Assembly: GCA_965220085.1 (NCBI GenBank)
Contig: CBDCOZ010000001.1
Span: 1-64,000, forward strand
Direction of reading: 5' to 3'
DNA from: Candidatus Oxydemutatoraceae bacterium
GTDB lineage: Bacteria; Pseudomonadota; Gammaproteobacteria; Poriferisulfidales; Oxydemutatoraceae
Length of the DNA stretch: 64,000 bases
Positions 1 through 64,000 of this stretch are shown in pieces. A model generated the notes under the pieces. That model worked only from the letters and a program-made list of their open reading frames with translations. It did not search any database and was not told where the DNA came from. The position numbers and the translations under genes were made by a program. The first letter of the stretch is position 1, and each line of letters opens with the position of its first letter.

Positions 1-77
1 AAGCGACCGCTTAAGCGCGGCACAGGTTGCGTGATATAATGAAAAATCTTGGTTTTTCTTTACGGGATGAGTGTCTT

Positions 78-3000
78 GTGAACACTGCAAAAGGCCTTTA
101 TCGGCCGTCTTTTGAGCGTGATAATTGCGGGTTTGGCCTGATTGCCCAGATGGACGGGCATGCCAGCCACCGTATTATTGAGACCGCATTGCAATCGTTG
201 GATCGCCTGACCCATCGCGGCGCTATCGCGGCGGACGGCAAGACCGGCGACGGTTGCGGGCTGTTGATGAAGATACCCGACGGCCATATCCGCCGCAAGG
301 CGGCCGAGGCGGGCATAGAACTCGCGCGGGTTTTTGCGGTTGGCGCGGTGTTTTTGAGCGCCGACGACAGTGCGCGCGAGCGCGAGCGGGACGCGCTTGC
401 GCAGGCCGTCGCCGAGCAGGGGCTCGCGCTCGCCGGCTGGCGCGATGTGCCGATTACGCCCGCGGTCTGCGGCGAGGAAGCGGCGGCGACATTGCCGCAT
501 ATCGTTCAGGTCTTCGTCAATGGCGAGGGTCTGGCGCCCGATGCGTTTGAGCGCCGTTTGTTCGTGGCGCGCAAGAAAACCGAACACGCGCTTGCCGACG
601 ATGATGTTTTCTATGTCGCCAGCCTGTCGTGCAAGGTGCTGTCATATAAAGGACTGGTGATGCCGAACAACCTGCCGGTCTTTTATCCCGATTTGGGCGA
701 AGCGGATATGGAGACATCTATATGTGTCTTCCACCAGCGCTTCTCGACCAACACTCTGCCGCAGTGGCGCTTGTCGCAGCCGTTTCGCTTCCTCGCCCAC
801 AACGGCGAGATCAATACGATATGCGGCAATAGAAACTGGGCCAATACGCGCGCGCATATTTTTGCCAGCAAAACATTGCCCGAGTTGCCCGAGCTCGCGC
901 CGTTCGTGTCGGCGGATGAGTCGGACTCCAGCAGTCTGGATAACATGCTGGAAGTGTTGATGATGGGCGGCATCGATATCTTCCGCGCGATGCGCATGTT
1001 GATCCCGCCGGCGTGGCAGAATGTCAGCCACTTTGATCCCGACCTGCGCGCATTCTATGAGTACAACGCGATCCACATGGAGCCGTGGGACGGGCCGGCG
1101 GGCATCGTGCTGACCGACGGGCGCTATGCGTCTTGTGTGCTGGACCGAAACGGCCTGCGCCCCGCCCGCTATGTGATCACGAAAGACCGCCTGATTACGC
1201 TGGCATCGGAGATAGGCGTCCACGATTATCCGCCCGATGAGGTGGAGACGAAGGGGCGGTTGAAGCCGGGCGAGATGCTGGCGGCGGATACCCTGACCGG
1301 CGCGCTGTTGTTGCCGAAGGACATTGACGAGGAGTTGAAGAGCCGCCGCCCGTATCGCCACTGGCTGGACGACAGGGTATCGCGCATCAGCGAGCCGGCC
1401 GAGGGCGAGCCGCTTGTGCGCCCGATGTCGGATGCGACGCTCGCCGTGCACGAGAAGGCGTTTGATGTGTCGTCGGAAGAGAAGGAGCAGGTCATCAAGG
1501 CGCTCGCCGATGCCGGTCAGGAAGCGGTCGGTTCCATGGGGGACGATACGCCGCTGCCGGTTCTGTCGCGCCGCATACGCTCCCTGTTTGATAACTTCCG
1601 CCAGCAGTTTGCGCAGGTGACCAACCCGCCGATAGACCCGTTGCGCGAGGCGATCGTCATGTCGCTTGAGACCTCGCTCGGGCGCGAGATGAACCCGTTT
1701 GAGGAGTTGCCCGATCACGCCCGGCGGATGACTCTGGACTCGCCGGTCTTATCCGAGCATAAGTTCAATGCCATTTTGCAGAACAGCGCCGAGTATCCGC
1801 ACGAGGCGTTTGATTTGAATTATCCGGCGACCGAGCGCTTGCGCGCGGTGATCGAGCGGTTGTGCGATCGGGTCGCCGCTTCGGTCAGGAACGGGACGGT
1901 CATCGTCGTGTTGTCGGACCGCGCGCTCGCGCGCGACAAGTTGCCGATTCACAGCTTGCTGGCCTGCGGCGCGGCGCACCACCGGCTGATACAAGAGGGC
2001 CTGCGTTGCCATGCGAGCATCGTCGTTGAGACCGGCGCGGCGCGCGACTCGCATCACTTTGCGACCTTGATCGGCTATGGCGCGACGGCGGTCTTCCCGT
2101 ATCTGGCGTATCAATCGCTCGCCGGCATGCAGCGCGCCGGCGGCATCGACGCCGACATCGCGCCGGGGCAGCTGAACATGTCGTATCGCCGCGGCATCAA
2201 CAAGGGGCTTTACAAGATTATTTCCAAGGTCGGCATTTCGGCCATCGTCAGCTATCGCGGCGCGCAACTGTTTGAGGCGGTGGGCTTGCACGATGAGGTG
2301 ACGGACTTGTGCTTTCGCGGCACGGTCAGCCGGGTGCAGGGGGCGCGCTTTGACGATTTGCAAAACGATCAGGCGCGGCTCTCGTGGCGGGCGTGGAACC
2401 CGAGACAACCGCTGCGCCACGGCGGTCTGCTGAAGTATGCGCACGATGGCGAGTATCACGCGTTTAACCCCGATGTCGTGCAGAGTTTGCACAAGGCGGC
2501 GAAGAGCGGCGACTATGCCGACTACCAAGTCTTCGCCGACTTGGTCAATGAGCGCCCGCCGACCGTGTTGCGCGATCTGCTCGAGCCGATAGAAGCGGAG
2601 CGCCCGGCGCCGCTTGAGGAGGTGGAGCCGGCGTCTGAGATCGTCAAGCGGTTTGATTCCGCCGGCATGTCGCTTGGCGCGCTCTCGCCCGAGGCGCACG
2701 AGACGCTGGCGGCGGCGATGAACAGTCTCGGCGGGCGCTCAAACTCCGGCGAGGGCGGAGAGGACCCGGCGCGGTTTGGCACCGACAAAGTTTCCAAGAT
2801 CAAACAGGTGGCGTCGGGGCGCTTCGGCGTGACTCCGCACTATCTGGTCAACGCCGAGGTGTTGCAGATCAAGATCGCGCAGGGCGCGAAACCCGGCGAG
2901 GGCGGGCAGTTGCCGGGGCACAAAGTCAATGCGATGATTGCGCGTTTGCGTCACGCCAACGAGGGCATCGCGCTGATATCGCCGCCGCCGCATCACGATA

Positions 3001-4526
3001 TTTATTCGATTGAGGATTTGGCGCAGGTGATATTTGACCTCAAGCAGGTCAATCCCAAGGCGCTGGTGTCGGTCAAGCTGGTCGCCAAGGCGGGCGTCGG
3101 CACGATCGCCGCCGGCGTGGCCAAGGGCTATGCCGATCTGATTACCATCTCGGGATACGACGGCGGCACCGGCGCGAGTCCGCTAACGAGCATCAAATAC
3201 ACCGGGTCGCCGTGGGAGCTCGGCTTGTCCGAGACGCAGCAGGTGTTGCGCGCGAACAATCTGCGCGACAAGGTTCGGGTGCAGGCCGACGGCGGGCTTA
3301 AGACCGGGCTGGATGTGATCAAAGCGGCGTTGCTCGGGGCGGAGAGCTTCGGCTTTGGCACCGTGCCGATGCTTGCGATGGGCTGCAAGTATCTGCGCAT
3401 CTGTCATCTTAATAATTGCGCGACCGGCGTGGCGACACAGGATCAGGTTTTGCGGATGGATCATTTTATCGGCCAGCGCGAGATGGTGCGCAATTACTTT
3501 TTGTTCGTTGCCGAAGAGGCGCGCCGGTGGATGGCGCGTCTTGGCGCGCGCAAGTTTGAGGATTTGATCGGGCGCACCGAGTTGTTGCGCGCGCGCGACG
3601 GCGAAACCGACAGGCAGCGGGCGCTGGATTTGCGCCCGATACTGTCCGATGCGGGCGTTGCCGCCGACACCGCGCGTTTCTGCCGTCAGCCGCACAACCG
3701 CCCGTTTGACAAGGGCGAGCTTGCCGAGCAGATGGTCGCCGATATGACCGCTGCGATCGAGAGCAAAAGCGGCGGCGAGTTTGATTACGAGATACGCAAC
3801 ACCAACCGCTCCATCGGCGCGCGGGTGTCGGGTGAGATCGCCGCCCGACATGGCAATTACGGCATGGGCGATGCGCCGATCACGGCGCGCTTTCGCGGCA
3901 CCGCCGGACAGAGTTTCGGCGTGTGGAATGCCGGCGGGCTTGAGCTTGAACTCGAGGGCGATGCGAACGATTATGTCGGCAAAGGCATGGCGGGCGGTTC
4001 TATCGTGCTCAAGCCGCCGCCGCAATTGCTCGCGCGGGCGGACGAACTCGTGATTGCGGGCAATACGTGTTTGTACGGCGCGACCGGCGGGCGGTTTTTT
4101 GCGGCGGGCATCGTCGGCGAGCGGTTTGCGGTCAGAAACTCCGGCGCGACGGCGGTGGTCGAGGGGGTCGGCGAGCACGGCTGCGAGTATATGACCGGCG
4201 GCAGCGTGGCGGTGCTCGGCGAGACCGGGCTGAACTTTGGCGCCGGCATGACCGGCGGGGTGGCGATGGTGCTGGACGAACACGGTGTGTTCGGCGACCG
4301 CTACAACCGCGAGTTGGTCGAGATATTCCGGATTGATACCGAGCGGATGGAGCGCGAGAAAAGATACTTGCATAATCTGCTGAGCGAATATTGCGCCCGA
4401 ACCGCCAGCCCGAAGAGCAAGCGGCTGTTGGATGAGTTCTCCGCTTGCTTGTCTATGTTCTGGTTTGTCAAGCCCAAGGCGGCCGAGTTGGAGTCGCTGA
4501 TGACTTCGTTGATGCGGGCCGCATAG
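78..4526 (+). CDS. gltB: glutamate synthase large subunit
   Basis: ~1480 aa; N-terminal ERDNCGFG (Ntn Cys), [50 protein letters not shown] Fe-S motif, C-terminal GXGXG repeats. Start uncertain (27/39/78). Confidence 0.97.
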
Positions 4527-4545
4527 TCGCGCGGGCGATTGCGCT

Positions 4546-6321
4546 ATGGCGGGTAAAATTCCTCCGGCCTTTATCAACGAGTTGTTGGCGCGCACCGACA
4601 TCGCAAACGTGATCGGCAAATATGTCCCGCTGAAAAAGCGCGGGCGCGAGTATGTCGCTTGTTGCCCTTTTCACAATGAGAAGACGCCGTCGTTTACGGT
4701 GAGCCCGGAAAAGCAATTTTTCCATTGCTTCGGCTGCGGCGAGAACGGCAGCGCTATCGGGTTTTTGATGAAGCACCAGCGACTCAGTTTTCCCGAGGCG
4801 GCGGAGATACTGGCGCGCGATGCCGGTCTTGAAGTGCCGCGCGAGGCGGGCGCTAAAGGCGAGTTTGACAAGCACAAGAAGTTGTTCACGGTGTTGGAGC
4901 AGACCGCCAATCTGTACCGCAAGTATCTCAAAGAAGGCGCGCAGGCAAAGGCGTATCTGCGCGAGCGCGGCATCGATGCGGCGGTTGCCGATGCCTTCAT
5001 GCTCGGCTTTGCGCCGCGCGCGTACGGGCACTTGAAGCAGGCGTTTAACACCGCGTATGATGAGAAGCTGTTGCTTGCGGCGGGCGTCTTGAGCCGCAGC
5101 GAAAAGGGCGATGTGTATGAGCGGTTTCGTGAGCGCGTCATCTTTCCGATTCGCGATCGCGGCGGGCGGGTCATCGCGTTTGGCGGGCGCGTTTTGCCCG
5201 GCGGCGATGCGCCGGCGAAGTATCTCAACTCGCCGGAGACGCCGGTGTTTCAGAAACGCAATGTGCTGTATGGCGTTTACGAGTTGCGGCAGGCTGGCAA
5301 GTACGATCGCATCATCGTCGTGGAGGGCTATATGGATGTCGTGTCGCTTGCGCAACACGGCGCGCGCAATGTGCTTGCGACGCTCGGCACCGCGTGTACC
5401 CGTTCGCATATTCAAGGGATACTGCGTATCGTGCCGCACGTGGTGTTTTGTTTTGACAGCGACCTCGCCGGGCGCAAAGCGGCGGCGCGGGCGATGGAGC
5501 AATCTCTGCCGTTAGCTACCGATGAGCGCCGGATTGACTTCTTGTTTCTGCCGCAAGGGCACGACCCCGACAGCTTTGTGCGCGAGCACGGCAAGGAGGC
5601 GTTTGATGCGGCGGCGCGCGAGGCGACTTCGCTGGCGGATTTTATGTTTGAGTATTGCGGCGCGGGGGATGAGGGCGCGCGCGGCGATGATATTGCCGCG
5701 AACACGCAAATGGCGAATAAGCTGAAGCCGTTGCTGGCGCAACTTCCGCCGGGCGTGTTCCGCGAGCAGATGTATGCGAAGTTGGCCGGGCGACTCGGCA
5801 TTGCGGTTGAGAGACTGCGCCCGCAGATGGCTTCTGCGACGGGTGTTCCTTCCCGCCCGCTTGCGGTCAAATACAAAAAGACCGGCGGCGCGCGGACGCG
5901 GCCCGGTTACTCTACGGTTAAAACGGCGATTGCGCTGTTGCTCAATGACCCGCAACTGGCGGAGTCGGTTGCCGATGCGGAACGTTTTGCGCGGCTGGAA
6001 GGGACGGCGTTGCTGATCGATATCCTGCGACAGATTCGTCAGCACGGCCTGACGACCGGCGGCAGCGTGGTGGAGATGTATCGCGAACACGAGCACGGGG
6101 GGTCTTTGTGCCGGCTGGCGGCGGAGTTTCCGGCATCCGCGGATGCGCGAGTGCGCCGAAGCGAATTTGTTGATGCGATAAAGCAGATTGACAAGCGCAT
6201 TTTGGATAAGCAGATTGAGGAGCTGATTGCCGATCAACGGGTGTCCGGAGCGAGCGCCGACAAGCAGGCGCGGCTCAAAGAGTTGCTTGAAGAAAAACGC
6301 AAGCTGAGCGCCGACGCCTAG
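4546..6321 (+). CDS. dnaG: DNA primase
   Basis: CHC2 zinc finger CPFHNEKTPSF...CFGC, KYLNSPET, TOPRIM VVEGYMDV, CFDSD. Confidence 0.97.
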   Translation: MAGKIPPAFINELLARTDIANVIGKYVPLKKRGREYVACCPFHNEKTPSFTVSPEKQFFHCFGCGENGSAIGFLMKHQRLSFPEAAEILARDAGLEVPREAGAKGEFDKHKKLFTVLEQTANLYRKYLKEGAQAKAYLRERGIDAAVADAFMLGFAPRAYGHLKQAFNTAYDEKLLLAAGVLSRSEKGDVYERFRERVIFPIRDRGGRVIAFGGRVLPGGDAPAKYLNSPETPVFQKRNVLYGVYELRQAGKYDRIIVVEGYMDVVSLAQHGARNVLATLGTACTRSHIQGILRIVPHVVFCFDSDLAGRKAAARAMEQSLPLATDERRIDFLFLPQGHDPDSFVREHGKEAFDAAAREATSLADFMFEYCGAGDEGARGDDIAANTQMANKLKPLLAQLPPGVFREQMYAKLAGRLGIAVERLRPQMASATGVPSRPLAVKYKKTGGARTRPGYSTVKTAIALLLNDPQLAESVADAERFARLEGTALLIDILRQIRQHGLTTGGSVVEMYREHEHGGSLCRLAAEFPASADARVRRSEFVDAIKQIDKRILDKQIEELIADQRVSGASADKQARLKELLEEKRKLSADA

Positions 6322-6404
6322 TTCCTCGGGGCGGGCGTCGCAACTCAACGGCACCGGATGTCGCATATATCGCGGTCGTGCAAGCGGCGGCATGTCCGCG
6401 CCGG

Positions 6405-6590
6405 GCACTTGCGCACTCTGTGTGGCGATGAGCAGAATCTCGCGTATGCCGGCGGTCATCAGCACCGACAGCGGCAGCAAATCATCGGCTTGTGGCAGAC
6501 CGGCAACAACTGCTTGGATGTGCCCTTGGTGACGGGCATAGCCGTGTCCCGCAGCCTCCTGCGAGGACGATGCCTTTGCGGTTTTGGTCG
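6405..6590 (-). pseudogene. rfbA: 5' fragment of glucose-1-phosphate thymidylyltransferase (RmlA/RfbA), frameshifted
   Basis: Across frames: KGIVLAGGCGTRL / PVTKGTSKQLLPVCHKPMI / PLSVLMTAGIREILLI, matching the RmlA N-terminus; rest of the gene absent. Confidence 0.8.
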
Positions 6591-6826
6591 CGGTTGTTGC
6601 TCTTTTGTTAGTGTCCGGGCGGTGACGGCGTGTTTGGTATTCGCAATGCCGGACTCATATCGCATCGCCACATCCGCCATTTTTGTTTTATAGGCAAAGG
6701 TTATTAAGGGGGTTTGGGGTTAAATTGCAAAACGGCGCTCGCCGTAATTTTGTTTTTCCGGCATTATTTTGTATGATTCTCGTTTGCCGAATTAGTTCGT
6801 CAATAATTGTTAGCAAGATAGCGCTT

Positions 6827-7195
6827 ATGACAAACCCTCTGAAACAACAAGATTTTCCATTTCTGATAGAGTCGGAACCGGTCTCTCAGCAAGAGGAGAT
6901 TATGGCAGATGCCATGCGCTCTTATGAAGAGAGCATTGCATACATTTTGCGGGACGAAGAGCTTACGAAAGCTGTCGCAGTCGAATTAAACAAGATGAGC
7001 AAGCAGGAAGACGACAGCAGTTTTTTGAGCCCTTTGGCTTTTGCCGGCTTTTTCTCTGATGAGCCGAGCGGTGATTGGTTCGGCGCCAAAGGTTTTCACA
7101 TGGATAATATGAACCTTGCAAGCGACAGAAAGAAAGTTGACAGAGCGCTTCTGAGCGCCTTGTTTAGCACGGAATCAAGCCGCAATGCCGCCTGA
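6827..7195 (+). CDS. hypothetical protein
   Basis: 122-aa ORF, lower GC, overlaps next gene. Confidence 0.5.
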   Translation: MTNPLKQQDFPFLIESEPVSQQEEIMADAMRSYEESIAYILRDEELTKAVAVELNKMSKQEDDSSFLSPLAFAGFFSDEPSGDWFGAKGFHMDNMNLASDRKKVDRALLSALFSTESSRNAA

Positions 7196-7586
7196 AATTG
7201 AGAACTCCAAAGCTTCTGATACCTCGGTCGATCCCTCCTCTGATAATCCGACTAATCCGATTGAAAGCAAACAAGCATCCCATTTTGTACAACAGGTATG
7301 GGAAGCTCCAATCCTCCCGCCTAAAATATTTAATGAGTACTCTCCTGAGGCGCAGAAACAAATGTTGGAGTGTATGGCAAAAGAGCAAGCCCAAAGACAT
7401 TATGACAGGAAACAAACGAATTGGTTTACATTTGTCATATTGCTTGTTCTTGCGGTTGGAGGGGTTTTTCTGGCATACCATGGCAAGGGGTTAGGCACAT
7501 TCCTTTCCGGGTCCATGGTGCTATTCATATTTTATCAGGCGCTCAAGGACAAGATTGGGAAAATTTTTAAAAGGCCAAAGTCCTGA
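7185..7586 (+). CDS. small membrane protein, DUF2335-like
   Basis: PILPPKIFNEYSPEAQKQMLECMAKEQAQRH followed by two hydrophobic helices. Confidence 0.55.
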   Translation: MPPEIENSKASDTSVDPSSDNPTNPIESKQASHFVQQVWEAPILPPKIFNEYSPEAQKQMLECMAKEQAQRHYDRKQTNWFTFVILLVLAVGGVFLAYHGKGLGTFLSGSMVLFIFYQALKDKIGKIFKRPKS

Positions 7587-7785
7587 CTCAAGGCTTGTTC
7601 TTTCCGGTAGTGCGAGCCCCTGACGAAGTGCCAACCACATAGCCTACCGCTTAATCATCGTCTTGCTCCTTGCGGGTGCGGGAACAGGTTGTAGCGAAGT
7701 ATTGCCGCGAACGCTCTCTTAGAAATTTGGTTGATGCGGCGGATTGCATAAGCGAGAGCGAGTTGTAAACAGATTGCTCAGGCGA

Positions 7786-8295
7786 CTACAAGTCAGTTTG
7801 CCCCCGCTTCAAAGAATCGTTGAGCGCTGTTTGTGCGGATTGATGCTTTGGCGCAGGTTCGTAAATGACAATATCCACACCGCTCAAATCACCAAGCGCA
7901 CTGACGATATGCGGTTTTACATCGGCCCAATTCAATCCGCCGTTGCCGCAACCGAGAGGGGGAATGGCGATGGACTTCACATCGTTAGCGCGGATGAAGT
8001 CACGCAAATCTTTTAGGCCGTCGATAACCCACTCTATTTTTGTGTGCCCCCGCCAATGCTCTTTTGTCGGAAAGTTGACAATCCATTTGGGGTTGTACAT
8101 GCCCGACTCTGTTACAAACATGGACCCCACTTTCAGGCGCTTTGCTTTGCAGGCTTTTTGATATGCCTTAAAGTTTTTCGGGTATGCCTTTTTGAACATC
8201 AGAGCAATGCCCTTGCCCATGACGCCCACTGTGTTGACGGTGTTCACCAACGCTTCCGCGTCGGCATCCAATATGTTTCCGTGTGTGTGTCGCAT
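7786..8295 (-). CDS. darG: DarG-type macrodomain antitoxin, C-terminally truncated
   Basis: [44 protein letters not shown]; only the macrodomain is present. Confidence 0.8.
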
Positions 8296-8400
8296 TAGAA
8301 GTACCAGCCAGGGTTTTGACAGATATCAATAGGAGTGTTTCTTTCTTGAACCGACATGGCTAACTCATTCCTCGCTATTGTAGCAAGCTATAGTTGCGAG
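8295..8400 (-). pseudogene. darT: 3' remnant of DarT ADP-ribosyltransferase toxin
   Basis: Reads ...[13 protein letters not shown], the typical DarT C-terminus; stop overlaps the darG start (TAATG). Confidence 0.65.
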
Positions 8401-8443
8401 AGTCTTGATGGGGGATTATATGCCTGTGTATATGCAATGGGGT

Positions 8444-8602
8444 TCACCGCTTGGTTAGCTTATACTTGATATTCAGCTCTTCAACTGTCGGTTCTCTGTT
8501 CTCGTAGGTTGATACCTTTCTATCTTTTTTATGTCCTAATATCTCCCTTGCGGCCTCTTCCATCCTGTCTTCTGGTATTTTCTTATGGTCTTTTTGTTTC
8601 AT
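8444..8602 (-). CDS. 52-aa hypothetical passenger protein (below ORF-track cutoff)
   Basis: MKQKDHKKIPEDRMEEAAREILGHKKDRKVSTYENREPTVEELNIKYKLTKR*, overlapping the end of the upstream gene. Confidence 0.45.
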   Translation of the reverse strand: MKQKDHKKIPEDRMEEAAREILGHKKDRKVSTYENREPTVEELNIKYKLTKR

Positions 8603-9260
8603 GAATGCCGTCCATTACATTTTGAAGCTCATTTATCCTACACGCAAACACATTCGCAGTACAGTGACTCTGTAGGTTTTCCATTCGTGTTTTGTCTACA
8701 TGACCATTTTTTGTGCCGTAGTATTCCCCGTCGGCAATAGCAACAAAATATGTGGCGGGCAACGAACAATTACGGGCTTCTTTAATAAAAGCTATTAAAT
8801 CCCGATATTGATTGTCTTGCGCACCGCCTGATTGCTTTGTATATTTATGTGCCGCATAGAAGGTATTGCCTTTGTACTCCCACTTAAAGTCGATAGTTTT
8901 AGCATTTGACTGACCGCCGGTCTTTTTTAACTCCTTGCGCTCTATAACCCCGCCATTGCATACAACAAGCGCTGTATTGGGTAAGTTTTCAAACTTCATT
9001 ACTCCGGGTATCCTGCTGATATATTCTGCCGCAAGCTTTTCATAAAAATTTTGTGTGTTAGGATTCTTTGCAAACAAGGCAGCAACAATTTTATTAGTGC
9101 ATATCTGTTCTATAACTTCCTGCTTGGTAAATCCGAAGTTTTCACAAAAGTTTTCAATCTTTCTGTCTATATCTAACTGCCCGGTCTCTGCATCTTTTAT
9201 CACTAATTCAACATTCTTGCGGTATGCAGCTTCATACGCCTTTTTATAATCACACTGCAT
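8583..9260 (-). CDS. putative restriction endonuclease-like protein
   Basis: KTIDF...AHKYTKQSGGAQDNQ...IADG, reminiscent of PD-(D/E)XK type II REases; coupled to the MTase. Confidence 0.5.
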   Translation of the reverse strand: MQCDYKKAYEAAYRKNVELVIKDAETGQLDIDRKIENFCENFGFTKQEVIEQICTNKIVAALFAKNPNTQNFYEKLAAEYISRIPGVMKFENLPNTALVVCNGGVIERKELKKTGGQSNAKTIDFKWEYKGNTFYAAHKYTKQSGGAQDNQYRDLIAFIKEARNCSLPATYFVAIADGEYYGTKNGHVDKTRMENLQSHCTANVFACRINELQNVMDGIHETKRP

Positions 9261-10182
9261 TGATAAAACCCCTTGCTAACGCAAACTCCATACGCCTGCG
9301 ATAATAACCATCCTTACGCATTCCCTTGAACGGTGTTAGGAATACATCGCGCGTATCATTTCTAAATGTGGCAATGCTCCTGTTTAATCTATTTATGAGT
9401 TTGCTTGTTGCCATAGAGAAGTCGCCGCTTATCCTGGTTATAAAACGTGACGACACTTTAATCTCATGACCGGCTATCTCGCCTACCTCACAAAATCGTA
9501 TTGTTGGTTTTTCTGTGTCATCAAATGAGATGAACCCTAATTGTCCTTGTGGGTCATTAAATCGCACTGACCGGTCATGCTTGGGTTTAGGCAATGCGGC
9601 ATGCATTTTTTTCAATGTGCCAATACGGGTGTCATCGTAATACAAATCAACTCGCGCGTTTTCTTTGGCAGCAAACAGAGCCAAGCAAACGGGGTTTTCT
9701 GTATCCTCAAACAGTATCTTATGCAGTAATGTGTATGACGATAGCCGCCGTTGGAATAGTCCGGTTTGTAAGAAGCTGGCGGGGATAATGGCCGCTACAT
9801 ATGCACAGTTATCCAAGCATAGCGACAAGCAATGCTTGTACAGGTCATCATACTCGCTGACCGGGTATGGCAACCCTCTGCGAGTGGCAGAATTGCGGGC
9901 TAACCAAGGGGGGTTAGTGATGCACACATCAAAATCTTTGGGGAAGTTCTTTATTGTATCCCGCTTTCTTACATACTTGTTCTGTGGGTCAATGTCAAAT
10001 GATGCAAACGCATTACACAGTTCCATATCTCGCAAAGCATCAACAATATGATTAGCCCCTGCAAAAGGTTCAAGCAAGCAACCATCCCTCAGCCCTGCTT
10101 TATCAGCCCACCGCCTAAATACACGCAAACCAAACGGATTGCCAACGGTAAAGTACTGACCTCTGCTTCGTTTTTTGCTCAC
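9250..10182 (-). CDS. amino (N6-adenine-type) DNA methyltransferase
   Basis: Motif I LEPFAG, FDID, motif IV ITNPPW, DDLYK. Confidence 0.75.
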   Translation of the reverse strand: MSKKRSRGQYFTVGNPFGLRVFRRWADKAGLRDGCLLEPFAGANHIVDALRDMELCNAFASFDIDPQNKYVRKRDTIKNFPKDFDVCITNPPWLARNSATRRGLPYPVSEYDDLYKHCLSLCLDNCAYVAAIIPASFLQTGLFQRRLSSYTLLHKILFEDTENPVCLALFAAKENARVDLYYDDTRIGTLKKMHAALPKPKHDRSVRFNDPQGQLGFISFDDTEKPTIRFCEVGEIAGHEIKVSSRFITRISGDFSMATSKLINRLNRSIATFRNDTRDVFLTPFKGMRKDGYYRRRMEFALARGFINAV

Positions 10183-10685
10183 TGTATCAATTCCTTAGGG
10201 GTAATCCGTTTGCCCGCGATGCCTTTTGCCATCGCCTCCATGCGGTCAATCGTATCTGCTTCACAGTTTCCATCATTCAAGCGACAGGCAAATTCATCTG
10301 CATAGCGGGATAGATGCTTCTTACTGATATGGCGGTATGTGCCGTTGTGGCCTCGCTTCAATACCGCCCATACGGATTCAATGCCGTTAGCATGTGTGGC
10401 AACATACTCTTTAACAGAATGATTAACAGCGTAATGACGATTGACTACACCGTCGTACGAAGGGTTTTCATCCGTAAAGAGGGCAGAACCCTTACGGACA
10501 TTTTTATGTATCATACCTTGCAAAGTTTCCTTTGTCGTATTTAGTGTTGGCATAGCTTTCGTTAATGCGAGCATACTGGCTTGCCACCATCCCATAGCGT
10601 TTTCTTTAGCCATTTAATAGCTTTATATTCTGTTGAGAACACCTGATGCAAATAATCCGATTGTTTTTGCCTTTCTCTTTGTCAT
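10179..10685 (-). pseudogene. IS1595-family transposase, frameshifted and internally deleted
   Basis: LFTDENPSY, VNHS, HANGIESVWAVLKRG, SKKHLSRYADEF, GKRIT; N-terminal FSTEYKAIKWL..LWDG lies in another frame. Confidence 0.85.
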
Positions 10686-10780
10686 TGATTTACTCTTGTC
10701 TTATGGTGCGTTTGCATACAATAATATTTTAATCAGATATGAAATGTCAAGCTCTTGTGCATACACAGTATATAACTCCC

Positions 10781-10950
10781 TGTTGATGGGCATATGCTTA
10801 TGGAAAGGTGTGAAATAGAAAGGTATGTAATCATCCAATGTTCCGCTCAGGGAAATTGGAATAATTCTTCTGGACCTTGAGTGTCAGGAGTCGGATAAAC
10901 CGCAAGTATAAATGGGATGTTACACACCAAAGTAATTTAGTCTCTTTGTT
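10781..10950 (-). pseudogene. darT: 5' remnant of DarT toxin
   Basis: rc of 10801-10860 reads PISLSGTLDDYIPFYFTPF, the conserved DarT GTLxDYVPFYFTP motif. Confidence 0.7.
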
Positions 10951-11000
10951 TGTGCTTGTTCTGGTCTACATATTCAATTAATACGTCGTAGAAGAATGAC

Positions 11001-11622
11001 TTGTCGCCTCTTATTTTGGTGGCGGCAACATATTTTATTGTCAAAACAAGCACAAGGCTTGACTCTACAAATGCAAGGCTTGATGCTTTTGAGAAACATG
11101 TTGATGACCGGTTTAGGCACGTTGATGAGCAGTTTGGGCGCATCGATGAGCAATTTAGGCGCATCGATGCACAATTTAGGCGCATTGATAACCAGTTTAA
11201 GGAAGTAAAGGATACGATGAGGGATTTCCAAAAAGACCTTTTGGATAAGTGGGGTCCGTCAGTGATCCAATCATCTAGCCCTGTCAGTTTAACAGAGTAT
11301 GGAAAAGAGATAGCTGATAAGGTGGAGGCCAAACGCATAGCCAGCGCCTACGCTGATAAACTTAAAGATGAGAAGGATATAGATAGCATGAACTCTTATG
11401 AGATACAAGAATATTGTTTCTCATATGCGAAAGAGAAGTTGTTAGCAAACTTGAAAAGCGAATACCCCTAGGACTTACAAAGCAATATCTGATTATGCTT
11501 ATCAGGCCGGCTTGGAAACGGAAAAAATAACTCGTGTTATTGGAGTTGAGCTTAGGGACAAGTTGCTTGAATCCGCGCAGGCATCAGAAAGCGAAAGAGA
11601 TAATCATCGCCCCTCGTCGTGA
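11001..11622 (+). pseudogene. coiled-coil hypothetical protein with probable frameshift at 11465-11468
   Basis: Heptad repeats (VDDRFRH/VDEQFGR/IDEQFRR/IDAQFRR/IDNQFKE); stop at 11471, but a shifted frame continues PRTYKAISDYAYQAGLETEKITRVIGVELRDKLL. Confidence 0.5.
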
Positions 11623-11794
11623 ATTAACCGCTGGCAGCCAAACCCCTCGCTTACCGTTTTGCCACATAGAGCGGTCATCTTATCAAGGGAATATTTTTGA
11701 CATTCATCCGCTTGGTTTAGAATTGCCCTCCGCCGTGCTCGCCGCGCTTGCGGGCTTCGCCCTCAGCTTGCCGCCGTCCCGCGAGGGGAAGTGT

Positions 11795-11885
11795 CATTTA
11801 TCCCCCGCAAGGCGGGGGATTATGTGGATCAGTCTGGGATAAATGCTGGTACGGCACTTATCCCCCGCAAGCAGGGGCATAATGC
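11795..11885 (-). CRISPR. CRISPR-like repeat-spacer-repeat unit (60-bp period) beside a REP-like element
   Basis: CATTTATCCCCCGCAAGGCGGGGGATTATG and CACTTATCCCCCGCAAGCAGGGGCATAATG separated by unique sequence; rc resembles the 32-kb repeat. Confidence 0.4.
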
Positions 11886-11967
11886 GGTGCTACAAGGACG
11901 ATTATACGGGGCTGGCGGCGCTTGCTGTATAATAGCCCGCCGTCATAAAATTAGGGTGGCACAAAGC

Positions 11968-13755
11968 ATGGTCGGAAGCACAAACAGTTTATCCCTCAGC
12001 AAGGAGCTCATCGCAAAGGGCAGAGAACGCGGGTTCTTGACCTATGCGGAGATTAACGATTACCTGCCGCAGGACATTTCCGATCCGGAACAGATCGAGA
12101 ACATCATCACCATCATCAGCGATGTCGGCATCAAGGTGTTGGAGCGCCCGCCCGAAGACGATTTGCTTCTGAACGATGAGACCCGCCCCGACGAGAGCGA
12201 CACCGACGAAGTCGCGGCGGCGCTGTCCAATGTCAAAGACCTTGAGCGGACGACGGATCCGGTGCGCATGTATATGCGCGAGATGGGGACGGTCTCGTTG
12301 CTCACTCGCGAGGGGGAGATTGTTATCGCCAAGCGCATAGAGGAGGGCGATGAGGAAGCGATACGCACGCTCGGCATGTTCCCCCCGGCAGTCCATGCGT
12401 TGGTTGAGTTGTATAAGCACCGCAGAGAAGAGAACTTAAAGATTGGCGATATCATCCTTGGGTTCTGGCAGGAGTATGAGTGGGACGGAAAGGCTGAGAG
12501 CAAGGAAGATTTGCAAGCCCTCAATGCCAAGGCCAAGCAAGAGGAGTTTGATGAGAGAGAAGTGGACGCATATTTTGCCCAACTCGGCAAGCTCTGCCGG
12601 AAGTCGCAATCGGATGCCGGTCGCAAGAACAAGGAGACCTATCTGCGGGTGCGCACGCGCATGTCCGAGATGCTCATGGAGGTCAAGCTGTCCGCGCTGT
12701 CTGTGGAGGTAATGGTCGACGAATTGAAGGCTTGCATGAAGACCATCCAGAACATTGAGAAGAATCTGATTACGCTTTTGTGCGTCGATGGGAAGATGCC
12801 CCGCGCATATTTCCTCGCCAAGTTTTCGGGCAAGGAAACCAACCGCAGGTGGTTTGCCACGCATACGCGCCGCGGCGTCAGATATGCGCGTGTGCTCAAG
12901 CCGCGCAAAGAATCTTTTATGCGGTGGCAAAACAAATTGATTATGCTGGAGAAGACGCACTGCCTCAGCATCACCGCCCTGAAAGAGTTGTACCGGGCTC
13001 TGGTCACCGGCGAGGCAAAGGCCGCGCGCGCCAAGAAAGACATGATAGAAGCGAACCTGCGCTTGGTCATTTCCATCGCCAAGAAATACACCAACCGCGG
13101 GTTGCAATTTCTGGATTTGATACAGGAAGGCAATGTCGGTTTGATGAAGGCGGTGGACAAGTTTGAGTATCGCCGCGGCTACAAGTTCTCGACCTACGCG
13201 ACGTGGTGGATTCGCCAGGCGATTACGCGCTCCATCGCCGATCAAGCGCGGACGATTCGCATTCCGGTGCACATGATTGAGACGATAAACAAGTTCAACC
13301 GGGTGACCCGCCGCATGGTGCAGGAGATAGGCCGCGAGCCCAAGCCCGAAGAGCTGGCCGAGCGGCTTGAGATGCCCGCCGACAAGGTGCGCAGGGTGCT
13401 CAAGGTCACCAAGGAGCCGATCTCGCTGGAGACGCCGGTCGGCGACGACGATGATTTGCAGATCAGCCATTTCATAAAAGACGAGAACACCATCGCGCCC
13501 GATGACGCGACCTCTTCCGATGCGCTCAAAGAAACGCTGCGCGAGTTGCTCGTCGGCCTGACGGCGCGCGAGGCGCAAGTGTTGCGGATGCGGTTTGGCA
13601 TAGACATGAACACCGACTATACTCTGGAAGAGGTCGGAAGGCAGTTTGATGTGACCCGCGAGAGGATACGTCAGATTGAAGCAAAAGCATTGCGCAAGTT
13701 GCGCCACCCGTCTCGTGTCGGCATGTTGCGCGGCTTTCTTGATGAGACAGAGTAA
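11968..13755 (+). CDS. rpoD: RNA polymerase sigma-70 factor
   Basis: Region 1.1 [81 protein letters not shown]. Confidence 0.98.
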
Positions 13756-13795
13756 GCCGCCTCATCGGGGCGGCGAACACACTCGCGGTGCGGCG

Positions 13796-13871
13796 GGGCC
13801 TGTAGCTCAGTCGGTAGAGCAGGGGACTCATAATCCTTTGGTCGCAGGTTCGAGTCCTGCCGGGCCCACCA
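13796..13871 (+). tRNA. ileX: tRNA with CAT anticodon, most likely tRNA-Ile2 (lysidine)
   Basis: 76 nt GGGCCTGTAGCTCAG...CTCATAA...GTTCGAGTC...GGGCCCACCA; G1-C72 pair and position after rpoD fit Ile2. Confidence 0.9.
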
Positions 13872-13898
13872 ATCTTTTCTAACGCGCTCCCCGACATC

Positions 13899-14753
13899 GT
13901 GGGCTTATTTCTCACCCTCGTTTCCCGTCTGCCGTTGCCGTTGCTGTATGCCGGCGCATGGTTGCTGTCCCTGCCGCTCTTTTATCTTTTGCGCTATCGC
14001 CGAAGGGAGGCGCGGGATAATCTGCGCCGCGCGTTTCCCGATTGGACGGAGGCGCAGGTCGCGCGCGCCTGTCGGCTGACATACTTTCGCCTCGCCGAGG
14101 TTCTGGCGGAGACGATAAAATTGCAAGCGCTGTCGGCGGAAGCGATCAAAAAGCGTGTGCGCTTAATCGGCGCCGATCGGCTCGGCTGGGACAAGCGGAC
14201 TCCGATCATCATTGTCGGCGCGCATCAGGGCAATTGGGAGTGGCTCTTCCAGCGGCTTGTGTTGCAGAGCCCGCATAATGCGTACGGCATCTATAAGCCG
14301 TTGCACAACCGCGTCGCCGACCGCTTCATCAAAAAAGTGCGCGCGCGTTTTGGCGTTGAGATGGTGGCGTATCGCGACTTCGGGCGGCACGCTGCCCGCC
14401 GCCGACAGGACAGTTGCATCATGATGGGCGACCAGTCGCCGTCTTCGCACAAGGGAATCGTTTGGGTGCGGTTCTTTGGTCGGCAGACCGCTTTTTATAG
14501 CGGTCTTGCGCGCTTGTCGGCGATGTTCCAATTGCCGGTGTTTTATGTCTCGCTCAAGCGGGTGCGGCGCGGCGTTTATCAGGCGGAGTTTGAATCGCTT
14601 GGCGTGGCGGGCAAAGGCGAGGAGGAAGCGTTCACGCAGTTGTATGCGAGCAAGATTGAGGCGGCGGTGTCGGCCTACCCAGAAGGGTGGTTGTGGACGC
14701 ACAGACGGTGGAAGCGTTCGCCGCCGCAGCCCGCAACGCGCGCCGGCTTGTAA
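13899..14753 (+). CDS. lipid A lauroyl/myristoyl acyltransferase (LpxL/HtrB family)
   Basis: N-terminal TM, HQGNWE, YKPLHN, DQ, FFG, WLWTHRRWK. Confidence 0.85.
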   Translation: MGLFLTLVSRLPLPLLYAGAWLLSLPLFYLLRYRRREARDNLRRAFPDWTEAQVARACRLTYFRLAEVLAETIKLQALSAEAIKKRVRLIGADRLGWDKRTPIIIVGAHQGNWEWLFQRLVLQSPHNAYGIYKPLHNRVADRFIKKVRARFGVEMVAYRDFGRHAARRRQDSCIMMGDQSPSSHKGIVWVRFFGRQTAFYSGLARLSAMFQLPVFYVSLKRVRRGVYQAEFESLGVAGKGEEEAFTQLYASKIEAAVSAYPEGWLWTHRRWKRSPPQPATRAGL

Positions 14754-15957
14754 GCGAGTGCTGCAGTTGGGTACGGTAGCGGAAGCGCTCGCCGCTGTAG
14801 CCCGCAACGGGCGCGCACTTTTATTTGATTCGTTTCAAAACACCGTCAAGGATGTCGAGGTCGTTGTAGTGGATGATGAGTTTGCCCTTGCCGGAGCGCT
14901 GGTGTTTGATCGTCACGGCGGTGCCGACTTTTTCCGACAGTTCCTGCTGAAGCTGTTTGATTTCGGCGGGCATCTTTTGTCCGGCCTGCTTGCCGCGACC
15001 CTTGCCATCCGCGCACTTTTTTGATGAAGCGGTCGGCGGCGCGGAGTTTATCAGGCGGAGTTTGAATCGCTTGGCGTGGCGGGCAAAAGCGAGGAGGAAG
15101 CATTCGCGCAGTTGTATGCGAGCAAGATTGAGGCGGCGGTGTCGGCCTGCCCCGAGGGGTGGTTGTGGACGCACAGACGGTGGAAGCGCTCGCCGCCGCA
15201 GCCCGCAACAGGCGCCGGCTTGTAAGCGAGTGCTGCAGTTGGGTACGGTAGCGGAAGCGCTCGCCGCTGTAGCCCGCAACGAGCGCCGGCTTGTAAGCGA
15301 GTGCTGCAGTTGGGTACGGTAGCGGAAGCGCTCGCCGCTGTAGCCCGCAACGCGCGCGCACTTTTATTTGATTCGTTTCAAAACACCGTCAAGGATGTCG
15401 AGGTCGTTGTAGTGGATGATGAGTTTGCCCTTGCCGGAGCGTTGGTGTTGAATCGTCACGGCGGTGCCGACTTTTTCCGACAGTTCTTGTTGCAGTTGTT
15501 TGATCTCGGCGGGCATCTTTTGTCCGGCCTGCTTGCCGCGACCCTTGCCATCCGCGCACTTTTTTAATCAAGCGGGTGCGGCGCGGAGTTTATCAGGCGG
15601 AGTTTGAATCGCTTGGCGTGGCGGGCAAAAGCGAGGAGGAAGCATTCGCGCAGTTGTATGCGAGCAAGATTGAGGCGGCGGTGTCGGCCTGCCCCGAGGG
15701 GTGGTTGTGGACGCACAGACGGTGGAAGCGTTCGCCGCCGTAGCCCGCAACAGGCGCGCACTTTTATTTGATTCGTTTCAAAACACCGTCGAGGATGTCG
15801 AGGTCGTTGTAGTGGATGATGAGTTTGCCCTTGCCGGAGCGTTGGTGTTGAATCGTCACGGCGGTGCCGACTTTTTCCGACAGTTCCTGCTGAAGCTGTT
15901 TGATTTCGGCGGGCATCTTTTGTCCGGCCTGCTTGCCGCGACCCTTGCCATCCGCGC
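14555..15957. repeat. complex tandem amplification of the convergent lpxL-like/parB 3' ends
   Basis: parB 3' ~194 bp at 14821, 15364, 15764; acyltransferase 3' ~190 bp at ~14560, 15040, 15568; linker repeated three times. Confidence 0.9.
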
Positions 15958-16648
15958 CTAGCAGTCGGGCGACATAGTCTTCGGTCTCGCGCACGGTCAT
16001 CTCCCGTTGTATCACAAGCAGTGCGACGCTCGGCTGAGTCTCTGTATCAAGGCCGAGCAACGCGCGCGCGTGCCCCATCTCAAGTTTGCCGTCTGCCAGC
16101 AGGTCGCGCACTTGGGGCGCGAGTTTGAGCAGGCGCAGAATATTGGTAATCGCCGCGCGCGAGCGACCGAGTGTCTGCGCCAGCGCATCGTGGGTGAGGT
16201 CAAAGCGCGCGATCAGTTGTTGCATTGCCGTCGCCTCTTCAAGCGGGTTCAAGTCTTCGCGCTGGATGTTTTCTATCAAAGCGCACGCCGCCGCCGCCGC
16301 TTCATCGGTGTCCTTGACGATGGCCGGAACTTCTGTCAGCCCGGCAAGCTGCGCCGCCCGCCAGCGTCTCTCGCCGGCGATGAGTTCAAACCCGTCCGCG
16401 TCTTTTGGTCTGACGACGATCGGTTGTATCAGGCCCTGACTTTTGATGGAATGCGCGAGTTCGGCCAATGCGTCCTCGCCGATCCGCTGGCGCGGTTGGT
16501 GTTTGCTCGGGCGGATATCGCCGAGCGCGATCCGCTCCAGATGCAACTTGCCGTCGGTTCCGGTTTCATCCAGCGCGACCGGCTGGGCGGATGACAGCAG
16601 GGCATCCACGCCTAACGCGCCGAGTCCTCTTCTTTTTTTCTTTGCCAT
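15764..16648 (-). CDS. parB: chromosome partitioning protein ParB
   Basis: RGLGALGVDALL, QPRQ, LIAGERRWRAA, ENIQREDLNPLEEA, HTH. Confidence 0.96.
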   Translation of the reverse strand: MAKKKRRGLGALGVDALLSSAQPVALDETGTDGKLHLERIALGDIRPSKHQPRQRIGEDALAELAHSIKSQGLIQPIVVRPKDADGFELIAGERRWRAAQLAGLTEVPAIVKDTDEAAAAACALIENIQREDLNPLEEATAMQQLIARFDLTHDALAQTLGRSRAAITNILRLLKLAPQVRDLLADGKLEMGHARALLGLDTETQPSVALLVIQREMTVRETEDYVARLLGADGKGRGKQAGQKMPAEIKQLQQELSEKVGTAVTIQHQRSGKGKLIIHYNDLDILDGVLKRIK

Positions 16649-16661
16649 AATGTTTATCCTG

Positions 16662-17435
16662 TTATCTGTCGGGTTGCGCGTTGCGGGCGATGATTTCGCC
16701 GGCCAAAGTGAGATAGGCCCGCGACCCGCGCGAGTCTTTGTCATACTGAAGCGCCGGCAGTCCGTGGCTGGGCGCTTCGGCGAGCGTTACATTGCGCGGG
16801 ATGATCGCATCAAACAGTTCTTGCGGGAAGTAATTGTGCAACTGCTTGGATACATCTTGCGCCAAGTTATTGCGCGCATCAAACATAGTCCGCAACACGC
16901 CGGCGACCCGCAACCGCGGATTGGCGGTCTCTTGAATCCGCTTGATCGTTTGCAGCAGCGACGACAGCCCCTCAAGCGCGTAGTACTCGCACTGAATCGG
17001 AATCAGCGCGCCCTCGGCGGCGACCAGCGCGTTGATTGTCAGCGTGTTCAGCGTCGGCGGGCAGTCTATCAATATGTAGTCATAGCGCTCGGCGATGCCA
17101 GTCAGCGCTTGGCGCAACTTCAACTCGCGCCCGTCGTGTTTCATCAGCGCCACTTCGGTAATCGTCAGTTCGGCATCGGAACCGATGACATCGTAGTCGC
17201 CCGCCGGCGAGCGCATGATGCATTGCGCAAGCGGTGTTCCCGTCAGCACATCGGCGACGGAGTACTCCATCTCATTCTTGTTCAAGCCGCTGCCCGTTGT
17301 CGCATTGCCTTGCGGGTCAAAGTCAATCAGCAGCACTTTGCGCTTGGCGGCGGCAAGGGCTGCGGACAGGTTGACGCTGGTTGTCGTTTTGCCGACTCCG
17401 CCTTTTTGATTTGCGATTGCGTAGACTATGCTCAT
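16662..17435 (-). CDS. parA: chromosome partitioning ATPase ParA/Soj
   Basis: NQKGGVGKTTT, DFDPQGNAT, IDCPP, QCEYYALEG, IPRNVTLAEAPSHG. Confidence 0.96.
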   Translation of the reverse strand: MSIVYAIANQKGGVGKTTTSVNLSAALAAAKRKVLLIDFDPQGNATTGSGLNKNEMEYSVADVLTGTPLAQCIMRSPAGDYDVIGSDAELTITEVALMKHDGRELKLRQALTGIAERYDYILIDCPPTLNTLTINALVAAEGALIPIQCEYYALEGLSSLLQTIKRIQETANPRLRVAGVLRTMFDARNNLAQDVSKQLHNYFPQELFDAIIPRNVTLAEAPSHGLPALQYDKDSRGSRAYLTLAGEIIARNAQPDR

Positions 17436-18076
17436 TTTTGAAGTGTGATGCCGACCAGTCTATGGGTGCGGTCTGCGCTCAGAAAATCCAGATTTTCAAC
17501 CCGCCAGTTTATACCGTTTTGCCGGTTTTGCGGCAGCGCGGGAGTTTTCTGCGCCGCCCGTCGGCTTTTATACGCCAGCCACAGCGTGGCATCATGGGCG
17601 AGATGGCGCGAAGCGGCGACGAATGTCTCCGGCGTTCCCAGCGCCCGCCCGATGATCGTGTCAAACGGTTTTGCCGGGCGCAACGCCTCCGCCCGCGAGC
17701 GGATGACCGACACATTTTTAAGGTCAAGGCGCAACCGGCAGTGTTCCATGAAGCGCGCTTTCTTGCCGTTGCTGTCGACCAGCGTGAAGTGTTTGTCGCG
17801 GCAGTATATCGCAAGCGGCGCGCCCGGTATGCCGGCGCCGCTGCCGACATCCAGAATGTTTTGTCCGCGCAGGTGTTTCGCCGCCGCCAGACTGTCGAGT
17901 ATCAGGTTTTGCACGATCGCCTCGTCGGCGCGGATTGCCGTCAGGTTGTAGCGCCGGTTCCACTTAACGAGCAGCGCGAGCCATTCGCGCGCCAGTGTGT
18001 GCCGGTCATCGCCAGCCGCCAGCCCGAGTGCGGCGACCCCCCTGCGCAACTGTTCCGGCAGTTCCTGTCCCTCCAT
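17432..18076 (-). CDS. rsmG: 16S rRNA m7G527 methyltransferase
   Basis: KWNRRYNLTAIR, LDVGSGAGIPG, DSNGKKARF; synteny mnmG-rsmG-parAB. Confidence 0.93.
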   Translation of the reverse strand: MEGQELPEQLRRGVAALGLAAGDDRHTLAREWLALLVKWNRRYNLTAIRADEAIVQNLILDSLAAAKHLRGQNILDVGSGAGIPGAPLAIYCRDKHFTLVDSNGKKARFMEHCRLRLDLKNVSVIRSRAEALRPAKPFDTIIGRALGTPETFVAASRHLAHDATLWLAYKSRRAAQKTPALPQNRQNGINWRVENLDFLSADRTHRLVGITLQK

Positions 18077-18085
18077 TGTGCGGTA

Positions 18086-18571
18086 TCAGCGCGCGGCCTC
18101 TTGGCTGATGTCGCGCAAGACCGCGCGCATCCTTTCAAACAGCGCCCGATGCTTGCCGTCTTTGGTGTGGCGCTTTTCCAGAAAGGACGGCGCGGTGTAA
18201 CTGATCCACACCAAACCGGACTTGTCTTCCCAGATCAGCAACTTCAGCGGCAGGTCAAGGCCAATCAGGCGGTTCTTTCGCAGCAACACGGTGCCGACCT
18301 TGGGGTTGCCAAAGACAAGCAACTTGGTCGGCGGCAAAGCCATCGCAACCCCCTTGGCGTTGTCGGCGTGGTCGATGACGCCAAACACACGGAACTCGTG
18401 GTGTTCCAGAATGCGCTTGGCGCGTTCGGCGGTGGTGTCCACACTGTGGCGACTTTTGATGTGCATCGTGCCTTGCGAGGCGGGCTTCTTGATGGCATCT
18501 GCCAGGCCATCGCTCGCCAACGCTGCGAGCAAGAACAGCCATGCGAGTTTAGCCGGCGCGTACTTTTGCAT
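18086..18571 (-). CDS. DUF302 domain exported protein
   Basis: Signal peptide; VFGVIDHA, LLVFGNPKVGT, GLDLPLKLLIWED. Confidence 0.85.
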   Translation of the reverse strand: MQKYAPAKLAWLFLLAALASDGLADAIKKPASQGTMHIKSRHSVDTTAERAKRILEHHEFRVFGVIDHADNAKGVAMALPPTKLLVFGNPKVGTVLLRKNRLIGLDLPLKLLIWEDKSGLVWISYTAPSFLEKRHTKDGKHRALFERMRAVLRDISQEAAR

Positions 18572-19225
18572 GGTGCGATTTAATGTGCGGTTGCAACAGG
18601 CTCAGAGCGCGCGGCGTGATGCCCTGTATGCGCCCGGCCTGACCGAGCGTCGCCGGTTTGAACCGCAGCAGTTTGCCGCGCAACTCTTCGGACAAGCCGC
18701 TGATGTTGGCGCAGTCAAAATCCTGCGAGGCGGGCTTCTTGATGGCATCTGCCAGGCCATCGCTCGCCAACGCTGCGAGCAAGAACAGCCATGCGAGTTT
18801 AGCCGGCGCGTACTTTTGCATGGTGCGATTTAATGTGCGGTTGCAACAGGCTCAGAGCGCGCGGCGTGATGCCCTGTATGCGCCCGGCCTGACCGAGCGT
18901 CGCCGGTTTGAACCGCAGCAGTTTGCCGCGCAACTCTTCGGACAAGCCGCTGATGTTGGCGCAGTCAAAATCCTGCGAGGCGGGCTTCTTGATGGCGTCC
19001 GCCATGCCGTTGCTCGCGAGCGCCGCGCGCGCGAACAGCCATGCGAGTTTAGCCGGCGCGTACTTTTGCATGGTGCGATTTAATGTGCAGTTGCAACAGG
19101 CTCAGAGCGCACGGTGTGATGCCCTGTATGCGCCCGGCCTGACCGAGCGTCGCCGGTTTGAACCGCAGCAGTTTGCCGCGCAACTCTTCGGACAAGCCGC
19201 TGATGTTGGCGTAGTCAAAGTCCTG
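18473..19225 (-). repeat. 250-bp tandem repeat of the mnmG 3' end / DUF302 5' end junction
   Basis: Period exactly 250 bp; yields two 90-aa chimeric ORFs (18549-18821, 18799-19071). Confidence 0.92.
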
Positions 19226-20920
19226 CGGGATGGCCGTTTGCTCGGCGTCCGCCATGCGCCGAATTTCCTGTTCCTGACGCGGCAGGTAGCCGGCGTAAGC
19301 GGCGGTCGCCTCCAGTTGCTCTATCGCTTGCTCATCGCTTAGCGGGTCGGGCAGTTGCGCAAGGGCTGCGATGTCGGCGTAGCGAATGCCCGGCCGGCGC
19401 AACAGCTCGGTCGCGGCGCACGTGTTTTTCAGATTGATGTCGCGAGCGCTTGCATCTTGCGGCGTGATCTTCAGTGCGGCGAGCCGCGCCTGCTCCTTTT
19501 CAATCCGCTCCATCTTGTTATTGAACAATCGCCAGCGGCGGTCGTCAACGAGGCCGAGCTCGCGCCCTTTCGGCGTCAAGCGGGCGTCGGCATTGTCGTG
19601 GCGCAACAGCATCCGGTACTCGGCGCGGCTGGTGAACATTCGGTACGGCTCGGTCGTCCCGCGCGTGACTAAGTCATCTATCAGCACACCGATGTAGGCC
19701 TCATCGCGACGCGGGTACCACGGCGCCAGCCCGCGCACCGTTCGTCCGGCGTTAAGACCGGCAATCAAGCCCTGTGCTGCGGCCTCCTCATAGCCTGTCG
19801 TGCCGTTGATCTGACCGGCGAAGAACAGGCCTTTGACTGCCCGCGTTTCCAGCCACGGGCGCAGGCCGCGCGGCTCGAAGTAATCGTATTCAATCGCATA
19901 GCCCGGGCGCGTGATGTGGGCGTTCTCAAACCCCTTGACGGATTGCACCATCGCAAGCTGTGTTGCGAACGGCAGACTGGTTGAGATGCCGTTCGGGTAG
20001 ACCTCATCGGTGTTCAAACCTTCCGGCTCTATGAATATCTGGTGCGAGCTCTTATCGGCGAACTGCGTGACCTTGTCTTCTATCGACGGGCAGTAGCGCG
20101 GGCCGACCGATTCTATCGCGCCGTTGAACATGGGCGACTGATGCAGCGCCTCGCGGATGATCGTGTGCGTCTTTTCATTGGTGCGCGCGATGTGGCACAG
20201 CCGTTGCTCGGGGTGTTGGTCGCGGTTGCCGATGAACGAGAAGACCGGGCGCGGGGAGTCGCCGGGCTGTGTCGCAAAGCGCGCGTAATCAAGCGTCGCC
20301 CCGTCGATGCGCGGCGGCGTGCCCGTTTTGAGCCGCCCGACATTCGGCATCAACTCGCGCAACCGCGCGGCCAGCGCAATAGTCGGCGCATCGCCCGCGC
20401 GCCCGCCGCCGTGATTGTTCGCGCCGATGTGAATGCGCCCGCCGAGAAAGGTGCCGGTCGTCAGCACGACGGTTTGCGCTTTGAAGGTCAGCCCCATGCC
20501 GGTTTTGACGCCGCATACGCGGTCGTTCTCAATGATGAGATCGTCTGCCGCCTGCTGGAACAGCATCAGGTTCGCTTGCCGCTCGACCAGCCGGCGCACC
20601 GCATTGCGGTAGAGCGCGCGGTCGGTCTGCGCGCGGGTTGCCCGCACCGCAGGCCCCTTGCGCGAGTTGAGCACGCGAAAGTGAATGCCCGCGCAATCCG
20701 CCGCCTGCGCCATGATGCCGCCCAGCGCGTCGATCTCGCGCACGAGATGGCTCTTGCCGATGCCGCCGATGGCCGGGTTGCAACTCATCTGCCCGACAGT
20801 CTCTATGCTGTGCGTCAGCAACAACGTGTGCGCGCCGGTGCGCGCCGCCGCCAGCGCCGCCTCGGTACCGGCGTGCCCGCCGCCGACGACGATCACCTCA
20901 AATTCTTGCTGATTAGCCAT
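19049..20920 (-). CDS. mnmG: tRNA uridine 5-carboxymethylaminomethyl modification enzyme
   Basis: [58 protein letters not shown]. Confidence 0.98.
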
Positions 20921-20954
20921 GCCGCACATTCTACCACTCCCCCGCGCGCTCACT

Positions 20955-21125
20955 ATACTCTTCCCCTTGCGGGAGAGTCGGCGAGCGTAGCAAGCCGGAG
21001 AGGGGGAAAGCTCCCACCTTGCGCCATGCGTCGCTCTCCCCTTGCGGGCGGCAACTCGCGGCAGGCAAGCCGAAGGTGGCGTCGGGCTCTGCGCGCTCCC
21101 CTTGCGGGGATTGCTCGCACTCAGT
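20955..21125. repeat. REP/MITE-like palindromic repeat cluster
   Basis: CTTCCCCTTGCGGGAGAGTCGGCGAGCGTAGCAAGCCGGAGAGGGGG plus partial copies; same family at 26380, 26960, 28660, 30089, 30325, 32220, 40010, 40086, 42500, 58165. Confidence 0.8.
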
Positions 21126-21322
21126 GTGGCGACAACTCATCCTTCAGGCCACCCCGCCTTCTCAATAGAAACCCGACCGACCACGCTATGGACTGGGACA
21201 TCAAACACCTATGGCACAAATTGCAAAATATTTGCCCAAAGTTTCCAATATGTGCTGGCACCATACAGCTGTGCGCCCGTTGTGCTAGAATACAACTCAT
21301 TAACCACGCAAGGAGTCAGACC

Positions 21323-21565
21323 ATGCAAAAGAATGAGGGCGAGCGCAAGTTCATAGCGATTATCCACGAGGCGGAGGAGGGCGGCTACTGGGCCGAGGTG
21401 CCTGCCCTGCCCGGTTGCGTCTCAGAGGGAGACACCATGGCCGAGGTCAAGGCTAACATCAAAGAGGCGGCAGAGGGCTGGCTGGAGGTGCGCACAGAGC
21501 TGGAGGAACAAGCCAAAGCGCAAGCGCTGTCGCGCAATGCCATCCCCATCGAAATAGCGCTTTAG
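21323..21565 (+). CDS. hicB: HicB-family antitoxin
   Basis: EEGGYWAEVPALPGCVSEGDTMAEVKANIKEA; RBS AAGGAG. Confidence 0.9.
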   Translation: MQKNEGERKFIAIIHEAEEGGYWAEVPALPGCVSEGDTMAEVKANIKEAAEGWLEVRTELEEQAKAQALSRNAIPIEIAL

Positions 21566-21571
21566 CATCGG

Positions 21572-21769
21572 ATGCCGATATCTGGCCGCAGGTTTTGCCG
21601 CCTGCTTGAACAAAATGGCTGGACGCTGATGAGGATAAAGGGCAGCCACCACATCTACGCCAAAGATGGCTTTGCGGATCTGGCGTCTGTTCCCGTTCAC
21701 GGCAACAAGCCGCTGAGGAAGGGCACCCTTGCCACCCTGACACGGCTGACCGGGGTCAAGGCCAAATGA
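21572..21769 (+). CDS. hicA: HicA-family mRNA interferase toxin
   Basis: LEQNGWTLMRIKGSHHIY...VPVHGNKPLRKGTL. Confidence 0.9.
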   Translation: MPISGRRFCRLLEQNGWTLMRIKGSHHIYAKDGFADLASVPVHGNKPLRKGTLATLTRLTGVKAK

Positions 21770-21782
21770 TGGCGGGTGTTGC

Positions 21783-21980
21783 ATGAATGCTGTTGAGATA
21801 GAGCAGGCGGTCACGGAGCTGGCCGGGCGGCCGTTTGATGGCGGGGAGTTTCCCTTTGCGTTTCTGGAGGCGTTTGGCAACAAGGCCACCACCATCAAGC
21901 GGCTGCGCAAGGGCGACTCCAACAGGTCCGATGTCGGCGGCCTGTTGCAGACCAGCAACATACACATCAAGGTCTGCGCC
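21783..21980 (+). pseudogene. N-terminal fragment of MmeI/YeeA-like type IIL R-M protein
   Basis: MNAVEIEQAVTELA..FDGGEFPFAFLEAFGNKATTIKRL; truncated after ~65 aa. Confidence 0.7.
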
Positions 21981-22385
21981 GCTATCTGTTCACGGCCGTA
22001 GATTTGTATAGCCGGTTTGGTTTTGCTATCGGCGTCCCTCGTGGTAACAGTATCGTTGCCGAGTTCTTTATCAGGCTGGTGATGCAAGTCTTCCCCGCCA
22101 AGATAGACCCAGCGCTCACCGACAACGGCTCTGAGTTCTGCGGTGCGTTTGGGCGCTACCCGCAAGAATAGGGTATCCGCCACTGCCACACCTACCCCCG
22201 ATGCCCGAAGATGAACGCATTCAATGAACGCTTTAACCGCGCGATTCGGGAAGAGCTTGTGGAACTTGAAGAGGGTTTGTTGCGACCGACATGCGGATAT
22301 TTCATAATCGTCGGATAAAGTATCTGTTATGGTTTGATACCTAACGACTACATTACGGACTGAGGCTTCAAGCACCCATGACACA
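21978..22385 (+). mobile_element. integrase-core (rve) transposase fragment, IS481-like, frameshifted
   Basis: FTAVDLYSRF...LTDNGSEF; next frame HTYPRCPKMNAFNERFNRAIREE. Confidence 0.75.
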
Positions 22386-22531
22386 CACAATATTTGCCCC
22401 ATGTGTCCAATATGTCATGGCATCATACACTGCACTCGGAGTTGTTGCTTATTCTTTGGGCAAGCAACGGCCTTTCTTTCGCACTTGTATGTATAATCAA
22501 CTCTCCGACTAACTTTGGGCATATTTGTTCT

Positions 22532-23668
22532 ATGGGCAGGAGCAAAACATTTGAAGCACTCGACCTTGCTGGCAAGTTCTATGAGGCCGCTTTGTGTCCT
22601 GATTTGTTATCACCGCTTCTAAAGTCTGTTGCAGAACATCTCCATTCTACATCTGCTTCGCTACTATTGTGCGACCGAACCAGTAGCAAAGTTAATGTCA
22701 TACAGTACAGTGGCGACATTGACGAGAGCCTATTCAATGAGTACAGAGATTATTACGGCCAGTTGGATATGCCGGCAAAGTGCCTGCCGACAAATCGCGT
22801 AATGCAGACTGCTGATATGTTCGCTAAGCATCCGGAGACTTGGTGCGCTGAGTACGAGGAAGATTTTATTAAACGAGCGGAGATCTATGACCGCATCGGC
22901 TTTAATGCGCAACTGACAGAGGACCAAACCTGTACGCTCGCGATCCAGAGAGGCAGGAAAAAGCGCTACGGCAAGCAGGAGCACCGGTTGCTGGAGCTGC
23001 TGATGCCACATATACAGAAAGCAATGCGTTTGCATCTCAAGATGAGTGCGACCGCTCAACTGCAAGAGATTCTGTCATCGGGCTTTGAGCGCTTCGGCTT
23101 TGGCGTCATTCTCTGTAATCAGAGCGCGCGTCCGATACTAGTCAACAACAGTGCGCGTTCTTTGTTGCAACGGCATCCTGTGTTGAAAATAACCCGCACT
23201 TCGGTGGAAGCGGCTGATACAGGACAGAATCGGCGGTTGCAACGCTTGCTACACAATGCCGCTCAATGTGTTGCCGGCGATGCAGCGGATGGTGACGACA
23301 CTGTTCGGATAAACTGCGACGGCCATACGCTGAATATCACAGTTTTCCCAATGGCTATGCACAGCGTTGCGGCCTTGCCGCTTTCCAAAGCGACCGCCGC
23401 GCTGGTTATTGTCGACCCCGCCGGCCTTGCTGTGCCTCCTAATCGCCTAATTCGCATGTACGGCTTGACCAAAGCCGAGGCACGTCTTGCGCTGGAAGTG
23501 ACCAGAGGGCTGTCGCTGCAGGAGATTTCAGAAAAGCGCCACACCAGTATCAATACCTTGCGCGCCCAGTTGAAGGGTGTCTTCGTTAAGATGGACGCGC
23601 AACGGCAATCGGATGTGGTACGCGGGGTCGTACAAGCGATTCCCGGCAGCATATTCACGCCAAACTAA
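22532..23668 (+). CDS. LuxR-type helix-turn-helix regulator with N-terminal sensor/PAS-like region
   Basis: C-terminal YGLTKAEARLA...GLSLQEIS...SINTLRAQLKGVFVK...RQSDVV. Confidence 0.85.
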   Translation: MGRSKTFEALDLAGKFYEAALCPDLLSPLLKSVAEHLHSTSASLLLCDRTSSKVNVIQYSGDIDESLFNEYRDYYGQLDMPAKCLPTNRVMQTADMFAKHPETWCAEYEEDFIKRAEIYDRIGFNAQLTEDQTCTLAIQRGRKKRYGKQEHRLLELLMPHIQKAMRLHLKMSATAQLQEILSSGFERFGFGVILCNQSARPILVNNSARSLLQRHPVLKITRTSVEAADTGQNRRLQRLLHNAAQCVAGDAADGDDTVRINCDGHTLNITVFPMAMHSVAALPLSKATAALVIVDPAGLAVPPNRLIRMYGLTKAEARLALEVTRGLSLQEISEKRHTSINTLRAQLKGVFVKMDAQRQSDVVRGVVQAIPGSIFTPN

Positions 23669-23756
23669 GATATTCTCTGCCACTTCTAGCGTTGGAATCT
23701 GCCCGCGACGGCGCTGGCGGATGCCGAGATGCCATGTCAAATAACTGGGAAATTTA

Positions 23757-23837
23757 ACCCATTTGGGTGATGACTGACATGCGGGAGAGGCATACCATAT
23801 AAAAATATATTCGTAATGCCAGCGGATAGAACTGGCA
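23757..23837 (+). promoter_or_regulatory. palindrome ACCCATTTGGGT and conserved TGCCAG-N9-CTGGCA site upstream of a secreted-protein gene
   Basis: The second palindrome recurs at 34698, 36318 and 38825. Confidence 0.5.
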
Positions 23838-23867
23838 ACCTGATAATTTCTGAGGACTGTTTGAGAA

Positions 23868-25292
23868 ATGAAAAAATTACTTTGTATCATCCTGCTATTG
23901 GGGGCGGCATCAGTGTGGGCAAACCCCATGACCGTGCCCCAAGATGTGTTAACCATAGCCCAAGCCGCTGAGGAACCTTTGAAGTTGCGCTTGCGCGTAT
24001 TCCTCGAAGGCCCCCTGCGAGGCGGTTCGTCCTCGCCCGGGGGTATCCGGTCAGGATCGCAAAGCAATCCAATCACACTAACGCTGGGAAGAGACGTATC
24101 GGGGACTATCAATCCGCCCAGCACCGTTTACTACCGTTTTACGGTGTCTACGCGCACACAGGTTACGATTACAACCGCCGGCACAACTGACAGAAGCGTC
24201 TTCTTGGAAAACAGTGAGGGCGGAACATTGGATGTTAACTTTTCTTCTGACGGAGAGACCATCGAGATAACTTCGATTCTTACAGCAGGCACTTATTACA
24301 TAATAGTTGGCGGAGTGGGCCTTGTTGATGAACCACCAGGAAGTTACACTCTGATGACAACTGGTGTGCCCATACCAGATATTCCCCTAACATTGGGAGA
24401 AAGCGTATTAGGGACTATCAATCTGGACGCTCCCAATTACTACCGCTTTACGCTGTCTACGCGCACACAGGTGACGATCGCAACCACCGGCACAACTGAC
24501 ACACTCGGAATATTGGAAAACAGTGAGAACATAGTGTTGGCATTTAATTATGATATTAGTAACGAGAATCCAAATTTCAGAATTACTCGGACTCTTGCAA
24601 CAGGCACTTATTACATTATCGTTTCGCTAGACTTTGGGGCAGACTCAGGAAGCTACACTCTGATGGCAACCACAGCGACCGCATCAGATATTCCCCTGAC
24701 ATTGGGAGAAAGCGTATCAGGGACTATCAATCCGGACGTTCCCAATTACTACCGGTTTACGGTGTCTACGCGCACACTGGTTACAATTGCAAGCACCGGA
24801 ACAGCCGACACACAAGGAATATTAGAAGACAGTGCGGGCAGACTGGTGAGATCAGGTTTTGTATCCCATCCTTTCGGATTTGCTGTGACTCTTGAACCAG
24901 ACACTTATTACTTTAGCATTGAGGGAGCTTTTTTTGACACAGGAAGTTACACCCTGATGACAACTGGTACGCCCATACCAGATATTCCCCTAACATTGGG
25001 AGAAGGCGTATTAGGGACTATCAATCCGGACGCTCCCAATTACTACCGCTTTACGGTGTCTACGCGCACACAGGTTACTATTGAAACCACCGGAACAACC
25101 GACACATTCGGAATATTGGACAACAGTGAGAACATAGCGTTGGCATTTAATTCTGATATTAGTAACGAGAATCCAAATTTCAGAATTACTCGGACTCTTG
25201 AACCGGGCACTTATTACATACTCGTTAGGGGCGAGTTTATTGACACGAGAGGAAGCTACACTCTGATTACAACCGCAAGGCCTGCGCCTTGA
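23868..25292 (+). CDS. secreted protein with four tandem PPC-like (pre-peptidase C-terminal) domains
   Basis: Signal peptide; four ~105-aa repeats YYRFTVSTRTQVTI.TTGTTDT...L..GTYYI...GSYTL. Confidence 0.8.
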   Translation: MKKLLCIILLLGAASVWANPMTVPQDVLTIAQAAEEPLKLRLRVFLEGPLRGGSSSPGGIRSGSQSNPITLTLGRDVSGTINPPSTVYYRFTVSTRTQVTITTAGTTDRSVFLENSEGGTLDVNFSSDGETIEITSILTAGTYYIIVGGVGLVDEPPGSYTLMTTGVPIPDIPLTLGESVLGTINLDAPNYYRFTLSTRTQVTIATTGTTDTLGILENSENIVLAFNYDISNENPNFRITRTLATGTYYIIVSLDFGADSGSYTLMATTATASDIPLTLGESVSGTINPDVPNYYRFTVSTRTLVTIASTGTADTQGILEDSAGRLVRSGFVSHPFGFAVTLEPDTYYFSIEGAFFDTGSYTLMTTGTPIPDIPLTLGEGVLGTINPDAPNYYRFTVSTRTQVTIETTGTTDTFGILDNSENIALAFNSDISNENPNFRITRTLEPGTYYILVRGEFIDTRGSYTLITTARPAP

Positions 25293-25344
25293 TGTGCCGG
25301 CGCATCGCCGAGATTGAGCAATGCGAAAATGAAAAGCACATATA

Positions 25345-26270
25345 ATCTTAATGCGGCTTGTGTGTAGACCGGACAAGCCGCATCTTTCTTTGAGGGGGAG
25401 ACCGATATCAAAAAAGCGCTTTTGGTCATCCTGACTTTTGCGCTTGGGCTTGTTGCTGCTAGTCATGCTGTTGGGTGGGAGGAGCCGAGGCGTTCGGGCA
25501 AGCACAATGTTTATCGGTATCTCGGTTGTCACGAAGATATGAATTATGTCCAACTCGAGCAGTGTGAGGCAGAGGCCGATCGCATACTGTGGCAACTGGC
25601 TAAAGCGGCAAAAGCGTCGACAATGACACGAGGGGAAAATATGCGTATAATGCGAGCATCGGCATCTGAGGAAAGATCGAAAAAGTTGCAACAACGCGCA
25701 AGGGAGGTTTCTACTTTTATGCCCTGCGCGTAGTGAAACTGTCCGGTATGTTTACACCTTCATCGCCGAGACAGAGCAAAAGACTCGATAACACTCCTCA
25801 GGTATCGAACGGAGCAGAGTGGCATGCGAAAGCATTGCCGCTCTGCTCCACTTTTTGCAATGCGAAGCTTGTTGTCGGGCCCGAGCAACGGAACCCGGAG
25901 AGTTATTCGACTAACACAAAACTATTTTTGCCAATCAGTTGATTAGTAACCCGTAGCATCGCACGAACAACGAGCGACATAACAGAACGAAACTTTTTAA
26001 ACCTTCATAGTCTATGCTGTGGTGCATTTCGAGTTGAGCGCCAAGCGCCCTGTGGCACAAACATGAAGCGCCGGATGAACGGGCGGCCAAAGTTACAACG
26101 GTCGCAAGCGACCGATGGAACTTTGCCCCCGCGCCGCCCGTGTGAGGCCGGTGCGCGACCCCGGCAGAAACACATCCGAGGCGCAAGCCAACCGCTTTGC
26201 GCAGGGAGTGCGAGCGCGCCGAGCGCGTACTGCGCCGCCAGCGCAAGCCGCCCCGTGCGCCGGCATCGCG
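25345..26270 (+). repeat. ~0.9-kb repeated module (copy 1) containing a decayed exported-protein gene
   Basis: Homologous to 34995-35870 and partly to 38050-38640. Confidence 0.8.
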
Positions 26271-26275
26271 GTGTG

Positions 26276-26372
26276 CGCCGCCGCCGCCAGCGCCGCCTCG
26301 GTACCGGCGTGCCCGCCACTGACGACAATTACCTCAAATTCTTGCTGATTAACCACGCCGCACATTCTACCG
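26276..26372 (-). pseudogene. mnmG: 5' fragment of mnmG with its upstream sequence
   Basis: [26 protein letters not shown], near-identical to 20845-20934. Confidence 0.88.
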
Positions 26373-26455
26373 CTCTCCCTAATATTCCCTCTTGTGGGGA
26401 GTCGGCGTTCGGCAATGCTTTCGCCGCAGAGGGGAGCAATGCTAGAATGTGTCGC

Positions 26456-26923
26456 ATGGCTACAAAATTTTTCAGCCTGATATTGTTCATCGCCGTCGCC
26501 GCTCTAATAGCTGTGACCATTAACAAAGTGTCGCTCTCCGAGCGCGAACAGAATGCGCAAGACCTGACGGAGCAGGCGATACTCCTGTACGACACAGAAG
26601 GTCGCGAACAGGCGTTTGCAAAAATTACCGCTCAGCAGCTAAGCAGCGCAGACAAAGGCTACCCTTTTGTGCTTGACCCCCGCACGGGGAAGAGAGTTGC
26701 GCACGGCGCGTATAAAGACCGCGTCGGCACGGTAAGCATTCTGGCAAAGACCCGCAATGACGAAGGTGTGCCCCTGATAGAGAGTGCCACCGCCGAAGGC
26801 GTCTGGGTTGAGTATGTCGTTCTTAATCCGGCAAGCGGGAAAGACGATCCTAAGAGGTCATTCATCAAGCTCCATGATGGATATGTATTCGGTGCCGGAT
26901 ACTACACCCCCGACAAAAAGTAA
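26456..26923 (+). CDS. stand-alone single Cache domain protein
   Basis: N-terminal hydrophobic helix; YPFVLD...VAHG...GVWVEY...NP.SGK..PKRSFI...YVFGAGYY. Confidence 0.75.
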   Translation: MATKFFSLILFIAVAALIAVTINKVSLSEREQNAQDLTEQAILLYDTEGREQAFAKITAQQLSSADKGYPFVLDPRTGKRVAHGAYKDRVGTVSILAKTRNDEGVPLIESATAEGVWVEYVVLNPASGKDDPKRSFIKLHDGYVFGAGYYTPDKK

Positions 26924-27100
26924 GGTTACATATCTGCCGCCGTCCATCATTAACTAATACTCTCCCCTTGCGGGAGAGTCATATTATAGTGCCTTTGTAA
27001 TCTTTTCTGCAGGCGTTTGCATATAGTTTGTTATGTGCTCATACATAGGGTCAACCCAGTGTTTTTGATAATATGAAACTTTCCTAACGGAGGTGCTCCT

Positions 27101-28624
27101 ATGAACATTAAATATATCGCTTATCCCGATGCTATTCTTTATAAGGCAAAAGATTGCAAAGAAGTATTAAAACAACTTCTGTGGGGTGACAAGTGTGAAA
27201 TTAAGAAAGAATCTAAAAAAGAGGTTCAAGTTTCTGTGCGTGGCACAATTGGCTGGCTTAAGAATAAGGAGGAGCAGCTACAGGAACATCCAATCATGGA
27301 AATTAATTTTGTTGATGTTGGCCAAGGAGACGGTTGTCATATCCATACTCCGGGAAATAAAGTGGTAGTGATTGATGCTGGCAAAGGGTATGAAATGTAT
27401 AACTTCCTGGCTTGGCGATATAACAATTTTAAGGACCGAGCTGCTATTCATGCGGCAATCATTTCCCATCCTGATCAAGATCATTACGGAGGGTTTGCTC
27501 ATTTTTATAAGCCCAAGCACGAATATCTGTCGGATAAAAAGATAAAAATAAAAAACCTTCTTCACAACTCAATTGTTGATAGGGGTAGCGAAAAAATAGG
27601 CAAGGTCCCAAACAAAGATTTGACAGAGTTAATATCTGGTTACCACGAACTGAAAGGCTTAATAGCTAAGAACAAGAAAGGTAAGTATTTAGAGGTAATG
27701 GAGGGGTTATCAAGTATGGTTGAGTCTCCCAAGAATAATAAAAGTAACAAGCATATTTTCGGCATTGTGTCACGCGGAGAAGAAGACGGCACATTTACTC
27801 TAGCCAATGGTCGCAGACCCGAAAAAATTAAGAACTTAAGCAAGCTACTATCTAAGAAAAGAGGAAGTGTGCGCTTTAACTTCAAAGTGATTGCGCCTAT
27901 ACCTAGAAGAGAAGGGACAGGAAACCGCAAAAAAAGATACCTGCCGTTTTTTAACAACAGCTCAAAAACAAAAAATGGTCATTCCATTGTCATCATGTTA
28001 GAGGTAGCAAATAAAAATAAAGAAAAAGTTCGGATTCTTCTCGGGGGAGACCTGAATAAAGAATCACAAGAATATCTAATGGAAGATTATGAACGCAAAA
28101 GAATGGGAGGTATTTTTTCTGCTGATGTAGCAAAGGCTTGTCATCACGGAAGCAGCGAGGTATCTCCTGATTTTATGAGAATAGTTTGCCCCATAGCGAC
28201 CGTTGTTTCTTCCGGGGATAAGGAACCGCATTGTCATCCGAGACCTGACACACTGGGCCTTATAGGCAAAACAAGCCGTGGAGACAAGCCGCTTATTTTT
28301 TCCACCGAACTCGCGCGGCCTAACTTCGATAAGTTTGGCACCGATAAAAAAGAATTAAAACAAGCTATAGAAAGCCACAAAAAAGATAAGGAGGCACAAG
28401 AATACATAAAAGCAGTGAATGAAATCAGAAGTTTGTCTGCTGCTTATGGAACCATCACCGTACTTACCGATGGAAGCCGCATCATGATAGCTCAAAGAAA
28501 TGAAATGAAAAACCTAGGTAGCAAAAAAGCTTGGGATCTTTTTGCCATAGAAAGAAAGAAGGGCAAGTTAGAGTTTGTCGGGAAACCGCGCCGCAAGCGA
28601 AGGGCAATGCGGAGAGGGGGCTAA
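27101..28624 (+). CDS. ComEC/Rec2-like metallo-beta-lactamase-fold hydrolase
   Basis: FVDVGQGDG, IDAG, SHPDQDHYGG, NGHSIV, LLGGD, KACHHGS, HCHP; low GC. Confidence 0.8.
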   Translation: MNIKYIAYPDAILYKAKDCKEVLKQLLWGDKCEIKKESKKEVQVSVRGTIGWLKNKEEQLQEHPIMEINFVDVGQGDGCHIHTPGNKVVVIDAGKGYEMYNFLAWRYNNFKDRAAIHAAIISHPDQDHYGGFAHFYKPKHEYLSDKKIKIKNLLHNSIVDRGSEKIGKVPNKDLTELISGYHELKGLIAKNKKGKYLEVMEGLSSMVESPKNNKSNKHIFGIVSRGEEDGTFTLANGRRPEKIKNLSKLLSKKRGSVRFNFKVIAPIPRREGTGNRKKRYLPFFNNSSKTKNGHSIVIMLEVANKNKEKVRILLGGDLNKESQEYLMEDYERKRMGGIFSADVAKACHHGSSEVSPDFMRIVCPIATVVSSGDKEPHCHPRPDTLGLIGKTSRGDKPLIFSTELARPNFDKFGTDKKELKQAIESHKKDKEAQEYIKAVNEIRSLSAAYGTITVLTDGSRIMIAQRNEMKNLGSKKAWDLFAIERKKGKLEFVGKPRRKRRAMRRGG

Positions 28625-28743
28625 GTTTGCAGAAACTACAAAGCTATTTTCTTCCTCGCCGACTCTCCCGCGAGGGGAGAGTGTTGTTTGCCCGCGAGGG
28701 GAGAGTCATTTGATGTGCGGCTGGCAACCGCCGCAGGTGGCGC

Positions 28744-29865
28744 TTAGCCGGGCCGTGTGTCGTTTATGATGCGCATAAGTCGGGTGAAGCACAGTATGGC
28801 AGCCTGCCCGCCGCGACCCGGTCGTATCGTATCCAGAATTCCGGCAGCTGTTATGCTACGCAATAAGTTGCTGACAGTAGTGCGATTGACCCCGTAATCC
28901 CGGTGCATCTGTCTGGCTAGGTCGGGGACCGAAAAAATGGGTTTGCTGAATATGGCATCCAGAATATAAACAATGTATTGTGAATGGGTTATCTTGCGGA
29001 CGCGCTCTTGCATATCCTTGCGCAGGCTCTGAATGGCGGAGACTCTTCTGGCATTGGTTTTGGCATGTTCGGCAATCGCATTGAGAAAAAACGCCACCCA
29101 ATCGCTCCATGCGCCCTCATCCGAGATGGCCAAAAGATGACGGTAATATGCTTGGCGATGTTTCTCAAGATACTCGGAAAGGTAGAACATGGGTTGTGAC
29201 AAGGCTTTCTTGTAGTACAAAAACAGCGGTATCAGCATCCGCCCGACACGCCCATTGCCATCATTAAAAGGGTGCAGAATCTCAAACTGGGCGTGCATCA
29301 CAGCGGTTTGCAACAGCGGATCAAGGTCATCCGATGCCATGTATTGCTCCCATGCTCGCAAATGCTCCTCCAAAACAAGCGGTTCTGGTGGCACAAAGCG
29401 CGCTTCTGCGATGGCGCTACCGGGGCGGCCTATGTAGTTTTGGGTCGTGCGAAACGCCCCCGGCGTCTTGTCCTGACCGCGCACCTCCTCCATCAACAGC
29501 CCATGCAATTGACGCACTAAGTGTAGCGACAACGGACGCGATTTTTGCAGATACGCATGGCCTTCCCTCAAAGCGGTTCGGTAGTTGATGATTTCTCTGA
29601 AGCCATAATACTTATCTTCCTTGTCGGGCGACCCGGCCTCATACTTAAAAACCTCGTCCAGAGTTGCCTGAGTTCCCTCTATTCTGGATGACAGGGTCGC
29701 CTCTTGGTCGGTGAGGGGTGATAACATCACACCGGGGTTGGGTATGCTCTGCAACATCCCTGTATAGTGCGCCAGAGTAGCATTGGCACGTCCCACCAAA
29801 GGTAACAACCTCCTATGGTCCAGGCGATTATTCAGGGGTAAGTTGTCAGGCTGGCAAGGCTTCAT
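28744..29865 (-). CDS. Fic family protein with intact motifs
   Basis: Inhibitory SSRIEG and catalytic HPFNDGNGRVGR. Confidence 0.92.
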   Translation of the reverse strand: MKPCQPDNLPLNNRLDHRRLLPLVGRANATLAHYTGMLQSIPNPGVMLSPLTDQEATLSSRIEGTQATLDEVFKYEAGSPDKEDKYYGFREIINYRTALREGHAYLQKSRPLSLHLVRQLHGLLMEEVRGQDKTPGAFRTTQNYIGRPGSAIAEARFVPPEPLVLEEHLRAWEQYMASDDLDPLLQTAVMHAQFEILHPFNDGNGRVGRMLIPLFLYYKKALSQPMFYLSEYLEKHRQAYYRHLLAISDEGAWSDWVAFFLNAIAEHAKTNARRVSAIQSLRKDMQERVRKITHSQYIVYILDAIFSKPIFSVPDLARQMHRDYGVNRTTVSNLLRSITAAGILDTIRPGRGGQAAILCFTRLMRIINDTRPG

Positions 29866-30088
29866 CGGGGCAAGTCCATTCTGTGAAAATGCCCCATTAT
29901 ATCAGACTTGTGGCAAAAAATGAATTTTTCGATGCAAGTTGGCAAACTTGTAGCGCAGCGTTTACAAGTTTGAATAATTTCCGATAAAACAGTGTCTTAG
30001 AGACGGGTTGCGATTTGGTGAGCGATTCGGCTAAGGAAGGGTGCGCACCATGCTAACCATCGCTCCCCCCTCGCTGAGTGCAAGTAAT

Positions 30089-30227
30089 ACTCTCCCCTTG
30101 TGGGAGAGTCGGCGTAGTTGTGCTACGCCGGAGAGGGGGAAAGGAAGGTTCGTGCAAGAAGCTCCCCCTCACCGCATCGTCCTTCGCCTTCGGCTCGTCC
30201 TCTGCGACTCTCCCGCGAGGGGAGAGT
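30089..30227. mobile_element. 139-bp MITE-like element
   Basis: Terminal IRs ACTCTCCCCTTGTGGGAGAGTCG ... CGACTCTCCCGCGAGGGGAGAGT; near-identical to 32220-32358. Confidence 0.75.
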
Positions 30228-30390
30228 GTTTCCCCCTCACCGGTGCGCTTGCGGGGATGGTGCGAGAGGAGCGTGTTGGAGTAGCTGCCGCTAGGCTACC
30301 TGCTAGCCAGCCCCCTTAGCTTACCGACTCTCCCGCGAGGGGAGAGTCATGCGATGTGCGGAAGGGGGCGGCAACCGCCGCAGGCGGCGC

Positions 30391-31506
30391 TTAGCCGGGC
30401 TGGCTGTCGTTTAGGATGCGCATAAGTCGGGTGAGGCACAGTATCGTCGCACACCCGCCGCGACCCTGTCGTGTTGTATCCAGAACTCCGGCAGCCACTA
30501 GGTTGCGCACCAGGTTGTTGACAGTGGTGCGATTGATTCCGTGACTCCGGTGCATCTGTCCGGCTAGGTCGGGGATTGAAAAAATGGGTTTGGCGAATAC
30601 GGTGTCCATAAGAGGAACAATGTATCGCGAAGGGCTTATCTTGCGGACGCGCTCGTGTATATCCTTGCGCAGACTCTGAATGGCGGCGACTCTTCTCATA
30701 CCGGCTTCGGCATGTTCGGCAATCGCATTGAGAAAAAACGCCACCCAATCGCTCCATGCGCCCTCATTCGAGATGGCCAAAAGATGACGGTAATATGCTT
30801 GGCGATGTTTCTCAAGATACTCGGAAGGGTAGAATGTGGGTTGTGGCGAGGCTCCCTTGTAGTACAAAAATAGCGGTATCAGCATCCGCCCGACCCGCCC
30901 GTTGCCATCATAAAAAGGGCGCAACATCTCAAACTGGGCGTGCATCACAGCGGTCTGCAACAGCGGGTCAAGGTCATCCGATGCCATGTATTGCTCCCAT
31001 GCTTGCAAGCGCTCCTCCAACGCAAGCGGTTCCGGCGGCACAAAGCGCGCCTCTGCGATGGCGCCGCCGGGGCGGCCCATGTGGGTTTGGGCGGTGCGAA
31101 ACTCCCCCGGCGTCTCGTCCTGACCGCGCACCCCCTCCATCAACAGCTCATGCAATTGACGCACTAAGCGCAACGACAACGGACGCGATTTTTGCAGATG
31201 CGCATGGCCTTCTCTCAAAGCGGTTCGGTAGTTGATGATGATTCTGAAGCCATAATATTTGTCTCCCTTGTCGGGCAATCCGGCATCATGCCCAAGAACC
31301 TCGTCCAGAGTCGCCTGCGTTCCGCCTATTGCGGATGACAGCGTCGCCTCTTGGACGGTGAGGGGTGATAACATCGCATCGGGTATGTCCTGTAGCATCC
31401 TTGTGTAGCGCGTCAGGGTAACGTTGGCCCGCCCCACTAGAGGCAGCAACCTCCTATGGTCCAGGCGATCATTCAAGGGTAAGTTGTCGGGTTGGTAAGG
31501 TTTCAT
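30391..31506 (-). CDS. Fic paralog with degenerate active site
   Basis: Close paralog of 28744-29865; SSAIGG and RPFYDGNGRVGR. Confidence 0.88.
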   Translation of the reverse strand: MKPYQPDNLPLNDRLDHRRLLPLVGRANVTLTRYTRMLQDIPDAMLSPLTVQEATLSSAIGGTQATLDEVLGHDAGLPDKGDKYYGFRIIINYRTALREGHAHLQKSRPLSLRLVRQLHELLMEGVRGQDETPGEFRTAQTHMGRPGGAIAEARFVPPEPLALEERLQAWEQYMASDDLDPLLQTAVMHAQFEMLRPFYDGNGRVGRMLIPLFLYYKGASPQPTFYPSEYLEKHRQAYYRHLLAISNEGAWSDWVAFFLNAIAEHAEAGMRRVAAIQSLRKDIHERVRKISPSRYIVPLMDTVFAKPIFSIPDLAGQMHRSHGINRTTVNNLVRNLVAAGVLDTTRQGRGGCATILCLTRLMRILNDSQPG

Positions 31507-31740
31507 CGGGGCAAGTCCATTTTGTGAAAATATCCCATTGTATCAGACTTGTGGCAGAAAATGAAATTTTTGCTACAAGTCGGCAAACTTGTAGCACAGC
31601 GCATACAAGTTTGAATAATTGCCGATAAAACAGTGTCTTAGAGACGGGTTGCGACTCGGCTAAGGGGGACTGCGCATAATGCTCACCATCATTCTCTCCT
31701 TGTGGGGGAATTGCTCGCACTCAGTGCAGAGGCCGAAAGG

Positions 31741-31803
31741 CAGCAACCTCCTATGGTTCAGGCGATTATTCAGGGGCAAGTTGTCAGGTTGGCAAGGCTT
31801 CAT
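31741..31803 (-). pseudogene. third fic copy, 5' 21 codons only
   Basis: MKPCQPDNLPLNNRLNHRRLL with the same upstream region as the other two copies. Confidence 0.8.
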
Positions 31804-31942
31804 CGGGGCAAGTCCATTCTGTGAGAATGCCCCGTCATGTCATACTTGTAGCGCAGGGTTTACAAGTTTGAATAATTGCCGATAAAACAGTGGCTTAGAG
31901 ACAGGTTGCGAGTCGGCTAAGGAAGGGTGCACACCATGCTAA

Positions 31943-32216
31943 CCATCGCTCCCCTCGCGTGGGGACAAATGATTACCCGAAGTCGGATGTGGTGGCATTA
32001 TACCATCACTCCCCCCTCGCATGGGACAAATTTGTTGCGATGCGCGCGACGCCTCGGCGTCTCGCATCACTCCCCCCTCGCATGGGACAAATACACGATT
32101 GAAGTGCGTTTAATCCCCGTTTAAATCATTCCCCCCTCTGTGGGACAAATATCACTCTCCTCTTGTGGGTGCTCTGTCGACGCACTGCCGCTCGATTTCC
32201 CTCGCGTGGGACAAAT
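31943..32216. CRISPR. orphan CRISPR-like mini-array: 4 repeats, 3 unique spacers, plus a degenerate fifth unit
   Basis: Core repeat ATCACTCCCCCCTCGCATGGGACAAAT (exact at 32005 and 32066, variants at 31945 and 32125, partial at 32198); 32-34-nt unique intervals; no cas genes in the window. Confidence 0.7.
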
Positions 32217-32219
32217 ATC

Positions 32220-32358
32220 ACTCTCCCCTTGTGGGAGAGTCGGCGTAGCTGTGCTACGCCGGAGAGGGGGAAAGGAAGGTTCGTGCAAGAAGCTCCCCCT
32301 CACCGCATCGTCCTTCGCCTTCGGCTCGTCCTCTGCGACTCTCCCACGAGGGGAGAGT
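32220..32358. mobile_element. 139-bp MITE-like element
   Basis: Copy of 30089-30227. Confidence 0.75.
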
Positions 32359-32411
32359 GTTTCCCCCTCACCAGTGCGCTTGCGAGGATGGTGCGAGGGG
32401 AGCGGAGCGGG

Positions 32412-32532
32412 CAAGCTCTTTGCGATATTTTGCGGCTGCGCCGGGTCGGTTATGCGCTCGGATTTAATTTGCAAAATCGGAATCTTGTCAATAAGCTCCC
32501 CGCCGCTAATGGGTGCGATGATGCGTTTTCTT
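32412..32532 (-). pseudogene. DUF6165-like N-terminal fragment
   Basis: IIAPISGGELIDKIPILQIKSERITDPAQ. Confidence 0.55.
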
Positions 32533-33006
32533 ATCCGGCAACGGAGAACCGATCCAGAATGCAAATCGGAGGAACGAGCGCAACAATGGACACCGATCAA
32601 AACCGCGATGCACTTCACCATGACCGCGGAATATAAGCACAAAGTGAAGCGCAAGAATGCCTTGCGCAAGTTGGCCGACAATGCGCAGGCCGACCACGAC
32701 GACAAGCCAAGCGCTTGGTTCGAACAACGCGGTCACCCATACCACACGCATTGCGAATCCTTCAGCGCGCTGGCCGACACCGAACACGGCGCGAACGGCC
32801 GAGCCAAGTCATAAGCATCGAGCAACACAAAGCAACAGCATCGAGCAACGCGAAGTAGCGCGCACCGGTTGCGAGCCGACCGGTTGCGACGGCGAGGGTG
32901 ATCTATAATCGCCTTCGATCTATGCGGCTTGTGTGTAGACCGGACAAGCCGCACCTTTAATCTGTGTATGCTGTGGCACTTTAAAATAACTTACCGAAGG
33001 AGGCAA

Positions 33007-34449
33007 ATGATGAAAAGAGTAATCTTTTTCATATTCATTGCCCTTCTTTGGGGCAATGGAAAGGCATTGGAGATTAAAATCACCAATGCAACAACTCAAG
33101 ACTATATTTGGGCTAATGATGCAGATTTTGAGGCTTCAACCTGGAGCTCTGTATTACAAGATATCCTCTCTGAGGATGTTTTACAAACATTTTCTTCTAC
33201 TGCAAACACAGTGTCAACTGATACTATTGTGGCAACAACCCCAGATCACTTTGAGGTTGATGAAAATCTTGCATCAGCAGAAACAACAACAAATTCTATT
33301 GAAAAATCTCCGCTATCTGCAGAAGAAATGAGAAAAAGATTTGTTGTATCTGACGGAAATAGTTCCACATTGAGAAATCATCAGTATGCTGTCTTACAAT
33401 CAGCATGCTTGGGATATGAACATTGGGTTGAAAGACCTAATGAGTGTAGAGTAAAGGAAAATTTTCTTAACGAGAATGGAACCGCACCATACACATTCCT
33501 TCATATCCAAAGTGGTGGAACACACCAAGAAACAGATGAGATTGTTGAGTTTGTGAAAGCTTCTAGTAAGACAGATGTTTTAACAAGATCTAGTCAGCCA
33601 AATGCCAATGATATTGTTGCAGCAGGAATGCATCCAAACTTTGTTGTTGTTACCTCTGCTGGAAATACGAAGAAAGATGATATTTTCGGGGAAAGAGTTT
33701 ATCGGAATGAAGACGGACTCTGGATACGTAGTCATAATGATAATCCTGTACAAGATCAGTATCAAGATGATTATAACAATGTCATTAACGCAGTCGAAGA
33801 AGATCGTGCTGCATATGTAGCTGGTTATGTTATCAGGAGAACAATAAATGGACTAACACGCAGCGTTAAAACAAGTGAGTTGGAACAAATTCCAGTTCAT
33901 CAACATATTAATGTTGAGGGTACACTGCAACGAGCATCTGGATCTACATCTTGTTCAAAATACACAGGGAGGAACTGTTTTTGGCTTCCATATGGTATTG
34001 AATATCAGAACGTGGAGGGTGAAAAAAAAGTAATTCCGGGAACCTCTTTCGGTTCCCCCAGATTTGGTGCAATCCTTGCTTCCGCCATAGCATTAGATCC
34101 TTCTATGAATGGAACAGATGCTTTGAGGTTGGCGAGGGAATGTGCAATCAAGGTTGAAAGGCTTGGTGGTGCAGGAATCCCAAACTGGCCATGTATGAAG
34201 AGAAAAATAGCGGAGAAAGTCAATAAGGAGTCTTTGAATATAACAATAAACGAAGACTTCTTGAGACTGGAAAAAGTAGTTGTAGATGCAATATCTACAT
34301 CAACTTATGTAACTCTTATCAATCCAAGGATTGAACCAGACATAGTGGTGCCTCCAGAACCGCCGCCGCCGCAGGTAGCATCGACATCGACGGAGTCAAA
34401 CGCTCTGCGCTTGCGCTTGCGCCTATTCCTAGAAGGCCCCCTGCGATGA
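33007..34449 (+). CDS. secreted subtilisin-like (S8) serine peptidase
   Basis: Signal peptide; VVTSAGN oxyanion motif, GTSFGSP catalytic Ser; low GC; ends with LRLRLRLFLEGPLR. Confidence 0.7.
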   Translation: MMKRVIFFIFIALLWGNGKALEIKITNATTQDYIWANDADFEASTWSSVLQDILSEDVLQTFSSTANTVSTDTIVATTPDHFEVDENLASAETTTNSIEKSPLSAEEMRKRFVVSDGNSSTLRNHQYAVLQSACLGYEHWVERPNECRVKENFLNENGTAPYTFLHIQSGGTHQETDEIVEFVKASSKTDVLTRSSQPNANDIVAAGMHPNFVVVTSAGNTKKDDIFGERVYRNEDGLWIRSHNDNPVQDQYQDDYNNVINAVEEDRAAYVAGYVIRRTINGLTRSVKTSELEQIPVHQHINVEGTLQRASGSTSCSKYTGRNCFWLPYGIEYQNVEGEKKVIPGTSFGSPRFGAILASAIALDPSMNGTDALRLARECAIKVERLGGAGIPNWPCMKRKIAEKVNKESLNITINEDFLRLEKVVVDAISTSTYVTLINPRIEPDIVVPPEPPPPQVASTSTESNALRLRLRLFLEGPLR

Positions 34450-34654
34450 GATTCGTCTGCGCCGAGCACACCCATCGAGGTCACGCCTGCGCCGTCCCCA
34501 TGATCACGACCCAACATCGACGCGCTCAAACAACGCAAAGCAGCGCGCGCCTTCGAGCTATGCGGCTTGTGAGCAGTCTGCACAAGCCGCACCTTTAATC
34601 TGTCTATGCTGTGGCGCTTTCCAACTTAAGCGCCGCAGTGCCTAATCGCGCTCA

Positions 34655-34718
34655 TTGACAGGCAGCGCCGACCTGTTGTAGCATTGCAAACTTTGAATGC
34701 CAGCAAACAGAACTGGCA
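34655..34718 (+). promoter_or_regulatory. sigma70-like promoter plus TGCCAG-N9-CTGGCA palindrome
   Basis: TTGACA-N18-TAGCAT then AATGCCAGCAAACAGAACTGGCAA. Confidence 0.55.
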
Positions 34719-34776
34719 AGACTATTACATCAAATTACTTCTATTGGAGTTATGAGTAGAGGAGATAAATTAAATA

Positions 34777-34953
34777 ATGAACAGAAACAACATTTTGATA
34801 ACATTCGTAATGGCTATGTCACTATTCCTTTCAGGATGTGCTAGTACATCAGAACTTCACCCTAAAACTAAAGGATGTATGGATATCTGTGACAAGTGCA
34901 AGTGCAGTGATAACGTGTCTGAGTGTTTTAAAGGATGCAACGCGTTGCCCTAG
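34777..34953 (+). CDS. 58-aa cysteine-rich lipoprotein (not in ORF track)
   Basis: MNRNNILITFVMAMSLFLSGC-ASTSELHPKTKGCMDICDKCKCSDNVSECFKGCNALP*; lipobox LSGC; upstream AGAGGAG. Confidence 0.75.
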   Translation: MNRNNILITFVMAMSLFLSGCASTSELHPKTKGCMDICDKCKCSDNVSECFKGCNALP

Positions 34954-34994
34954 CCACCCAAGATTTTTCCATTTAAGAACTAATAAACTCAGCA

Positions 34995-35870
34995 ATTATA
35001 TGCGGCTTGTGAGCAGTCTGCACAAGCCGCATCTTTCTTTGAGGGGGAGACCGATATCAAAAAAGCGCTTTTAATCATCCTGACTTTTGCGCCTGCGCTT
35101 GTTGTTGCGAGTCATGCTGTTGGGTGGGAGGAGCCGATGTATTCGGGCAAGCGCAATGTGTATCGGTATCTCGGTTGCCACGAAGACATGAATTATGTGC
35201 AACTGCAACAGTGCGAGGCAGAGGCCGAGCGCATAATGCGGCAACCGGCTAAACCGGCTGAAGCGGCAAAAGCGTCGACAATGACACGCGGGGCAAGTAT
35301 GCGTATAATGCGGCCATCGAGACCTGGGGGGTGATCGGAAAAGTTGCAACTATGCGCCGGAGCAAATGTTTCTCTGGCATCGGTCGCATAGTAAAACTGT
35401 CCGGTGCGTTGACAGAACCGTTACCGTGACAGAGCAGAAGACTCGATAACATTCCTCAGGTATCGAATGGAGTGGGGTGGCATGCGAAAGCATCGCCGCT
35501 CTGCTCCGCTTTTTGCAATGCGAAGCTTGCGCTCCGATCAGTTGATTGGTAACCCGTAGCATCGCGCGAACAACGAGCGACACCGCATAACGAAACTTTT
35601 TAAACGTTCATAGTCTATGCTGTGGCGCTTTTCGAGTTGAGCGCCGCAGCACTCCGTAGCACAAACATGAAGCGCGAGGTGGACGGGCGGCCAAAGTTAC
35701 AACGGTCGCAAGCGACCGATGGAACTTTGCCCCCGCGCCGCCCGTGTGAGGCCGGTGCGCGACCCCGGCAGAAACACATCCGAGGCGCAAGCCAACCGCT
35801 TTGCGCAGGGAGTGCGAGCGTGCCGAGCGCGTACTGCGCCGCCAGCGCAAGCCGCCCTGTGCGCCGGAAC
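34995..35870 (+). repeat. ~0.9-kb repeated module (copy 2)
   Basis: Collinear with 25345-26270. Confidence 0.8.
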
Positions 35871-36274
35871 AACCGCAAGCCCTGCGCCCGCCTCTGTGGC
35901 CGGCGCACAGGGTGGCGCCGAGCGAGAGGGTGGCCGCTGGCACCCGGGCCGAGGCAGCGGCCACTGCCCGCGACAGCCAAGCACAGCGCCGGCGACAACT
36001 GCGGACGCGGGCGGTGGCCGCTTGGTGCAGCGGCGAGCGCGCCGGAGGCGAAGAGTGCCCGCTGCCACCGGTGCGCGACAGGGTGTCCCCGCGGCCGGCG
36101 CGCGGAGGTCATGTGCCGTCGTGCGCGAAGTCATGCCGTCGAGGTGCGCGCACAATGGCCGCCGCTTGCGACAGCGCAAGCGTCGCCTGCGCACACCGGT
36201 GAAGCACCAAGCGACTGCGACGCCGAGGGATGATCCGTAATCATGCCGCAACCACATTACTACGGGTAGCCCAA

Positions 36275-36338
36275 TTGACAGGCAAGCCCTGCCTGTTCTA
36301 TAGTTGCAGACTTTCAATGCCAGCGGACAGAACTGGCA
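36275..36338 (+). promoter_or_regulatory. sigma70-like promoter plus TGCCAG-N9-CTGGCA palindrome
   Basis: TTGACA-N18-TATAGT then AATGCCAGCGGACAGAACTGGCAA. Confidence 0.6.
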
Positions 36339-36357
36339 AGCCTGCGATGTTTGAGGA

Positions 36358-38001
36358 ATGAAAAAATTACTTTGTATCATCCTGTTACTGGGGGCGGCAT
36401 CAGTGTGGGCAAACCCCATGACTGTGCCCCAAGATGTGTTAACCGTAGCCCAAGCCGACGGCTCCGAACCGAACCCTTTGCGTTTGCGCTTGCGCGTATT
36501 CTTGGAAGGCCCCCTGCGAGGGGGTAGCGGCTGTTCGTCTTCGTTGGGGGCCTACAGGGGTCGCGAAGCGATGTACTCGAAACTAGCAGCAGCCGGGGAG
36601 CCCCCAAAAGCCGAAGCTTCAAAGCCAATGAAATCTCAGGCTGTAGAACCCCAAGTCAAGGAGATCAAAATTGCGGGAGCCGCAACGCACGACAACCCCT
36701 TGCGGTTGCCGCGATTCAGCGAACAGGAAGAGCAAGAAATCCTCAAGTTAATCGAAGACAAAACAAGATTTTATACAAGCATCCCAAGAGAAGCGAATGT
36801 CGGCACAAACCACTGGGAGAACGTCGGACGAGAAGATGGTTTTGACATTTGGCAGTTGCATATCCATTCGCCCGAGGCTTTCGGCTTGCAAGTTGACTTT
36901 TCTGAATTTGCCTTGCAGGAGACTATGTTGGTTAAGGTGTATGGAACAAGCGACAGCGAGATGCCTTTTATCGGGGAGTATACGAGCGCGCGGGGGTACG
37001 AGGGCAATTTCACCTCCATATCCGTTCCCGGCGATACGGCGGTCGTAGAAGCATGGATGCCGATTGGCAGCGGCGCAGCGGCAGACTTCCCCTTCAAGGT
37101 CAGGCGTATCTATCATCAATTCAGAGACCGCGCAAACAATGTCAGAGGAGTGAAAAGTTTTTCACTTAGCGAAAAGCAAAATTATCCTACATGCCCCCTT
37201 CTGGATGGCCGCTGTCATTATCCGGGCGTGCGACTCCAGCCATGGCGAGCCACTGTGCAAATACTGGCCGACGGCAGCGCTTGTAGCGGGACTTTAATTA
37301 ATAGTCAGGATAGCAGCTCTTTCCCTCCGGATAGCGCTCTTCTTTTAACCGCTTACCATTGTATTGACAATATGGCAGACCCGGAAGCGGCAAGAGGCAC
37401 ACGCGTAAATGCCACGTTTAGCATCGGCTCATCGCCTTGCGCAAGTCCGCCGAACAGACCTACTGCCGCTGCCAGTGGCGCCCGATTTATTGCCGCGAAT
37501 CGGCAGGGTGATTACGCACTCTTGCTGGTTGAGAACATTATAGGCGACGGTGTGCTTTTGGGTTGGCGGCCCGGCAGACTGCCGGTGGGAGCAAGCCTTC
37601 AAATATTTCACCACGGAGTGGGGGTATCAACACAACAGTATGCAGAGAGCAAAGTAACGGGTTTTTCACTACACAGCGGAACAGGCGCTTTTCGTGATTG
37701 TGGAAATTCTTCCGGGTGTTCACACTATAGTCTCCACTTAGCAGAGGGCGGCACAAGAGGGGGATCATCCGGCGGGGGATACTTTGTAAGGGGCAGTGAT
37801 GGGGAGTTTTTCCTTAATGCTGTCCTTACGCATGGGAATCGGCGCACTTGCACAAACAAGGCTTCTTTGTTGCAGAAAATTAGCGAAGATGGCAGGGTTC
37901 TGTGCGCTCTTAGTGCGGGAGGGTACGGTTATGCTAGACGCGGTCAGCAATGCGCTGATAGTGCCCGCCCATCATATGGCCTTACAGGCCAGCAATGTTA
38001 A
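36358..38001 (+). CDS. secreted trypsin-like serine protease (lysyl endopeptidase/Achromobacter protease I-like)
   Basis: CSGTLIN, LLTAYHC, GDYALL, GGSSGGG; signal peptide identical to that of the 23868 protein. Confidence 0.85.
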   Translation: MKKLLCIILLLGAASVWANPMTVPQDVLTVAQADGSEPNPLRLRLRVFLEGPLRGGSGCSSSLGAYRGREAMYSKLAAAGEPPKAEASKPMKSQAVEPQVKEIKIAGAATHDNPLRLPRFSEQEEQEILKLIEDKTRFYTSIPREANVGTNHWENVGREDGFDIWQLHIHSPEAFGLQVDFSEFALQETMLVKVYGTSDSEMPFIGEYTSARGYEGNFTSISVPGDTAVVEAWMPIGSGAAADFPFKVRRIYHQFRDRANNVRGVKSFSLSEKQNYPTCPLLDGRCHYPGVRLQPWRATVQILADGSACSGTLINSQDSSSFPPDSALLLTAYHCIDNMADPEAARGTRVNATFSIGSSPCASPPNRPTAAASGARFIAANRQGDYALLLVENIIGDGVLLGWRPGRLPVGASLQIFHHGVGVSTQQYAESKVTGFSLHSGTGAFRDCGNSSGCSHYSLHLAEGGTRGGSSGGGYFVRGSDGEFFLNAVLTHGNRRTCTNKASLLQKISEDGRVLCALSAGGYGYARRGQQCADSARPSYGLTGQQC

Positions 38002-38049
38002 TGGCCGGCGGGGCTCTGGGGCGCAAAACGGCTAAAGCGGCAACTGTTG

Positions 38050-38750
38050 CCCGTGGGGAAAATATGCATATAATGCCACTATCACGATTTGAGGATTGAT
38101 TAAAAAGGTTGCAACAGTCGCCGGGGGCTCTTCTCCTTTAGCGCCCGACGCGTAGTGAAACTGTCCGGCAAGCATGTAAACTAATCGCCGAGACAGAGCA
38201 AAAGACTCGATATACATCCTCAGATATCGAACGGAGTGGGGTGGCATGCGAAAGCATCGCCACTCCGTTCCACTTTGTGCAATGACGACTGACACAAAAT
38301 TGTTTCTGTCGATGAGTGGAGCGGAACACCGGAGCATCGTACGAACAACGATCGACACGACCGAACGAAACTTTTCAAACATTTGCAGTCTATGCTGTGG
38401 TGCGTTCCTGATGGGCACCACAGCACCCTATCGATCTTAGAAATGCATCGGCGCATCATCGACCTGCCGGACGACAGCACAAGAAGGAAGCGCCGCCCGC
38501 GTGAGACCCCGACAGAAACACATCCGAAGCGCAGGTCAACCGCTTTGCGCAGGGAGTGCGAGCGCGCCGAGAATGTAATGCGTCGCAAGCGCAAGCCGAC
38601 CAGTGCGCCGGAACAACCGCAAGCCCTGCGCCCATCTCTGTGGTCGGCGCACTGGGCGGCGCCGTGCGAGGCGGTCCGTCTTCGCCGAGCACAAGCACCG
38701 AGCCTACGCCTGTTGCGCCGAGCATACCCACAGAGGTCCCGCAATAAGAA
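38050..38750 (+). repeat. partial repeated module (copy 3)
   Basis: Shares CGTAGTGAAACTGTCCGG...ATCGCCGAGACAGAGCAAAAGACTCGATA, AGTCTATGCTGTGG and CAGAAACACATCCGA..GCAGGGAGTGCGAGCG with copies 1 and 2. Confidence 0.7.
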
Positions 38751-38778
38751 TAAAAATCGCGTTTCGTAGTCATGCCAT

Positions 38779-38845
38779 TTGACACGCAAGCGCTACTTGT
38801 TCTATAGTTGCAGACTTTGTATAATGCCAGCAAACAGAACTGGCA
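38779..38845 (+). promoter_or_regulatory. sigma70-like promoter plus TGCCAG-N9-CTGGCA palindrome
   Basis: TTGACA-N18-TATAGT then AATGCCAGCAAACAGAACTGGCAA. Confidence 0.6.
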
Positions 38846-38969
38846 AATTTAAACATTCGACTCTTGAGGAGACTAACATGAAAAAAAGGAAACTAACATG
38901 AAAAAATACCTTAATTACTTTTATTGGCCTATGTTAGGCACCGCGGCGCCTATGACTAGGACTGCGCCA

Positions 38970-39449
38970 ATGAAAAAAGTCATTGCAACCGTAATCTTGT
39001 GTATCCTGACAAGCGCCGCTTGCGCCCCAAAAGACTTTCAATCCTCCTTAACACTTGATAGTGATAGGTGCAATGCGCAGTGGCTGCACCGCGCCAATGG
39101 TATAGAATTGACATCTGATAGTGATAGCGGCACCCCCCGGTTAACACTGCGTTCGCGGATGTTTGTTACTATTCAAACCAACACAGTGGGACGACTGGAA
39201 AACAGTTCGGGCAGAGTGTTAATCACTAGCGATGACGATGGATCAGGCAATAATTTCGGCATTAGGGGAGTTCTTGAGCCGGGCACTTACTACATAAGAG
39301 TTGCGGGCTTTCAGAACTTGCCGTCATGCCGTTCATCAACGGGCGAGGGTACTTCCTCCATAAGAGTTGCGGGCCATCAGAACACAACGCTGAACATAGA
39401 CGCCCGTGCTCCCCGTGACGGTGATCCTGTCATTGGCGGCGGAGGCTGA
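38970..39449 (+). CDS. putative lipoprotein with PPC-like domain
   Basis: MKKVIATVILCILTSAAC; LENSSGRVLITSDDDGSGNNFGIRGVLEPGTYYIRV; alternative start at 38898. Confidence 0.65.
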   Translation: MKKVIATVILCILTSAACAPKDFQSSLTLDSDRCNAQWLHRANGIELTSDSDSGTPRLTLRSRMFVTIQTNTVGRLENSSGRVLITSDDDGSGNNFGIRGVLEPGTYYIRVAGFQNLPSCRSSTGEGTSSIRVAGHQNTTLNIDARAPRDGDPVIGGGG

Positions 39450-39461
39450 GGCGGCGCTCTG

Positions 39462-39995
39462 TCACTGACCGAGTGTCGCCAGCTTGAACTGTAGCAGTTT
39501 GCCGCGCAGCTCTTCGGACAGGCCGCTGATGTTTGCATAGTCAAAATCCTGCGGGATAGCCGTTTGCTCGGTGTCCATCATGCGCTGAATTTCCTGCTCC
39601 TGACGCGGCAGGTAGCCGGCATAAGCGGCGGTCGCTTCAAGTTGCTCGACCGCTTGCTCGTCGTTTAGCGGGTCGGGCAGTTGCGCAAGGGCTACGATGT
39701 CGGCGTAGCGAATGTCCGGCCGGCGCAACAACTCGGTCGCACTGCAAGTGTTTTTCAGACTGATGTCGCGGGTGCTTGCCTCTTGCGGTGTAATCTTCAG
39801 TGCGTCAATCTCACGCACCAGATGGCTCTTGCCAATCCCGCCGATGGCCGGATTGCAACTCATCTGCCCGACAGTCTCTATGCTGTGCGTCAGCAGAAGC
39901 GTGTGCGCGCCGGTACGCGCCGCCGCCAGCGCCGCCTCGGTCCCCGCGTGCCCGCCGCCAACGACAATGACCTCAAATTCTTGCTGGTTAACCAT
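39462..39995 (-). pseudogene. mnmG: mnmG copy with large in-frame internal deletion
   Basis: N-terminal ~65 aa (...HLVREIDAL) fused to the C-terminal part (KITPQ...LATLGQ*). Confidence 0.9.
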
Positions 39996-40007
39996 GCCGC
40001 ACATTCT

Positions 40008-40240
40008 ATCACTCCCCCCTCGCGGGGGAGTCGGCGAGCGCAGCAAGCCGGAGAGGGGGACAGCCTCATACTTGCACTAACCAACACTCCCCCCTCGCGG
40101 GGGAGTCGGCGAGCGTAGCAAGCCGGAGAGGGGGAAAAGGAAAGTTCGTGCAAGAAGCTTCCCCTCACCGCATCGTCCATCGCCTTCGGCTCGGTCTCTG
40201 CACTTGGTGCAAGCCGGAAACTTTCCCGCAAGGGGAGAGT
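40008..40240. repeat. tandem REP/MITE-like copies
   Basis: Two ACTCCCCCCTCGCGGGGGAGTCGGCGAGCG.AGCAAGCCGGAGAGGGGG units; the second extends to a full MITE variant. Confidence 0.75.
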
Positions 40241-40254
40241 ATGCACGGTGCTAA

Positions 40255-42000
40255 TTACGCTTCCGTTTTGGTCGGGATACGAATAGATTTGACAAGGGCT
40301 TGAGTCTTCTGCGGCGGCGCTTGTGTCAATGACGCCACCAGCACACCGACGCCCAAAGCGAGCCACATAAAGACAAAGCCGATTCCTTCGGGAGAAACGC
40401 CGAAAAGCCATTGCGCCTTTGTGCCGCCGAGAAATTTGAAATAGAGGATGTAGGAGAAAGTTGAAACCAGCCCGACGAGCATCGCTGCGATAGCGCCCTG
40501 CTGATTCATGCGTGTCCAGAAGATGCCGAGGAAGAGGACTGGGAAAAGCGAGGCGGCGGCAAGTCCAAAGGCAAAGGCCACCACTTCGGCCACAAAGCCG
40601 AGTTCGGATGCATAGAGGCCGAGCAGACCGGCGGCAATCACGGCAGCAGCCGCTGAGAAGCGGGCGAGCATAAGTTCCGTGCGGTCATGCATATTCGGCA
40701 TGAGCGTGCGGCGGAATAAATCATGGCTTATCGCCGAGGAGATAACCATCAACAAGCCCGCCGCCGTTGATAAGGCCGCGGCCAAGCCGCCGGCGACGAC
40801 CAGTGCAATCACCCAATGCGGCAATTGTGCGATTTCGGGATTGGCGAGCACAAAAATATCGCGATTGGGATTGACCTCATTGGCAAGTCCGTCCGGTGCG
40901 TGCGGCCCGCGATGCTGCATGTGGCCATCGCCGTTCTTGTCGTCGTATCGCACGAGCCCGGTCTTCTCCCATGACTTATACCATTGCGGCACCGGCTTGT
41001 CGCCTGCGGCGAGGATCTCTTCGGCGCGCGCCTCATAATCTTCCTCATCAGTGATATAGACCGCCTCATTGACGGAGTCGATAAAATTGATGCGCGCAAA
41101 AGCCCCGACGGCCGGCGCTGTCGTATAAAGCAGCGCAATAAAGAGCAACGCCCATCCTGCCGAAACGCGCGCGGCGGGCGCTGATTTCACCGTGAAGAAG
41201 CGGATGATTACATGCGGCAGGCCGGCTGTGCCGAACATCAAGGCGGCGGTAATGCAGAAAACATCCATCGTGGACTTGTGGGCGGAAGTGTATTCCAGAA
41301 AGCCCAGATCGCGCAGCACCTGATTGAGCTTTTCAAGGACGGATATTTCCGTTCCTTTGACATCGGAGATGAAGCCGAGTTGGGGAATCGGATTGCCGGT
41401 GATGATGAGCGAGATAAAAATCGCCGGCACGGTATAGGCGAAAATCAGCACGCAATATTGCGCGACCTGCGTGTAGGTAATGCCGTTCATGCCGCCGAGC
41501 ACGGTATAGGCAAAGACGATGACCATGCCGATGAGAATGCCGATGTCAAAGGGAATGCCGAGGAAGCCGGAGAAAGCCACGCCCACGCCCTTCATCTGCC
41601 CGGCGATGTAGGTAAAGGAGACGAACAGCGCACAGAGCACCGCGATTACGCGCGCCGCGTTGGAATAATATCTGTCGCCGACAAAATCCGGCACGGTGAA
41701 TTTTCCAAAATTGCGCAGGAAGGGGGCGAGCAGCAGGGCGAGCAATACATAGCCGCCCGTCCAGCCCATCAGATAGATTGAGCCGCCGTAGCCGAGAAAA
41801 GCGATGAGCCCCGCCATGGACAAGAAGGACGCCGCCGACATCCAGTCCGCCGCGGTGGCCATGCCGTTCATCACCGGATGGACATCGTGGCCCGCCACAT
41901 AGAAATCCTCTGTGGAGCGCGCGCGCGCCCAGATTGCAATCGCGACATACAGCGTGAAAGTGAGGCCGACAAAAAGAAAAGTCCAAAGCTGCTGATCCAT
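40255..42000 (-). CDS. sodium:solute symporter (ActP-like)
   Basis: NGMATAADWMSAASFLS, GTAGLPHVIIRFFTV, GGLAAALSTAAGLL; many TM helices. Confidence 0.93.
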   Translation of the reverse strand: MDQQLWTFLFVGLTFTLYVAIAIWARARSTEDFYVAGHDVHPVMNGMATAADWMSAASFLSMAGLIAFLGYGGSIYLMGWTGGYVLLALLLAPFLRNFGKFTVPDFVGDRYYSNAARVIAVLCALFVSFTYIAGQMKGVGVAFSGFLGIPFDIGILIGMVIVFAYTVLGGMNGITYTQVAQYCVLIFAYTVPAIFISLIITGNPIPQLGFISDVKGTEISVLEKLNQVLRDLGFLEYTSAHKSTMDVFCITAALMFGTAGLPHVIIRFFTVKSAPAARVSAGWALLFIALLYTTAPAVGAFARINFIDSVNEAVYITDEEDYEARAEEILAAGDKPVPQWYKSWEKTGLVRYDDKNGDGHMQHRGPHAPDGLANEVNPNRDIFVLANPEIAQLPHWVIALVVAGGLAAALSTAAGLLMVISSAISHDLFRRTLMPNMHDRTELMLARFSAAAAVIAAGLLGLYASELGFVAEVVAFAFGLAAASLFPVLFLGIFWTRMNQQGAIAAMLVGLVSTFSYILYFKFLGGTKAQWLFGVSPEGIGFVFMWLALGVGVLVASLTQAPPQKTQALVKSIRIPTKTEA

Positions 42001-42002
42001 CG

Positions 42003-42293
42003 CTAAGACTGTGCCCCCTGTTCTTCAAGGCCGAACTTTTTTTCAATGCGCCGCATCGCATGGCAATAATAAAATATCAGCGCGACAAAAATATAGATGG
42101 AACCGTTTTGCGCAAACCAGAAGCCGAGCGGTGCGCCGCCCAAACTGAAATGATCCAAAAAGTCGCGAAACAATATGCCGGCCCCGTAAGAAGCAAGAAA
42201 CCACAGCACGAGCAACCCTCCCGTAAGACGCAACACCGCGCGCCAATAGGCTTTGGTGTCAATGACGCGCCGAGATGGTGATTTTTCCGACAT
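42003..42293 (-). CDS. DUF4212 small symporter subunit
   Basis: AYWR...WFLASYG...GAPLGFWFAQNGSIYIF; directly upstream of the SSS gene. Confidence 0.88.
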   Translation of the reverse strand: MSEKSPSRRVIDTKAYWRAVLRLTGGLLVLWFLASYGAGILFRDFLDHFSLGGAPLGFWFAQNGSIYIFVALIFYYCHAMRRIEKKFGLEEQGAQS

Positions 42294-42430
42294 CCTTCTT
42301 TCTGATAAAAACTTTCCCTGTCGAATGGCAGGGAGGCTTATATGATAAATCATCGTGTTGCATTTGGTGGCTGTGGAGACGCATCCGAGACACGTTGCGA
42401 TTCGGCTAAGGAGGAGTGCGCATAATGCGA

Positions 42431-42520
42431 CCATCGTTCCCCCTTCGCACGGGACAAATAAGGTAACTTTGCTCAAAGGACGCTCAAATTACCATCGTTC
42501 CCCCTCGCGGGGGAGAGTCG
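42431..42520. CRISPR. CRISPR-like repeat-spacer-repeat unit merging into a REP element
   Basis: CCATCGTTCCCCCTTCGCACGGGACAAAT + 32-nt spacer + CCATCGTTCCCCCTCGCGGGGGAGAGT; period 61; same upstream flank as the 32-kb array. Confidence 0.55.
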
Positions 42521-42619
42521 GCGTAGCTGTGCTACGCCGGGGAGAGGGAAGTTTGTTGGAGCTTGCAAGGGGAGTGGAGCGATGCAGTGGGGGACAAGCC
42601 CCTGCCAGATGAACTCAAC

Positions 42620-42650
42620 TCTTATTATTTGCAAACGGCAGTTGGGCTGA
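42620..42650 (+). repeat. left direct repeat (att-like) of the defence island
   Basis: TCTTATTATTTGCAAACGGCAGTTGGGCTGA; copy at 57846-57877. Confidence 0.65.
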
Positions 42651-42671
42651 TTTGCCGGATGGAGAGTCTTG

Positions 42672-44795
42672 TCACGGTAAGTCCAATTGTTTTTTCATGC
42701 TTGCACATAAATCGTAGGTGGACATACCGACGATTAAGTCACTTTCCCCTCCTTCGTTGATATTAGGATACCAATACAGTCCGCAACGAGCCAATATCCG
42801 TTCCAGTGATTGCATCAAAGCATAGTATTTGGATTCTTCTGAGTCCGAGTCGCATAAATTTGCCAAAGTATTCCACTCACCTTCAATAAAAAACCTGAAT
42901 ATGTCATAGGATTTAAGTCTCTTAAAAAAGTCATCCCTTTCTTCAACTGAAGATATAGCGAAATAATCTGCAAGGGAGATTCCCAGTTGATTAATCAGTG
43001 TCTGCGATATGTTCGCTAACTGTTGCAAATCTTCATCTGTCCCAGTGTTTTTATAACGTTCAATAGCCGGAAGGAAATCTGTCTGAAAACTCCCTACGGA
43101 ATTCAGCGCTTGTGATTCCACATGTTCCAGAATAATACGGTGAATGAGGCCGTCCTGTTCAACCCCATTTTGTTCTGCATCAAGCTTCCCATATGTATTA
43201 AATAAGACATGACATATTTGGGTGGGTTTTTTCCAGCGTGTCATCACGGTCGCAGTGGTTCTGAATACATCAGAGTAAGTATTCTCTCCACAAACCTTTA
43301 TTTGGTTGTAATGTGTAATCATAGCAAGGCTGAAGAGCTTACGGAGGAACTTGAACATAAGGCTTATTCTTTCTTCATTGCCTTGACTTTTGAACATGGC
43401 TGTATTTACGACAAGTGTATTCTTGAACTTATTGCGCGGTGATGAGACAACATCTATCCAGCATATGTTTGCGTCTAGATTACCCCCTTCGGCAGTGTTT
43501 GTATCTTCACTTGTAATTTCTTTCACAGTTGCAACTACATCATCGGTGAATATACAGGTTGCACGAAATGGCTCTGCAAGAGACAAGTAATTTCTTGATG
43601 TCTCAAATAGCCTTGCAAGCCTTGAAAATGTTTCCTTGCTGCTTTCATCCAGCGAACAATCGTTTTTGAATTCCAGACTAACAGAGATACCCGAAGGGCT
43701 TTCTGTATTCATGTACCATTTTTCTTCTTCTAAAACGCCACCCTCATCAAACATCTCAGTAGAAAATTGATCATGGTCTATTCCTATCTTCGATTGCAGG
43801 GTTTGGAATCTGCAAGATTCTTGAGATGAAATGAAAGATGACCAACTCGCAGAAGCAATTCCTGCATTTATATTCTTTGTGCTCTTAACCTCCGGTTGTT
43901 CCTTGGCATTCGGGTGTTTGCCTAAAAGCCCGACTTCAGGAGATAGCGGGAGAAATACATACCTTAAATCTTTATTGGAAACATAAGCAGAATGTTTCCA
44001 GCAGTTATCAGCCTCCGAGTAGCTGATAGCTCCTGTATCCCCTAGCAAGAATGGTTCTTCATCTGGTTCCAACAAATCCCACTTAAAACTTTCGAATATC
44101 CCGAGTGTCACTTGATTTATGGCCTCAGGCAAATTTTCCAAATGAATCTTTTCATGGTCAATTGATGATAGTCCCTGTTCAAGGAATGGAATCATTTCGT
44201 GCATTCCTCGTTTAAGCATATCTGGCCCAAGCAATTCTATTATTTTTTTAATTTGCGCCTCCCATGTTTGCACGAGGGTCACATGTGTAAGCGGGTCTCT
44301 TATGTGCTTGGCATGAGTATAACTAATTGTCCGTGCCTGAGCTCTCGCTTCTTCATCTGATGTGGATGAGAGACGGTTATGTACATAGCCAGGGTGTTCC
44401 CCGGCAAGAACTTTGCTTAAAGGGGTGTGAATTTTCTTCACCAAATCATGCATTTGGTCTCTGATATGACCGCGGGAATGAAGGTTATGAATAAAATCTA
44501 TAAGCGTAGTTATGTCAGTTGGTTCTAACTCTCTGGTTTCCAGTACTTGAGCGACTGTTCTGGCGTAAGAGTTTTCTTTTTCGCTCAATTGCTGTTCAAT
44601 ATCAATACTCTCATCAGGCCCCGTATAAAAATTATTCTGTGCAAACACATTTTTGGTATTCGTTTTGTGCGGTTGTTCTTTCCCTTTTATGTAGTGCCAA
44701 ACTTGTTTAGTAGAGCTCTCGGAATCTATTGCAAAATTCCGAATAAGGAAATCTGGAATCAAATGATGCCTTTTCGGTTTTGAACCTGTCCCCAC
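42672..44795 (-). CDS. DUF4238 domain protein with long C-terminal extension
   Basis: N-terminal HHLIPDFLIRNF, NNFY, FLLGD, FLPLSP; low GC. Confidence 0.7.
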   Translation of the reverse strand: MGTGSKPKRHHLIPDFLIRNFAIDSESSTKQVWHYIKGKEQPHKTNTKNVFAQNNFYTGPDESIDIEQQLSEKENSYARTVAQVLETRELEPTDITTLIDFIHNLHSRGHIRDQMHDLVKKIHTPLSKVLAGEHPGYVHNRLSSTSDEEARAQARTISYTHAKHIRDPLTHVTLVQTWEAQIKKIIELLGPDMLKRGMHEMIPFLEQGLSSIDHEKIHLENLPEAINQVTLGIFESFKWDLLEPDEEPFLLGDTGAISYSEADNCWKHSAYVSNKDLRYVFLPLSPEVGLLGKHPNAKEQPEVKSTKNINAGIASASWSSFISSQESCRFQTLQSKIGIDHDQFSTEMFDEGGVLEEEKWYMNTESPSGISVSLEFKNDCSLDESSKETFSRLARLFETSRNYLSLAEPFRATCIFTDDVVATVKEITSEDTNTAEGGNLDANICWIDVVSSPRNKFKNTLVVNTAMFKSQGNEERISLMFKFLRKLFSLAMITHYNQIKVCGENTYSDVFRTTATVMTRWKKPTQICHVLFNTYGKLDAEQNGVEQDGLIHRIILEHVESQALNSVGSFQTDFLPAIERYKNTGTDEDLQQLANISQTLINQLGISLADYFAISSVEERDDFFKRLKSYDIFRFFIEGEWNTLANLCDSDSEESKYYALMQSLERILARCGLYWYPNINEGGESDLIVGMSTYDLCASMKKQLDLP

Positions 44796-45307
44796 CGGGT
44801 TGTCCTCCTTTTTGCTTGGTTGTACTTAGGTGCTATGGAATGACACCTACATTATTCTATGCCAGAGATTGTGCCCATGCTTAGAATTATGTCAGTTGTC
44901 AGCAGAGCGGCTTGTCGGCATGGAGCGGCAAGCCCAGATGCCGCACATCGCGGCGGCAACGATAGCGCTAAGAGGCACAGGGATATTCCAACAGTCAGTT
45001 ACGATAAACGAGTCTTGCAAAACAAACAAAAGCGGGAATGCTTCGGGAGCGAATAAAGCGACACCGTTTGTGATAATATGAGGCTTTCCAAACGAGTCCG
45101 CTTTAGGAGAGCATGGCAAAATGCAGATGAAAACAGATTTGCAAACCCAAGACCCGAAGAAAAAAAGGCCAGCAGAGATGGTTTCCGGCGAGTCTGTCAA
45201 CCCGACACAAGGCTATGCCCGTTGCACAGCGGTTCCAGCGTATCAGTCCGTGAGAAAAATAGGCAATAACTCCTAAGGAGCACACGGTTAGTCGTATGCC
45301 ATCTAAC

Positions 45308-46282
45308 ATGACTCGTAAGAGGAACAAAAAGCATAACAAAGTCAAAGCTGTTTCTTTGTTCAGCGGTTGCGGCGGGTCAGATAGCGGAGCGCTCGCTGCG
45401 GGCTTTGATGTAATTTTTGCTAATGACATCATGCCTTATTCCAGAGATGTCTATCTGGCTAACTTGCCGGAAACAGACTATCAATGCAAAAACATTGAAG
45501 AGATTGCTTCATTCCCTAAAGCGGATCTGCTCATTGGCTGTTATCCATGCCAAGGGTTTAGCCAAGGCGGGGCGAGAAAATCTGATAGAGCGGTTAACTA
45601 TCTTTACAGACAATTTCGTCGATCATTGTGCGCAATAAAACCTAAAGCATTTATTGTCGAAAATGTGGCTGGCATGTACAGAAGTAATTTTAGCCGTCTA
45701 TTAAATAATCAATTGGTATGCTTCCGCACAGCCGGTTATTCAGTCACTCACAAGATGCTTAATGCGGCAGACTATGGCGTTGCTCAAGAGCGCCGCCGCA
45801 TTTTTATTGTAGGCATCCGTTCAGATTTGGGAGAAAAATATACATTCCCTTGCCCTACTCATGGCCCTGCGGGAAGGAAACCGATTAAGACTATAGCCAA
45901 AGCTCTGGATGGCTTGCCAGAGTGGCCAAAAGGAAAGTTTCTAGAACAAGATTTTCATTGGTACTATATGTCTCGTAATAGACGAAGAGATTGGTCTGAA
46001 CCCAGCAAAACGATTGTTAGCAATGCTCGCCATATGCCATTGCATCCGATTACTCCCGCGCCTGTTCGCATAGGAAACGATGAGTGGAGGTGGCTGGATA
46101 AGGATAAAAATTTGCCGAAGAGGAGATTCTCTTATGAAGAAGCTGCGTGTCTCCAAGGGTTCGAGAAAAAATTTGTGTTTCCGGAAAACGGGAACCTTAT
46201 GGCTAAATATAAGGTCATTGGCAATGCTGTGCCGCCGCCGCTATTTGAAGCTGTGGCCAATGCATTGCCAGATATTTGGTAG
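45308..46282 (+). CDS. dcm: DNA (cytosine-5)-methyltransferase
   Basis: SLFSGCGG, YPCQGFS, ENV, QERRRIF, IGNAVPP. Confidence 0.95.
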   Translation: MTRKRNKKHNKVKAVSLFSGCGGSDSGALAAGFDVIFANDIMPYSRDVYLANLPETDYQCKNIEEIASFPKADLLIGCYPCQGFSQGGARKSDRAVNYLYRQFRRSLCAIKPKAFIVENVAGMYRSNFSRLLNNQLVCFRTAGYSVTHKMLNAADYGVAQERRRIFIVGIRSDLGEKYTFPCPTHGPAGRKPIKTIAKALDGLPEWPKGKFLEQDFHWYYMSRNRRRDWSEPSKTIVSNARHMPLHPITPAPVRIGNDEWRWLDKDKNLPKRRFSYEEAACLQGFEKKFVFPENGNLMAKYKVIGNAVPPPLFEAVANALPDIW

Positions 46283-46296
46283 GAGGATATAGCAAT

Positions 46297-47469
46297 ATGG
46301 AAAAAACAGAGAAGCATAACATACGAGAGATAGATGTGAAGGACATTCTTTTAGATGCAGAAAACCCGCGGTTTGGAGATGACCGTTCCGGATTGCAAGA
46401 ACAGAGTAATGTTTTGGATCGCATTGTAGATAAGTTCGGTGTTGACGACATATTAAGCTCTATTGCAGTGAATGGATACTTTCATTCAGAGCCGCTGGTT
46501 TGTCAGAAAAGAGAACAAAACAAATATATAGTCAAAGAAGGCAACCGAAGACTAACTGCTTGCTTAATACTGTTGCGTGATAAGAGGGCATCCAAGCATG
46601 AAGTCAGAGCAAATAAGTATGGAAAACTATGGGAGGAAAACGGTCAGAAATCGATAAACCCAGTGCCTGTTATTGTTTTTGGCGCCGATGAGGAAGACAA
46701 CAAAAGTATTTTATCGTATCTGGGCGTAAGGCATATAGCATCTACTCAGCCCTGGGATTCTTATGCAAAAGCATCTTGGGTTGCCGAGGTTGTAAAGGAA
46801 AGTGAGCTGGGCATAAAGGAAATTGCACGAATGATTGGCGTAGAACCTAACACTATAACTAAGCAACTTGAAGGATATTACTTGGTCAATCAGTTGGAAA
46901 AAGAAAAGCTTTTTCAGCCTGCAAACAGCATGCGCAGGGGCAGAGGCAGCCAATCTCAGTTCCCATTCTCTTGGGTATATACAATCGTGGGCTACGCAAA
47001 TGTCAGGGAGTTTTTGCGGTTAGGCGATGCTACCCCGCCGCAAGAGGATATTCTCGACAAAGAACGTCTGGACAATGGAGCTTTGGTACTAAACTCCATG
47101 TTTGGAGACTCCAGCAAGGGGCGCGATGCCTCTATAGAGGAGTCGAGAGAATTGAAAAGACTCGCCAAGGTTTTTGATAGCGAAGAAAAAATTTCCTTGT
47201 TGAGAAGCGGAAAGCGTGTCGATGAAATAGAGAGAGTCACACGACCAATCGAGCAGAGAATCAATGAAGATCTTAATCTCACCAGAGATACTATGCGCGC
47301 CCTTATAGGTCAATTAGCCGAGTATGGCGGCGTTGAGAAAGATATTTCCGAAAGAGACATTGAACATATGCTTGATTCTGCCGAAAAGAATGAAACGCTG
47401 GCAAAACGACTGTATCAAAGGGTAATAGAGTTTTGTGACAAACAGAGGTCGAGCATTGATGGCAGTTGA
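46297..47469 (+). CDS. ParB/Srx-like N-terminal domain protein
   Basis: LDAENPRF, SIAVNGY, VKEGNRRLT, W...AKA followed by an HTH-like segment. Confidence 0.7.
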   Translation: MEKTEKHNIREIDVKDILLDAENPRFGDDRSGLQEQSNVLDRIVDKFGVDDILSSIAVNGYFHSEPLVCQKREQNKYIVKEGNRRLTACLILLRDKRASKHEVRANKYGKLWEENGQKSINPVPVIVFGADEEDNKSILSYLGVRHIASTQPWDSYAKASWVAEVVKESELGIKEIARMIGVEPNTITKQLEGYYLVNQLEKEKLFQPANSMRRGRGSQSQFPFSWVYTIVGYANVREFLRLGDATPPQEDILDKERLDNGALVLNSMFGDSSKGRDASIEESRELKRLAKVFDSEEKISLLRSGKRVDEIERVTRPIEQRINEDLNLTRDTMRALIGQLAEYGGVEKDISERDIEHMLDSAEKNETLAKRLYQRVIEFCDKQRSSIDGS

Positions 47470-48391
47470 TGTGACCAAAGGCGTAGACCAAGTGGAATGG
47501 CAAGCCATGAAATTCGGGTCGGCATCTTGTGATGATGGCACATGGGATGATCGGGTCGCTGAGTCTGCCGAATTACATGATTTTTCAGACCCTCATACGG
47601 AGGGAAATATTGACATAGTAGATGACGATTTAGTAAATGAAAGTTTTGCCGGGAGAATACAAGAAAAAATACAAGAAAGAAAAAAGATGATGGGGGATGC
47701 CTATCCATTTAATTTGGATGGCAACAAATTGTCGTATGAAAATGAATCGGGCAGGCACCTGTTATATGAGTTTCTGCTTTTAGCATCCATAGCCAATGAT
47801 GCAACAGGAACAACAAGGCGTGATATATCAAAATGCTTTGAGCGCATAGCCGCGATGATCGTATCTGAGTATTTTGGAAGTTATGCAGAGTGTCACCATG
47901 TCGGCTTTCCCAGAGATGATAGCAGTAATTTTGAAGATGCAATGATCAAGGTGAATAAGTTGACCGGAGAATTTTCATGGAACCCTGATAAGGATGCTGT
48001 GAATCATCAGGATGTAAAAGATGAAGGGTTGGATTTTATTATTCGCATGAAGCATGCTGATAACAGATTGGCGGCACAACTTTTTATCTTAGGGCAATGT
48101 GCCTGCGGGCAAAATTGGGATAGCAAAACCGGCGATTTGAAGTTAGGCACGTTAGAAAAATGGTTTCACCCTATGTCATATGTGCCTCCTGTAAAAGCAT
48201 TTGCAGTGCCTCATTATATTGAGAAGCAGAAAATAATAAACAGCAGCAGGGAGTGTGGTCTCCTATTTGACAGGGTGCGAATAGTCAATATTGCTTTTGC
48301 TGCCGAATGTCAAAATGCAATCGCAGAATTCTTTTCTGAAAATAGCTGGACAGAACCAATCCTGTCTCTCATCGAAGAGCGCCGGAGTTGA
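47459..48391 (+). CDS. putative restriction-endonuclease-fold protein
   Basis: FERI...GFPR...KDEGLDFI...LGQCACG..W (D...QxA variant of PD-(D/E)XK). Confidence 0.55.
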   Translation: MAVDVTKGVDQVEWQAMKFGSASCDDGTWDDRVAESAELHDFSDPHTEGNIDIVDDDLVNESFAGRIQEKIQERKKMMGDAYPFNLDGNKLSYENESGRHLLYEFLLLASIANDATGTTRRDISKCFERIAAMIVSEYFGSYAECHHVGFPRDDSSNFEDAMIKVNKLTGEFSWNPDKDAVNHQDVKDEGLDFIIRMKHADNRLAAQLFILGQCACGQNWDSKTGDLKLGTLEKWFHPMSYVPPVKAFAVPHYIEKQKIINSSRECGLLFDRVRIVNIAFAAECQNAIAEFFSENSWTEPILSLIEERRS

Positions 48392-48597
48392 TTCTTAGCG
48401 ATATGGAAAAGGTGTTCCGGATGCCCCTGCTCATGGCATGGGCGTTTGTTCGGAGGTCACCCTGATTTGTTTGCCTGACAAGTTTAATCAGATTATTATG
48501 AATAGCTTGGATGGGATATAACTACTGTCTACAATGTACTCTTTTAAGACATGCTCATGGTGCCTGCCTTCTCATTTAATCAGACCGGAAAAGTAAC

Positions 48598-50193
48598 ATG
48601 GCCAAAGCAAAAAAAAGCAAAAAAAGCGAAGTAAAAAAGACCAAAGAACAAGAACGCGCAGAACTGCATCGCACGATATGGAAGATTGCAAATGATTTGC
48701 GCGGGAGCGTGGACGGCTGGGATTTCAAGCAGTATGTGCTTGGCATGCTCTTCTACCGCTTTATTAGTGAGAATCTGGTTGACTATATCAACGCCGGAGA
48801 ACGAAAAACAGATAACAAGACTTTTGACTATACGGAACTGTCGGACAAGGATGCGAAGTTTGGCCGAGCCGACACAGTTAAGGAAAAGGGATTCTTTATC
48901 TTGCCGAGCGAACTGTTTGCCAATGTGCGGAAAAATGCACATGACAATTCTAATTTGAACGAGGCACTGACTATCGCCTTCCGAAACATTGAGAACTCTG
49001 CAAAAAACACAGAGAGTGAAGATGATTTGAAAGGTTTGTTTGATGACATTGATGTGAATTCAAACAAACTTGGAGGCACCGTAATAGAAAGAAACAAGAA
49101 GCTCGCCAAGCTTCTGGATGCGATTGGCGATCTTGCGCTCGGCAACTACTCCGACAACAACATAGACGCTTTCGGCGATGCCTATGAGTACCTGATGGCT
49201 ATGTACGCTTCCGATGCAGGTAAATCCGGCGGCGAATACTTCACGCCGCAGGAAGTCAGCGAACTCTTAGCTGAGATTGCGACAGTGGGCAAGAAGCGTG
49301 TTAACAAAGTGTATGACCCGGCGTGCGGATCCGGTTCGCTGTTACTCAAGTTTTCCAAAGTGTTGGGGCCGGATAAAGTCGGGCTGGGGTTCTTCGGTCA
49401 GGAAAACAACATCACCACATATAACTTGTGTCGAATCAATATGTTTTTGCACAATATCAATTACGACCATTTTGACATTGCTTGCGGCGATACCCTGACT
49501 GATCCGCAGCATTGGGACGATGAACCGTTTGACGCCATCGTTTCCAATCCGCCGTACTCTATCAAATGGGAAGGTGCCGACAACCAGATATTAATAGATG
49601 ACCCGCGCTTCTCACCGGCGGGGGTGCTCGCGCCGAAGAGCAAGGCCGACCTTGCATTCACAATGCACATGCTTTCGTGGCTTTCAACGATTGGAACGGC
49701 AGCAATCGTTTCCTTTCCCGGCGTTCTTTACCGGGGCGGGGCTGAACAAAAGATTCGCAAATACCTGATTGATAACAACTACATTGATGCGGTTATCCAA
49801 CTGCCGCCCGACCTCTTTTTCGGGACTGGCATCGCGACCTGCATTATGGTGCTCAAGAAGAGCAAGAGGGATAACAAGACACTTTTTATAGACGCTTCTG
49901 CCGAATGCGTTCGCGGCGGCAATAAGAACAAGCTGAGTGATGCGAACAGAACCAAGATAGTCAAAGCATTTATCGGGCGCAAGAACAAGAAACATTTTGC
50001 AAAACTGGTGGCAAATAAGACGATTGCCCGAAATGACTACAACATCACGGTGTCAAGTTACGTTGAGCAGAAAGATACGAGGGAAGTTGTGGATATAGGA
50101 CAACTCAACAAAGAGATTTCTGAGATTGTGGCAAGACAAAGCAAATTGAGAAAGTCCATTGACAAGATTGTGAAGGACATTGAAGGAAAGTAA
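48598..50193 (+). CDS. hsdM: Type I R-M methyltransferase subunit
   Basis: IWKIANDLRG, GKSGGEYFTPQEVS, YDPACGSGSLL, VSNPPYS. Confidence 0.97.
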   Translation: MAKAKKSKKSEVKKTKEQERAELHRTIWKIANDLRGSVDGWDFKQYVLGMLFYRFISENLVDYINAGERKTDNKTFDYTELSDKDAKFGRADTVKEKGFFILPSELFANVRKNAHDNSNLNEALTIAFRNIENSAKNTESEDDLKGLFDDIDVNSNKLGGTVIERNKKLAKLLDAIGDLALGNYSDNNIDAFGDAYEYLMAMYASDAGKSGGEYFTPQEVSELLAEIATVGKKRVNKVYDPACGSGSLLLKFSKVLGPDKVGLGFFGQENNITTYNLCRINMFLHNINYDHFDIACGDTLTDPQHWDDEPFDAIVSNPPYSIKWEGADNQILIDDPRFSPAGVLAPKSKADLAFTMHMLSWLSTIGTAAIVSFPGVLYRGGAEQKIRKYLIDNNYIDAVIQLPPDLFFGTGIATCIMVLKKSKRDNKTLFIDASAECVRGGNKNKLSDANRTKIVKAFIGRKNKKHFAKLVANKTIARNDYNITVSSYVEQKDTREVVDIGQLNKEISEIVARQSKLRKSIDKIVKDIEGK

Positions 50194-50228
50194 TATCGGG
50201 AGCCTCAGTCCCTCAAAGGGCGAGAGAA

Positions 50229-51422
50229 ATGGCAATGGTAAAACGTAAGATCAGACTTGAAAAATTGCTTGAGAAGCATTGCCCGAAAGGGGTTGAGTTC
50301 AAAGAATTAGAAGAAGTCTTAGCTTATGAGCAACCCAGTAAGTATATTGTTTCTTCAACAAGATATAACGACGGATATAAAACACCTGTTCTAACTGCGG
50401 GTCAGGGTTTTATTCTAGGATACACAGATGAAATGAACGGAATATGCGAAGCAGACAAAGAAAGCCCCACAATTATATTTGATGATTTTACTACCTCGTT
50501 CCACTGGGTAGATTTTGACTTCAAAGTAAAGTCTTCAGCTATGAAGATACTGCGCCTTAAAGGAGATAGTAATGTTAATCTTCGTTTTATTTTTTATGCG
50601 ATGAAGTGTATTAGCTACACTCCTAGCAGCCATTCTCGACAATGGATTTCGAAATACTCAAAACTGAGAATTCCGATTCCGCCTCTGAGTGTTCAAAAAG
50701 AAATTGTCAAGATTCTTGACAGTTTCACGGAATTAAAAGCGGAATTAAAAGCGGAATTAAAAGCGGAATTAAAAGCGAGAAAGAAGCAATATGAATATTA
50801 TCGGAATAATCTTCTGACTTTTGATGGGGAAGCGGAATATAAACAAATAGGTGAGATATGTAAAAGGGTTGCCTCGGGTGGTACCCCTTTAACATCCCAA
50901 AGGGATTTTTATACGGGTGATATACCATGGCTTAGAACTCAAGAAATTGATTACTCTGATGTTTATGATACAGGCTTAAAGATTACGGCTGAGGGTTTAA
51001 AGCATTCATCAGCAAAGTGGATACCTCCTAACTGTGTGATTGTTGCCATGTATGGTGCTACTGCTGCGAAAGTGGCTATAAATAGAGTGCCTCTTACCAC
51101 TAATCAAGCTTGTTGTAACTTAGAAATTGATGAGAAAAAGGCAGAATATCGCTATGTATTTCATTACCTTTCAAAAGAATATCAAAAACTCAAATCATTA
51201 GGGGTTGGAACGCAGTCAAATCTGAATGCGCAAAAAGTTAAGAGTTTTGAAATTCCAATCCCACCGCTCTCAGTACAAAAGAAGATTGTCAAGACGCTTG
51301 ATAAGTTTGACTCGCTTATCAATGACATCTCCATAGGTTTGCCGGCAGAGATTGATGCTCGGCGAAAGCAGTACGAACACTACCGAAACAAGCTACTCAC
51401 ATTTAAGGAATATGCCAGATAA
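50229..51422 (+). CDS. hsdS: Type I R-M specificity subunit (type IC-like)
   Basis: Two TRDs, IPIPPLSVQ repeats, (ELKA)4 linker, ARKKQYEYYR. Confidence 0.95.
   Translation: MAMVKRKIRLEKLLEKHCPKGVEFKELEEVLAYEQPSKYIVSSTRYNDGYKTPVLTAGQGFILGYTDEMNGICEADKESPTIIFDDFTTSFHWVDFDFKVKSSAMKILRLKGDSNVNLRFIFYAMKCISYTPSSHSRQWISKYSKLRIPIPPLSVQKEIVKILDSFTELKAELKAELKAELKARKKQYEYYRNNLLTFDGEAEYKQIGEICKRVASGGTPLTSQRDFYTGDIPWLRTQEIDYSDVYDTGLKITAEGLKHSSAKWIPPNCVIVAMYGATAAKVAINRVPLTTNQACCNLEIDEKKAEYRYVFHYLSKEYQKLKSLGVGTQSNLNAQKVKSFEIPIPPLSVQKKIVKTLDKFDSLINDISIGLPAEIDARRKQYEHYRNKLLTFKEYAR
50730..50777 (+). repeat. four perfect 12-bp repeats GAATTAAAAGCG in the hsdS linker
   Basis: Direct reading of 50730-50777. Confidence 0.95.
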
Positions 51423-54400
51423 GAAAGGCTATTATTTGGTTGCGGAAAATTCGCACAGCACCGTCGTTGCAGAGTACGATCCGAAGTACCCTCGTGATAC
51501 GGATTACCAAAGTGAGGCAGATCTTGAAGAAGCATTTGTTAGGCAGTTAACAATGCAGGGGTATGAGTATGTGAATATTACATCCGAAGACAGCCTGAAA
51601 CAGAACCTTCGTGATCGACTAGAAAAGCTGAACGACTTTTCATTTACTGACAGTGAGTGGGGACAGTTCTTTGATAACGAGATAGCTAATCAAAACCAGA
51701 GTATTAAAGAAAAAACAAAAACCATACAGGAAGACCACATAAAGAGTCTAAAGCGTGATGACGGCACTACAAAGAATATATACCTCCTGAAAAAGGGTAA
51801 TGATGTCCATGACAATCACTTGCAGGTAATCAACCAATACACCACCGATGATGGCAAACGGTCTAATCGCTACGATGTGACAGTGCTTGTAAATGGTTTG
51901 CCATTAGTGCATGTGGAGCTCAAACGGCGTGGCGTGGCTATTCAAGAAGCATTTAATCAGATTAACCGTTACCAGCGTGAGAGTTTCTGGGCATCGGCCG
52001 GGCTTTTTGAGTATGTGCAGATTTTTGTTATCTCAAACGGAACCCATACCAAGTATTACAGCAATACAACTCGCAGACAGCATGTTGATGAGGCCAAAGC
52101 GCGTCCGGCAAAGACGGGTAAACGTGCAAGCAATAGTTTTGAGTTCACAAACTGGTGGGCAGATCATCAGAACAAACCGATAACGGATTTGCTCGGGTTT
52201 ACCGAGACATTTCTTTATAAACATACCCTGTTGAATATCCTTACCCGCTATTGCGTATTCACAACTGATGAGCAATTGTTGGTGATGCGCCCGTATCAGA
52301 TTGCGGCGACAGAGGAGATATTGCAAAAAATTGCCATGAGCGCAAACCATAAACAATTTGGCACAATGAAAGCGGGCGGATACATATGGCATACCACCGG
52401 TTCAGGAAAAACCCTAACTAGTTTCAAGATTGCACAGCTTGCCAGTCAATTGCCCGAAGTGAAGAAGGTGCTGTTTGTAGTTGACCGCAAGGACTTGGAT
52501 GTCCAGACAATGCGTGAGTATGACCGCTTTAAGGAAGGTGCTGCTAACAGCAATGTCAGCACACGTATTCTGCAACAGCAGATGGGGGATTCAGATGCGA
52601 ATATCATCATTACAACCATCCAGAAACTCTCCCGCTTTATAGGCAAGAATTCAGGCCATACGATATTTGATGACCAAATCGTGATTATTTTTGACGAGTG
52701 CCACCGTTCGCAGTTCGGCAGCATGCATACTGCCATCACGAAAGCATTCAAAAAATATCATCTGTTTGGCTTCACTGGCACCCCGATCTTTGCAAAGAAT
52801 GCATCTTCCAGTGGAAAGATAAACCTGAAAACCACGGAGCAGGCGTTCGGTGAGAAGCTACACACTTATAGTATTGTGGATGCAATTGCCGACAAGAATG
52901 TTCTGCCGTTTAAGGTGGATTATGTTTCTACAATGCGGGAAGAGGAGGATATTGAGGACAAGAAAGTAAGCGATATTAATCGCGATGCCGCACTTGCCTC
53001 ACCGGAGCGTCTTGGCAATATTGTGCAGTATATTCTTGAGCATTTTGACCAGAAGACCAAGCGGAATACATCTTACAAACTGAAAGAACGGAGGTTGCGA
53101 GGATTCAATTCTATTTTTGCTGTTCCCTCAATTGAGGTGGCAACAAAGTATTACGCCGAATTTAAAAGACAACTTGAAGCTGTGCCAAGTGACAAGCAAC
53201 TGAAGGTGGCATTGATTTACAGTTTTTGTGTAAATGATGACGAAGCGGGCGGTGACGGGGTACCTGATGAGAACTCTGAAGGCACAGAGGGTTTGGATCA
53301 GACTTCGCGAGATTTTCTGGATGGAGCCATTGCCGATTACAACAAGATGTTTGGAACATCCTACGACACTTCATCTGACAAATTCCAAAACTATTACAAA
53401 GACGTCAGCTTACGCGTTAAAAATCGTGAAGTAGATATTCTCATCGTGGTCAATATGTTCCTGACTGGCTTTGATGCAACGACTCTCAACACATTGTGGG
53501 TAGACAAGAATCTGCGGTTACACGGACTGCTTCAGGCGTATTCGCGTACCAATCGGATTCTGAACAGCGTGAAAACTTTCGGGAACATTGTCTGTTTCCG
53601 CAATCTGGAGAAAGCAACCAATGAGTCAATCGCTCTTTTCGGTGATAGAGACGCCACCGGTATTGTGCTACTGAAAAGCTATGAGGAGTATTACACAGGC
53701 TATAACGAAGGCGGGAAAAATGTGCCCGGTTATGAAAGTCTGGTGAATGAGCTGTTAGAGAAGTTTCCTGTCGGGGAGCGCATTGAGGGAGAGCAAAGTC
53801 AAAAAGATTTCATAAAGCTTTACGGTTCAATCTTGCGTGTGCGTAACATACTGGAGACCTTTGATCAGTTCGCCGGTAACGAAATTCTGTCTGAGCGTGA
53901 TGTTCAGGATTATCACAGTATGTATATTGACTTATATAAGGAGTTGCGGACACAGGCAAAGGGGGATAAGGAAAACATCAATGATGACATCGTGTTTGAA
54001 ATGGAGCTTATCAAGCAGGTGGAGATTAATATTGATTACATATTGGAACTTGTCAAAAAATATCACGAGACCCAGAGCAAAGATAAAGAGGTTACTCTGG
54101 AGAGTATCAACAAGGCCATTGACTCAAGTATTGAATTGCGCAACAAGAAGGAGCTGATTAACAAATTTATTGCCTCACTTGATGTGAAGTCTGTAGTTGA
54201 TGATGACTGGCAGAAGTTTGTTGATGAGGAAAAGAAAGCGGAACTGGATCAGATTATTAAAGACCAGAAGCTCAACCGGGAAGAAACATACCAATTTATT
54301 GATAAAGCCTTTCAAGAAGGTGTCATCACCACAACAGGCACTAACCTTGCTCATATTTTACCGCCTGTGTCGCGCTTTGACCCCGAAGGCAAGCGCACAC

Positions 54401-54477
54401 AAATTCGCGAAAGCGTCATTGAAAAACTGGAGGAATTCTTCGAGAAATTCTTTGGCATCTCAAAAAGAGAACGATAG
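51412..54477 (+). CDS. hsdR: Type I R-M restriction subunit
   Basis: RYDVTVLVNGLPLVHVELK, HTTGSGKT, DECHR, FTGTP, LTGFD, QAYSRTNR. Confidence 0.97.
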   Translation: MPDKKGYYLVAENSHSTVVAEYDPKYPRDTDYQSEADLEEAFVRQLTMQGYEYVNITSEDSLKQNLRDRLEKLNDFSFTDSEWGQFFDNEIANQNQSIKEKTKTIQEDHIKSLKRDDGTTKNIYLLKKGNDVHDNHLQVINQYTTDDGKRSNRYDVTVLVNGLPLVHVELKRRGVAIQEAFNQINRYQRESFWASAGLFEYVQIFVISNGTHTKYYSNTTRRQHVDEAKARPAKTGKRASNSFEFTNWWADHQNKPITDLLGFTETFLYKHTLLNILTRYCVFTTDEQLLVMRPYQIAATEEILQKIAMSANHKQFGTMKAGGYIWHTTGSGKTLTSFKIAQLASQLPEVKKVLFVVDRKDLDVQTMREYDRFKEGAANSNVSTRILQQQMGDSDANIIITTIQKLSRFIGKNSGHTIFDDQIVIIFDECHRSQFGSMHTAITKAFKKYHLFGFTGTPIFAKNASSSGKINLKTTEQAFGEKLHTYSIVDAIADKNVLPFKVDYVSTMREEEDIEDKKVSDINRDAALASPERLGNIVQYILEHFDQKTKRNTSYKLKERRLRGFNSIFAVPSIEVATKYYAEFKRQLEAVPSDKQLKVALIYSFCVNDDEAGGDGVPDENSEGTEGLDQTSRDFLDGAIADYNKMFGTSYDTSSDKFQNYYKDVSLRVKNREVDILIVVNMFLTGFDATTLNTLWVDKNLRLHGLLQAYSRTNRILNSVKTFGNIVCFRNLEKATNESIALFGDRDATGIVLLKSYEEYYTGYNEGGKNVPGYESLVNELLEKFPVGERIEGEQSQKDFIKLYGSILRVRNILETFDQFAGNEILSERDVQDYHSMYIDLYKELRTQAKGDKENINDDIVFEMELIKQVEINIDYILELVKKYHETQSKDKEVTLESINKAIDSSIELRNKKELINKFIASLDVKSVVDDDWQKFVDEEKKAELDQIIKDQKLNREETYQFIDKAFQEGVITTTGTNLAHILPPVSRFDPEGKRTQIRESVIEKLEEFFEKFFGISKRER

Positions 54478-54662
54478 CTTTAGCCGATTTTCCTGACAGA
54501 GACTGCGGATATCTCATTCTAGGCTAGCTATGAGAGAAACCTGCAAGATTGACTGAATATACTTAAATCTATTGAGAGTTGTTATACTTATCGCGGTGTG
54601 ATGGGGAGAACGAAGTGTAGTTGACCGTTAGGAACCATGCACGAAATTAAAGGCGTACTACA

Positions 54663-55721
54663 ATGAAAAATAGGCAGTGCAATAAAACCAAACTTACTGC
54701 AATTGATCTCTTCTGCGGGGCGGGAGGACTGACGCTTGGCCTGAAACGAGCAGGGTTTACTGTGCTGGCAGGTGTTGAATTAGAAGAGGTGCCTGCGAAT
54801 ACTTACCGGATGAACCATCCGAATACGCTTTGTATACAAAAAGATATTCGTGATTTGGATGCTATTGATCTGTTAAAGCCTCTCGGATTAAAACGAGGTC
54901 AACTTGACCTTTTAGCAGGGTGCCCACCCTGTCAGGGGTTTTCAACACTACGCACTCGGAAAAAGGTGGCGGCGGTTCCTGACAAGCGGAATAACCTGCT
55001 TTTTGAGTTTTTGCGAATAGTTAAAATGCTTTCACCTCGCGCTATTATGATAGAGAACGTGCCAGCACTTGCAACAGACCAGCGTATGAACAAATTTATC
55101 AAAGAAATTGCACACTTGGGCTACTATGCAGATTGTGACAGTGTAAAGATTCTGGATGCGGCAGAGTTTGGTGTTCCTCAAAGACGACAGCGCATGATTC
55201 TTGCTACGTCAAAAACAAGTCAAGTTAAAGATGCTAGACGCTCTAAAATGATAACTGTTCGCCAATATCTGGAAAGAGTTGGACTCAAGTCAGTGGGTAC
55301 CGCAGGAGACCCATTGCATGACTATAAACCTACAAGGACACAACGAGTGCAAGAAATTATCAGAAATATACCTAAAGATGGTGGCTCTCGTAGCGCCTTG
55401 CCGAATCATCTCGTTCTGGCTTGCCATAGAAAGCACCCATTCTGTTTCAGAGATGTGTATGGACGTATGGCGTGGGACAAGGTTGCACCAACTATCACTG
55501 GTGGATGTGGGAACCCATCCAAGGGACGTTATCTCCATCCCGATGAAAACAGAGCAATCACTCTACGTGAAGCAGCGTTACTACAAACTTTTCCTGCCAA
55601 CTACAAATTTGATTTGTCCAGAGGGCGTGACAAAGTTGCGTTAATGATAGGCAATGCGCTCCCCCCTGAATTCATTAAGCGGCACGCTAAGATGATAGCA
55701 AAAGCACTTTTAGCAGAGTAG
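54663..55721 (+). CDS. dcm: DNA (cytosine-5)-methyltransferase
   Basis: DLFCGAGG, PPCQGFS, ENV, QRRQR, LREAALLQTFP, IGNALPP. Confidence 0.95.
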   Translation: MKNRQCNKTKLTAIDLFCGAGGLTLGLKRAGFTVLAGVELEEVPANTYRMNHPNTLCIQKDIRDLDAIDLLKPLGLKRGQLDLLAGCPPCQGFSTLRTRKKVAAVPDKRNNLLFEFLRIVKMLSPRAIMIENVPALATDQRMNKFIKEIAHLGYYADCDSVKILDAAEFGVPQRRQRMILATSKTSQVKDARRSKMITVRQYLERVGLKSVGTAGDPLHDYKPTRTQRVQEIIRNIPKDGGSRSALPNHLVLACHRKHPFCFRDVYGRMAWDKVAPTITGGCGNPSKGRYLHPDENRAITLREAALLQTFPANYKFDLSRGRDKVALMIGNALPPEFIKRHAKMIAKALLAE

Positions 55722-57677
55722 ATGACAGACACGAAACTCCATTTAAGTTTCCATGGTCGGATAATTGACCATATTGGTATCCAGATGTACCAAAGCCCAA
55801 CTGCAGCTCTTGCAGAGATTGTTGCCAATTCATGGGATGCTGATGCTACTGAAGTGAATATCTTTTTCGACTTTAGTTCCGACGAAAAGTCAGATTGGAC
55901 GATTACTGTTTCGGATAATGGTAATGGAATGACAAAAGATGAGTGTCAGGAAAAATTCCTGAATGTTGGTTTCAATAGGCGAGAACAGGATGGCCCTAAG
56001 GCCACATCGCTTCAAAGGGGACGCCCGCTGATGGGGCGAAAGGGCATCGGGAAGTTTGCTGGGTTTGGAATTGCTCGTTTTATTGAAATTGATACAGTTA
56101 GTCAGGAGACAAAAGAGCGGACTATGTTCGAGCTTGATCAAGAGATTATTCGGCAAGGCGACAGCTATGTTTCTACCGATCAACTAAAAATTGATGCGAC
56201 ACATGACAAAAATGTAGCAGGTAAGAATTGTGGCACTAAGGTTACCCTTCGCAACTTGGAGTTGAGTCGACGAATACCTGAGGGACAGTTTAGGGCATCG
56301 TTAGCAAGACGGTTTCTTATTAACAGCACAGCTGATGAGTTCTCGGTCAAGGTCAACGGTCAAATCATGTCTGACGATGTGGATGCATCTTCAATAGAGA
56401 TGAGCTTTCCACGCGATTTACCGGATGATGACAAGGAAAGCCGCAATGTCAATATTGATGATGACGGTTGGGGTACAGAAGACATTGACGAAGGCAAGCG
56501 CGTTCGCTGGCGTGTTCAATTCTTTAAGGAACTTGTCAAAGACGAAGAACTATCAGGAGTTACAATTTTTGCCCACAAGAAATTGGCTCAGCGTCCATTC
56601 ATGTTCAATGTGTCTGGGGGGTTGGGCAGTCAGGCTGGACCGGAGTATATGTCGGGACAAGTAGTGGCTGATTGGGTGGATGAGCTCACAACAGAAATGA
56701 TTTCCACAGAACGCCAACGACTTCGCTGGGAGCACCCAGAACTCAAAAAGCTTGAGGGCTGGGGACAGAACCTTATAAGGCGGCTATTGTCAATTTGGAA
56801 AAGTAAACGTACCGAAGAAAAAATGAACTACCTGAAAGAAAAAGTTGGCACTTTTTCAGACCGTCTTGAAAGCCTCGGTTCAGAAGGCAAACCAGTGCGT
56901 AAGGCCATAAAGAAACTAGCAGAAATAGAAAAACTATCTAAAGCTCAATTTGAGGACATGGGCGATGCGGTTCTTCTAGCATGGGAGGGAGGGAGGCTCA
57001 AAGAGTTAATTAAGGAAATTGCGCAAGCAGACAAGATGGATGAAAAAGAATTTATGAAAATTCTTGTGGAAGCAAATGTTATCACAGCACTTCATACTGC
57101 TGAAACTATCAGTGCCAAACTGCAGGCTATTAAGACCCTTGAGCAGAAAATAAAACAAAAAGACTATGAACATGTTGTTCGTGATCACATTTCGGAGAAC
57201 CCATGGCTAATCTCACCAAAATGGGAAACTTTTGCAAAAGAGAAAAGACTTGCAAGTGTATGTGAGAAAGCAGGAAGTACCATCTATGGAGAAGATTCAG
57301 CATTTAGTCAACGTATAGATTTGGTTCTTTCCTCCGGTAATCAACTGCTTGTTCTGGAGTTCATGCGCCCTGGCATTACAATAGACCGAGACCACCTTCA
57401 GAGGTTTGATGCTTATATGGATTTTTTGCAGGGTCATATTACCAATAATACCGGTCTCCCATTCAATCAACTGAGTGGGTATATCATTGCTGACAATCAA
57501 GCGGCAAAGCGTGATATTGATGTGTACATAGGAAGGATAGAATCTAACAAGCGTTATGTAATGACTTGGGAGGATTTAATCGCAAAAGCCAAATATGAAT
57601 GGAGAGAATTTCTAAATCACGTGAAACAACGCTCACCTGATGATGAGCGCCTCAAATCAATCCGAGAAGAAACCTAA
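55722..57677 (+). CDS. GHKL (MORC/HSP90-like) ATPase with C-terminal nuclease-like domain
   Basis: EIVANSWDADA, DNGNGM, GRKGIGKFA, GTKV; C-terminal NPWL...RIDLV...VLEFMRP. Confidence 0.8.
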   Translation: MTDTKLHLSFHGRIIDHIGIQMYQSPTAALAEIVANSWDADATEVNIFFDFSSDEKSDWTITVSDNGNGMTKDECQEKFLNVGFNRREQDGPKATSLQRGRPLMGRKGIGKFAGFGIARFIEIDTVSQETKERTMFELDQEIIRQGDSYVSTDQLKIDATHDKNVAGKNCGTKVTLRNLELSRRIPEGQFRASLARRFLINSTADEFSVKVNGQIMSDDVDASSIEMSFPRDLPDDDKESRNVNIDDDGWGTEDIDEGKRVRWRVQFFKELVKDEELSGVTIFAHKKLAQRPFMFNVSGGLGSQAGPEYMSGQVVADWVDELTTEMISTERQRLRWEHPELKKLEGWGQNLIRRLLSIWKSKRTEEKMNYLKEKVGTFSDRLESLGSEGKPVRKAIKKLAEIEKLSKAQFEDMGDAVLLAWEGGRLKELIKEIAQADKMDEKEFMKILVEANVITALHTAETISAKLQAIKTLEQKIKQKDYEHVVRDHISENPWLISPKWETFAKEKRLASVCEKAGSTIYGEDSAFSQRIDLVLSSGNQLLVLEFMRPGITIDRDHLQRFDAYMDFLQGHITNNTGLPFNQLSGYIIADNQAAKRDIDVYIGRIESNKRYVMTWEDLIAKAKYEWREFLNHVKQRSPDDERLKSIREET

Positions 57678-57845
57678 AATCAAACTATCCTTGATAGTGA
57701 ATGCGACCAGAAACATTCTAAACTCTTAGAATTAACAAATCGGCTAACAGGTATTTGAGTGCTATGTTGACGGCAGGCGATGCCCCTCACCGGTGCGCCT
57801 GCGGGGATGGTGCGATTCGTGTAGCCCTATAATTCACAGGTGTTT

Positions 57846-57877
57846 TCTTATTATATTGCAAACGGCAGTTGGGCTGA
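57846..57877 (+). repeat. right direct repeat (att-like) of the defence island
   Basis: TCTTATTATATTGCAAACGGCAGTTGGGCTGA, one-base indel versus 42620-42650. Confidence 0.65.
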
Positions 57878-57920
57878 GATTCGATACGACTTTCTTCACT
57901 CTGATACAATACCCCGTGCT

Positions 57921-58121
57921 ATGATTAATGTTCAGAACATCATTAATTTCCTACGGGCCGCCCGCTCCTCTACCAGGGTGCTCATTGCCATTGCCACTGT
58001 GCTCAGTGTGCTCATATTGTGCCTCACGATTATGTCTATCTTTGCTCCAGATCAATTCAATTATCTTGTCCAAATACTTTTTCGTGTATTTCACAGTATT
58101 TATTCGGAGGGTTCGGAGTAG
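57921..58121 (+). CDS. small membrane protein
   Basis: 66 aa with one long hydrophobic helix. Confidence 0.4.
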   Translation: MINVQNIINFLRAARSSTRVLIAIATVLSVLILCLTIMSIFAPDQFNYLVQILFRVFHSIYSEGSE

Positions 58122-58608
58122 TCGCCGCCAGACTACCTGCTAGTCAGCCCCCTTAGCTTACCTCCTCTTCCGCGAGGGGAGGGTAATGCACAGTGCTCAC
58201 TACTGCAACGCCCCCAAGGAAGAGGCGCAGGGTAAAAGCTTCCCCGCATCGGTGCGTTTGCGAGGTTTCGCCTTTAGTGCCCGGCTACCACATGCATTTC
58301 CAAACATAATAAGAATCTCGCTGTAAATCATACATATAGAAAGGAGAGGGATTTCCAAATATAATAAAATAAATCCCGCGCAGACGGAGATATCCGTCAC
58401 ACTCAAAGGTCTAAAACAACCGGCGCTTTTCCGGCATGCGGTTTGGCTTATGCCTTTGCTTGTTTCTCCTAAAAAACTTGATAGCAGAGGCTGAGCTGCC
58501 GGCGAAGGGCGATGCGGCGAGGGGGAAGTTTGTCGGGGTTTGCGAGGGGAACGGAGCGATGCGGCGGGGGACAAGTCTCTGCCGGACGAGTTCAATTCCT
58601 GCCCAATC

Positions 58609-60006
58609 CTAACCGCCCGCCTCGCAAGCCGCCGCCAAATCCACCGGCAACAGATGCAGGCGCAGCGGCTTCTCCCCGCTCGGCTCGCGCAACACTTGCG
58701 GCTCGGCAAAGCGTTCGCTCCTGGGGTACAGCAACGCCAGTTCCACCGGGCATCCCTTGTCGCGGCAATAGCGCATGCCGTAGGAATACATCTGGTAGAT
58801 GTCGGCCTGACTTATGCCGTGCTTATCCTGCTCTTTGCCTATCCGCTTCCACTTGGTGTCCATGATAATCCAGTGGCCGCCGTCCGTCCGCGGCGCCGCC
58901 ACTATGTCCGGGCGCATTGCAAAATTCAGCTTGCCTCCGGATGCATCCTCCATCACTCTTGCCACCTCGCGGCTCTGGGTGTGTATGCGCCAGTCGCCGC
59001 TCTGCAAAACTTCTTGCAGTTCTGGCGGGCAAAGCAACCAGCGGGCGCAGTCCGGCCGCCGTTCGTGCCGGCGCAAGTGCGCCGCCACAAACTTCTCAAA
59101 CACTTGCTCCATGGGGAACAGCAGGGAATAGGCCAGAGTATCGGCGCGCCAACTGGCCGGATTGAGCCGCTCCAATATGGTGCGCGCCCACAGCAGCGGC
59201 ATCCTGTAGTGGTCGGCGGCCTCGCGCCGCAAATGCACCTTGTCATCCTCAACGCGCCAGTCGCCGGGCAGGGACACGCCGTCAAAATGCGGCGACAACT
59301 GGTGCGCAATCCTGTAGTTGTCAACATTGCTAATCAGTGGCCGCACCCGCTCCAGAGCGCATTTCATGACGCGATTGGCCGGCCGGTCTGGCGTCCATTC
59401 ATCGTAGCGCACATAAAACCGTTCCTTGCGCACCAGATTGTGACGCAACTGCCCGCCAAAATCCAACCGCCCGCGCAAAAACGGCAGGTTGCCCTCTCTG
59501 GGGCTGTACGCATGGGCCAGCCCGCGCCGCACCAGCCCCCGCACCGACTCCAAGAACAATGCGATCAACTGCTCCAACAACGGCATGTCCCCGTGCCGTT
59601 GCACTGACACATCATCAAAACGCCGGGGCTCCTTGCCGCCATCCAACCACGCGGGCAACATCCGCATAAAAATTGTGCGCGTTTGCTTGTCGGCATCAAC
59701 GCTTGACCCCAAATCAATCTTCGGCAAAATCTCCAACGCCGGCCCATCCCGCGCCTGCAAAGCCCCGCAGTAGTTGCGCGCCTGCATATGCTCATGCCCA
59801 AAGCGCATCAACTCCGGCGGCTTGCCGCCATCCTGCCTGCCGCGCCATTCATCCACGCCAGCCGCCAGCGCATCGTAGCACTTGCGACACAACTTTATAT
59901 CCCCGCCGGGCCCGGCGCCCGCGCACCAATGGCAAGATTCATCCGCGCTCAATCTTATACTGTCATATTCACGCAGAACCAGCGGCGGCCTGTCAGCCAT
60001 TGTCAT
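58609..60006 (-). CDS. mcrC: McrC-family restriction nuclease subunit
   Basis: LEILPKI, LRGRLD, LLFPMEQVFEKFV, MRPDI...IMDTKWK, SQADIYQMYSY. Confidence 0.9.
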   Translation of the reverse strand: MTMADRPPLVLREYDSIRLSADESCHWCAGAGPGGDIKLCRKCYDALAAGVDEWRGRQDGGKPPELMRFGHEHMQARNYCGALQARDGPALEILPKIDLGSSVDADKQTRTIFMRMLPAWLDGGKEPRRFDDVSVQRHGDMPLLEQLIALFLESVRGLVRRGLAHAYSPREGNLPFLRGRLDFGGQLRHNLVRKERFYVRYDEWTPDRPANRVMKCALERVRPLISNVDNYRIAHQLSPHFDGVSLPGDWRVEDDKVHLRREAADHYRMPLLWARTILERLNPASWRADTLAYSLLFPMEQVFEKFVAAHLRRHERRPDCARWLLCPPELQEVLQSGDWRIHTQSREVARVMEDASGGKLNFAMRPDIVAAPRTDGGHWIIMDTKWKRIGKEQDKHGISQADIYQMYSYGMRYCRDKGCPVELALLYPRSERFAEPQVLREPSGEKPLRLHLLPVDLAAACEAGG

Positions 60007-62095
60007 CGCCGTAAATTTTCCGGTACTGCTCCGGTTGTTTCAAAGCCTCGCTCAGCGCCTTGCCCTCCAACAACTCCTGTCTCTCGCAAAACGCGTCGTT
60101 AAGCGCCTTGGCGATGCTCTTCATGTCATCAAAAAAGTACTCCCGTAGCAGCGGGATGATGCTGTGCTCAAACGCCTCCGCCAAAGCGTCCATGCCATCC
60201 GCCTCCATCAAATAGGAATGGCCTATGCAGTGATTGCGGTTGTGCAACTTCGTGATGCGCTCGTTCATCTTATCCAGCAACGCGGGCAAGTTCACGCCCG
60301 CCACCTCCCGCAACAAGTTCGACTTCGGCATCATCTCTATAAACCGGAAGCGGCGGCGCAAGGCGGTATCCAACAACGCAATGGAGCGGTCGGCGGTGTT
60401 CATGGTGCCAATGATATGCACATTGGCAGGCACCGAAAACTTCTCGCCGGAGTATGGCAACTTCGCCGAAAGTTCATCGCTGCCGCCCTTGCGCTTGTTC
60501 TCTTCGATCAGCGTAATCAACTCCCCGAATATCTTGGAGATGTTCCCCCGATTGATCTCATCAATGATTAGCACATATGGCTTGCTCGAATTATCGTCAC
60601 GCCTGTCTTCCAGCCCGCATTCTTGCTTCATAAAGTTCAGCAATCCGGGGGTGTATGACTCAAGGCCACTGGCGGGTACTCCCGTTTCATAAGACTTTCT
60701 CAGGGTACGCCTTGTCAAATTGTATTTCTCGTGGCGAAAGCGCTTAGCAGCAAACCCTATGCAATCAAACCTATCCCCACGAACCACATTGTAATCCAGC
60801 CCTCTCGCAGTTTTTAGTGGTATGCCATCCTCCCGCCCGTCAATCTCATCCAGCAACTTATCGTACGCTTCGTCAAAGTTATCTGTGGACGGGGCTACGG
60901 CACGAGCGCACAACTCCTTGAAAAGGCCATCCCTTATCTCGTAACTCATTTCGCCATCGGCGCTGTCCAAGTCCGGGCGTATGCCCTCAATGAATTCCTC
61001 ATAGCCGTAACTCTGATGGAATGTGATGAAGACAATCTGCCCCTCCGATAGCAGCTCTTGGTAGCGAGCCTTTATCTCGTCATCACCGGCAGGCGCATCC
61101 TCGCCATCAATAATCCGCACTGCCATCTCGGCGGTGTTGTGGGTTTTGCCGGTGCCGGGCGGCCCGTAAAGTATCTGGTTGAGTGGTTGCATGGTGCCGT
61201 TGCCTCCCGTGTCGGAATCGGTTTGTGGGCCTTTGAGATCCTTCCATGGCGAATCAAAGTGATCAAGTTCATGCGTCCCCCGCTTTTGTTCCTCCGCTTT
61301 GCGGAACGCATACAAGGCCTTGTCTATCTCGTATATGGGAGCGCTTTGCCCTCCGGAAAATCCGGCTCTTTCCACAGCATATTTTCGCTTCTTTTCCTGA
61401 GCAAAAATGCGCTCAAAGTAATCCGGGAACAACAGGTAGACAAGTGTGTTGCGCATGGTCTTGTCATAGCCATTCCAATCGTGTAGCATTTTTGCAAATT
61501 GCCAAGCGTTGTTTTCAGATTCTGCTTGCCGTAGCAGAGTGTGATTCTGCCGATACCCGCCTTCTGTTTTCCAGAAAAGAATAAACTCTATCAAATACTT
61601 GGTTGCGCGGTGGGAGCCCTGCTGGACCAAGCCTCGTCCGGCACTGCCAATGCCTTTTTGCAATTCTTCCGATGACATGTTGGCAGGAGGCTCTTCCCCC
61701 GACCATTCCCATACGGTTCTCGGATAGTTTATGCGATTATTCTGGTTGTTTCGGGAGCAGTCGGCCAGATAAACCAGACAAATTACTTCGGCCATAAGCT
61801 TGTACAAACTGGCAGGTGCCCGCTCTGTTTGCCGATGATTATTGACTTCCGTATCTTTGCATGCCTCGCCACTGAACTGTATCCGCAACTTGCGCATGAA
61901 TTTGTTGTCTTCTTCCGCTTCCATGGCGCCCAACATGCGGCCTATGTAGTACTTCTGCAGCCCCTTGCAATTCTCCTCTGTCCATAGTCTTTCGTCGGTG
62001 AACAGGGAGCCATCGCCCAGCAGGCATTGTTCGCGCCATCTATCGGCTAATTCCAGTATTTTGGTAATGTCAAAGTGGGCGTTGTAGCGACTCAT
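59993..62095 (-). CDS. mcrB: McrB-family AAA+ GTPase with divergent N-terminal domain
   Basis: LNQILYGPPGTGKT, FHQSYGYEEFIEG, IIDEINRGN, TMNTADRS, ALRRRF. Confidence 0.92.
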   Translation of the reverse strand: MSRYNAHFDITKILELADRWREQCLLGDGSLFTDERLWTEENCKGLQKYYIGRMLGAMEAEEDNKFMRKLRIQFSGEACKDTEVNNHRQTERAPASLYKLMAEVICLVYLADCSRNNQNNRINYPRTVWEWSGEEPPANMSSEELQKGIGSAGRGLVQQGSHRATKYLIEFILFWKTEGGYRQNHTLLRQAESENNAWQFAKMLHDWNGYDKTMRNTLVYLLFPDYFERIFAQEKKRKYAVERAGFSGGQSAPIYEIDKALYAFRKAEEQKRGTHELDHFDSPWKDLKGPQTDSDTGGNGTMQPLNQILYGPPGTGKTHNTAEMAVRIIDGEDAPAGDDEIKARYQELLSEGQIVFITFHQSYGYEEFIEGIRPDLDSADGEMSYEIRDGLFKELCARAVAPSTDNFDEAYDKLLDEIDGREDGIPLKTARGLDYNVVRGDRFDCIGFAAKRFRHEKYNLTRRTLRKSYETGVPASGLESYTPGLLNFMKQECGLEDRRDDNSSKPYVLIIDEINRGNISKIFGELITLIEENKRKGGSDELSAKLPYSGEKFSVPANVHIIGTMNTADRSIALLDTALRRRFRFIEMMPKSNLLREVAGVNLPALLDKMNERITKLHNRNHCIGHSYLMEADGMDALAEAFEHSIIPLLREYFFDDMKSIAKALNDAFCERQELLEGKALSEALKQPEQYRKIYGDDNG

Positions 62096-62398
62096 TGCGT
62101 GGGGATTCTGGTTGCGTGTCTGGACATTATGCCATATAAGTGGTGGGTGTGGTGGTTTGCTAGGCCAGAGTGTCTGGTTGGCATTGCGAGGCGGTGCGGG
62201 TCGCGTTGCAAGGTTTCGGCGGGGTCGCCTCGCAGGGCGTTGCGGTCGGCGTCGCAGGATTTCGGCGCGGGCGTGGGTAGCGGCGACTGCATCGGCGGCA
62301 AATAATGCCATCACATAATAGTGTTATACTTTGTCGCACGGTACCTTTCTCCGGGTCAAACCCGAAAAGATTGACGAACCGAACTTAACTATTACGTC

Positions 62399-62497
62399 GT
62401 ATCAGGGCGGTATGATAATGCACTCTCATTGTTTCGGACGCTTGGATGACAACGGAGAACGCATCAGGGCGGTATGATAATGCGCCCTCATTGTTGC
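62399..62497 (+). repeat. pair of 37-bp hairpin-forming direct repeats with a 25-bp unique spacer
   Basis: GTATCAGGGCGGTATGATAATGCACTCTCATTGTTTC / GCATCAGGGCGGTATGATAATGCGCCCTCATTGTTGC. Confidence 0.7.
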
Positions 62498-62535
62498 AAC
62501 CTCGCTACAATGCGCAAAGATATTTATTAAAACCT

Positions 62536-63933
62536 ATGGGAACAGATAATACCAATCCGCCGCCTTCCAAAAAGGCGCCCAAAATCCTGATCATTGACTG
62601 CCATTCCGGCCTCGCTTTGTGCACCTATTCCATGCTGAAAGAACTGGGGGCGGACGCGGAAGCGTTCGGCGACATAGTTATTTACGGTTGCCCCTCGCAA
62701 TCGGTATTTCCCAAGCGATTCCTACGCCATGACTATCCGCCCCGCCCTTCGCGCATAGGAAGACTCCTGTCTCTGTTCCGGTTCATCATCCAAAACCCGG
62801 CCACCGCCGTCAGACACACTCGCGATTATTATCGGGCGGGCCTCAGAAGCGACGGGATAAAGTGGAGGGAATGTGTCCGCCCCTCCCCGCTCCGTTGCAT
62901 AATCAGCGGCTTCACGGGGCGGGGCGTGAATCGTTCGGCGATTCAAAAACTGCTGCGCCTTCCTTGCTATCGCTCCTACTTCTCACAGTTTGATACTTTG
63001 GTTTGTTGCTTCCCGCCGATTACGTTTCAGTTCGCAAAACTGATATCGGAAATGTACGGACAACGCATCATCCTCACCATGGGGCACCGGTTCAACATAC
63101 GCATTCCCCGGAACAAAGACTATAACGAGCGCCTGAAAGAGGAGTTGCTGGAACTCATGAGAGATGACAAGCACGCGGTCGGCGCGATGACACATTACGA
63201 CCGGCTGTATGCGCAACACTATCTGTCCAAAATAGACAAACAACTGATGCCGGAAGCCATTCCGGTATTCGGCGTGGAAGCGTTCCACATTAAACTCAGT
63301 CCGAAAGCAAAACCCGCGTGTAACACGATATTGATCACTCCGGTGCACGTCGTTGGTGATGGCAGGTTGCCGCTGGATGTGTCTCATATAAACCGCGACT
63401 ACGAAGCGTTTTGCGAGAAAAACGGTTTGCAAACGGATTATGTTTTCAAAACCATAAGACAGCATTGGAACTTCAAACCGTATTCTTATGACGACCTCAG
63501 TTCGTTTGCCGGAATCGCGATAGTGAATTTTCCATACAGCTCTTTTTCCACATCCCAAGTGGAGACCTATGGTTGTTGTCTGCCTTACTTTTACCCCGAC
63601 GAAGAGTTTTTTGTGCGCCACGACTATGACAATGACTATCGGCTACACCCGATATATATGAGCGAAGCGGAGTATCGGCGGGTCGAGGAGGATATAGACA
63701 GCCTTGACTCGCCAAACAGCCTCTTGCCGGAAGCGCGCAGAAAGTGGGTGCGGCATGGCTATAACCGCCACACGCAAAACGCAGTCGCGTTCTCCGACTG
63801 GGATGACCTGTTTCAGAAAATACACGAGGCGTTGCCGCGATACGCCGAAATATCACGGGCAATATATGAAGAGAATGTGGCTCGCCGCAAAAAGCATCTG
63901 GAACTTTGGCGGCGGTTGCTCAACATGCCATGA
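62536..63933 (+). CDS. hypothetical protein, possibly glycosyltransferase-like
   Basis: 465-aa ORF; KILIIDCH, VCCFPP, IVNFPYSSFSTSQVETYGCCLPYFYP resembles a GT-B C-terminal motif. Confidence 0.5.
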   Translation: MGTDNTNPPPSKKAPKILIIDCHSGLALCTYSMLKELGADAEAFGDIVIYGCPSQSVFPKRFLRHDYPPRPSRIGRLLSLFRFIIQNPATAVRHTRDYYRAGLRSDGIKWRECVRPSPLRCIISGFTGRGVNRSAIQKLLRLPCYRSYFSQFDTLVCCFPPITFQFAKLISEMYGQRIILTMGHRFNIRIPRNKDYNERLKEELLELMRDDKHAVGAMTHYDRLYAQHYLSKIDKQLMPEAIPVFGVEAFHIKLSPKAKPACNTILITPVHVVGDGRLPLDVSHINRDYEAFCEKNGLQTDYVFKTIRQHWNFKPYSYDDLSSFAGIAIVNFPYSSFSTSQVETYGCCLPYFYPDEEFFVRHDYDNDYRLHPIYMSEAEYRRVEEDIDSLDSPNSLLPEARRKWVRHGYNRHTQNAVAFSDWDDLFQKIHEALPRYAEISRAIYEENVARRKKHLELWRRLLNMP

Positions 63934-64000
63934 TCCAAGCCGTCTCCTTGAATGAAAAAGTGCGCTCTTAACGTCACAGCGTTGCCTGCAACAAGGTATG

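Follow-up and report, generated by a model that had tools for sequence, protein, structure and literature searches.

Three repeat-spacer loci in a 64,000-nucleotide stretch of a Candidatus Oxydemutatoraceae genome (assembly GCA_965220085.1, contig CBDCOZ010000001.1, positions 1 to 64,000; hereafter the window) are very probably worn relics of ordinary type I-E CRISPR arrays whose cas genes have gone. A preliminary description had presented them as a candidate new system of Cas-less mini-arrays, a reading that finds no support in our results.

Architecture of the three loci

Locus 2 (31942-32216) holds five repeats of 27-29 nt at a period of 58-66 nt. We assign these to the minus strand as R1 (31942-31970), which is terminal and deviates from R2 and R3, R2 (32004-32031), R3 (32065-32092) and the degenerate R4 (32123-32150) and R5 (32190-32216). 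The repeats end in GGGACAAAT at 31962, 32023, 32084, 32142 and 32208, and enclose spacer 1 (31971-32003, minus strand; 31-33 nt by boundary choice), spacer 2 (32032-32064, minus; 33 nt) and spacer 3 (32093-32122, minus; 30-32 nt). The 39-nt interval that follows R4 (32151-32189) had been counted as a further spacer, but its first 19 nt copy the terminus of the adjoining MITE (18 of 19 identical to 32217-32235), which makes a decayed REP fragment more probable than a spacer. An independent assembler produced a 417-nt contig covering 31863-32279 that differs from the window at 0 positions. On the strand that we favour, the most degenerate repeats, R4 and R5, would lie on the leader side, which is unusual and counts against the loci being relics.

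Locus 1, at 11.8 kb, contains a pair of minus-strand repeats at a distance of 59-60 nt. Its crRNA-sense strand would be the plus strand, on which we place repeat a (11796-11824), a 32-nt spacer that is unique in the genome (11825-11856) and repeat b (11857-11885), which is decayed and has the rpoD start (11968) 83 nt downstream of it. Locus 3, at 42.4 kb, consists of a full repeat (42431-42459), a 30-nt spacer (42460-42489) and a second repeat (42490-42518), all assigned to the minus strand. The right half of this second repeat enters REP module A (42511-42550, plus strand), which is 95% identical to MITE positions 17-56. The last repeat of locus 3, first described as the end of the element, is a chimera, one half repeat (CCATCGTTCCCCCT) and the other half REP hairpin. 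Two of the three loci have just two repeats, a feature that also speaks against a relic origin.

That the three loci are real was borne out by a search for the core pattern with ≤3 mismatches, which gave 13 matches against 4.76 expected, a number reached in 0 of 100 shuffles. Several of the features first ascribed to them held in part. The proposed consensus fits loci 2 and 3, but locus 1 carries the variant CATAATCCCCCGCCTTGCGGGGGATAAAT; the 59-61-bp period fits locus 1 and two intervals of locus 2 (61 and 61) but not the other two (58 and 66); and, leaving aside the 39-nt interval, the spacers are indeed 30-33 nt long and single in the genome.

Database searches with these spacers, suggested in the preliminary description, returned no significant match in phage, plasmid or self sequence. 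The spacers of locus 2 had no phage match and three plasmid matches at E values of 0.8-3, those of loci 1 and 3 had no phage match, and comparisons with the bacterium's own genome and with the I-E loci that we fetched gave matches at chance level only. The 24-nt core of spacer 3, the one spacer core compared with a collection of viral contigs, had 0 matches there. The absence of a protospacer for every spacer counts against the relic interpretation.

Regular hairpin spacing can also come about without CRISPR, and the loci might be BIME-like clusters of REP hairpins that owe their period to tandem amplification followed by divergence. The genome contains other hairpin arrays at periods of 51-66 nt, one with 12 units at 60-61 nt, the mini-array repeat has a hairpin core similar to the REP hairpin, and no Rfam CRISPR-DR family matches the window repeats. 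However, the other arrays with periods of about 60 nt are simple tandem repeats whose intervals are identical, and in every other hairpin array the intervals copy each other, whereas R2 and R3 agree at all 28 nt and their spacers share nothing. Arrays with a hairpin-plus-AYAAAT motif occur solely at the three loci in this genome, and both repeat ends match a repeat family found beside I-E cas genes. We therefore regard such a false CRISPR as very unlikely.

The repeats of loci 2 and 3 belong to a type I-E family

Scanning metagenomes for pairs of repeat ends set apart by a CRISPR-like distance gave 40 loci, 18 of which were inspected. Of the 28 repeat positions the query fixed 13; it imposed neither the repeat length of 28 nt nor the period of 61 nt, nor the ATCAC flank that the repeats share. 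Long arrays of 15-74 repeats at a period of 61 made up 11 of the inspected loci, on 10 contigs, with the repeat GGATCACCCCCGCTTGCGCGGGACAAAT or a form of it that has a CATAC loop; on the crRNA strand the family reads ATTTGTCCC...GGGGGTGATCC. On two of the 10 contigs type I-E cas genes immediately precede the array. One has, in order before the array, cse1, cse2, cas7e, cas5e, cas6e, cas1e and cas2e::DnaQ (cse1 scoring below its curated cut-off and the other six above theirs), and the second has cas1e and cas2e::DnaQ. Among 52 other genomes of the order, three encode Cas7e, and all three have an I-E array whose repeats are built in the same way.

The repeat of loci 2 and 3 has the same ends and length as these metagenome arrays. 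Because the same repeat family adjoins I-E cas genes, the geometry of the window loci is that of true type I-E, as had been recognised from repeat and spacer lengths. Compared with the Cas2-DnaQ I-E arrays (contigs L090/L119 and L100), the window loci have repeats of the same 28-29 nt, a 61-nt period in two of the four locus 2 intervals, the same central C-run/G-run hairpin and, in loci 2 and 3, the TGAT handle. The part of the repeat that does not resemble REP, ATTTGTCCC, comprises the first nine nucleotides of the crRNA strand and matches the genuine I-E family at 9 of 9 positions, which argues for inherited repeats rather than repeats made from MITE ends. The tie of locus 1 to the family is one of alignment resemblance only, and its repeat pair was not found in 400 other genomes of the class, which tells against a relic array there.

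The window loci differ from the metagenome arrays in having no cas genes nearby or in the genome, only one to three real spacers each, and a leader side taken by REP/MITE sequence. Most of their stems are also weaker. A type I-E repeat should form a Cas6e hairpin with a stem of about 6 bp, a 4-nt loop and a tail of 7-8 nt, and two reference repeats of working arrays do fold with 6 bp and a loop of that size. In the window, seven of eight repeats were folded (R3, a copy of R2, was left out), and six had stems of 4-5 bp with loops of 5-7 nt, including the 4-bp stem of locus 1 repeat b. The one strong stem is that of locus 1 repeat a (9 bp, 3-nt loop, −17.1 kcal/mol, z −3.8). The window repeats thus appear decayed, with the Cas6e hairpin mostly weakened.

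The cognate cas genes are absent from the genome

As first described, the window contains no cas gene. Family searches of the genome found no Cas6e, Cas7e, Cas6f or Cas5, and for the Cas3 core gave only scores under the cut-off; a tblastn search with 24 ORFs taken from I-E loci (the seven Cas proteins of the metagenome contig and ORFs from the operon regions of two relatives) detected no remnant. The genome's only CRISPR systems use Cas9 and Cas12a; their loci lie on contigs other than that of the window, and the 36-nt repeats of both are unrelated to the ones described here. A search for cas1 and cas2 elsewhere had been proposed; the two cas1 genes present are of type II and type V, and the Cas1-Cas2 pairs of the genome work with repeats of 36 nt instead of 28-29 nt. 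The missing cognate genes make the arrays orphans and are no argument against an I-E origin. The assembly is 99% complete in three contigs, so a cas-bearing replicon could lie outside it, a point against the relic interpretation.

Orphan arrays left after cas loss are known from E. coli type I-F and from Enterococcus faecalis CRISPR2, and reviewers read them as degeneration (PMC8616872, PMC4580645). Those of E. coli I-F carry anti-cas spacers and, according to one review, still work if Cas proteins are supplied (PMC8616872). The window loci resemble known orphan arrays in being short, of recognisable subtype and in a genome without the cas genes of that subtype; unlike the E. coli I-F arrays, they have degraded repeats and spacers that match none of the I-E cas genes that we fetched.

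A system that still works could take several forms, with the mini-arrays transcribed and used as guides or regulators, served in trans by a cas set elsewhere, or blocking re-entry of cognate cas genes. Orphan arrays in such a role are described in the same review (PMC8616872), the blocking of re-entry being reported for those of E. coli I-F, and at locus 1 one hairpin of very high stability persists, 140 nt upstream of rpoD. Against this stand the weakening of most repeat stems, the lack of any spacer match to the I-E cas loci that we fetched, the absence of a cognate Cas6e or Cascade gene from the genome and the use of unrelated repeats by Cas9 and Cas12a. Continued function is accordingly extremely unlikely, and as relics the loci would have lost their role in immunity.

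Duplication links loci 2 and 3

The loci are not independent. The flank beside the first repeat occurs in four copies, at 29952, 31593, 31850 and 42387, three of them within a tandemly duplicated segment that also carries a Fic gene. The duplicated unit contains Fic-domain gene copy 1 (28744-29865, minus strand; Pfam Fic_N and Fic), 79% identical to copy 2 (30391-31506, minus). One flank paralogue (29952-30074, plus) ends in a half repeat (30056-30074), its array having been deleted with a joint of 31954 to 32220, and is followed by a MITE copy (30089-30231, plus) that is 98.6% identical to the copy at 32217, both within the Fic-bearing duplication. A second paralogue (31593-31711, plus) ends in a repeat/REP-like hairpin (31685-31711) and is succeeded by a Fic N-terminal fragment at about 31735-31815. 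The locus 2 flank itself spans 31850-31941 (plus), and the fourth copy, beside locus 3 (42387-42430, plus), is 78-80% identical to it.

This shared flank had been labelled a leader. Comparison with the metagenome arrays instead suggests that it lies at the trailer end of loci 2 and 3. Arrays of one system usually share leaders, so a shared trailer-side flank counts against relics of ordinary arrays.

REP hairpins abut the repeats in a fixed register

The element next to locus 2 (32217-32362) is a 146-nt MITE with hairpin-shaped, 23-nt terminal inverted repeats (32219-32241 and 32337-32359), no coding capacity and 109 matching pieces in the genome; its two modules are each also found alone. It belongs to a REP hairpin family of 91 intergenic, modular copies, often tandemly clustered, and in being a high-copy intergenic palindrome it resembles bacterial REP/BIME clusters and MITEs (PMC3184786, PMC3116915). 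The mini-array repeat, by contrast, is confined to these loci, low in copy number and interspersed with unique spacers. A RAYT transposase had been suggested as a thing to look for, but a PF01797 search of the genome for RAYT/Y1 transposases gave no match, and one multi-copy IS examined as a mover of the REP/MITE family has unrelated ends. A REP of the same build is present in another genus of the family, one without an I-E system.

A palindromic REP/MITE unit does directly follow each locus, with a gap of 0-2 nt. The hairpin starts 2 nt from the first base of the repeat, on the crRNA strand that we favour, at the junction of R5 with the MITE, at that of R4 with the REP fragment and at locus 1, and the fourth junction is the repeat/REP chimera. 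At locus 1 the abutting module (11725-11795), a hairpin with a second stem-loop, is of another variant than the locus 2 MITE, and its core (11740-11780) has four copies in the genome. This association, in one fixed register, is non-random.

The preliminary description had MITE ends seeding arrays genome-wide, or the MITE acting as a mobilised CRISPR repeat that disperses guides. Both fail the checks suggested there: a genome-wide motif scan gave 10 matches, eight in the three loci and two isolated singles, all three loci lie within 31 kb and so are not dispersed, and we found no further arrays of the repeat in the genome and no protospacer.

A local version of the idea is that an I-E Cas1-Cas2, while present, integrated spacers off-target beside repeat-like REP hairpins, each integration doubling the local 28 nt to yield mini-arrays with a REP end as the 'repeat'. 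Off-target Cas1-Cas2 integration reportedly makes new arrays in E. coli type I-E, small loci of I-E geometry away from cas genes, in which the sequence of the off-target site, whatever is present, is said to be duplicated. The register of the REP units at three junctions agrees with such an origin, as does the flank-side half of the loci 2 and 3 repeat, which resembles the genome's REP hairpin no less than it does the I-E family and in this respect weighs against relics: R2 and the REP at 40008 have 16 identical nucleotides in common, and GCTAACCAT upstream of R1 matches the 5′ flank of several REP copies. Yet both repeat ends match the genuine I-E family, and a random genomic site would not be expected to agree with it at ATTTGTCCC and the TGAT handle. 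The genome has 91 REP hairpins, and those outside the loci carry no repeat-spacer unit. No I-E Cas1-Cas2 exists in the genome, and loci 2 and 3 with the two other flank copies are one ancestral locus, duplicated. We consider off-target seeding quite unlikely.

A possible history and its meaning

On the favoured reading of the loci as relics, an ancestor would have had a type I-E system with Cas2 fused to a DnaQ exonuclease, whose Cas1-Cas2 integrase put 32-33-nt spacers between 28-29-nt repeats to give the 61-nt period. The cas operon may then have been lost with no detectable remnant, the arrays dwindling until one to three real spacers were left in each, as their repeats drifted and the Cas6e hairpin mostly weakened. 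Abundant REP/MITE hairpins may have inserted at, or recombined with, repeat ends, leaving one clear repeat/REP chimera and probably displacing the leaders, while local tandem duplication of the Fic gene would have copied the terminal repeat and flank several times.

It is also conceivable, if quite unlikely, that in this lineage the REP/MITE family targets the ends of I-E CRISPR repeats in particular, either by homing to them or by recombining with them. A bolder form would have the REP family descend from the I-E repeat, since the two agree over about 70% of the hairpin and also in the TGAT flank. Were homing true, a REP at the first base of the repeat would switch the array off and keep it from taking up spacers, because on the favoured strand that position is the leader-repeat junction.

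Small repeat-spacer loci and a type I-E repeat family

Three small loci, near 11.8 kb (locus 1), 32.0 kb (locus 2) and 42.4 kb (locus 3), combine repeats with spacers in the window. Very probably they are decaying type I-E arrays, orphaned in a genome rich in REP elements, and so an ordinary kind of object. Locus 2 (31942-32216, inferred crRNA strand minus) contains five units of 27-29 nt (R1 to R5) ending in GGGACAAAT. Its repeat ends lie at 31962, 32023, 32084, 32142 and 32208, giving periods of 61, 61, 58 and 66. R2 and R3 are the same over 28 nt, R1 deviates in a few places, and both R4 and R5 are degenerate. Intervals 1 to 3 (30-33 nt) are mutually unrelated and each unique in the genome; the fourth has 39 nt, the first 19 of which are the terminus of the adjoining MITE (18/19 identical). 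Locus 3 consists of a repeat (42431-42459) and a second unit (42490-42518) separated by a 30-nt spacer. The left half of this second unit is repeat and its right half a REP hairpin that continues into REP module A; an earlier reading had the last repeat, at 42494, as the element end itself. Locus 1 lies 83 nt upstream of rpoD and has two units of a related but different repeat (CATAATCCCCCGCCTTGCGGGGGATAAAT on the minus strand; inferred crRNA strand plus), 59-60 nt apart with a 32-nt spacer.

Thus, the single shared repeat of the preliminary description holds for loci 2 and 3 and not for locus 1, and its unique spacers were confirmed at all three loci, interval 4 of locus 2 excepted. Unique spacers of 30-33 nt and the periods of locus 2 match the repeat/spacer geometry of type I-E. 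The core repeat pattern was also enriched, with 13 matches against 4.76 expected and at least 13 in 0 of 100 shuffles. Weak matches to the pattern at 24383-25006 belong to a ~300-nt periodic repeat, unrelated to the mini-arrays, within a gene whose product has three PPC (pre-peptidase C-terminal) domains.

Searches of sequenced species were of little use for placing the repeat. The exact repeat gave 62 loci in 185,579 species (one genome each), all single matches in unrelated phyla, against ~140 expected by chance, which makes the search uninformative. Rfam, at permissive thresholds, returned no CRISPR-DR match on the repeats. Locus 2 DNA had no match beyond the REP hairpin in 40 related genomes, this genome being the only one available from its genus, and the locus 1 repeat pair was absent from 400 other genomes of the class.

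Metagenomes proved more informative. A scan for two ends of the loci 2/3 repeat at CRISPR spacing yielded 40 loci, of which 18 were inspected. Eleven of these, on 10 contigs, were arrays of 15-74 repeats with a period of 61, their repeat being GGATCACCCCCGCTTGCGCGGGACAAAT or a loop variant of it; the remaining seven were unrelated tandem or coding repeats and were rejected. Of 28 repeat positions the scan forced 13; it imposed neither the common ATCAC flank nor the length nor the period. On one contig (L119 + L090) the array directly follows cse1, cse2, cas7e, cas5e, cas6e, cas1e and a cas2e-DnaQ fusion, all above curated cut-offs except cse1, and on a second (L100, loop variant) cas1e and cas2e-DnaQ stand immediately before the array. 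The unforced likeness and this cas context therefore identify the repeat of loci 2 and 3 as a member of a genuine type I-E family. The type I-E geometry noted at the outset is borne out, and the proposal of a new Cas-less system is not supported. In alignment, the repeat of locus 1 fits the same architecture.

The contigs also bear on orientation. On both cas-linked contigs the array lies downstream of cas2 on the same strand, with degenerate repeats at its far end, and the first spacer at that end is common to two samples, later spacers differing. These features put the leader at the cas2 side, so that the crRNA strand reads ATTTGTCCC...GGGGGTGATCC, in agreement with three related genomes, whose I-E repeats were read in cas-gene direction. 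With moderate strength, loci 2 and 3 would thus have the minus strand and locus 1 the plus strand as crRNA strand, with REP/MITE elements at the leader side; the flank originally called a leader would, equally moderately, be the trailer. Degenerate R4 and R5 then end up at the leader side, which we attribute to REP activity there. Contigs L119 (222-300) and L120 (1780-1870) have a common trailer flank and first spacer and different later spacers. This difference shows that the I-E system of the loci 2/3 repeat family actively acquires spacers in an AT-rich host.

Cas content and genomic extent

The genome comprises 2.49 Mb in three contigs, the window being the start of contig 1, and encodes two complete class 2 CRISPR-Cas loci (contig 2, 218560-222888 and 223009-227686; contig 3, 1907098-1911083 and 1911245-1915861). 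The Cas9 locus (best model Cas9d, 825 bits) combines type II Cas1 and Cas2 with 36-nt repeats in a 4.3-kb array; the Cas12a locus has Cas4, Cas1, Cas2 and a 4.0-kb array, also of 36-nt repeats. Neither repeat resembles that of the mini-arrays, and the 36-nt ruler of these loci is unsuited to 28-29-nt repeats. Cas6e, Cas7e, Cas6f and Cas5 are absent from the genome, and Cas3 core scores fall below the cut-off. A tblastn search with 24 ORFs of I-E loci, drawn from seven Cas proteins of a metagenome contig and the operon regions of two relatives, found no I-E pseudogenes in the genome. The suggested genome check for cas6e or a RAYT transposase found neither, and the Cas1/Cas2 pairs belong to the Cas9 and Cas12a loci. 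Type I-E is present in three of the other 52 genomes of the order, and two of these three belong to the family (2 of its 18 other genomes), which makes its presence and loss within the group plausible.

A genome-wide scan for the hairpin plus AYAAAT gave 10 matches, eight in the three loci and two isolated. A profile built from the eight repeats ranked the same eight first, as it must by construction (E 2e-5 to 8e-3), and beyond them matched only REP hairpins, from E 0.04 upward. Therefore, the genome contains no further arrays of this repeat by either search. All three loci fall within 31 kb and other REP copies are array-free, contrary to the idea that element ends seed arrays around the genome. 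The window also groups parB, parA, rsmG (gidB) and mnmG (gidA) at 15764-20953, a gene set usually found near the replication origin, which suggests that the array relics lie in the core chromosome, in no obvious island. The rpoD gene occupies 11968-13755 and a tRNA gene 13796-13868.

Short-period repeats are extremely abundant in the genome. Several REP-hairpin arrays have periods of 51-66 nt, one with 12 units at 60-61 nt, and in all of them the intervals are copies of each other; conserved repeats and unrelated spacers are combined only at loci 1-3. Two stretches of contig 3 (1962422-1963105 and 496285-496500) carry 12 and 4 tandem copies of a unit of 60-61 nt in which an AT-rich segment accompanies a single REP hairpin, and their intervals are identical. 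Their CRISPR-like period is a coincidence.

REP and MITE elements at the array ends

The MITE beside locus 2 (32217-32362) has 23-nt inverted ends, themselves hairpins, and combines two modules that are also present on their own and in tandem clusters; 109 pieces of the genome match it. Its hairpin ACTCYCCCCTYGYGGGRGAGT, with one mismatch allowed, has 91 copies here against 0 for a reversed-pattern control. Within the family, one genome of another genus has three copies in the same two-hairpin build, and the other 17 genomes have none. The genome encodes no Y1/RAYT transposase, and no autonomous partner was identified among multi-copy IS and hairpin-flanked segments: a multi-copy 1081-bp IS has unrelated ends, and REP hairpin pairs 0.6-3.5 kb apart enclose ordinary genes and no transposase. 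The window holds two transposase remnants (10179-10613 and 21967-22429), one an IS1595-type fragment and the second an 84%-identical piece of the 1081-bp IS, which has at least eight near-full copies in the genome, 5-bp target duplications and pieces at two contig ends. On contig 3 (95948-105920), three tandem ORFs of ~900 aa have REP hairpins between them, every 3.2-3.4 kb.

REP hairpins are similar to the I-E repeat family in their C-run/G-run stem, their TYGY loop and a TGAT-like flank. R2 has 16 identical nt in common with a REP at 40008, and GCTAACC upstream of R1 matches the 5' flank of several REP copies. REP hairpins start 2 nt from a repeat end at the R5-MITE junction, at R4 and a REP fragment, and at locus 1; by a rough estimate, chance adjacency would be ~3e-3 per site in non-coding DNA and ~1e-5 for two independent sites. 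This tight, fixed-register placement is a small association that is unlikely to be due to chance. We take REP elements to have inserted or recombined at repeat-like hairpins, and the repeat/REP chimera of locus 3 is direct evidence for recombination. Off-target generation of new CRISPR arrays is reportedly the subject of one published paper, and the arrays might have been born at REP ends. We disfavour such an origin because other REP copies in the genome are without arrays, the repeat end that is not REP-like is true I-E sequence, and the REP family also occurs in a genus without I-E. One review groups REP, MITE and CRISPR as kinds of small repeat (PMC3184786). In the literature searched we met no account of REP elements that target the ends of CRISPR repeats, though one may exist.

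Flank duplication and decay of the arrays

The flank of ~120 nt on the left side of locus 2 occurs in four copies (29952, 31593, 31850 and 42387). Three are found upstream of Fic sequences (two Fic-domain genes with 79% identity and one N-terminal fragment) and represent a tandem segmental duplication; ORFs of 507 and 506 aa flanking the duplicated unit, considered as paralogues, are not. At 29952 the copy stops after half a repeat; 12-14 other bases come next, then a MITE with 98.6% identity to that at 32217. Because the likeness to locus 2 extends ~45 nt beyond the MITE, and source-run contigs carry the corresponding joint (31954 to 32220), the two MITE/array junctions represent one copied event, not two. 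Locus 3 has ~73 nt of flank plus repeat in common with locus 2 (78-80% identity), together with REP module A, and probably derives from the same ancestral unit by an older copying event. Among sequencing runs, the stretch occurs in a single study, probably the source of the assembly, and in no listed RNA run. Reads of that study contained no spacer variants over the stretch, so the polymorphism once looked for did not appear; in a second sample of that study reads cover the paralogous flank but not 31840-32213, a gap that proves nothing.

By folding, working repeats have a 6-bp stem and a 4-nt loop. Among seven window repeats folded, repeat a of locus 1 has a strong 9-bp stem and the other six have stems of 4-5 bp and larger loops. 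The protospacer check proposed earlier came back empty: no spacer was matched significantly by phage or plasmid sequence, by the fetched I-E loci or elsewhere in this genome, and one spacer core had no exact match in viral contigs. The locus 3 spacer (42460-42489) matches contig 3 at 749352-749377 over 23/26 nt, which is not significant (E 0.13 for the genome). One review describes orphan arrays as degeneration products, and E. coli I-F orphan arrays as carrying anti-cas spacers (PMC8616872). An anti-cas role was rejected here, as no spacer matches the fetched I-E loci.

The main value of these results is a correction, from a candidate Cas-less CRISPR-like system to orphan, decaying type I-E arrays. 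The loci 2/3 repeat family, which our searches located outside this genome only in metagenome contigs, is now tied to type I-E with a Cas2-DnaQ fusion, and a third CRISPR type was very probably once present in the lineage, beside the Cas9 and Cas12a systems. The fixed register of REP/MITE hairpins is a hint that mobile palindromic repeats can degrade CRISPR arrays or disable them.

Follow-up and report, generated by a model that had tools for sequence, protein, structure and literature searches.

The window analysed here is the whole 64,000-nt stretch at positions 1 to 64,000 of contig CBDCOZ010000001.1 (assembly GCA_965220085.1, Candidatus Oxydemutatoraceae bacterium). Its 28.7–32.4 kb region carries a tandem pair of SoFic-type fic genes together with a fic 5′ stub, all three sharing a junction module of about 50 nt. 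The features of this region are as follows.

28744–29865, minus strand: ficA, encoding a SoFic-type Fic protein of 373 aa in which the motif HPFNDGNGR is intact
29866–29997: fic upstream region of copy 1, AT-rich, with the palindrome CAAACTTGTA-N10-TACAAGTTTG
29998–30057, plus strand: junction module of copy 1, with a 12-nt internal duplication (alignment)
30058–30087, plus strand: H0 of copy 1, the unexpanded pseudo-repeat without insert (sequence, alignment)
30088–30273: hairpin composite of copy 1 (earlier "MITE plus tail"), REP-like, with modules found genome-wide
30391–31506, minus strand: ficB, a ficA paralogue, 294/373 aa identical (Pfam, alignment)
31639–31735, plus strand: junction module and ordinary REP-type hairpin module of copy 2, insert absent (alignment)
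31736–31810, minus strand: fic 5′ stub, a truncated third fic copy of 75 nt
31896–31942, plus strand: junction module of copy 3 (alignments)
31944–32216, plus strand: repeat–spacer block of copy 3 (sequence)
32217–32404: hairpin composite of copy 3, REP-like (sequence, BLAST)

The ficA product has the Pfam domains Fic_N and Fic and matches SoFic in PADLOC (E 2.4e-114); its motif was read off the alignment. In ficB the motif reads RPFYDGNGR, its His being replaced by Arg. The two genes are identical at 971/1116 positions (about 13% of bases different), the upstream region 29866–29997 is identical to 31507–31638 at 118/132, and the stub region 31736–31852 is 91% identical to 29798–29914 (direct repeat family D3). 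Inverted repeats I11, I16 and I22 lie within 29866–29997 (sequence scan). The region as a whole is rich in segmental duplications; the 507-aa and 506-aa flanking ORFs were rejected as paralogues on comparison. Scans with Pfam, NCBIfam and PADLOC found no Cas remnants among the unknown ORFs of the window, and an Rfam scan of the window found one tRNA and nothing else.

Alignment confirmed the three copies of the fic-side flank that the first-pass annotation had placed here. The junction module runs directly into the hairpin composite in copies 1 and 2, whereas in copy 3 about 250 nt of repeat–spacer units lie in between. The distance from the start of the repeat to the hairpin is 276 nt in copy 3 and 30 nt in copy 1, so that the excess of about 247 nt agrees with the ~250 bp of extra units first reported. 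Copy 2, which had been called empty, is so: its junction part (31639–31690) runs without insert into an ordinary REP-type hairpin, which is joined at 31736 to the fic stub. This copy is about 80% alike, by eye, to modules at C3:246.6–247.3 kb (nhmmer E values for the modules, 3.1e-4 to 9.5e-4). The closest relative of copy 1 is copy 3, with identities of 44/47 in the junction, 149/160 in the fic 5′ end and upstream region, and 181/188 in the composite, which bears out the near-identity claimed for "MITE plus tail". Junction modules fall into two subtypes, one in copies 1 and 3 and the other in copies 2 and 4, the last of these being at 42.4 kb. Copies 1 and 3 do differ by repeat–spacer units at one point, but copy 1 cannot serve as the clean "before" state. 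Its H0 is like U1 (the first unit of copy 3) in the 5′ half and different in the 3′ half; in a hand alignment, just 8/16 positions agree with copy 3 in the stretch leading up to the hairpin, and copy 1 is thus not an exact empty allele.

The element labelled a MITE consists of several REP-like modules clustered together. BLAST found 73 hits to the hairpin module genome-wide and 66 to the whole composite; the entire 188-nt composite is found at copies 1 and 3 only, and its 65-nt and 54-nt modules each recur alone at many sites. No single unit recurs whole with terminal inverted repeats and a target-site duplication. Unlike a MITE, the hairpin modules come in many combinations and not as one unit with ends. 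The hairpin module is a high-copy short palindromic hairpin, and the family resembles REP, BIME and REPIN elements (and MITEs) in its high-copy palindromic hairpins of ~22 nt and its intergenic clusters, here flanking the array. Unlike REP/REPIN systems, the genome has no RAYT gene (Y1 transposase PF01797, 0 matches; the control was positive in 6/14 named genomes), and REP clusters have no unique 33-nt spacers. H0 and the junction share the layout of REP clusters elsewhere in the genome, and the pseudo-repeat is alike to the neighbouring hairpin at about 19/25 positions by eye and also resembles REP flank modules. Linkers in those other clusters are repeated, whereas those of copy 3 are unique.

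Repeat–spacer units of copy 3

The units of copy 3, all on the plus strand, are as follows.

31944–31970: U1, pseudo-repeat of 27 nt (sequence)
31971–32003: S1, insert of 33 nt (sequence)
32004–32031: U2, pseudo-repeat of 28 nt, same as U3 (direct-repeat scan)
32032–32064: S2, insert of 33 nt between identical repeats (sequence)
32065–32092: U3, pseudo-repeat of 28 nt (direct-repeat scan)
32093–32125: S3, insert of 33 nt with a 26-nt duplication, or 31–32 nt with a 27–28-nt repeat
32126–32150: U4, degenerate copy of the pseudo-repeat, lacking 1 nt by deletion (direct repeat D15)
32134–32169: left duplication copy of the fourth unit, 36 nt, made of the 3′ part of U4 and the hairpin's initial 19 nt (D7)
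32170–32198: insert of the fourth unit, 29 nt, with resident 36-nt-repeat geometry
32199–32235: right duplication copy of the fourth unit, 37 nt (sequence comparison)

Three 33-nt inserts with 26–28-nt duplications are therefore followed by one 29-nt insert with a 36–37-nt duplication. The last unit, first taken for a fifth 28-nt repeat, is a 36/37-nt duplication (32134–32169 and 32199–32235) around its insert, with a register shifted by 8–9 nt from the start of U4 and overlapping both U4 and the hairpin. U2 and U3 are identical (28/28) and their spacers are unrelated, and all pseudo-repeat units end in ...GGGACAAAT; the identity of U2 and U3 and the common ending indicate that the units were copied from the pseudo-repeat and did not decay independently. 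Because its flanking repeats are identical, the S2 unit is probably the youngest. Iterons, integron attC sites, and tandem duplication with later divergence were rejected as origins, since identical repeats stand beside unrelated spacers.

The block resembles a CRISPR array in having four repeat copies of 26–28 nt, two of them identical, and uniform, mutually unrelated spacers (33, 33, and 33 or 31–32 nt). It departs from one in having neither cognate cas genes nor a repeat common to a cas-linked array, and in not keeping a single register, the last unit being shifted. The copy 3 repeat is absent from this genome outside the window and from 40 relatives. In a repeat pattern scan, genome_contigs yielded single hits at 15 loci, none of them an array, and metagenome_contigs 55 single hits, numbers that we estimate to lie within the chance range. 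Within this genome S1 has only chance-level matches of 15–18 nt. Donors for S1–S3 and the 29-nt insert were sought in the genome itself, in phages and plasmids (blastn with the array region) and in viral contigs (20-nt cores of S1, S2 and S3, 0 matches each), and none was found. Among the matches listed for six-frame peptides of S1–S3 against this genome, none exceeds 8/11. A promoter scan of the plus strand, which is weak evidence, found nothing promoter-like, and the repeats fold no better as RNA than shuffled sequences do (z −0.4 to −1.9).

The assembly, which is 99% complete, has only two cas1 loci and two resident CRISPR systems, of type II and type V-A, with unrelated 36-nt repeats and spacers of 30 nt and of 26–28 nt. 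It holds no I-E or I-F genes (no Cas6e, Cas7e, Csy4 or Csy3). Cas7e is found in 3/52 other genomes of the order, two of them in the same family, and the arrays of these I-E relatives have 28-nt repeats with a period of 61. The fourth unit (36/37+29) fits the 36-nt-repeat geometry of the resident systems, whereas the three 26–28+33 units do not; theirs is the type I-E ruler, found in relatives only.

Copy 4 and comparable insertions elsewhere in the genome

A fourth copy of the junction lies at 42386–42560, with one 33-nt unit and no adjoining fic gene.

42386–42431, plus strand: junction module of copy 4, with a DUF4212/SSF symporter operon on one side and a DUF4238 gene on the other
42432–42459, plus strand: pseudo-repeat of copy 4, 28 nt (sequence)
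42460–42492, plus strand: spacer of copy 4, 33 nt (genome search)
42493–42560, plus strand: second repeat of copy 4, fused to a REP-like hairpin module (alignment, BLAST)

The flank had been described as the fic upstream region; its presence here, away from fic, makes it a module in itself. The second repeat has only its first ~17 nt in common with the first, so that a later deletion or conversion is needed. The spacer matches C3:749352–749384 at 29/33 positions, in frame, within a Helicase_C_2/DEAD ORF for a DinG/YoaA-like helicase. It encodes the same 11 residues, all four differences being synonymous and at third codon positions, and a search of 53 genomes of the order gave nothing better than this own-genome match.

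A genome-wide scan for clean two-copy direct repeats found similar arrangements at many sites. Gaps of 26–32 nt separate the copies in 23/39 of the repeats of 33–39 nt, and gaps of exactly 33 nt in 11/41 of those of 24–32 nt, the U2/U3 pair being among these 11. Three of the latter (C3:650248, C3:1136307 and C3:1524279) have inserts resembling the repeat and are doubtful members. In a donor screen, the insert matched DNA elsewhere in the genome in 14 units, 10 from the 33–39-nt class and four from the 33-nt-insert class. Nine inspected donor units have matching DNA whose flanks are unrelated to the insertion site; in the tenth, at C3:157674, the match sits in a nearby copy of that unit. Donor flanks have no common PAM-like motif by eye. 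Filled and empty paralogous sites with an exact single target form three pairs.

C3:331173 versus C3:337477: filled/empty pair
C3:1048869 versus C3:1580140: filled/empty pair
C3:1966988 versus C3:365269: filled/empty pair

The targets of the 36-nt class have no likeness to the resident repeats (0/22 with p < 0.05). Spacers of the two canonical arrays have no match longer than 16 nt in this genome, which fits selection against self-targeting in those arrays and neutrality at stray sites.

Origin of the units

The repeat–spacer block of copy 3 is probably a neo-CRISPR produced by off-target spacer integration and not a canonical array. The native, hairpin-like 28-nt H0, between the junction module and the REP-like hairpin, would be the off-target site, used several times by Cas1–Cas2 spacer integrases, and each event, as at a true repeat, would have left a fragment of spacer length between two copies of the target. 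Three events would have followed an I-E-like ruler (26–28-nt duplication and 33-nt insert) and one the 36-nt ruler that the type II and V-A systems of this genome have in common (36/37-nt duplication, 29-nt insert, shifted register), and the paralogous H0 at 42.4 kb would have gained one 33-nt insert. Spacer-sized inserts with a duplicated native target are seen when copy 3 is compared with copies 1 and 2, and in the three pairs elsewhere; identifiable donors with unrelated flanks are seen for copy 4 and the genome-wide units, not for S1–S3. We infer that Cas1–Cas2 made the units, and the 33-nt class may come from an I-E adaptation module that has been lost or lies on an unassembled replicon. 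Given the lack of I-E and I-F genes in the assembly, this maker is hypothetical. Identity between the duplication copies, 214/222 in the 33-nt class and 703/758 in the 36-nt class, gives no sign that the former is the older, which fits poorly with a long-lost system.

It had been proposed that spacer units were gained or lost at this precise site after the duplication. The difference at the site stands, with two insertion geometries now added to it; the units at fic may have been gained, a direction favoured only by analogy with the filled/empty pairs elsewhere in the genome. None of the 52 further genomes from the order is congeneric, and the locus has no outgroup. The fic-adjacent block is expected to have no immune function at present and to be a scar that might serve as a starting point for a new array.

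Next in plausibility, although unlikely, is an eroded orphan array. Here the pseudo-repeat would be the true repeat of a former type I-E system whose cas genes and main arrays have been lost; copies 3 and 4 would be decaying satellites whose ends REP-like elements have invaded, and recombination between repeats would have removed the spacers from copies 1 and 2. The 28+33 geometry with period 61, the I-E-like repeat layout and the occurrence of I-E in 3/52 relatives agree with such a history, as do the conserved, leader-like module of ~47 nt before the first repeat at four loci and the presence of a spacer-bearing copy in each junction subtype (1/3 and 2/4), which is parsimonious with an ancestral array. 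The terminal repeat is degenerate, as is common in CRISPR arrays. However, neither the genome_contigs scan nor that of metagenome_contigs found the repeat in any array, the layout of junction plus repeat is that of the REP clusters native to this genome, and the last unit is off-register with a 36-nt duplication. Moreover, similar scars lie at unique non-CRISPR sites with empty paralogues, and one repeat-to-repeat deletion cannot turn copy 3 into copy 1. Erosion of a long canonical array, named in the first-pass annotation as an outcome that would overturn its reading, is likewise unlikely.

It is much less probable that the block is a REP/BIME-like cluster formed by REP-associated recombination or transposition, with an incidentally regular spacing. 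The hairpin family is abundant (73 hits), segmental duplications abound in the region, and the repeat resembles both the adjoining hairpin (about 19/25 by eye) and REP flank modules, but the linkers, repeated in other REP clusters of the genome, are unique in the block, three or four inserts are exactly 33 nt, and one is a coding-gene fragment with synonymous differences. The RAYT-type transposase is absent, and we know of no transposase that makes target duplications of 26–37 nt. A mis-join among repeats, creating the triplication or the array, is very improbable: no contig or read was seen across the whole 28.7–32.4 kb, and contigs of run X1, which may be the source sample, break at REP modules (loose ends at 30085–30164 and 31704–31736), yet the ~13% difference between ficA and ficB prevents their collapse into one, fic-specific contig depths are equal (42.9 vs 41.8–42.7), and a 417-nt contig covers the whole array (31863–32279) at depth 43.7 with no variant.

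Beyond the off-target origin of the fic-side block, we see an even chance that off-target adaptation has been widespread and is naturally recorded in this genome, with at least ~30 stray integrations on three rulers (36+~30, 36+~27 and 24–32+33) and the fic-side hairpin as a hotspot. If this is true, many stray integrations sampled the cell's own DNA, one ruler is that of a type I-E integrase not encoded in the assembly, and two different integrases struck the fic-side hairpin on four or more occasions; the hotspot would then show the birth of a CRISPR array out of a REP-like element at an intermediate stage.

Relation to known systems

Off-target integration by the type I-E Cas1–Cas2 of E. 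coli is described as spawning new arrays (Nivala, Shipman and Church, 2018; PMC7054753; PMC6698737; bioRxiv 10.1101/148544). The present locus is like those neo-CRISPRs in its spacer-sized inserts at non-CRISPR sites with a repeat-sized duplicated target, in the reuse of one site to give a small array, and in the same 28+33 geometry. Unlike that experiment, in which Cas1–Cas2 was over-expressed, it belongs to a natural genome, with two or three rulers on one locus, a presumed I-E integrase that is not in the assembly, and dozens of persisting scars, many from the cell's own DNA. Type I-F remnants in E. coli consist of a leader plus a single repeat. The locus resembles these, and also the orphan arrays covered by one review (PMC8616872), in its shortness, the lack of cognate cas genes, degenerate end repeats and zero-spacer copies; unlike orphan arrays, it has a repeat that is in no cas-linked array searched and is part of a REP layout, and its last unit stands in another register. 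Ectopic spacer acquisition is described for CRISPR1 and CRISPR3 of Streptococcus thermophilus (PMC5338259; PMC7999890), where integration occurs away from the leader-proximal repeat, comparable to the young-looking S2 in mid-block; unlike the copy 3 block, the events in those reports lie inside true arrays with their own cas genes.

These observations bear on the origin of new CRISPR arrays and on the natural rate of Cas1–Cas2 integration outside arrays. Off-target integration has been documented mainly by over-expression experiments, and for natural events one preprint speaks of circumstantial evidence only, from two species (bioRxiv 10.1101/148544). This genome offers natural filled and empty pairs, site by site, and a multi-spacer locus on a REP-like hairpin; with donors for many inserts, the integrases' sampling of self-DNA is directly readable, and a cost of CRISPR adaptation is visible as insertional scars, some possibly within genes. 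The scan for repeat-length duplications around spacer-length inserts is applicable to all genomes and might reveal CRISPR types since lost from a lineage.

For likeness to the I-E repeats of the relatives, 7/10 other targets of the 33-nt class are unremarkable (p > 0.15). The H0 units lie in the top 0.3–4.7% of random 28-mers, and the targets at C1:11798 and C3:1740676 also fall within this range.

Filled and Empty Copies at the fic Locus

The genome comprises 2.49 Mb in three contigs (C1–C3), with the window as the initial 64 kb of C1. In the plus-strand direction, each of three fic pieces is followed by an AT-rich upstream region and then by a conserved junction module of about 50 nt (copies 1–3); a fourth occurrence of this module (copy 4) lies at 42.4 kb.

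Features of the fic locus and copy 4 (window coordinates)
28744–29865, minus strand, ficA
30058–30087, copy 1, one degenerate repeat of 30 nt directly after the junction
30088–30273, copy 1, hairpin-rich composite after the degenerate repeat
30391–31506, minus strand, ficB
31736–31810, minus strand, 75-nt fic 5′ stub
31944–32216, copy 3, repeat–spacer units after the junction
32134–32169, fourth unit of copy 3, 36-nt copy
32170–32198, fourth unit of copy 3, 29-nt insert
32199–32235, fourth unit of copy 3, 37-nt copy
32217–32404, copy 3, hairpin composite
42386–42431, copy 4, junction module; next come a repeat (28 nt), a spacer (33 nt) and another repeat, this one fused to the hairpin module

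In copy 2, the junction leads into an ordinary hairpin module fused to the fic stub. The first-pass annotation had described copies 1 and 2 as empty and copy 3 as carrying about 250 bp of repeat–spacer units, and this is borne out by the coordinates, the ~247 bases of copy 3 beyond copy 1 and the 181/188 identity of their composites. Copy 1 is most closely related to copy 3 (identity of 44/47 in the junction and of 149/160 in the fic 5′ end with its upstream region), and ficA and ficB are identical at 971/1116 nucleotides and 294/373 residues. Within copy 3, repeats U2 and U3 are identical (28/28), and the intervening sequences are unrelated.

The ficB motif (30391–31506) is RPFYDGNGRVGR, in which Arg replaces the catalytic His of HPFxDGNGR, and its product may be inactive; ficA retains HPFNDGNGR. 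All three fic upstream regions share a conserved palindrome, CAAACTTGTA-N10-TACAAGTTTG (29935–29975, 31572–31630, and 31861–31887), which looks like an operator and might be bound by the winged-helix domain at the C-terminus of SoFic-type proteins.

Repeat Geometry, Copy 4 and Nature of the Flanks

The copy 3 repeats are 26–28 nt long, and the inserts between them (S1–S3) measure 33, 33, and 33 nt, the third being 31–32 nt if the repeat is set at 27–28 nt; these lengths, and the period of 61 that recurs at copy 4, favor a CRISPR array. Other observations speak against a canonical system. The fourth unit is in a different register, and the piece duplicated in it joins the 3′ part of the last repeat (U4) to the initial 19 nt of the hairpin. 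There are just two cas1 loci in the genome, Cas9–Cas1–Cas2 adjoining a 66-repeat array and Cas12a–Cas4–Cas1–Cas2 adjoining a 64-repeat array; the 36-nt repeats of these arrays are unrelated to the fic-locus repeat, and their spacers (first ten of each) are 30–34 nt in one array and 26–28 nt in the other. Cas6e, Cas7e, Csy4, and Csy3 were not found in the genome, and the fic-locus repeat was not present in 40 relatives. Pattern scans for the repeat gave one match per locus at 15 loci in genome collection contigs and at 55 loci in metagenome contigs, none of the latter with further likeness, and we estimate that these single matches fall in the chance range in both collections. That the block is an eroded canonical type I-E array is unlikely.

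A whole-genome search for the 28-mer repeat (≤5 substitutions) revealed three occurrences, two in the array and one at 42432, in copy 4, which has a symporter operon on one side and a DUF4238 gene on the other. Because the junction is present there without a nearby fic gene, the flank previously annotated as the fic upstream region is an independent module. Nor is the annotated “MITE” a single element, given that the 54-nt module and the 65-nt module each turn up independently of the other; BLAST yielded 66 matches to the whole composite and 73 to the hairpin module alone, and tandem clusters of the hairpin YACTCTCCCCTYGYGGGAGAGTC exist at other sites. The junction 3′ half and the repeat share their layout with REP-like clusters at C3:246–247 kb, C3:1229 kb, and C2:36 kb (nhmmer E 3.1e-4 to 7.3e-3), and copy 2 is ~80% like the C3:246.6-kb module (by eye). 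No RAYT transposase gene was detectable in the genome. Long tandem arrays on the same REP-like hairpin (7–12 units of 61–81 nt) occupy C2:112342–112860, C3:1962417–1963092, and C3:1964560–1965057.

The copy 4 spacer matches C3:749352–749384 (29/33; E 0.003), in frame within a 639-aa ORF whose product has Helicase_C_2 and DEAD domains; this DinG/YoaA-like gene is neighbored by ribD-, ispD-, and TsaD-family genes. The 11 encoded residues are the same in spacer and gene, and all differences (4/4) are at third codon positions, which indicates that the spacer is a fragment captured from a homologous gene. Had a self-derived spacer decayed, first and second codon positions would have been spared with a roughly estimated p of about 0.01–0.02, and a related foreign allele would be the likelier source. 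No better match occurred in 52 other genomes of the order, and S1–S3 and the 29-nt insert matched nothing in phages, plasmids, viral contigs, or the rest of this genome. A CRISPR-independent REP process is improbable as the origin of these units, as it leaves unexplained both the exact 33-nt unique inserts and the coding-derived copy 4 spacer. An assembly artefact is unlikely because single-copy depths are equal and one contig (run X1, which may be the source sample) extends across the whole array.

Duplication–Insert–Duplication Units Across the Genome

Two-copy direct repeats with unique DNA between them were scanned genome-wide, leaving out the two true arrays. Repeats of 34–38 nt with gaps of 26–32 nt accounted for 23 pairs, and neighboring cells for 1–11. 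Removal of tandem contexts and high-copy repeats kept 123/150 pairs, in which repeats of 33–39 nt had a gap of 26–32 nt in 23/39 (36-nt class) and, for repeats of 24–32 nt, the gap was exactly 33 nt in 11/41 (class-33, including U2/U3), any other gap length occurring at most three times. Three class-33 units (C3:650248, C3:1136307, and C3:1524279) are doubtful; C2:216716 and C2:218289 represent one unit present twice, the inserts at C3:1719640 and C3:468686 are themselves repeated, and the insert of C3:157674 finds its match within another copy of that unit close by.

Inserts match DNA elsewhere in the genome in 10 units of the 36-nt class and four of class-33, and in the five example units listed here the flanks of the matching DNA are unrelated to the insertion site. 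Exact single-target paralogous empty sites exist for three filled sites.

Example units (duplication + insert, insert match) and filled/empty pairs
C2:189687, 36 + 29 nt, 29/29
C3:707894, 37 + 29 nt, insert C3:707931–707959 matches window 35464–35492 (29/29) and 38228–38256 (28/29)
C3:1255929, 36 + 31 nt, 31/31
C3:919301, 27 + 33 nt, 32/33
C3:1740676, 28 + 33 nt, 33/33
Filled C3:331173, empty C3:337477 and C3:336330
Filled C3:1048869, empty C3:1580140
Filled C3:1966988, empty C3:365269 and C3:837633

The two window stretches are the apparent source of the C3:707931–707959 insert; both lie within a ~1-kb segment of which the window has three copies. Two inserts are present at each of two loci (C3:707824–707996 and C3:1725355–1725520). 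Spacers of the two true arrays had no match >16 nt to this genome.

Dozens of solitary units with one of two geometries (~36 + 26–32 nt or 24–32 + exactly 33 nt) stand at unrelated sites, further examples being C3:788997 and C3:836209, and many of the inserts reproduce other genomic DNA exactly. In the window, a 37-nt direct repeat (32/37) surrounds a 29-nt unique insert at 39281–39383, beside a gidA remnant and with resident-array geometry; no match to this insert was found elsewhere. At 62401–62495, in the interval from the McrBC genes to the following ORF, direct repeats of 33 nt (31/33) surround a 29-nt insert that matches C3:1630383–1630408 (25/26). The GC-rich hairpin TTATCCCCCGCAAGGCGGGGGATTATG occurs twice (23/27), 33 nt apart, at 11798–11884, upstream of rpoD, and bears a striking resemblance to type I-E repeats from related genomes (p = 0.003).

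Candidate Integrases and Proposed Origin of the Block

The 36-nt class fits the rulers of the resident type II and V-A systems; for V-A, a ruler set by Cas1–Cas2 has been described (PMC13034035). Targets of this class were not like the resident repeats (0/22). Class-33, to which the three main fic units and the copy 4 unit belong, fits neither resident ruler. Several observations support a type I-E origin for it. Among 52 other genomes of the order, type I-E Cas7 occurs in three (two of them in the same family) and I-F Csy3 in none; arrays of the I-E-bearing relatives have 28-nt repeats and period 61. Units of H0, the native 28-nt pseudo-repeat, resemble these I-E repeats more than do 95.3–99.7% of random 28-mers from this genome. 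Of the class-33 targets, C1:11798 (p = 0.003) and C3:1740676 (p = 0.002) are likewise I-E-like, and seven others are not (p > 0.15). The picture is complicated by the duplications, whose two copies are identical at 214/222 positions in the 33-nt class against 703/758 in the 36-nt class; the 33-nt class is thus not visibly older, which favors a recently present or unassembled I-E module over an ancient one.

We propose that H0, a hairpin-like 28-mer with an I-E-like layout (C-run, loop, GGGA, and A-rich tail), drew off-target spacer integration and was expanded by three I-E-type events, and that an integrase with a 36-nt ruler would have performed the fourth in a shifted register. S2, between identical repeats, looks like the youngest insert, and insertion would therefore not be limited to the leader end. 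The fused second repeat of copy 4 may reflect a later deletion between the repeat and the similar hairpin, and unequal exchange between the REP composites at the unit borders is the probable origin of the tandem fic units. No promoter-like site was found on the plus strand at the block; as a cognate effector is also lacking, we expect the block to have no present function.

Off-target spacer integration reportedly generates neo-CRISPR arrays in E. coli (Nivala et al. 2018). These are the closest known system to the fic-locus block; the present case is natural, with filled and empty pairs, and would be multi-ruler and REP-seeded. Our searches of the literature on neo-CRISPR and non-canonical, off-target or ectopic spacer integration turned up no natural genome with many such scars.

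Besides a full mnmG/gidA gene (19049–20953), the window has two extra copies of the 5′ end of this gene (92% identity across 101 nt) and a remnant with an internal deletion (26279–26379 and 39462–40046). About 1 kb at 25351–26379 is present again at 35000–35931 and 38017–38675, and serial segmental duplication or insertion seems to have built the 21–40 kb stretch next to gidA. A defense island surrounds the fic locus (27101–28624 and 44–63 kb), with an MBL-fold protein like LmuA, 6A-MBL or Avs1a, two C5 DNA methylases, a type I R-M system (HsdM, HsdS, and HsdR), McrBC, a PD-Lambda-5_A-like protein, an HATPase protein and a DUF4238 protein. Large tandem repeats lie at 18474–19257, 24337–25273, and 15182–15357; they comprise 250 nt in three copies (96%) just beyond the gidA 3′ end, 309 nt in 3.1 copies within a PPC-domain protein gene, and 71 nt in 2.5 copies.

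Follow-up and report, generated by a model that had tools for sequence, protein, structure and literature searches.

A CRISPR-like mini-array with REP-derived repeats in an Oxydemutatoraceae genome, a candidate product of off-target spacer integration

We analysed the first 64 kb of contig C1 (the window) in the genome of Candidatus Oxydemutatoraceae bacterium (G000), an assembly of 2.49 Mb in three contigs that is 99% complete. Downstream of gidA-gidB-parAB, the window contains a defence island of lower GC with two SoFic genes, a SoFic stump, genes for an MBL-fold protein and a DUF4238 protein, two Dcm methylases, a type I R-M system and McrBC. A short repeat-spacer array (the main array) sits in this island and adjoins a conserved core sequence, which recurs at a second, single-spacer array (array D) and at two spacer-free loci (A and B). 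The coordinates of all these features are collected in Table 1, together with further arrays of similar build elsewhere in the genome (sister arrays).

The sequence and a repeat finder placed the repeat starts of the main array at 31944/5, 32004/5, 32065/6 and 32124/5, which bore out the four repeats and three unique spacers described in an earlier sequence-only reading, and added a fifth, degenerate copy at 32190-32216. The two middle repeats (32004-32031 and 32065-32092) are identical as had been stated, over 28 nt and not 27. With the repeat set at 28 nt the spacers measure 33, 33 and 31 nt (34, 34 and 32 nt with a 27-nt repeat), and the periods are 60, 61 and 59 nt. The spacers were also rightly described as mutually unrelated and contrasting in base composition, since they show no resemblance to each other and their GC fractions are 0.50, 0.71 and 0.41 for spacers 1, 2 and 3. 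The repeat 27-mer has two copies in the window versus none in 100 shuffles, and the 9-mer GGGACAAAT occurs six times (five in the main array and one at 42451) versus a shuffle mean of 0.65 and a maximum of 3. At the right-hand end of the array, the repeat finder detected a junction duplication in which 32140-32169 and 32206-32235, separated by 36 nt, agree at 97% over 30 nt.

A contig of sequencing run X1 is the same as 31863-32279 without a single difference, X1 being an independent run that may nevertheless be the source sample. Contigs of X2, a second run of the same study, gave zero depth over 30632-32191, an observation that carries no weight. The hairpin of the main-array repeat amounts to 3-5 pairs with an energy no better than that of shuffles, and the idea of a stable repeat hairpin was dropped on this ground. 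A promoter scan found no sigma-70-like promoter for the main array in either reading direction. In an Rfam search, only a tRNA passed the gathering threshold and no CRISPR-DR family matched at E values up to 10, so that assignment of the main array to a known RNA family was also dropped.

Table 1. Coordinates of the main array, of related loci in the window and of the sister arrays; positions are those of the window unless a contig is named
Feature	Position	Strand	Description
Protospacer of the spacer in C3:1198052-1198199	18100-18132	+	In DUF302 gene; 32/33 identity; AAG flank
SoFic genes	28744-29865, 30391-31506	-	Defence island
Locus A, 'empty'	30019-30131	.	Core with one REP-like unit (27 nt) and a REP; spacer-free
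Locus B	31648-31707	.	Core and one REP variant; spacer-free
SoFic stump	~31738-31810		Defence island
Conserved core of ~50 nt (GAGAC..GTTGCGAnTCGGCTAAGG..ACC)	31890-31943	-	Adjoins the last repeat; trailer side on the minus-strand reading
Repeat R1	31944-31970	-	27-nt variant, ~4 positions off R2/R3; terminal, oldest on the minus-strand reading
Spacer 1	31971-32003	-	33 nt; minus-strand first base G; source search negative
Repeat R2	32004-32031	-	28 nt; identical to 32065-32092; bases 2-17 equal REP left arm and loop
Spacer 2	32032-32064	-	33 nt; GC 0.71; minus-strand first base C; chance-level matches only
Repeat R3	32065-32092	-	28 nt; same as R2
Spacer 3	32093-32123	-	31 nt; GC 0.41; minus-strand first base T; source search negative
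Repeat R4	32124-32150	-	Variant with 3 changes, 1 base shorter
Irregular unit	32151-32189	-	19 nt of REP left arm and 20 unique nt; inside the 66-nt repeat/REP junction duplication
Degenerate repeat R5	32190-32216	-	64% (repeat finder); ends in GGGACAAAT
Full REP hairpin, GC hairpin (32239-32262) and more REP units	32217-32420	.	Leader side on the minus-strand reading
Core copy at sister locus D	42380-42431	-	
Array D first repeat	42432-42459	-	28 nt; ends in GGGACAAAT
Array D spacer	42460-42492	-	33 nt; copy of a DinG-family helicase gene segment
Array D second repeat	42493-42520	-	Hybrid of the 5' part of the repeat and the REP right arm
Sister array	C2:217090-217244		28 + 33 nt, spacer twice; source ABC-2 permease, 30/33
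Sister array	C3:1198052-1198199		28 + 32/33 nt, 60-nt unit, spacer twice; source DUF302 gene (window 18100-18132), 32/33
Sister array	C3:1950504-1950714		Two traceable spacers; sources PriA (32/33) and amidohydrolase (28/30)
Sister array	C3:1303986-1304470		28 + 33 nt, eight copies; source CorC/CBS gene, 31/33
Sister array	C3:1964560-1965073		28 + 33 nt, eight copies; source FMN_bind gene, 33/33

The core is common to four loci of the window (30019, 31648, 31905 and 42394) and absent elsewhere in the genome, and three of its four copies fall within a duplicated region upstream of the SoFic genes. Loci A and B represent an unoccupied version of the site, but as paralogues rather than as the corresponding site of a different strain. 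In array D the period is 61 nt, and the two repeats share only ~17 nt. Two other candidate roles for the locus were rejected: a small ORF starting from an SD-like GGCTAAGGAGG and an ATG in the core, the frame of which is broken in locus D, and an element linked to SoFic, as a CRISPR-like array was found within ~1.5 kb at none of the 29 other SoFic loci of the class (0/27 when two loci from the unpublished genomes G091 and G358 are excluded).

The repeat of the main array derives from a REP. REP hairpins (ACTC(T/C)CCCC-loop-GGGAGAGTCG) and composites derived from them crowd the genome; allowing up to two mismatches, we counted 61 copies of the hairpin in G000 and none in the family's 18 other genomes. 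The 16-nt 5' part of the array repeat matches the REP at 40008 in full (16/16) and closely resembles dozens more REPs, while the REP right arm GGGAGAGTCG is missing from the array repeat and (AT)GGGACAAAT is found instead in all six copies. A complete REP at 32217 closes the main array. Since the relatives have no copy of the REP whose left arm and loop it carries, the repeat is native to this lineage, and the array most likely was built here and not imported.

Such a repeat could also belong to an ordinary REP/BIME-like cluster, with units inserted or duplicated side by side, the 'spacers' being merely the DNA between them and no Cas enzyme having been involved. The REP-derived repeat, the full REP at the array end and the weak repeat hairpin all fit this explanation, as does the general composition of the genome, which abounds in REP clusters and tandem arrays; in a few other places, irregularly spaced REP pairs flank 34-41 nt of sequence that could not be traced. 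(A loose scan of the genome for the REP motif was too noisy for use.) Several observations argue against it, namely identical 28-nt repeats enclosing dissimilar spacers with GC fractions from 0.41 to 0.71, spacer lengths concentrated at 31-33 nt, and the lack of any RAYT/Y1 transposase in the genome that could move REPs. The remaining evidence on this explanation comes from the sister arrays and is given below.

We searched for the sources of the spacers and for similar arrays. Against their own genome, spacers 1-3 gave at most 14 exact bases or 23/34 ungapped identities, no more than shuffled spacers attained. Spacers 1-3 and the array D spacer had no match in phages and only chance matches in plasmids (E = 0.8-7), none of the four was found by exact 26-mers in IMG/VR, and an exact 24-mer of the array D spacer was not found in metagenomes. 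Searches of 19 family genomes and 53 order genomes returned chance matches only; a 24/25 match of spacer 2 to a prolyl-oligopeptidase-type gene in the relative G001, which needs a 1-base gap, was discarded as one of these. The repeat-pair pattern had no match in genome contigs or in metagenome contigs. A looser version had one chance match in the 52 other order genomes, where a control pattern also had one, and the pattern of flank and core had one chance match, in a Rubrivirga MAG.

At least seven mini-arrays are present in G000, mostly with a 28-nt repeat and a 33-nt spacer that add up to 60-61 nt. For seven spacers, distributed over six sister arrays, a match was found to a unique chromosomal gene elsewhere in the genome. 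The array D spacer agrees at 29 of 33 positions with C3:749352-749384, in a gene for a DinG-family helicase, and all four differences are at third codon positions; over a 34-nt window the match is 29/34 versus 25/34 for the best of 25 shuffles. Because no other pieces of the DinG-like gene were found near locus D, we regard this fragment as copied in and not left behind. In the five sister arrays beyond D, REP-like repeats of 27-30 nt surround copies of unique genes 30-33 nt long. A 61-nt unit (28 + 33) is found in C2:217090, C3:1303986 and C3:1964560, and several sister arrays have been amplified to 7-8 copies. Repeats differ between C2:217090, C3:1198052, C3:1303986, C3:1964560 and the arrays of the window, and all of them are REP-like. 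The spacers had earlier been interpreted as captured foreign DNA, an origin that these results do not support: searches of phages, plasmids, IMG/VR, metagenomes and relatives yielded no protospacer, and the traceable sister spacers correspond to chromosomal genes of the organism's own type.

We then aligned each of the seven traceable spacers with its source and read the source past the end of the match. The spacer end that abuts the REP left arm is C in six of the seven, and the source continues with TT in five cases and with TC in one. Read on the opposite strand, the sources thus carry 5'-AAG in 5/7 and GAG in 1/7, the G being the spacer base that adjoins the repeat. Among genomic triplets the share of AAG is 1.5%, and the probability of at least five in seven is 1.8e-8, a value that rises about twofold because the PAM side and the orientation were picked after seeing the data. 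Array D is among the sister arrays with an AAG source flank, while the spacer of the FMN_bind array (one of the seven) has an I-E PAM on neither side. To our knowledge, the PAMs and PAM positions of I-F, I-C, II-C and V-A systems do not fit the AAG pattern. Geometry and flank together point to a type I-E Cas1-Cas2 as the enzyme that would have made these arrays, and the 28 + 33 geometry with AAG beside the sister-array sources supports the likeness to I-E repeats that had been suspected on the minus strand.

Given the AAG signature of the sister-array sources, we read the window arrays on the minus strand. Acquisition in the main array would then have run from spacer 1 (oldest) to spacer 3 (newest), the REP cluster to the right of 32217 would lie on the leader side, R1 would be the degenerate terminal repeat and the core would be the trailer. 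In the main array, only spacer 1 starts with G on this strand, and spacers 2 and 3 start with C and T.

The same data bear on the explanation by an ordinary REP cluster. It leaves the AAG excess (P ~2e-8) without explanation, the sister spacers are exact-length, repeat-bounded copies of distant genes, and the surroundings of array D hold no further homology to the source gene. Although the missing cognate cas genes would suit it, we consider this explanation very unlikely. The earlier reading would have counted it as a refutation if the repeat were merely a chance variant of REP tandem decay; this is half true, in that the repeat derives from a REP but the array is more than REP decay. The description of the locus as a repeat-spacer array of CRISPR type, as opposed to decayed tandem repeats, holds.

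The genome encodes two Cas1 proteins, one in a II-C locus (Cas9, Cas1 and Cas2) and one in a V-A locus (Cas12a, Cas4, Cas1 and Cas2), each adjoining a 64-repeat array. The repeats of both systems are 36 nt long and unrelated to the mini-array repeat, and the spacer length is 30 nt for 56 of the 63 II-C spacers and 25-30 nt, with a mode of 26 nt, for V-A; use of the mini-array by either resident system was dropped, as neither repeats nor spacer lengths fit. No Cas3 over the cut-off and no Cas6f, Cas6e, Csf2 (type IV Cas7) or Cas7e was found in G000, nor was any I-E-type cas1 or cas2 or a remnant of one, and the ORFs of the window matched no Cas family in Pfam, NCBIfam or PADLOC. The main array is an orphan in the sense that its cognate cas genes are missing from the genome. 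It is probably inert in immunity now because Cascade, Cas3 and Cas6e are absent.

Among relatives, the I-E protein Cas7e was detected in G001 and G013, which are 2 of the 18 other family genomes, and in G024, one of 16 genomes from a sister family. Long arrays with a period of 61 lie alongside, and the I-E repeats of these relatives, judged by eye, follow a C-run/loop/G-run plan like that of the REP. As I-E systems circulate among the relatives, loss of I-E from this lineage or its transient supply by a mobile element is plausible. Some sister spacers are only 0-1 mismatch away from their sources and the I-E genes are gone, so that the loss would have been fairly recent.

Taking these results together, we think it rather more probable than otherwise that the main array is an orphan CRISPR-like 'neo-CRISPR', produced in this lineage by I-E-style Cas1-Cas2 integration into REP-derived sequence. 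REP hairpins would have been similar enough to I-E repeats to become targets of an I-E integrase. Staggered insertion of a 33-bp prespacer cut beside AAG would duplicate ~28 bp of local sequence and give a repeat-spacer-repeat unit; additional insertions would have produced the multi-spacer array at 31.9 kb, and slippage between repeats may have amplified single units to 2-8 copies at other loci. Recombination with adjacent REPs could account for the hybrid end repeats and for the 66-nt junction duplication at 32140-32235. The integrase would later have been lost, or may only ever have been supplied transiently. We infer that the same enzyme built the main array, the link running via array D, which shares its repeat and flank with the main array, and via the sister arrays. 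The model has weak points. Strict duplication predicts identical flanking repeats, whereas the end repeats of the main array differ from the middle pair and those of array D have little in common; such imperfect copies call for additional steps, for example slippage or an exchange with adjoining REPs. Spacers 2 and 3 of the main array lack the initial G, and the FMN_bind spacer lacks the PAM. Also counting against the model are the weak repeat hairpin, the negative promoter scan, the irregularly spaced REP pairs with untraceable DNA between them, the absence of a clear peak at 60-61 nt among the tandem-repeat periods of the genome, and the lack of any I-E cas1 or cas2 remnant in spite of the near-identity of some sister spacers to their sources.

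A different history with the same kind of enzyme is that the main array is the remnant of a canonical type I-E locus, of which the cas operon was deleted and the repeats were exchanged with neighbouring REPs, the other loci being copies or off-shoots. The I-E geometry of the main array and the I-E PAM in the sister arrays agree with such a remnant, the array is located in a lower-GC defence island, its degenerate terminal repeat resembles that of ordinary arrays, and I-E occurs in the family; excision of a cas operon is also among the origins of orphan arrays quoted in PMC13142298, citing Shmakov 2020. On the other hand, each sister array has a repeat of its own, which is what local duplication predicts and not what one dispersed array would give, and 16 bases of the repeat equal a REP missing from 18/18 relatives. 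The 'empty' paralogous loci A and B, the lack of any cas remnant in the window, and the finding of the repeat pair in no other genome or metagenome contig searched likewise count against a canonical ancestor, and we consider this history unlikely.

Under the neo-CRISPR model, acquisition from the cell's own chromosome is the outcome expected of adaptation without interference. Self spacers with a good PAM would be lethal under active Cascade and Cas3, which may explain the missing interference genes. That lethality also weighs against a working element, that is, arrays transcribed and used by I-E machinery in trans (on a plasmid or phage outside the assembly) or serving as antisense or regulatory RNAs directed at genes such as dinG and priA. 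The near-identity of some sister spacers to their sources (0-1 mismatch) suggests recent activity, several arrays have reached 7-8 copies, and functional orphan arrays are described for other species in the cited parts of PMC8616872 and PMC13142298, all of which would agree with a working element. Since the I-E genes were not found in a 99%-complete assembly and the scan revealed no promoter-like site, we give it little probability. A related proposal is that CRISPR arrays are repeatedly born from REPs and that the integrase may still act, supplied by a mobile element that the assembly lacks or being a non-canonical enzyme whose ruler is I-E-like. We hold this to be quite improbable; if it were true, the arrays scattered over the genome would be no fossils but an active, distributed memory.

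The loci of this genome appear to form a natural series of array births on one REP family, from empty through single-spacer and multi-spacer to amplified, the steps of which are directly comparable. The series bears on how new arrays originate; in the literature cited here, the demonstrations of off-target integration come mainly from E. coli over-producing Cas1-Cas2. REP-rich genomes can contain genuine integrase footprints, which CRISPR finders overlook or count as false positives, and an AAG-type flank at self-matches of a 'spacer' offers a simple test that separates such a footprint from an ordinary repeat. The number of natural loci, their shared seeding on one REP family and their later amplification seem to be new, although published lists of off-target loci may bear on this.

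We finally compared the arrays with known systems. In E. coli type I-E, as described in the cited part of PMC7054753, a 28-bp repeat is combined with a 33-bp spacer, AAG/CTT lies beside the source and the G is kept at the repeat, and 61 bp are gained per acquired spacer according to PMC11788318. The arrays of G000 resemble this system, to the extent of those descriptions, in the 28 + 33 unit, in AAG beside the sister-array sources and in a C-run/G-run hairpin of the repeat, here a weak one. They differ in that cas3, cas7e, cas6e and an I-E-type cas1-cas2 are absent from the genome, that the repeat is REP-derived and different at each locus, that the traceable spacers are chromosomal and not from mobile elements, and that an AT-rich leader with a promoter is not recognisable and Rfam gives no CRISPR-DR match. 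The arrays are thus I-E-like at the adaptation step and fall outside type I-E in their cas genes and in the lack of mobile-element spacers.

With REP/BIME elements the loci share short imperfect palindromes in many intergenic copies that are often clustered and lineage-specific, but REP clusters are not known to hold fixed-length copies of distant genes, and a RAYT transposase is absent here. In shape, array D equals the viral and mobile mini-arrays outlined in PMC8616872, in which one spacer lies between a full and a truncated repeat; the repeats of the viral mini-arrays described there match a host CRISPR-Cas system, whereas array D is chromosomal and the matching system is absent from the genome. 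Like the orphan arrays of Shmakov et al. 2020 (as presented in PMC13142298 and PMC8616872), the main array lacks cognate cas genes, and the origins quoted for such arrays in PMC13142298, citing Shmakov et al. 2020, are operon loss, mobile-element transfer and off-target acquisition. The I-F orphan arrays of E. coli, as reported in PMC8616872, have a canonical repeat and anti-cas spacers, in contrast to the REP-derived repeats found here, where no anti-cas spacer was seen.

Neo-CRISPR loci arising by off-target spacer integration were described by Nivala, Shipman & Church 2018 (cited via 10.1101/148544, PMC7054753 and PMC11788318), in E. coli over-producing Cas1-Cas2 and, in the parts of those accounts used here, with 'circumstantial evidence' in two other species. 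As in that description, spacer-sized DNA is found outside a CRISPR array, local sequence has turned into a repeat and the spacers are largely self-derived. A locus-specific duplicated repeat and empty sites are present in G000, and a Cas1-Cas2 with a matching ruler is missing. Unlike the neo-CRISPR loci as so described, those of G000 are natural and number at least seven, all of them on REP-like hairpins, some amplified to 8 copies and the enzyme gone. Within the scope of these sources, off-target 'neo-CRISPR' loci and orphan arrays are the best fit to the main array and its sisters.

The lower-GC island that carries the SoFic genes and the orphan REP-derived CRISPR-like mini-array sits between the real gidA gene (19049–21130 of the window) and an mnmG/gidA copy with an internal deletion (39462–40046). 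This deleted copy repeats the start of the real gidA at a distance of ∼19 kb, and the upstream REPs, native hairpin elements of this genome, are common to both. Two large tandem repeats, each of three units, were also detected in the window: one of 250 nt (96%) between gidB and gidA (18474–19227) and one of 309 nt within a PPC-domain protein gene (24337–25273). A dense defence island occupies 42672–62314, comprising DUF4238, Dcm with a PD-Lambda-5-like/ParB-like protein, a type I R-M system (HsdM/S/R), Dcm with a GHKL ATPase, and McrBC.

Immediately upstream of gidA, we found a REP cluster (20962–21108 of the window) of three hairpins spaced 60–73 nt apart, which could represent one more member of the mini-array family in a decayed state; the sequence between its hairpins had no traceable source. 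On contig C3 of the same genome, a 61-nt unit consisting of a hairpin and ∼33 nt was repeated 9.3 times at 1899194–1899762, ∼7 kb from the V-A locus, and a source for its spacer-like part was looked for and not found. Two other loci in this genome share a unit of ∼60–61 nt in which the REP hairpin is joined to a 33–35-nt AT-rich palindromic segment, the two being in opposite orientations (see table). Three further genomes from the class carry unrelated period-71 non-coding tandem repeats beside a SoFic homologue, and this may be a coincidence.

Tandem repeats at two loci of this genome and beside SoFic homologues in other genomes
Feature	Location	Copies	Orientation
REP + AT-rich palindromic unit	C3:1962417–1963102	12	opposite to C3:496280–496484
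REP + AT-rich palindromic unit	C3:496280–496484	3.4	opposite to C3:1962417–1963102
Period-71 tandem repeat	L036 (G178) 2649–3000		
Period-71 tandem repeat	L045 (G121) 832–1420		
Period-71 tandem repeat	L057 (G222) 1280–1420		

The peptide ..LRLRLFLEGPLR was found at the end of or inside several secreted-protease-like ORFs (32929–34449 and 36358–38001 of the window, and C3:1238900–1244200), and in the C3 ORFs tandem 27–28-nt REP-like units directly follow the stop codon. The family of REP-like units seems to build, or to overlap, the ends of secreted-protease-like genes. By eye, trypsin-like motifs were recognized in the window ORF starting at 36358 and a subtilisin-like GTS motif in that starting at 32929; a Pfam search returned no matches for either. 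Poly-C tracts of 17–23 C were located upstream of paralogous surface-protein-like genes (C3:1241570–1241600 and C3:1239440–1239470), suggesting phase variation.

Within the resident type II-C CRISPR array on contig C2, two spacer-containing intervals matched the organism's own chromosome with 96% over 26–27 nt (C3:42689–42716), and these matches are possible self-targets or prophage targets.
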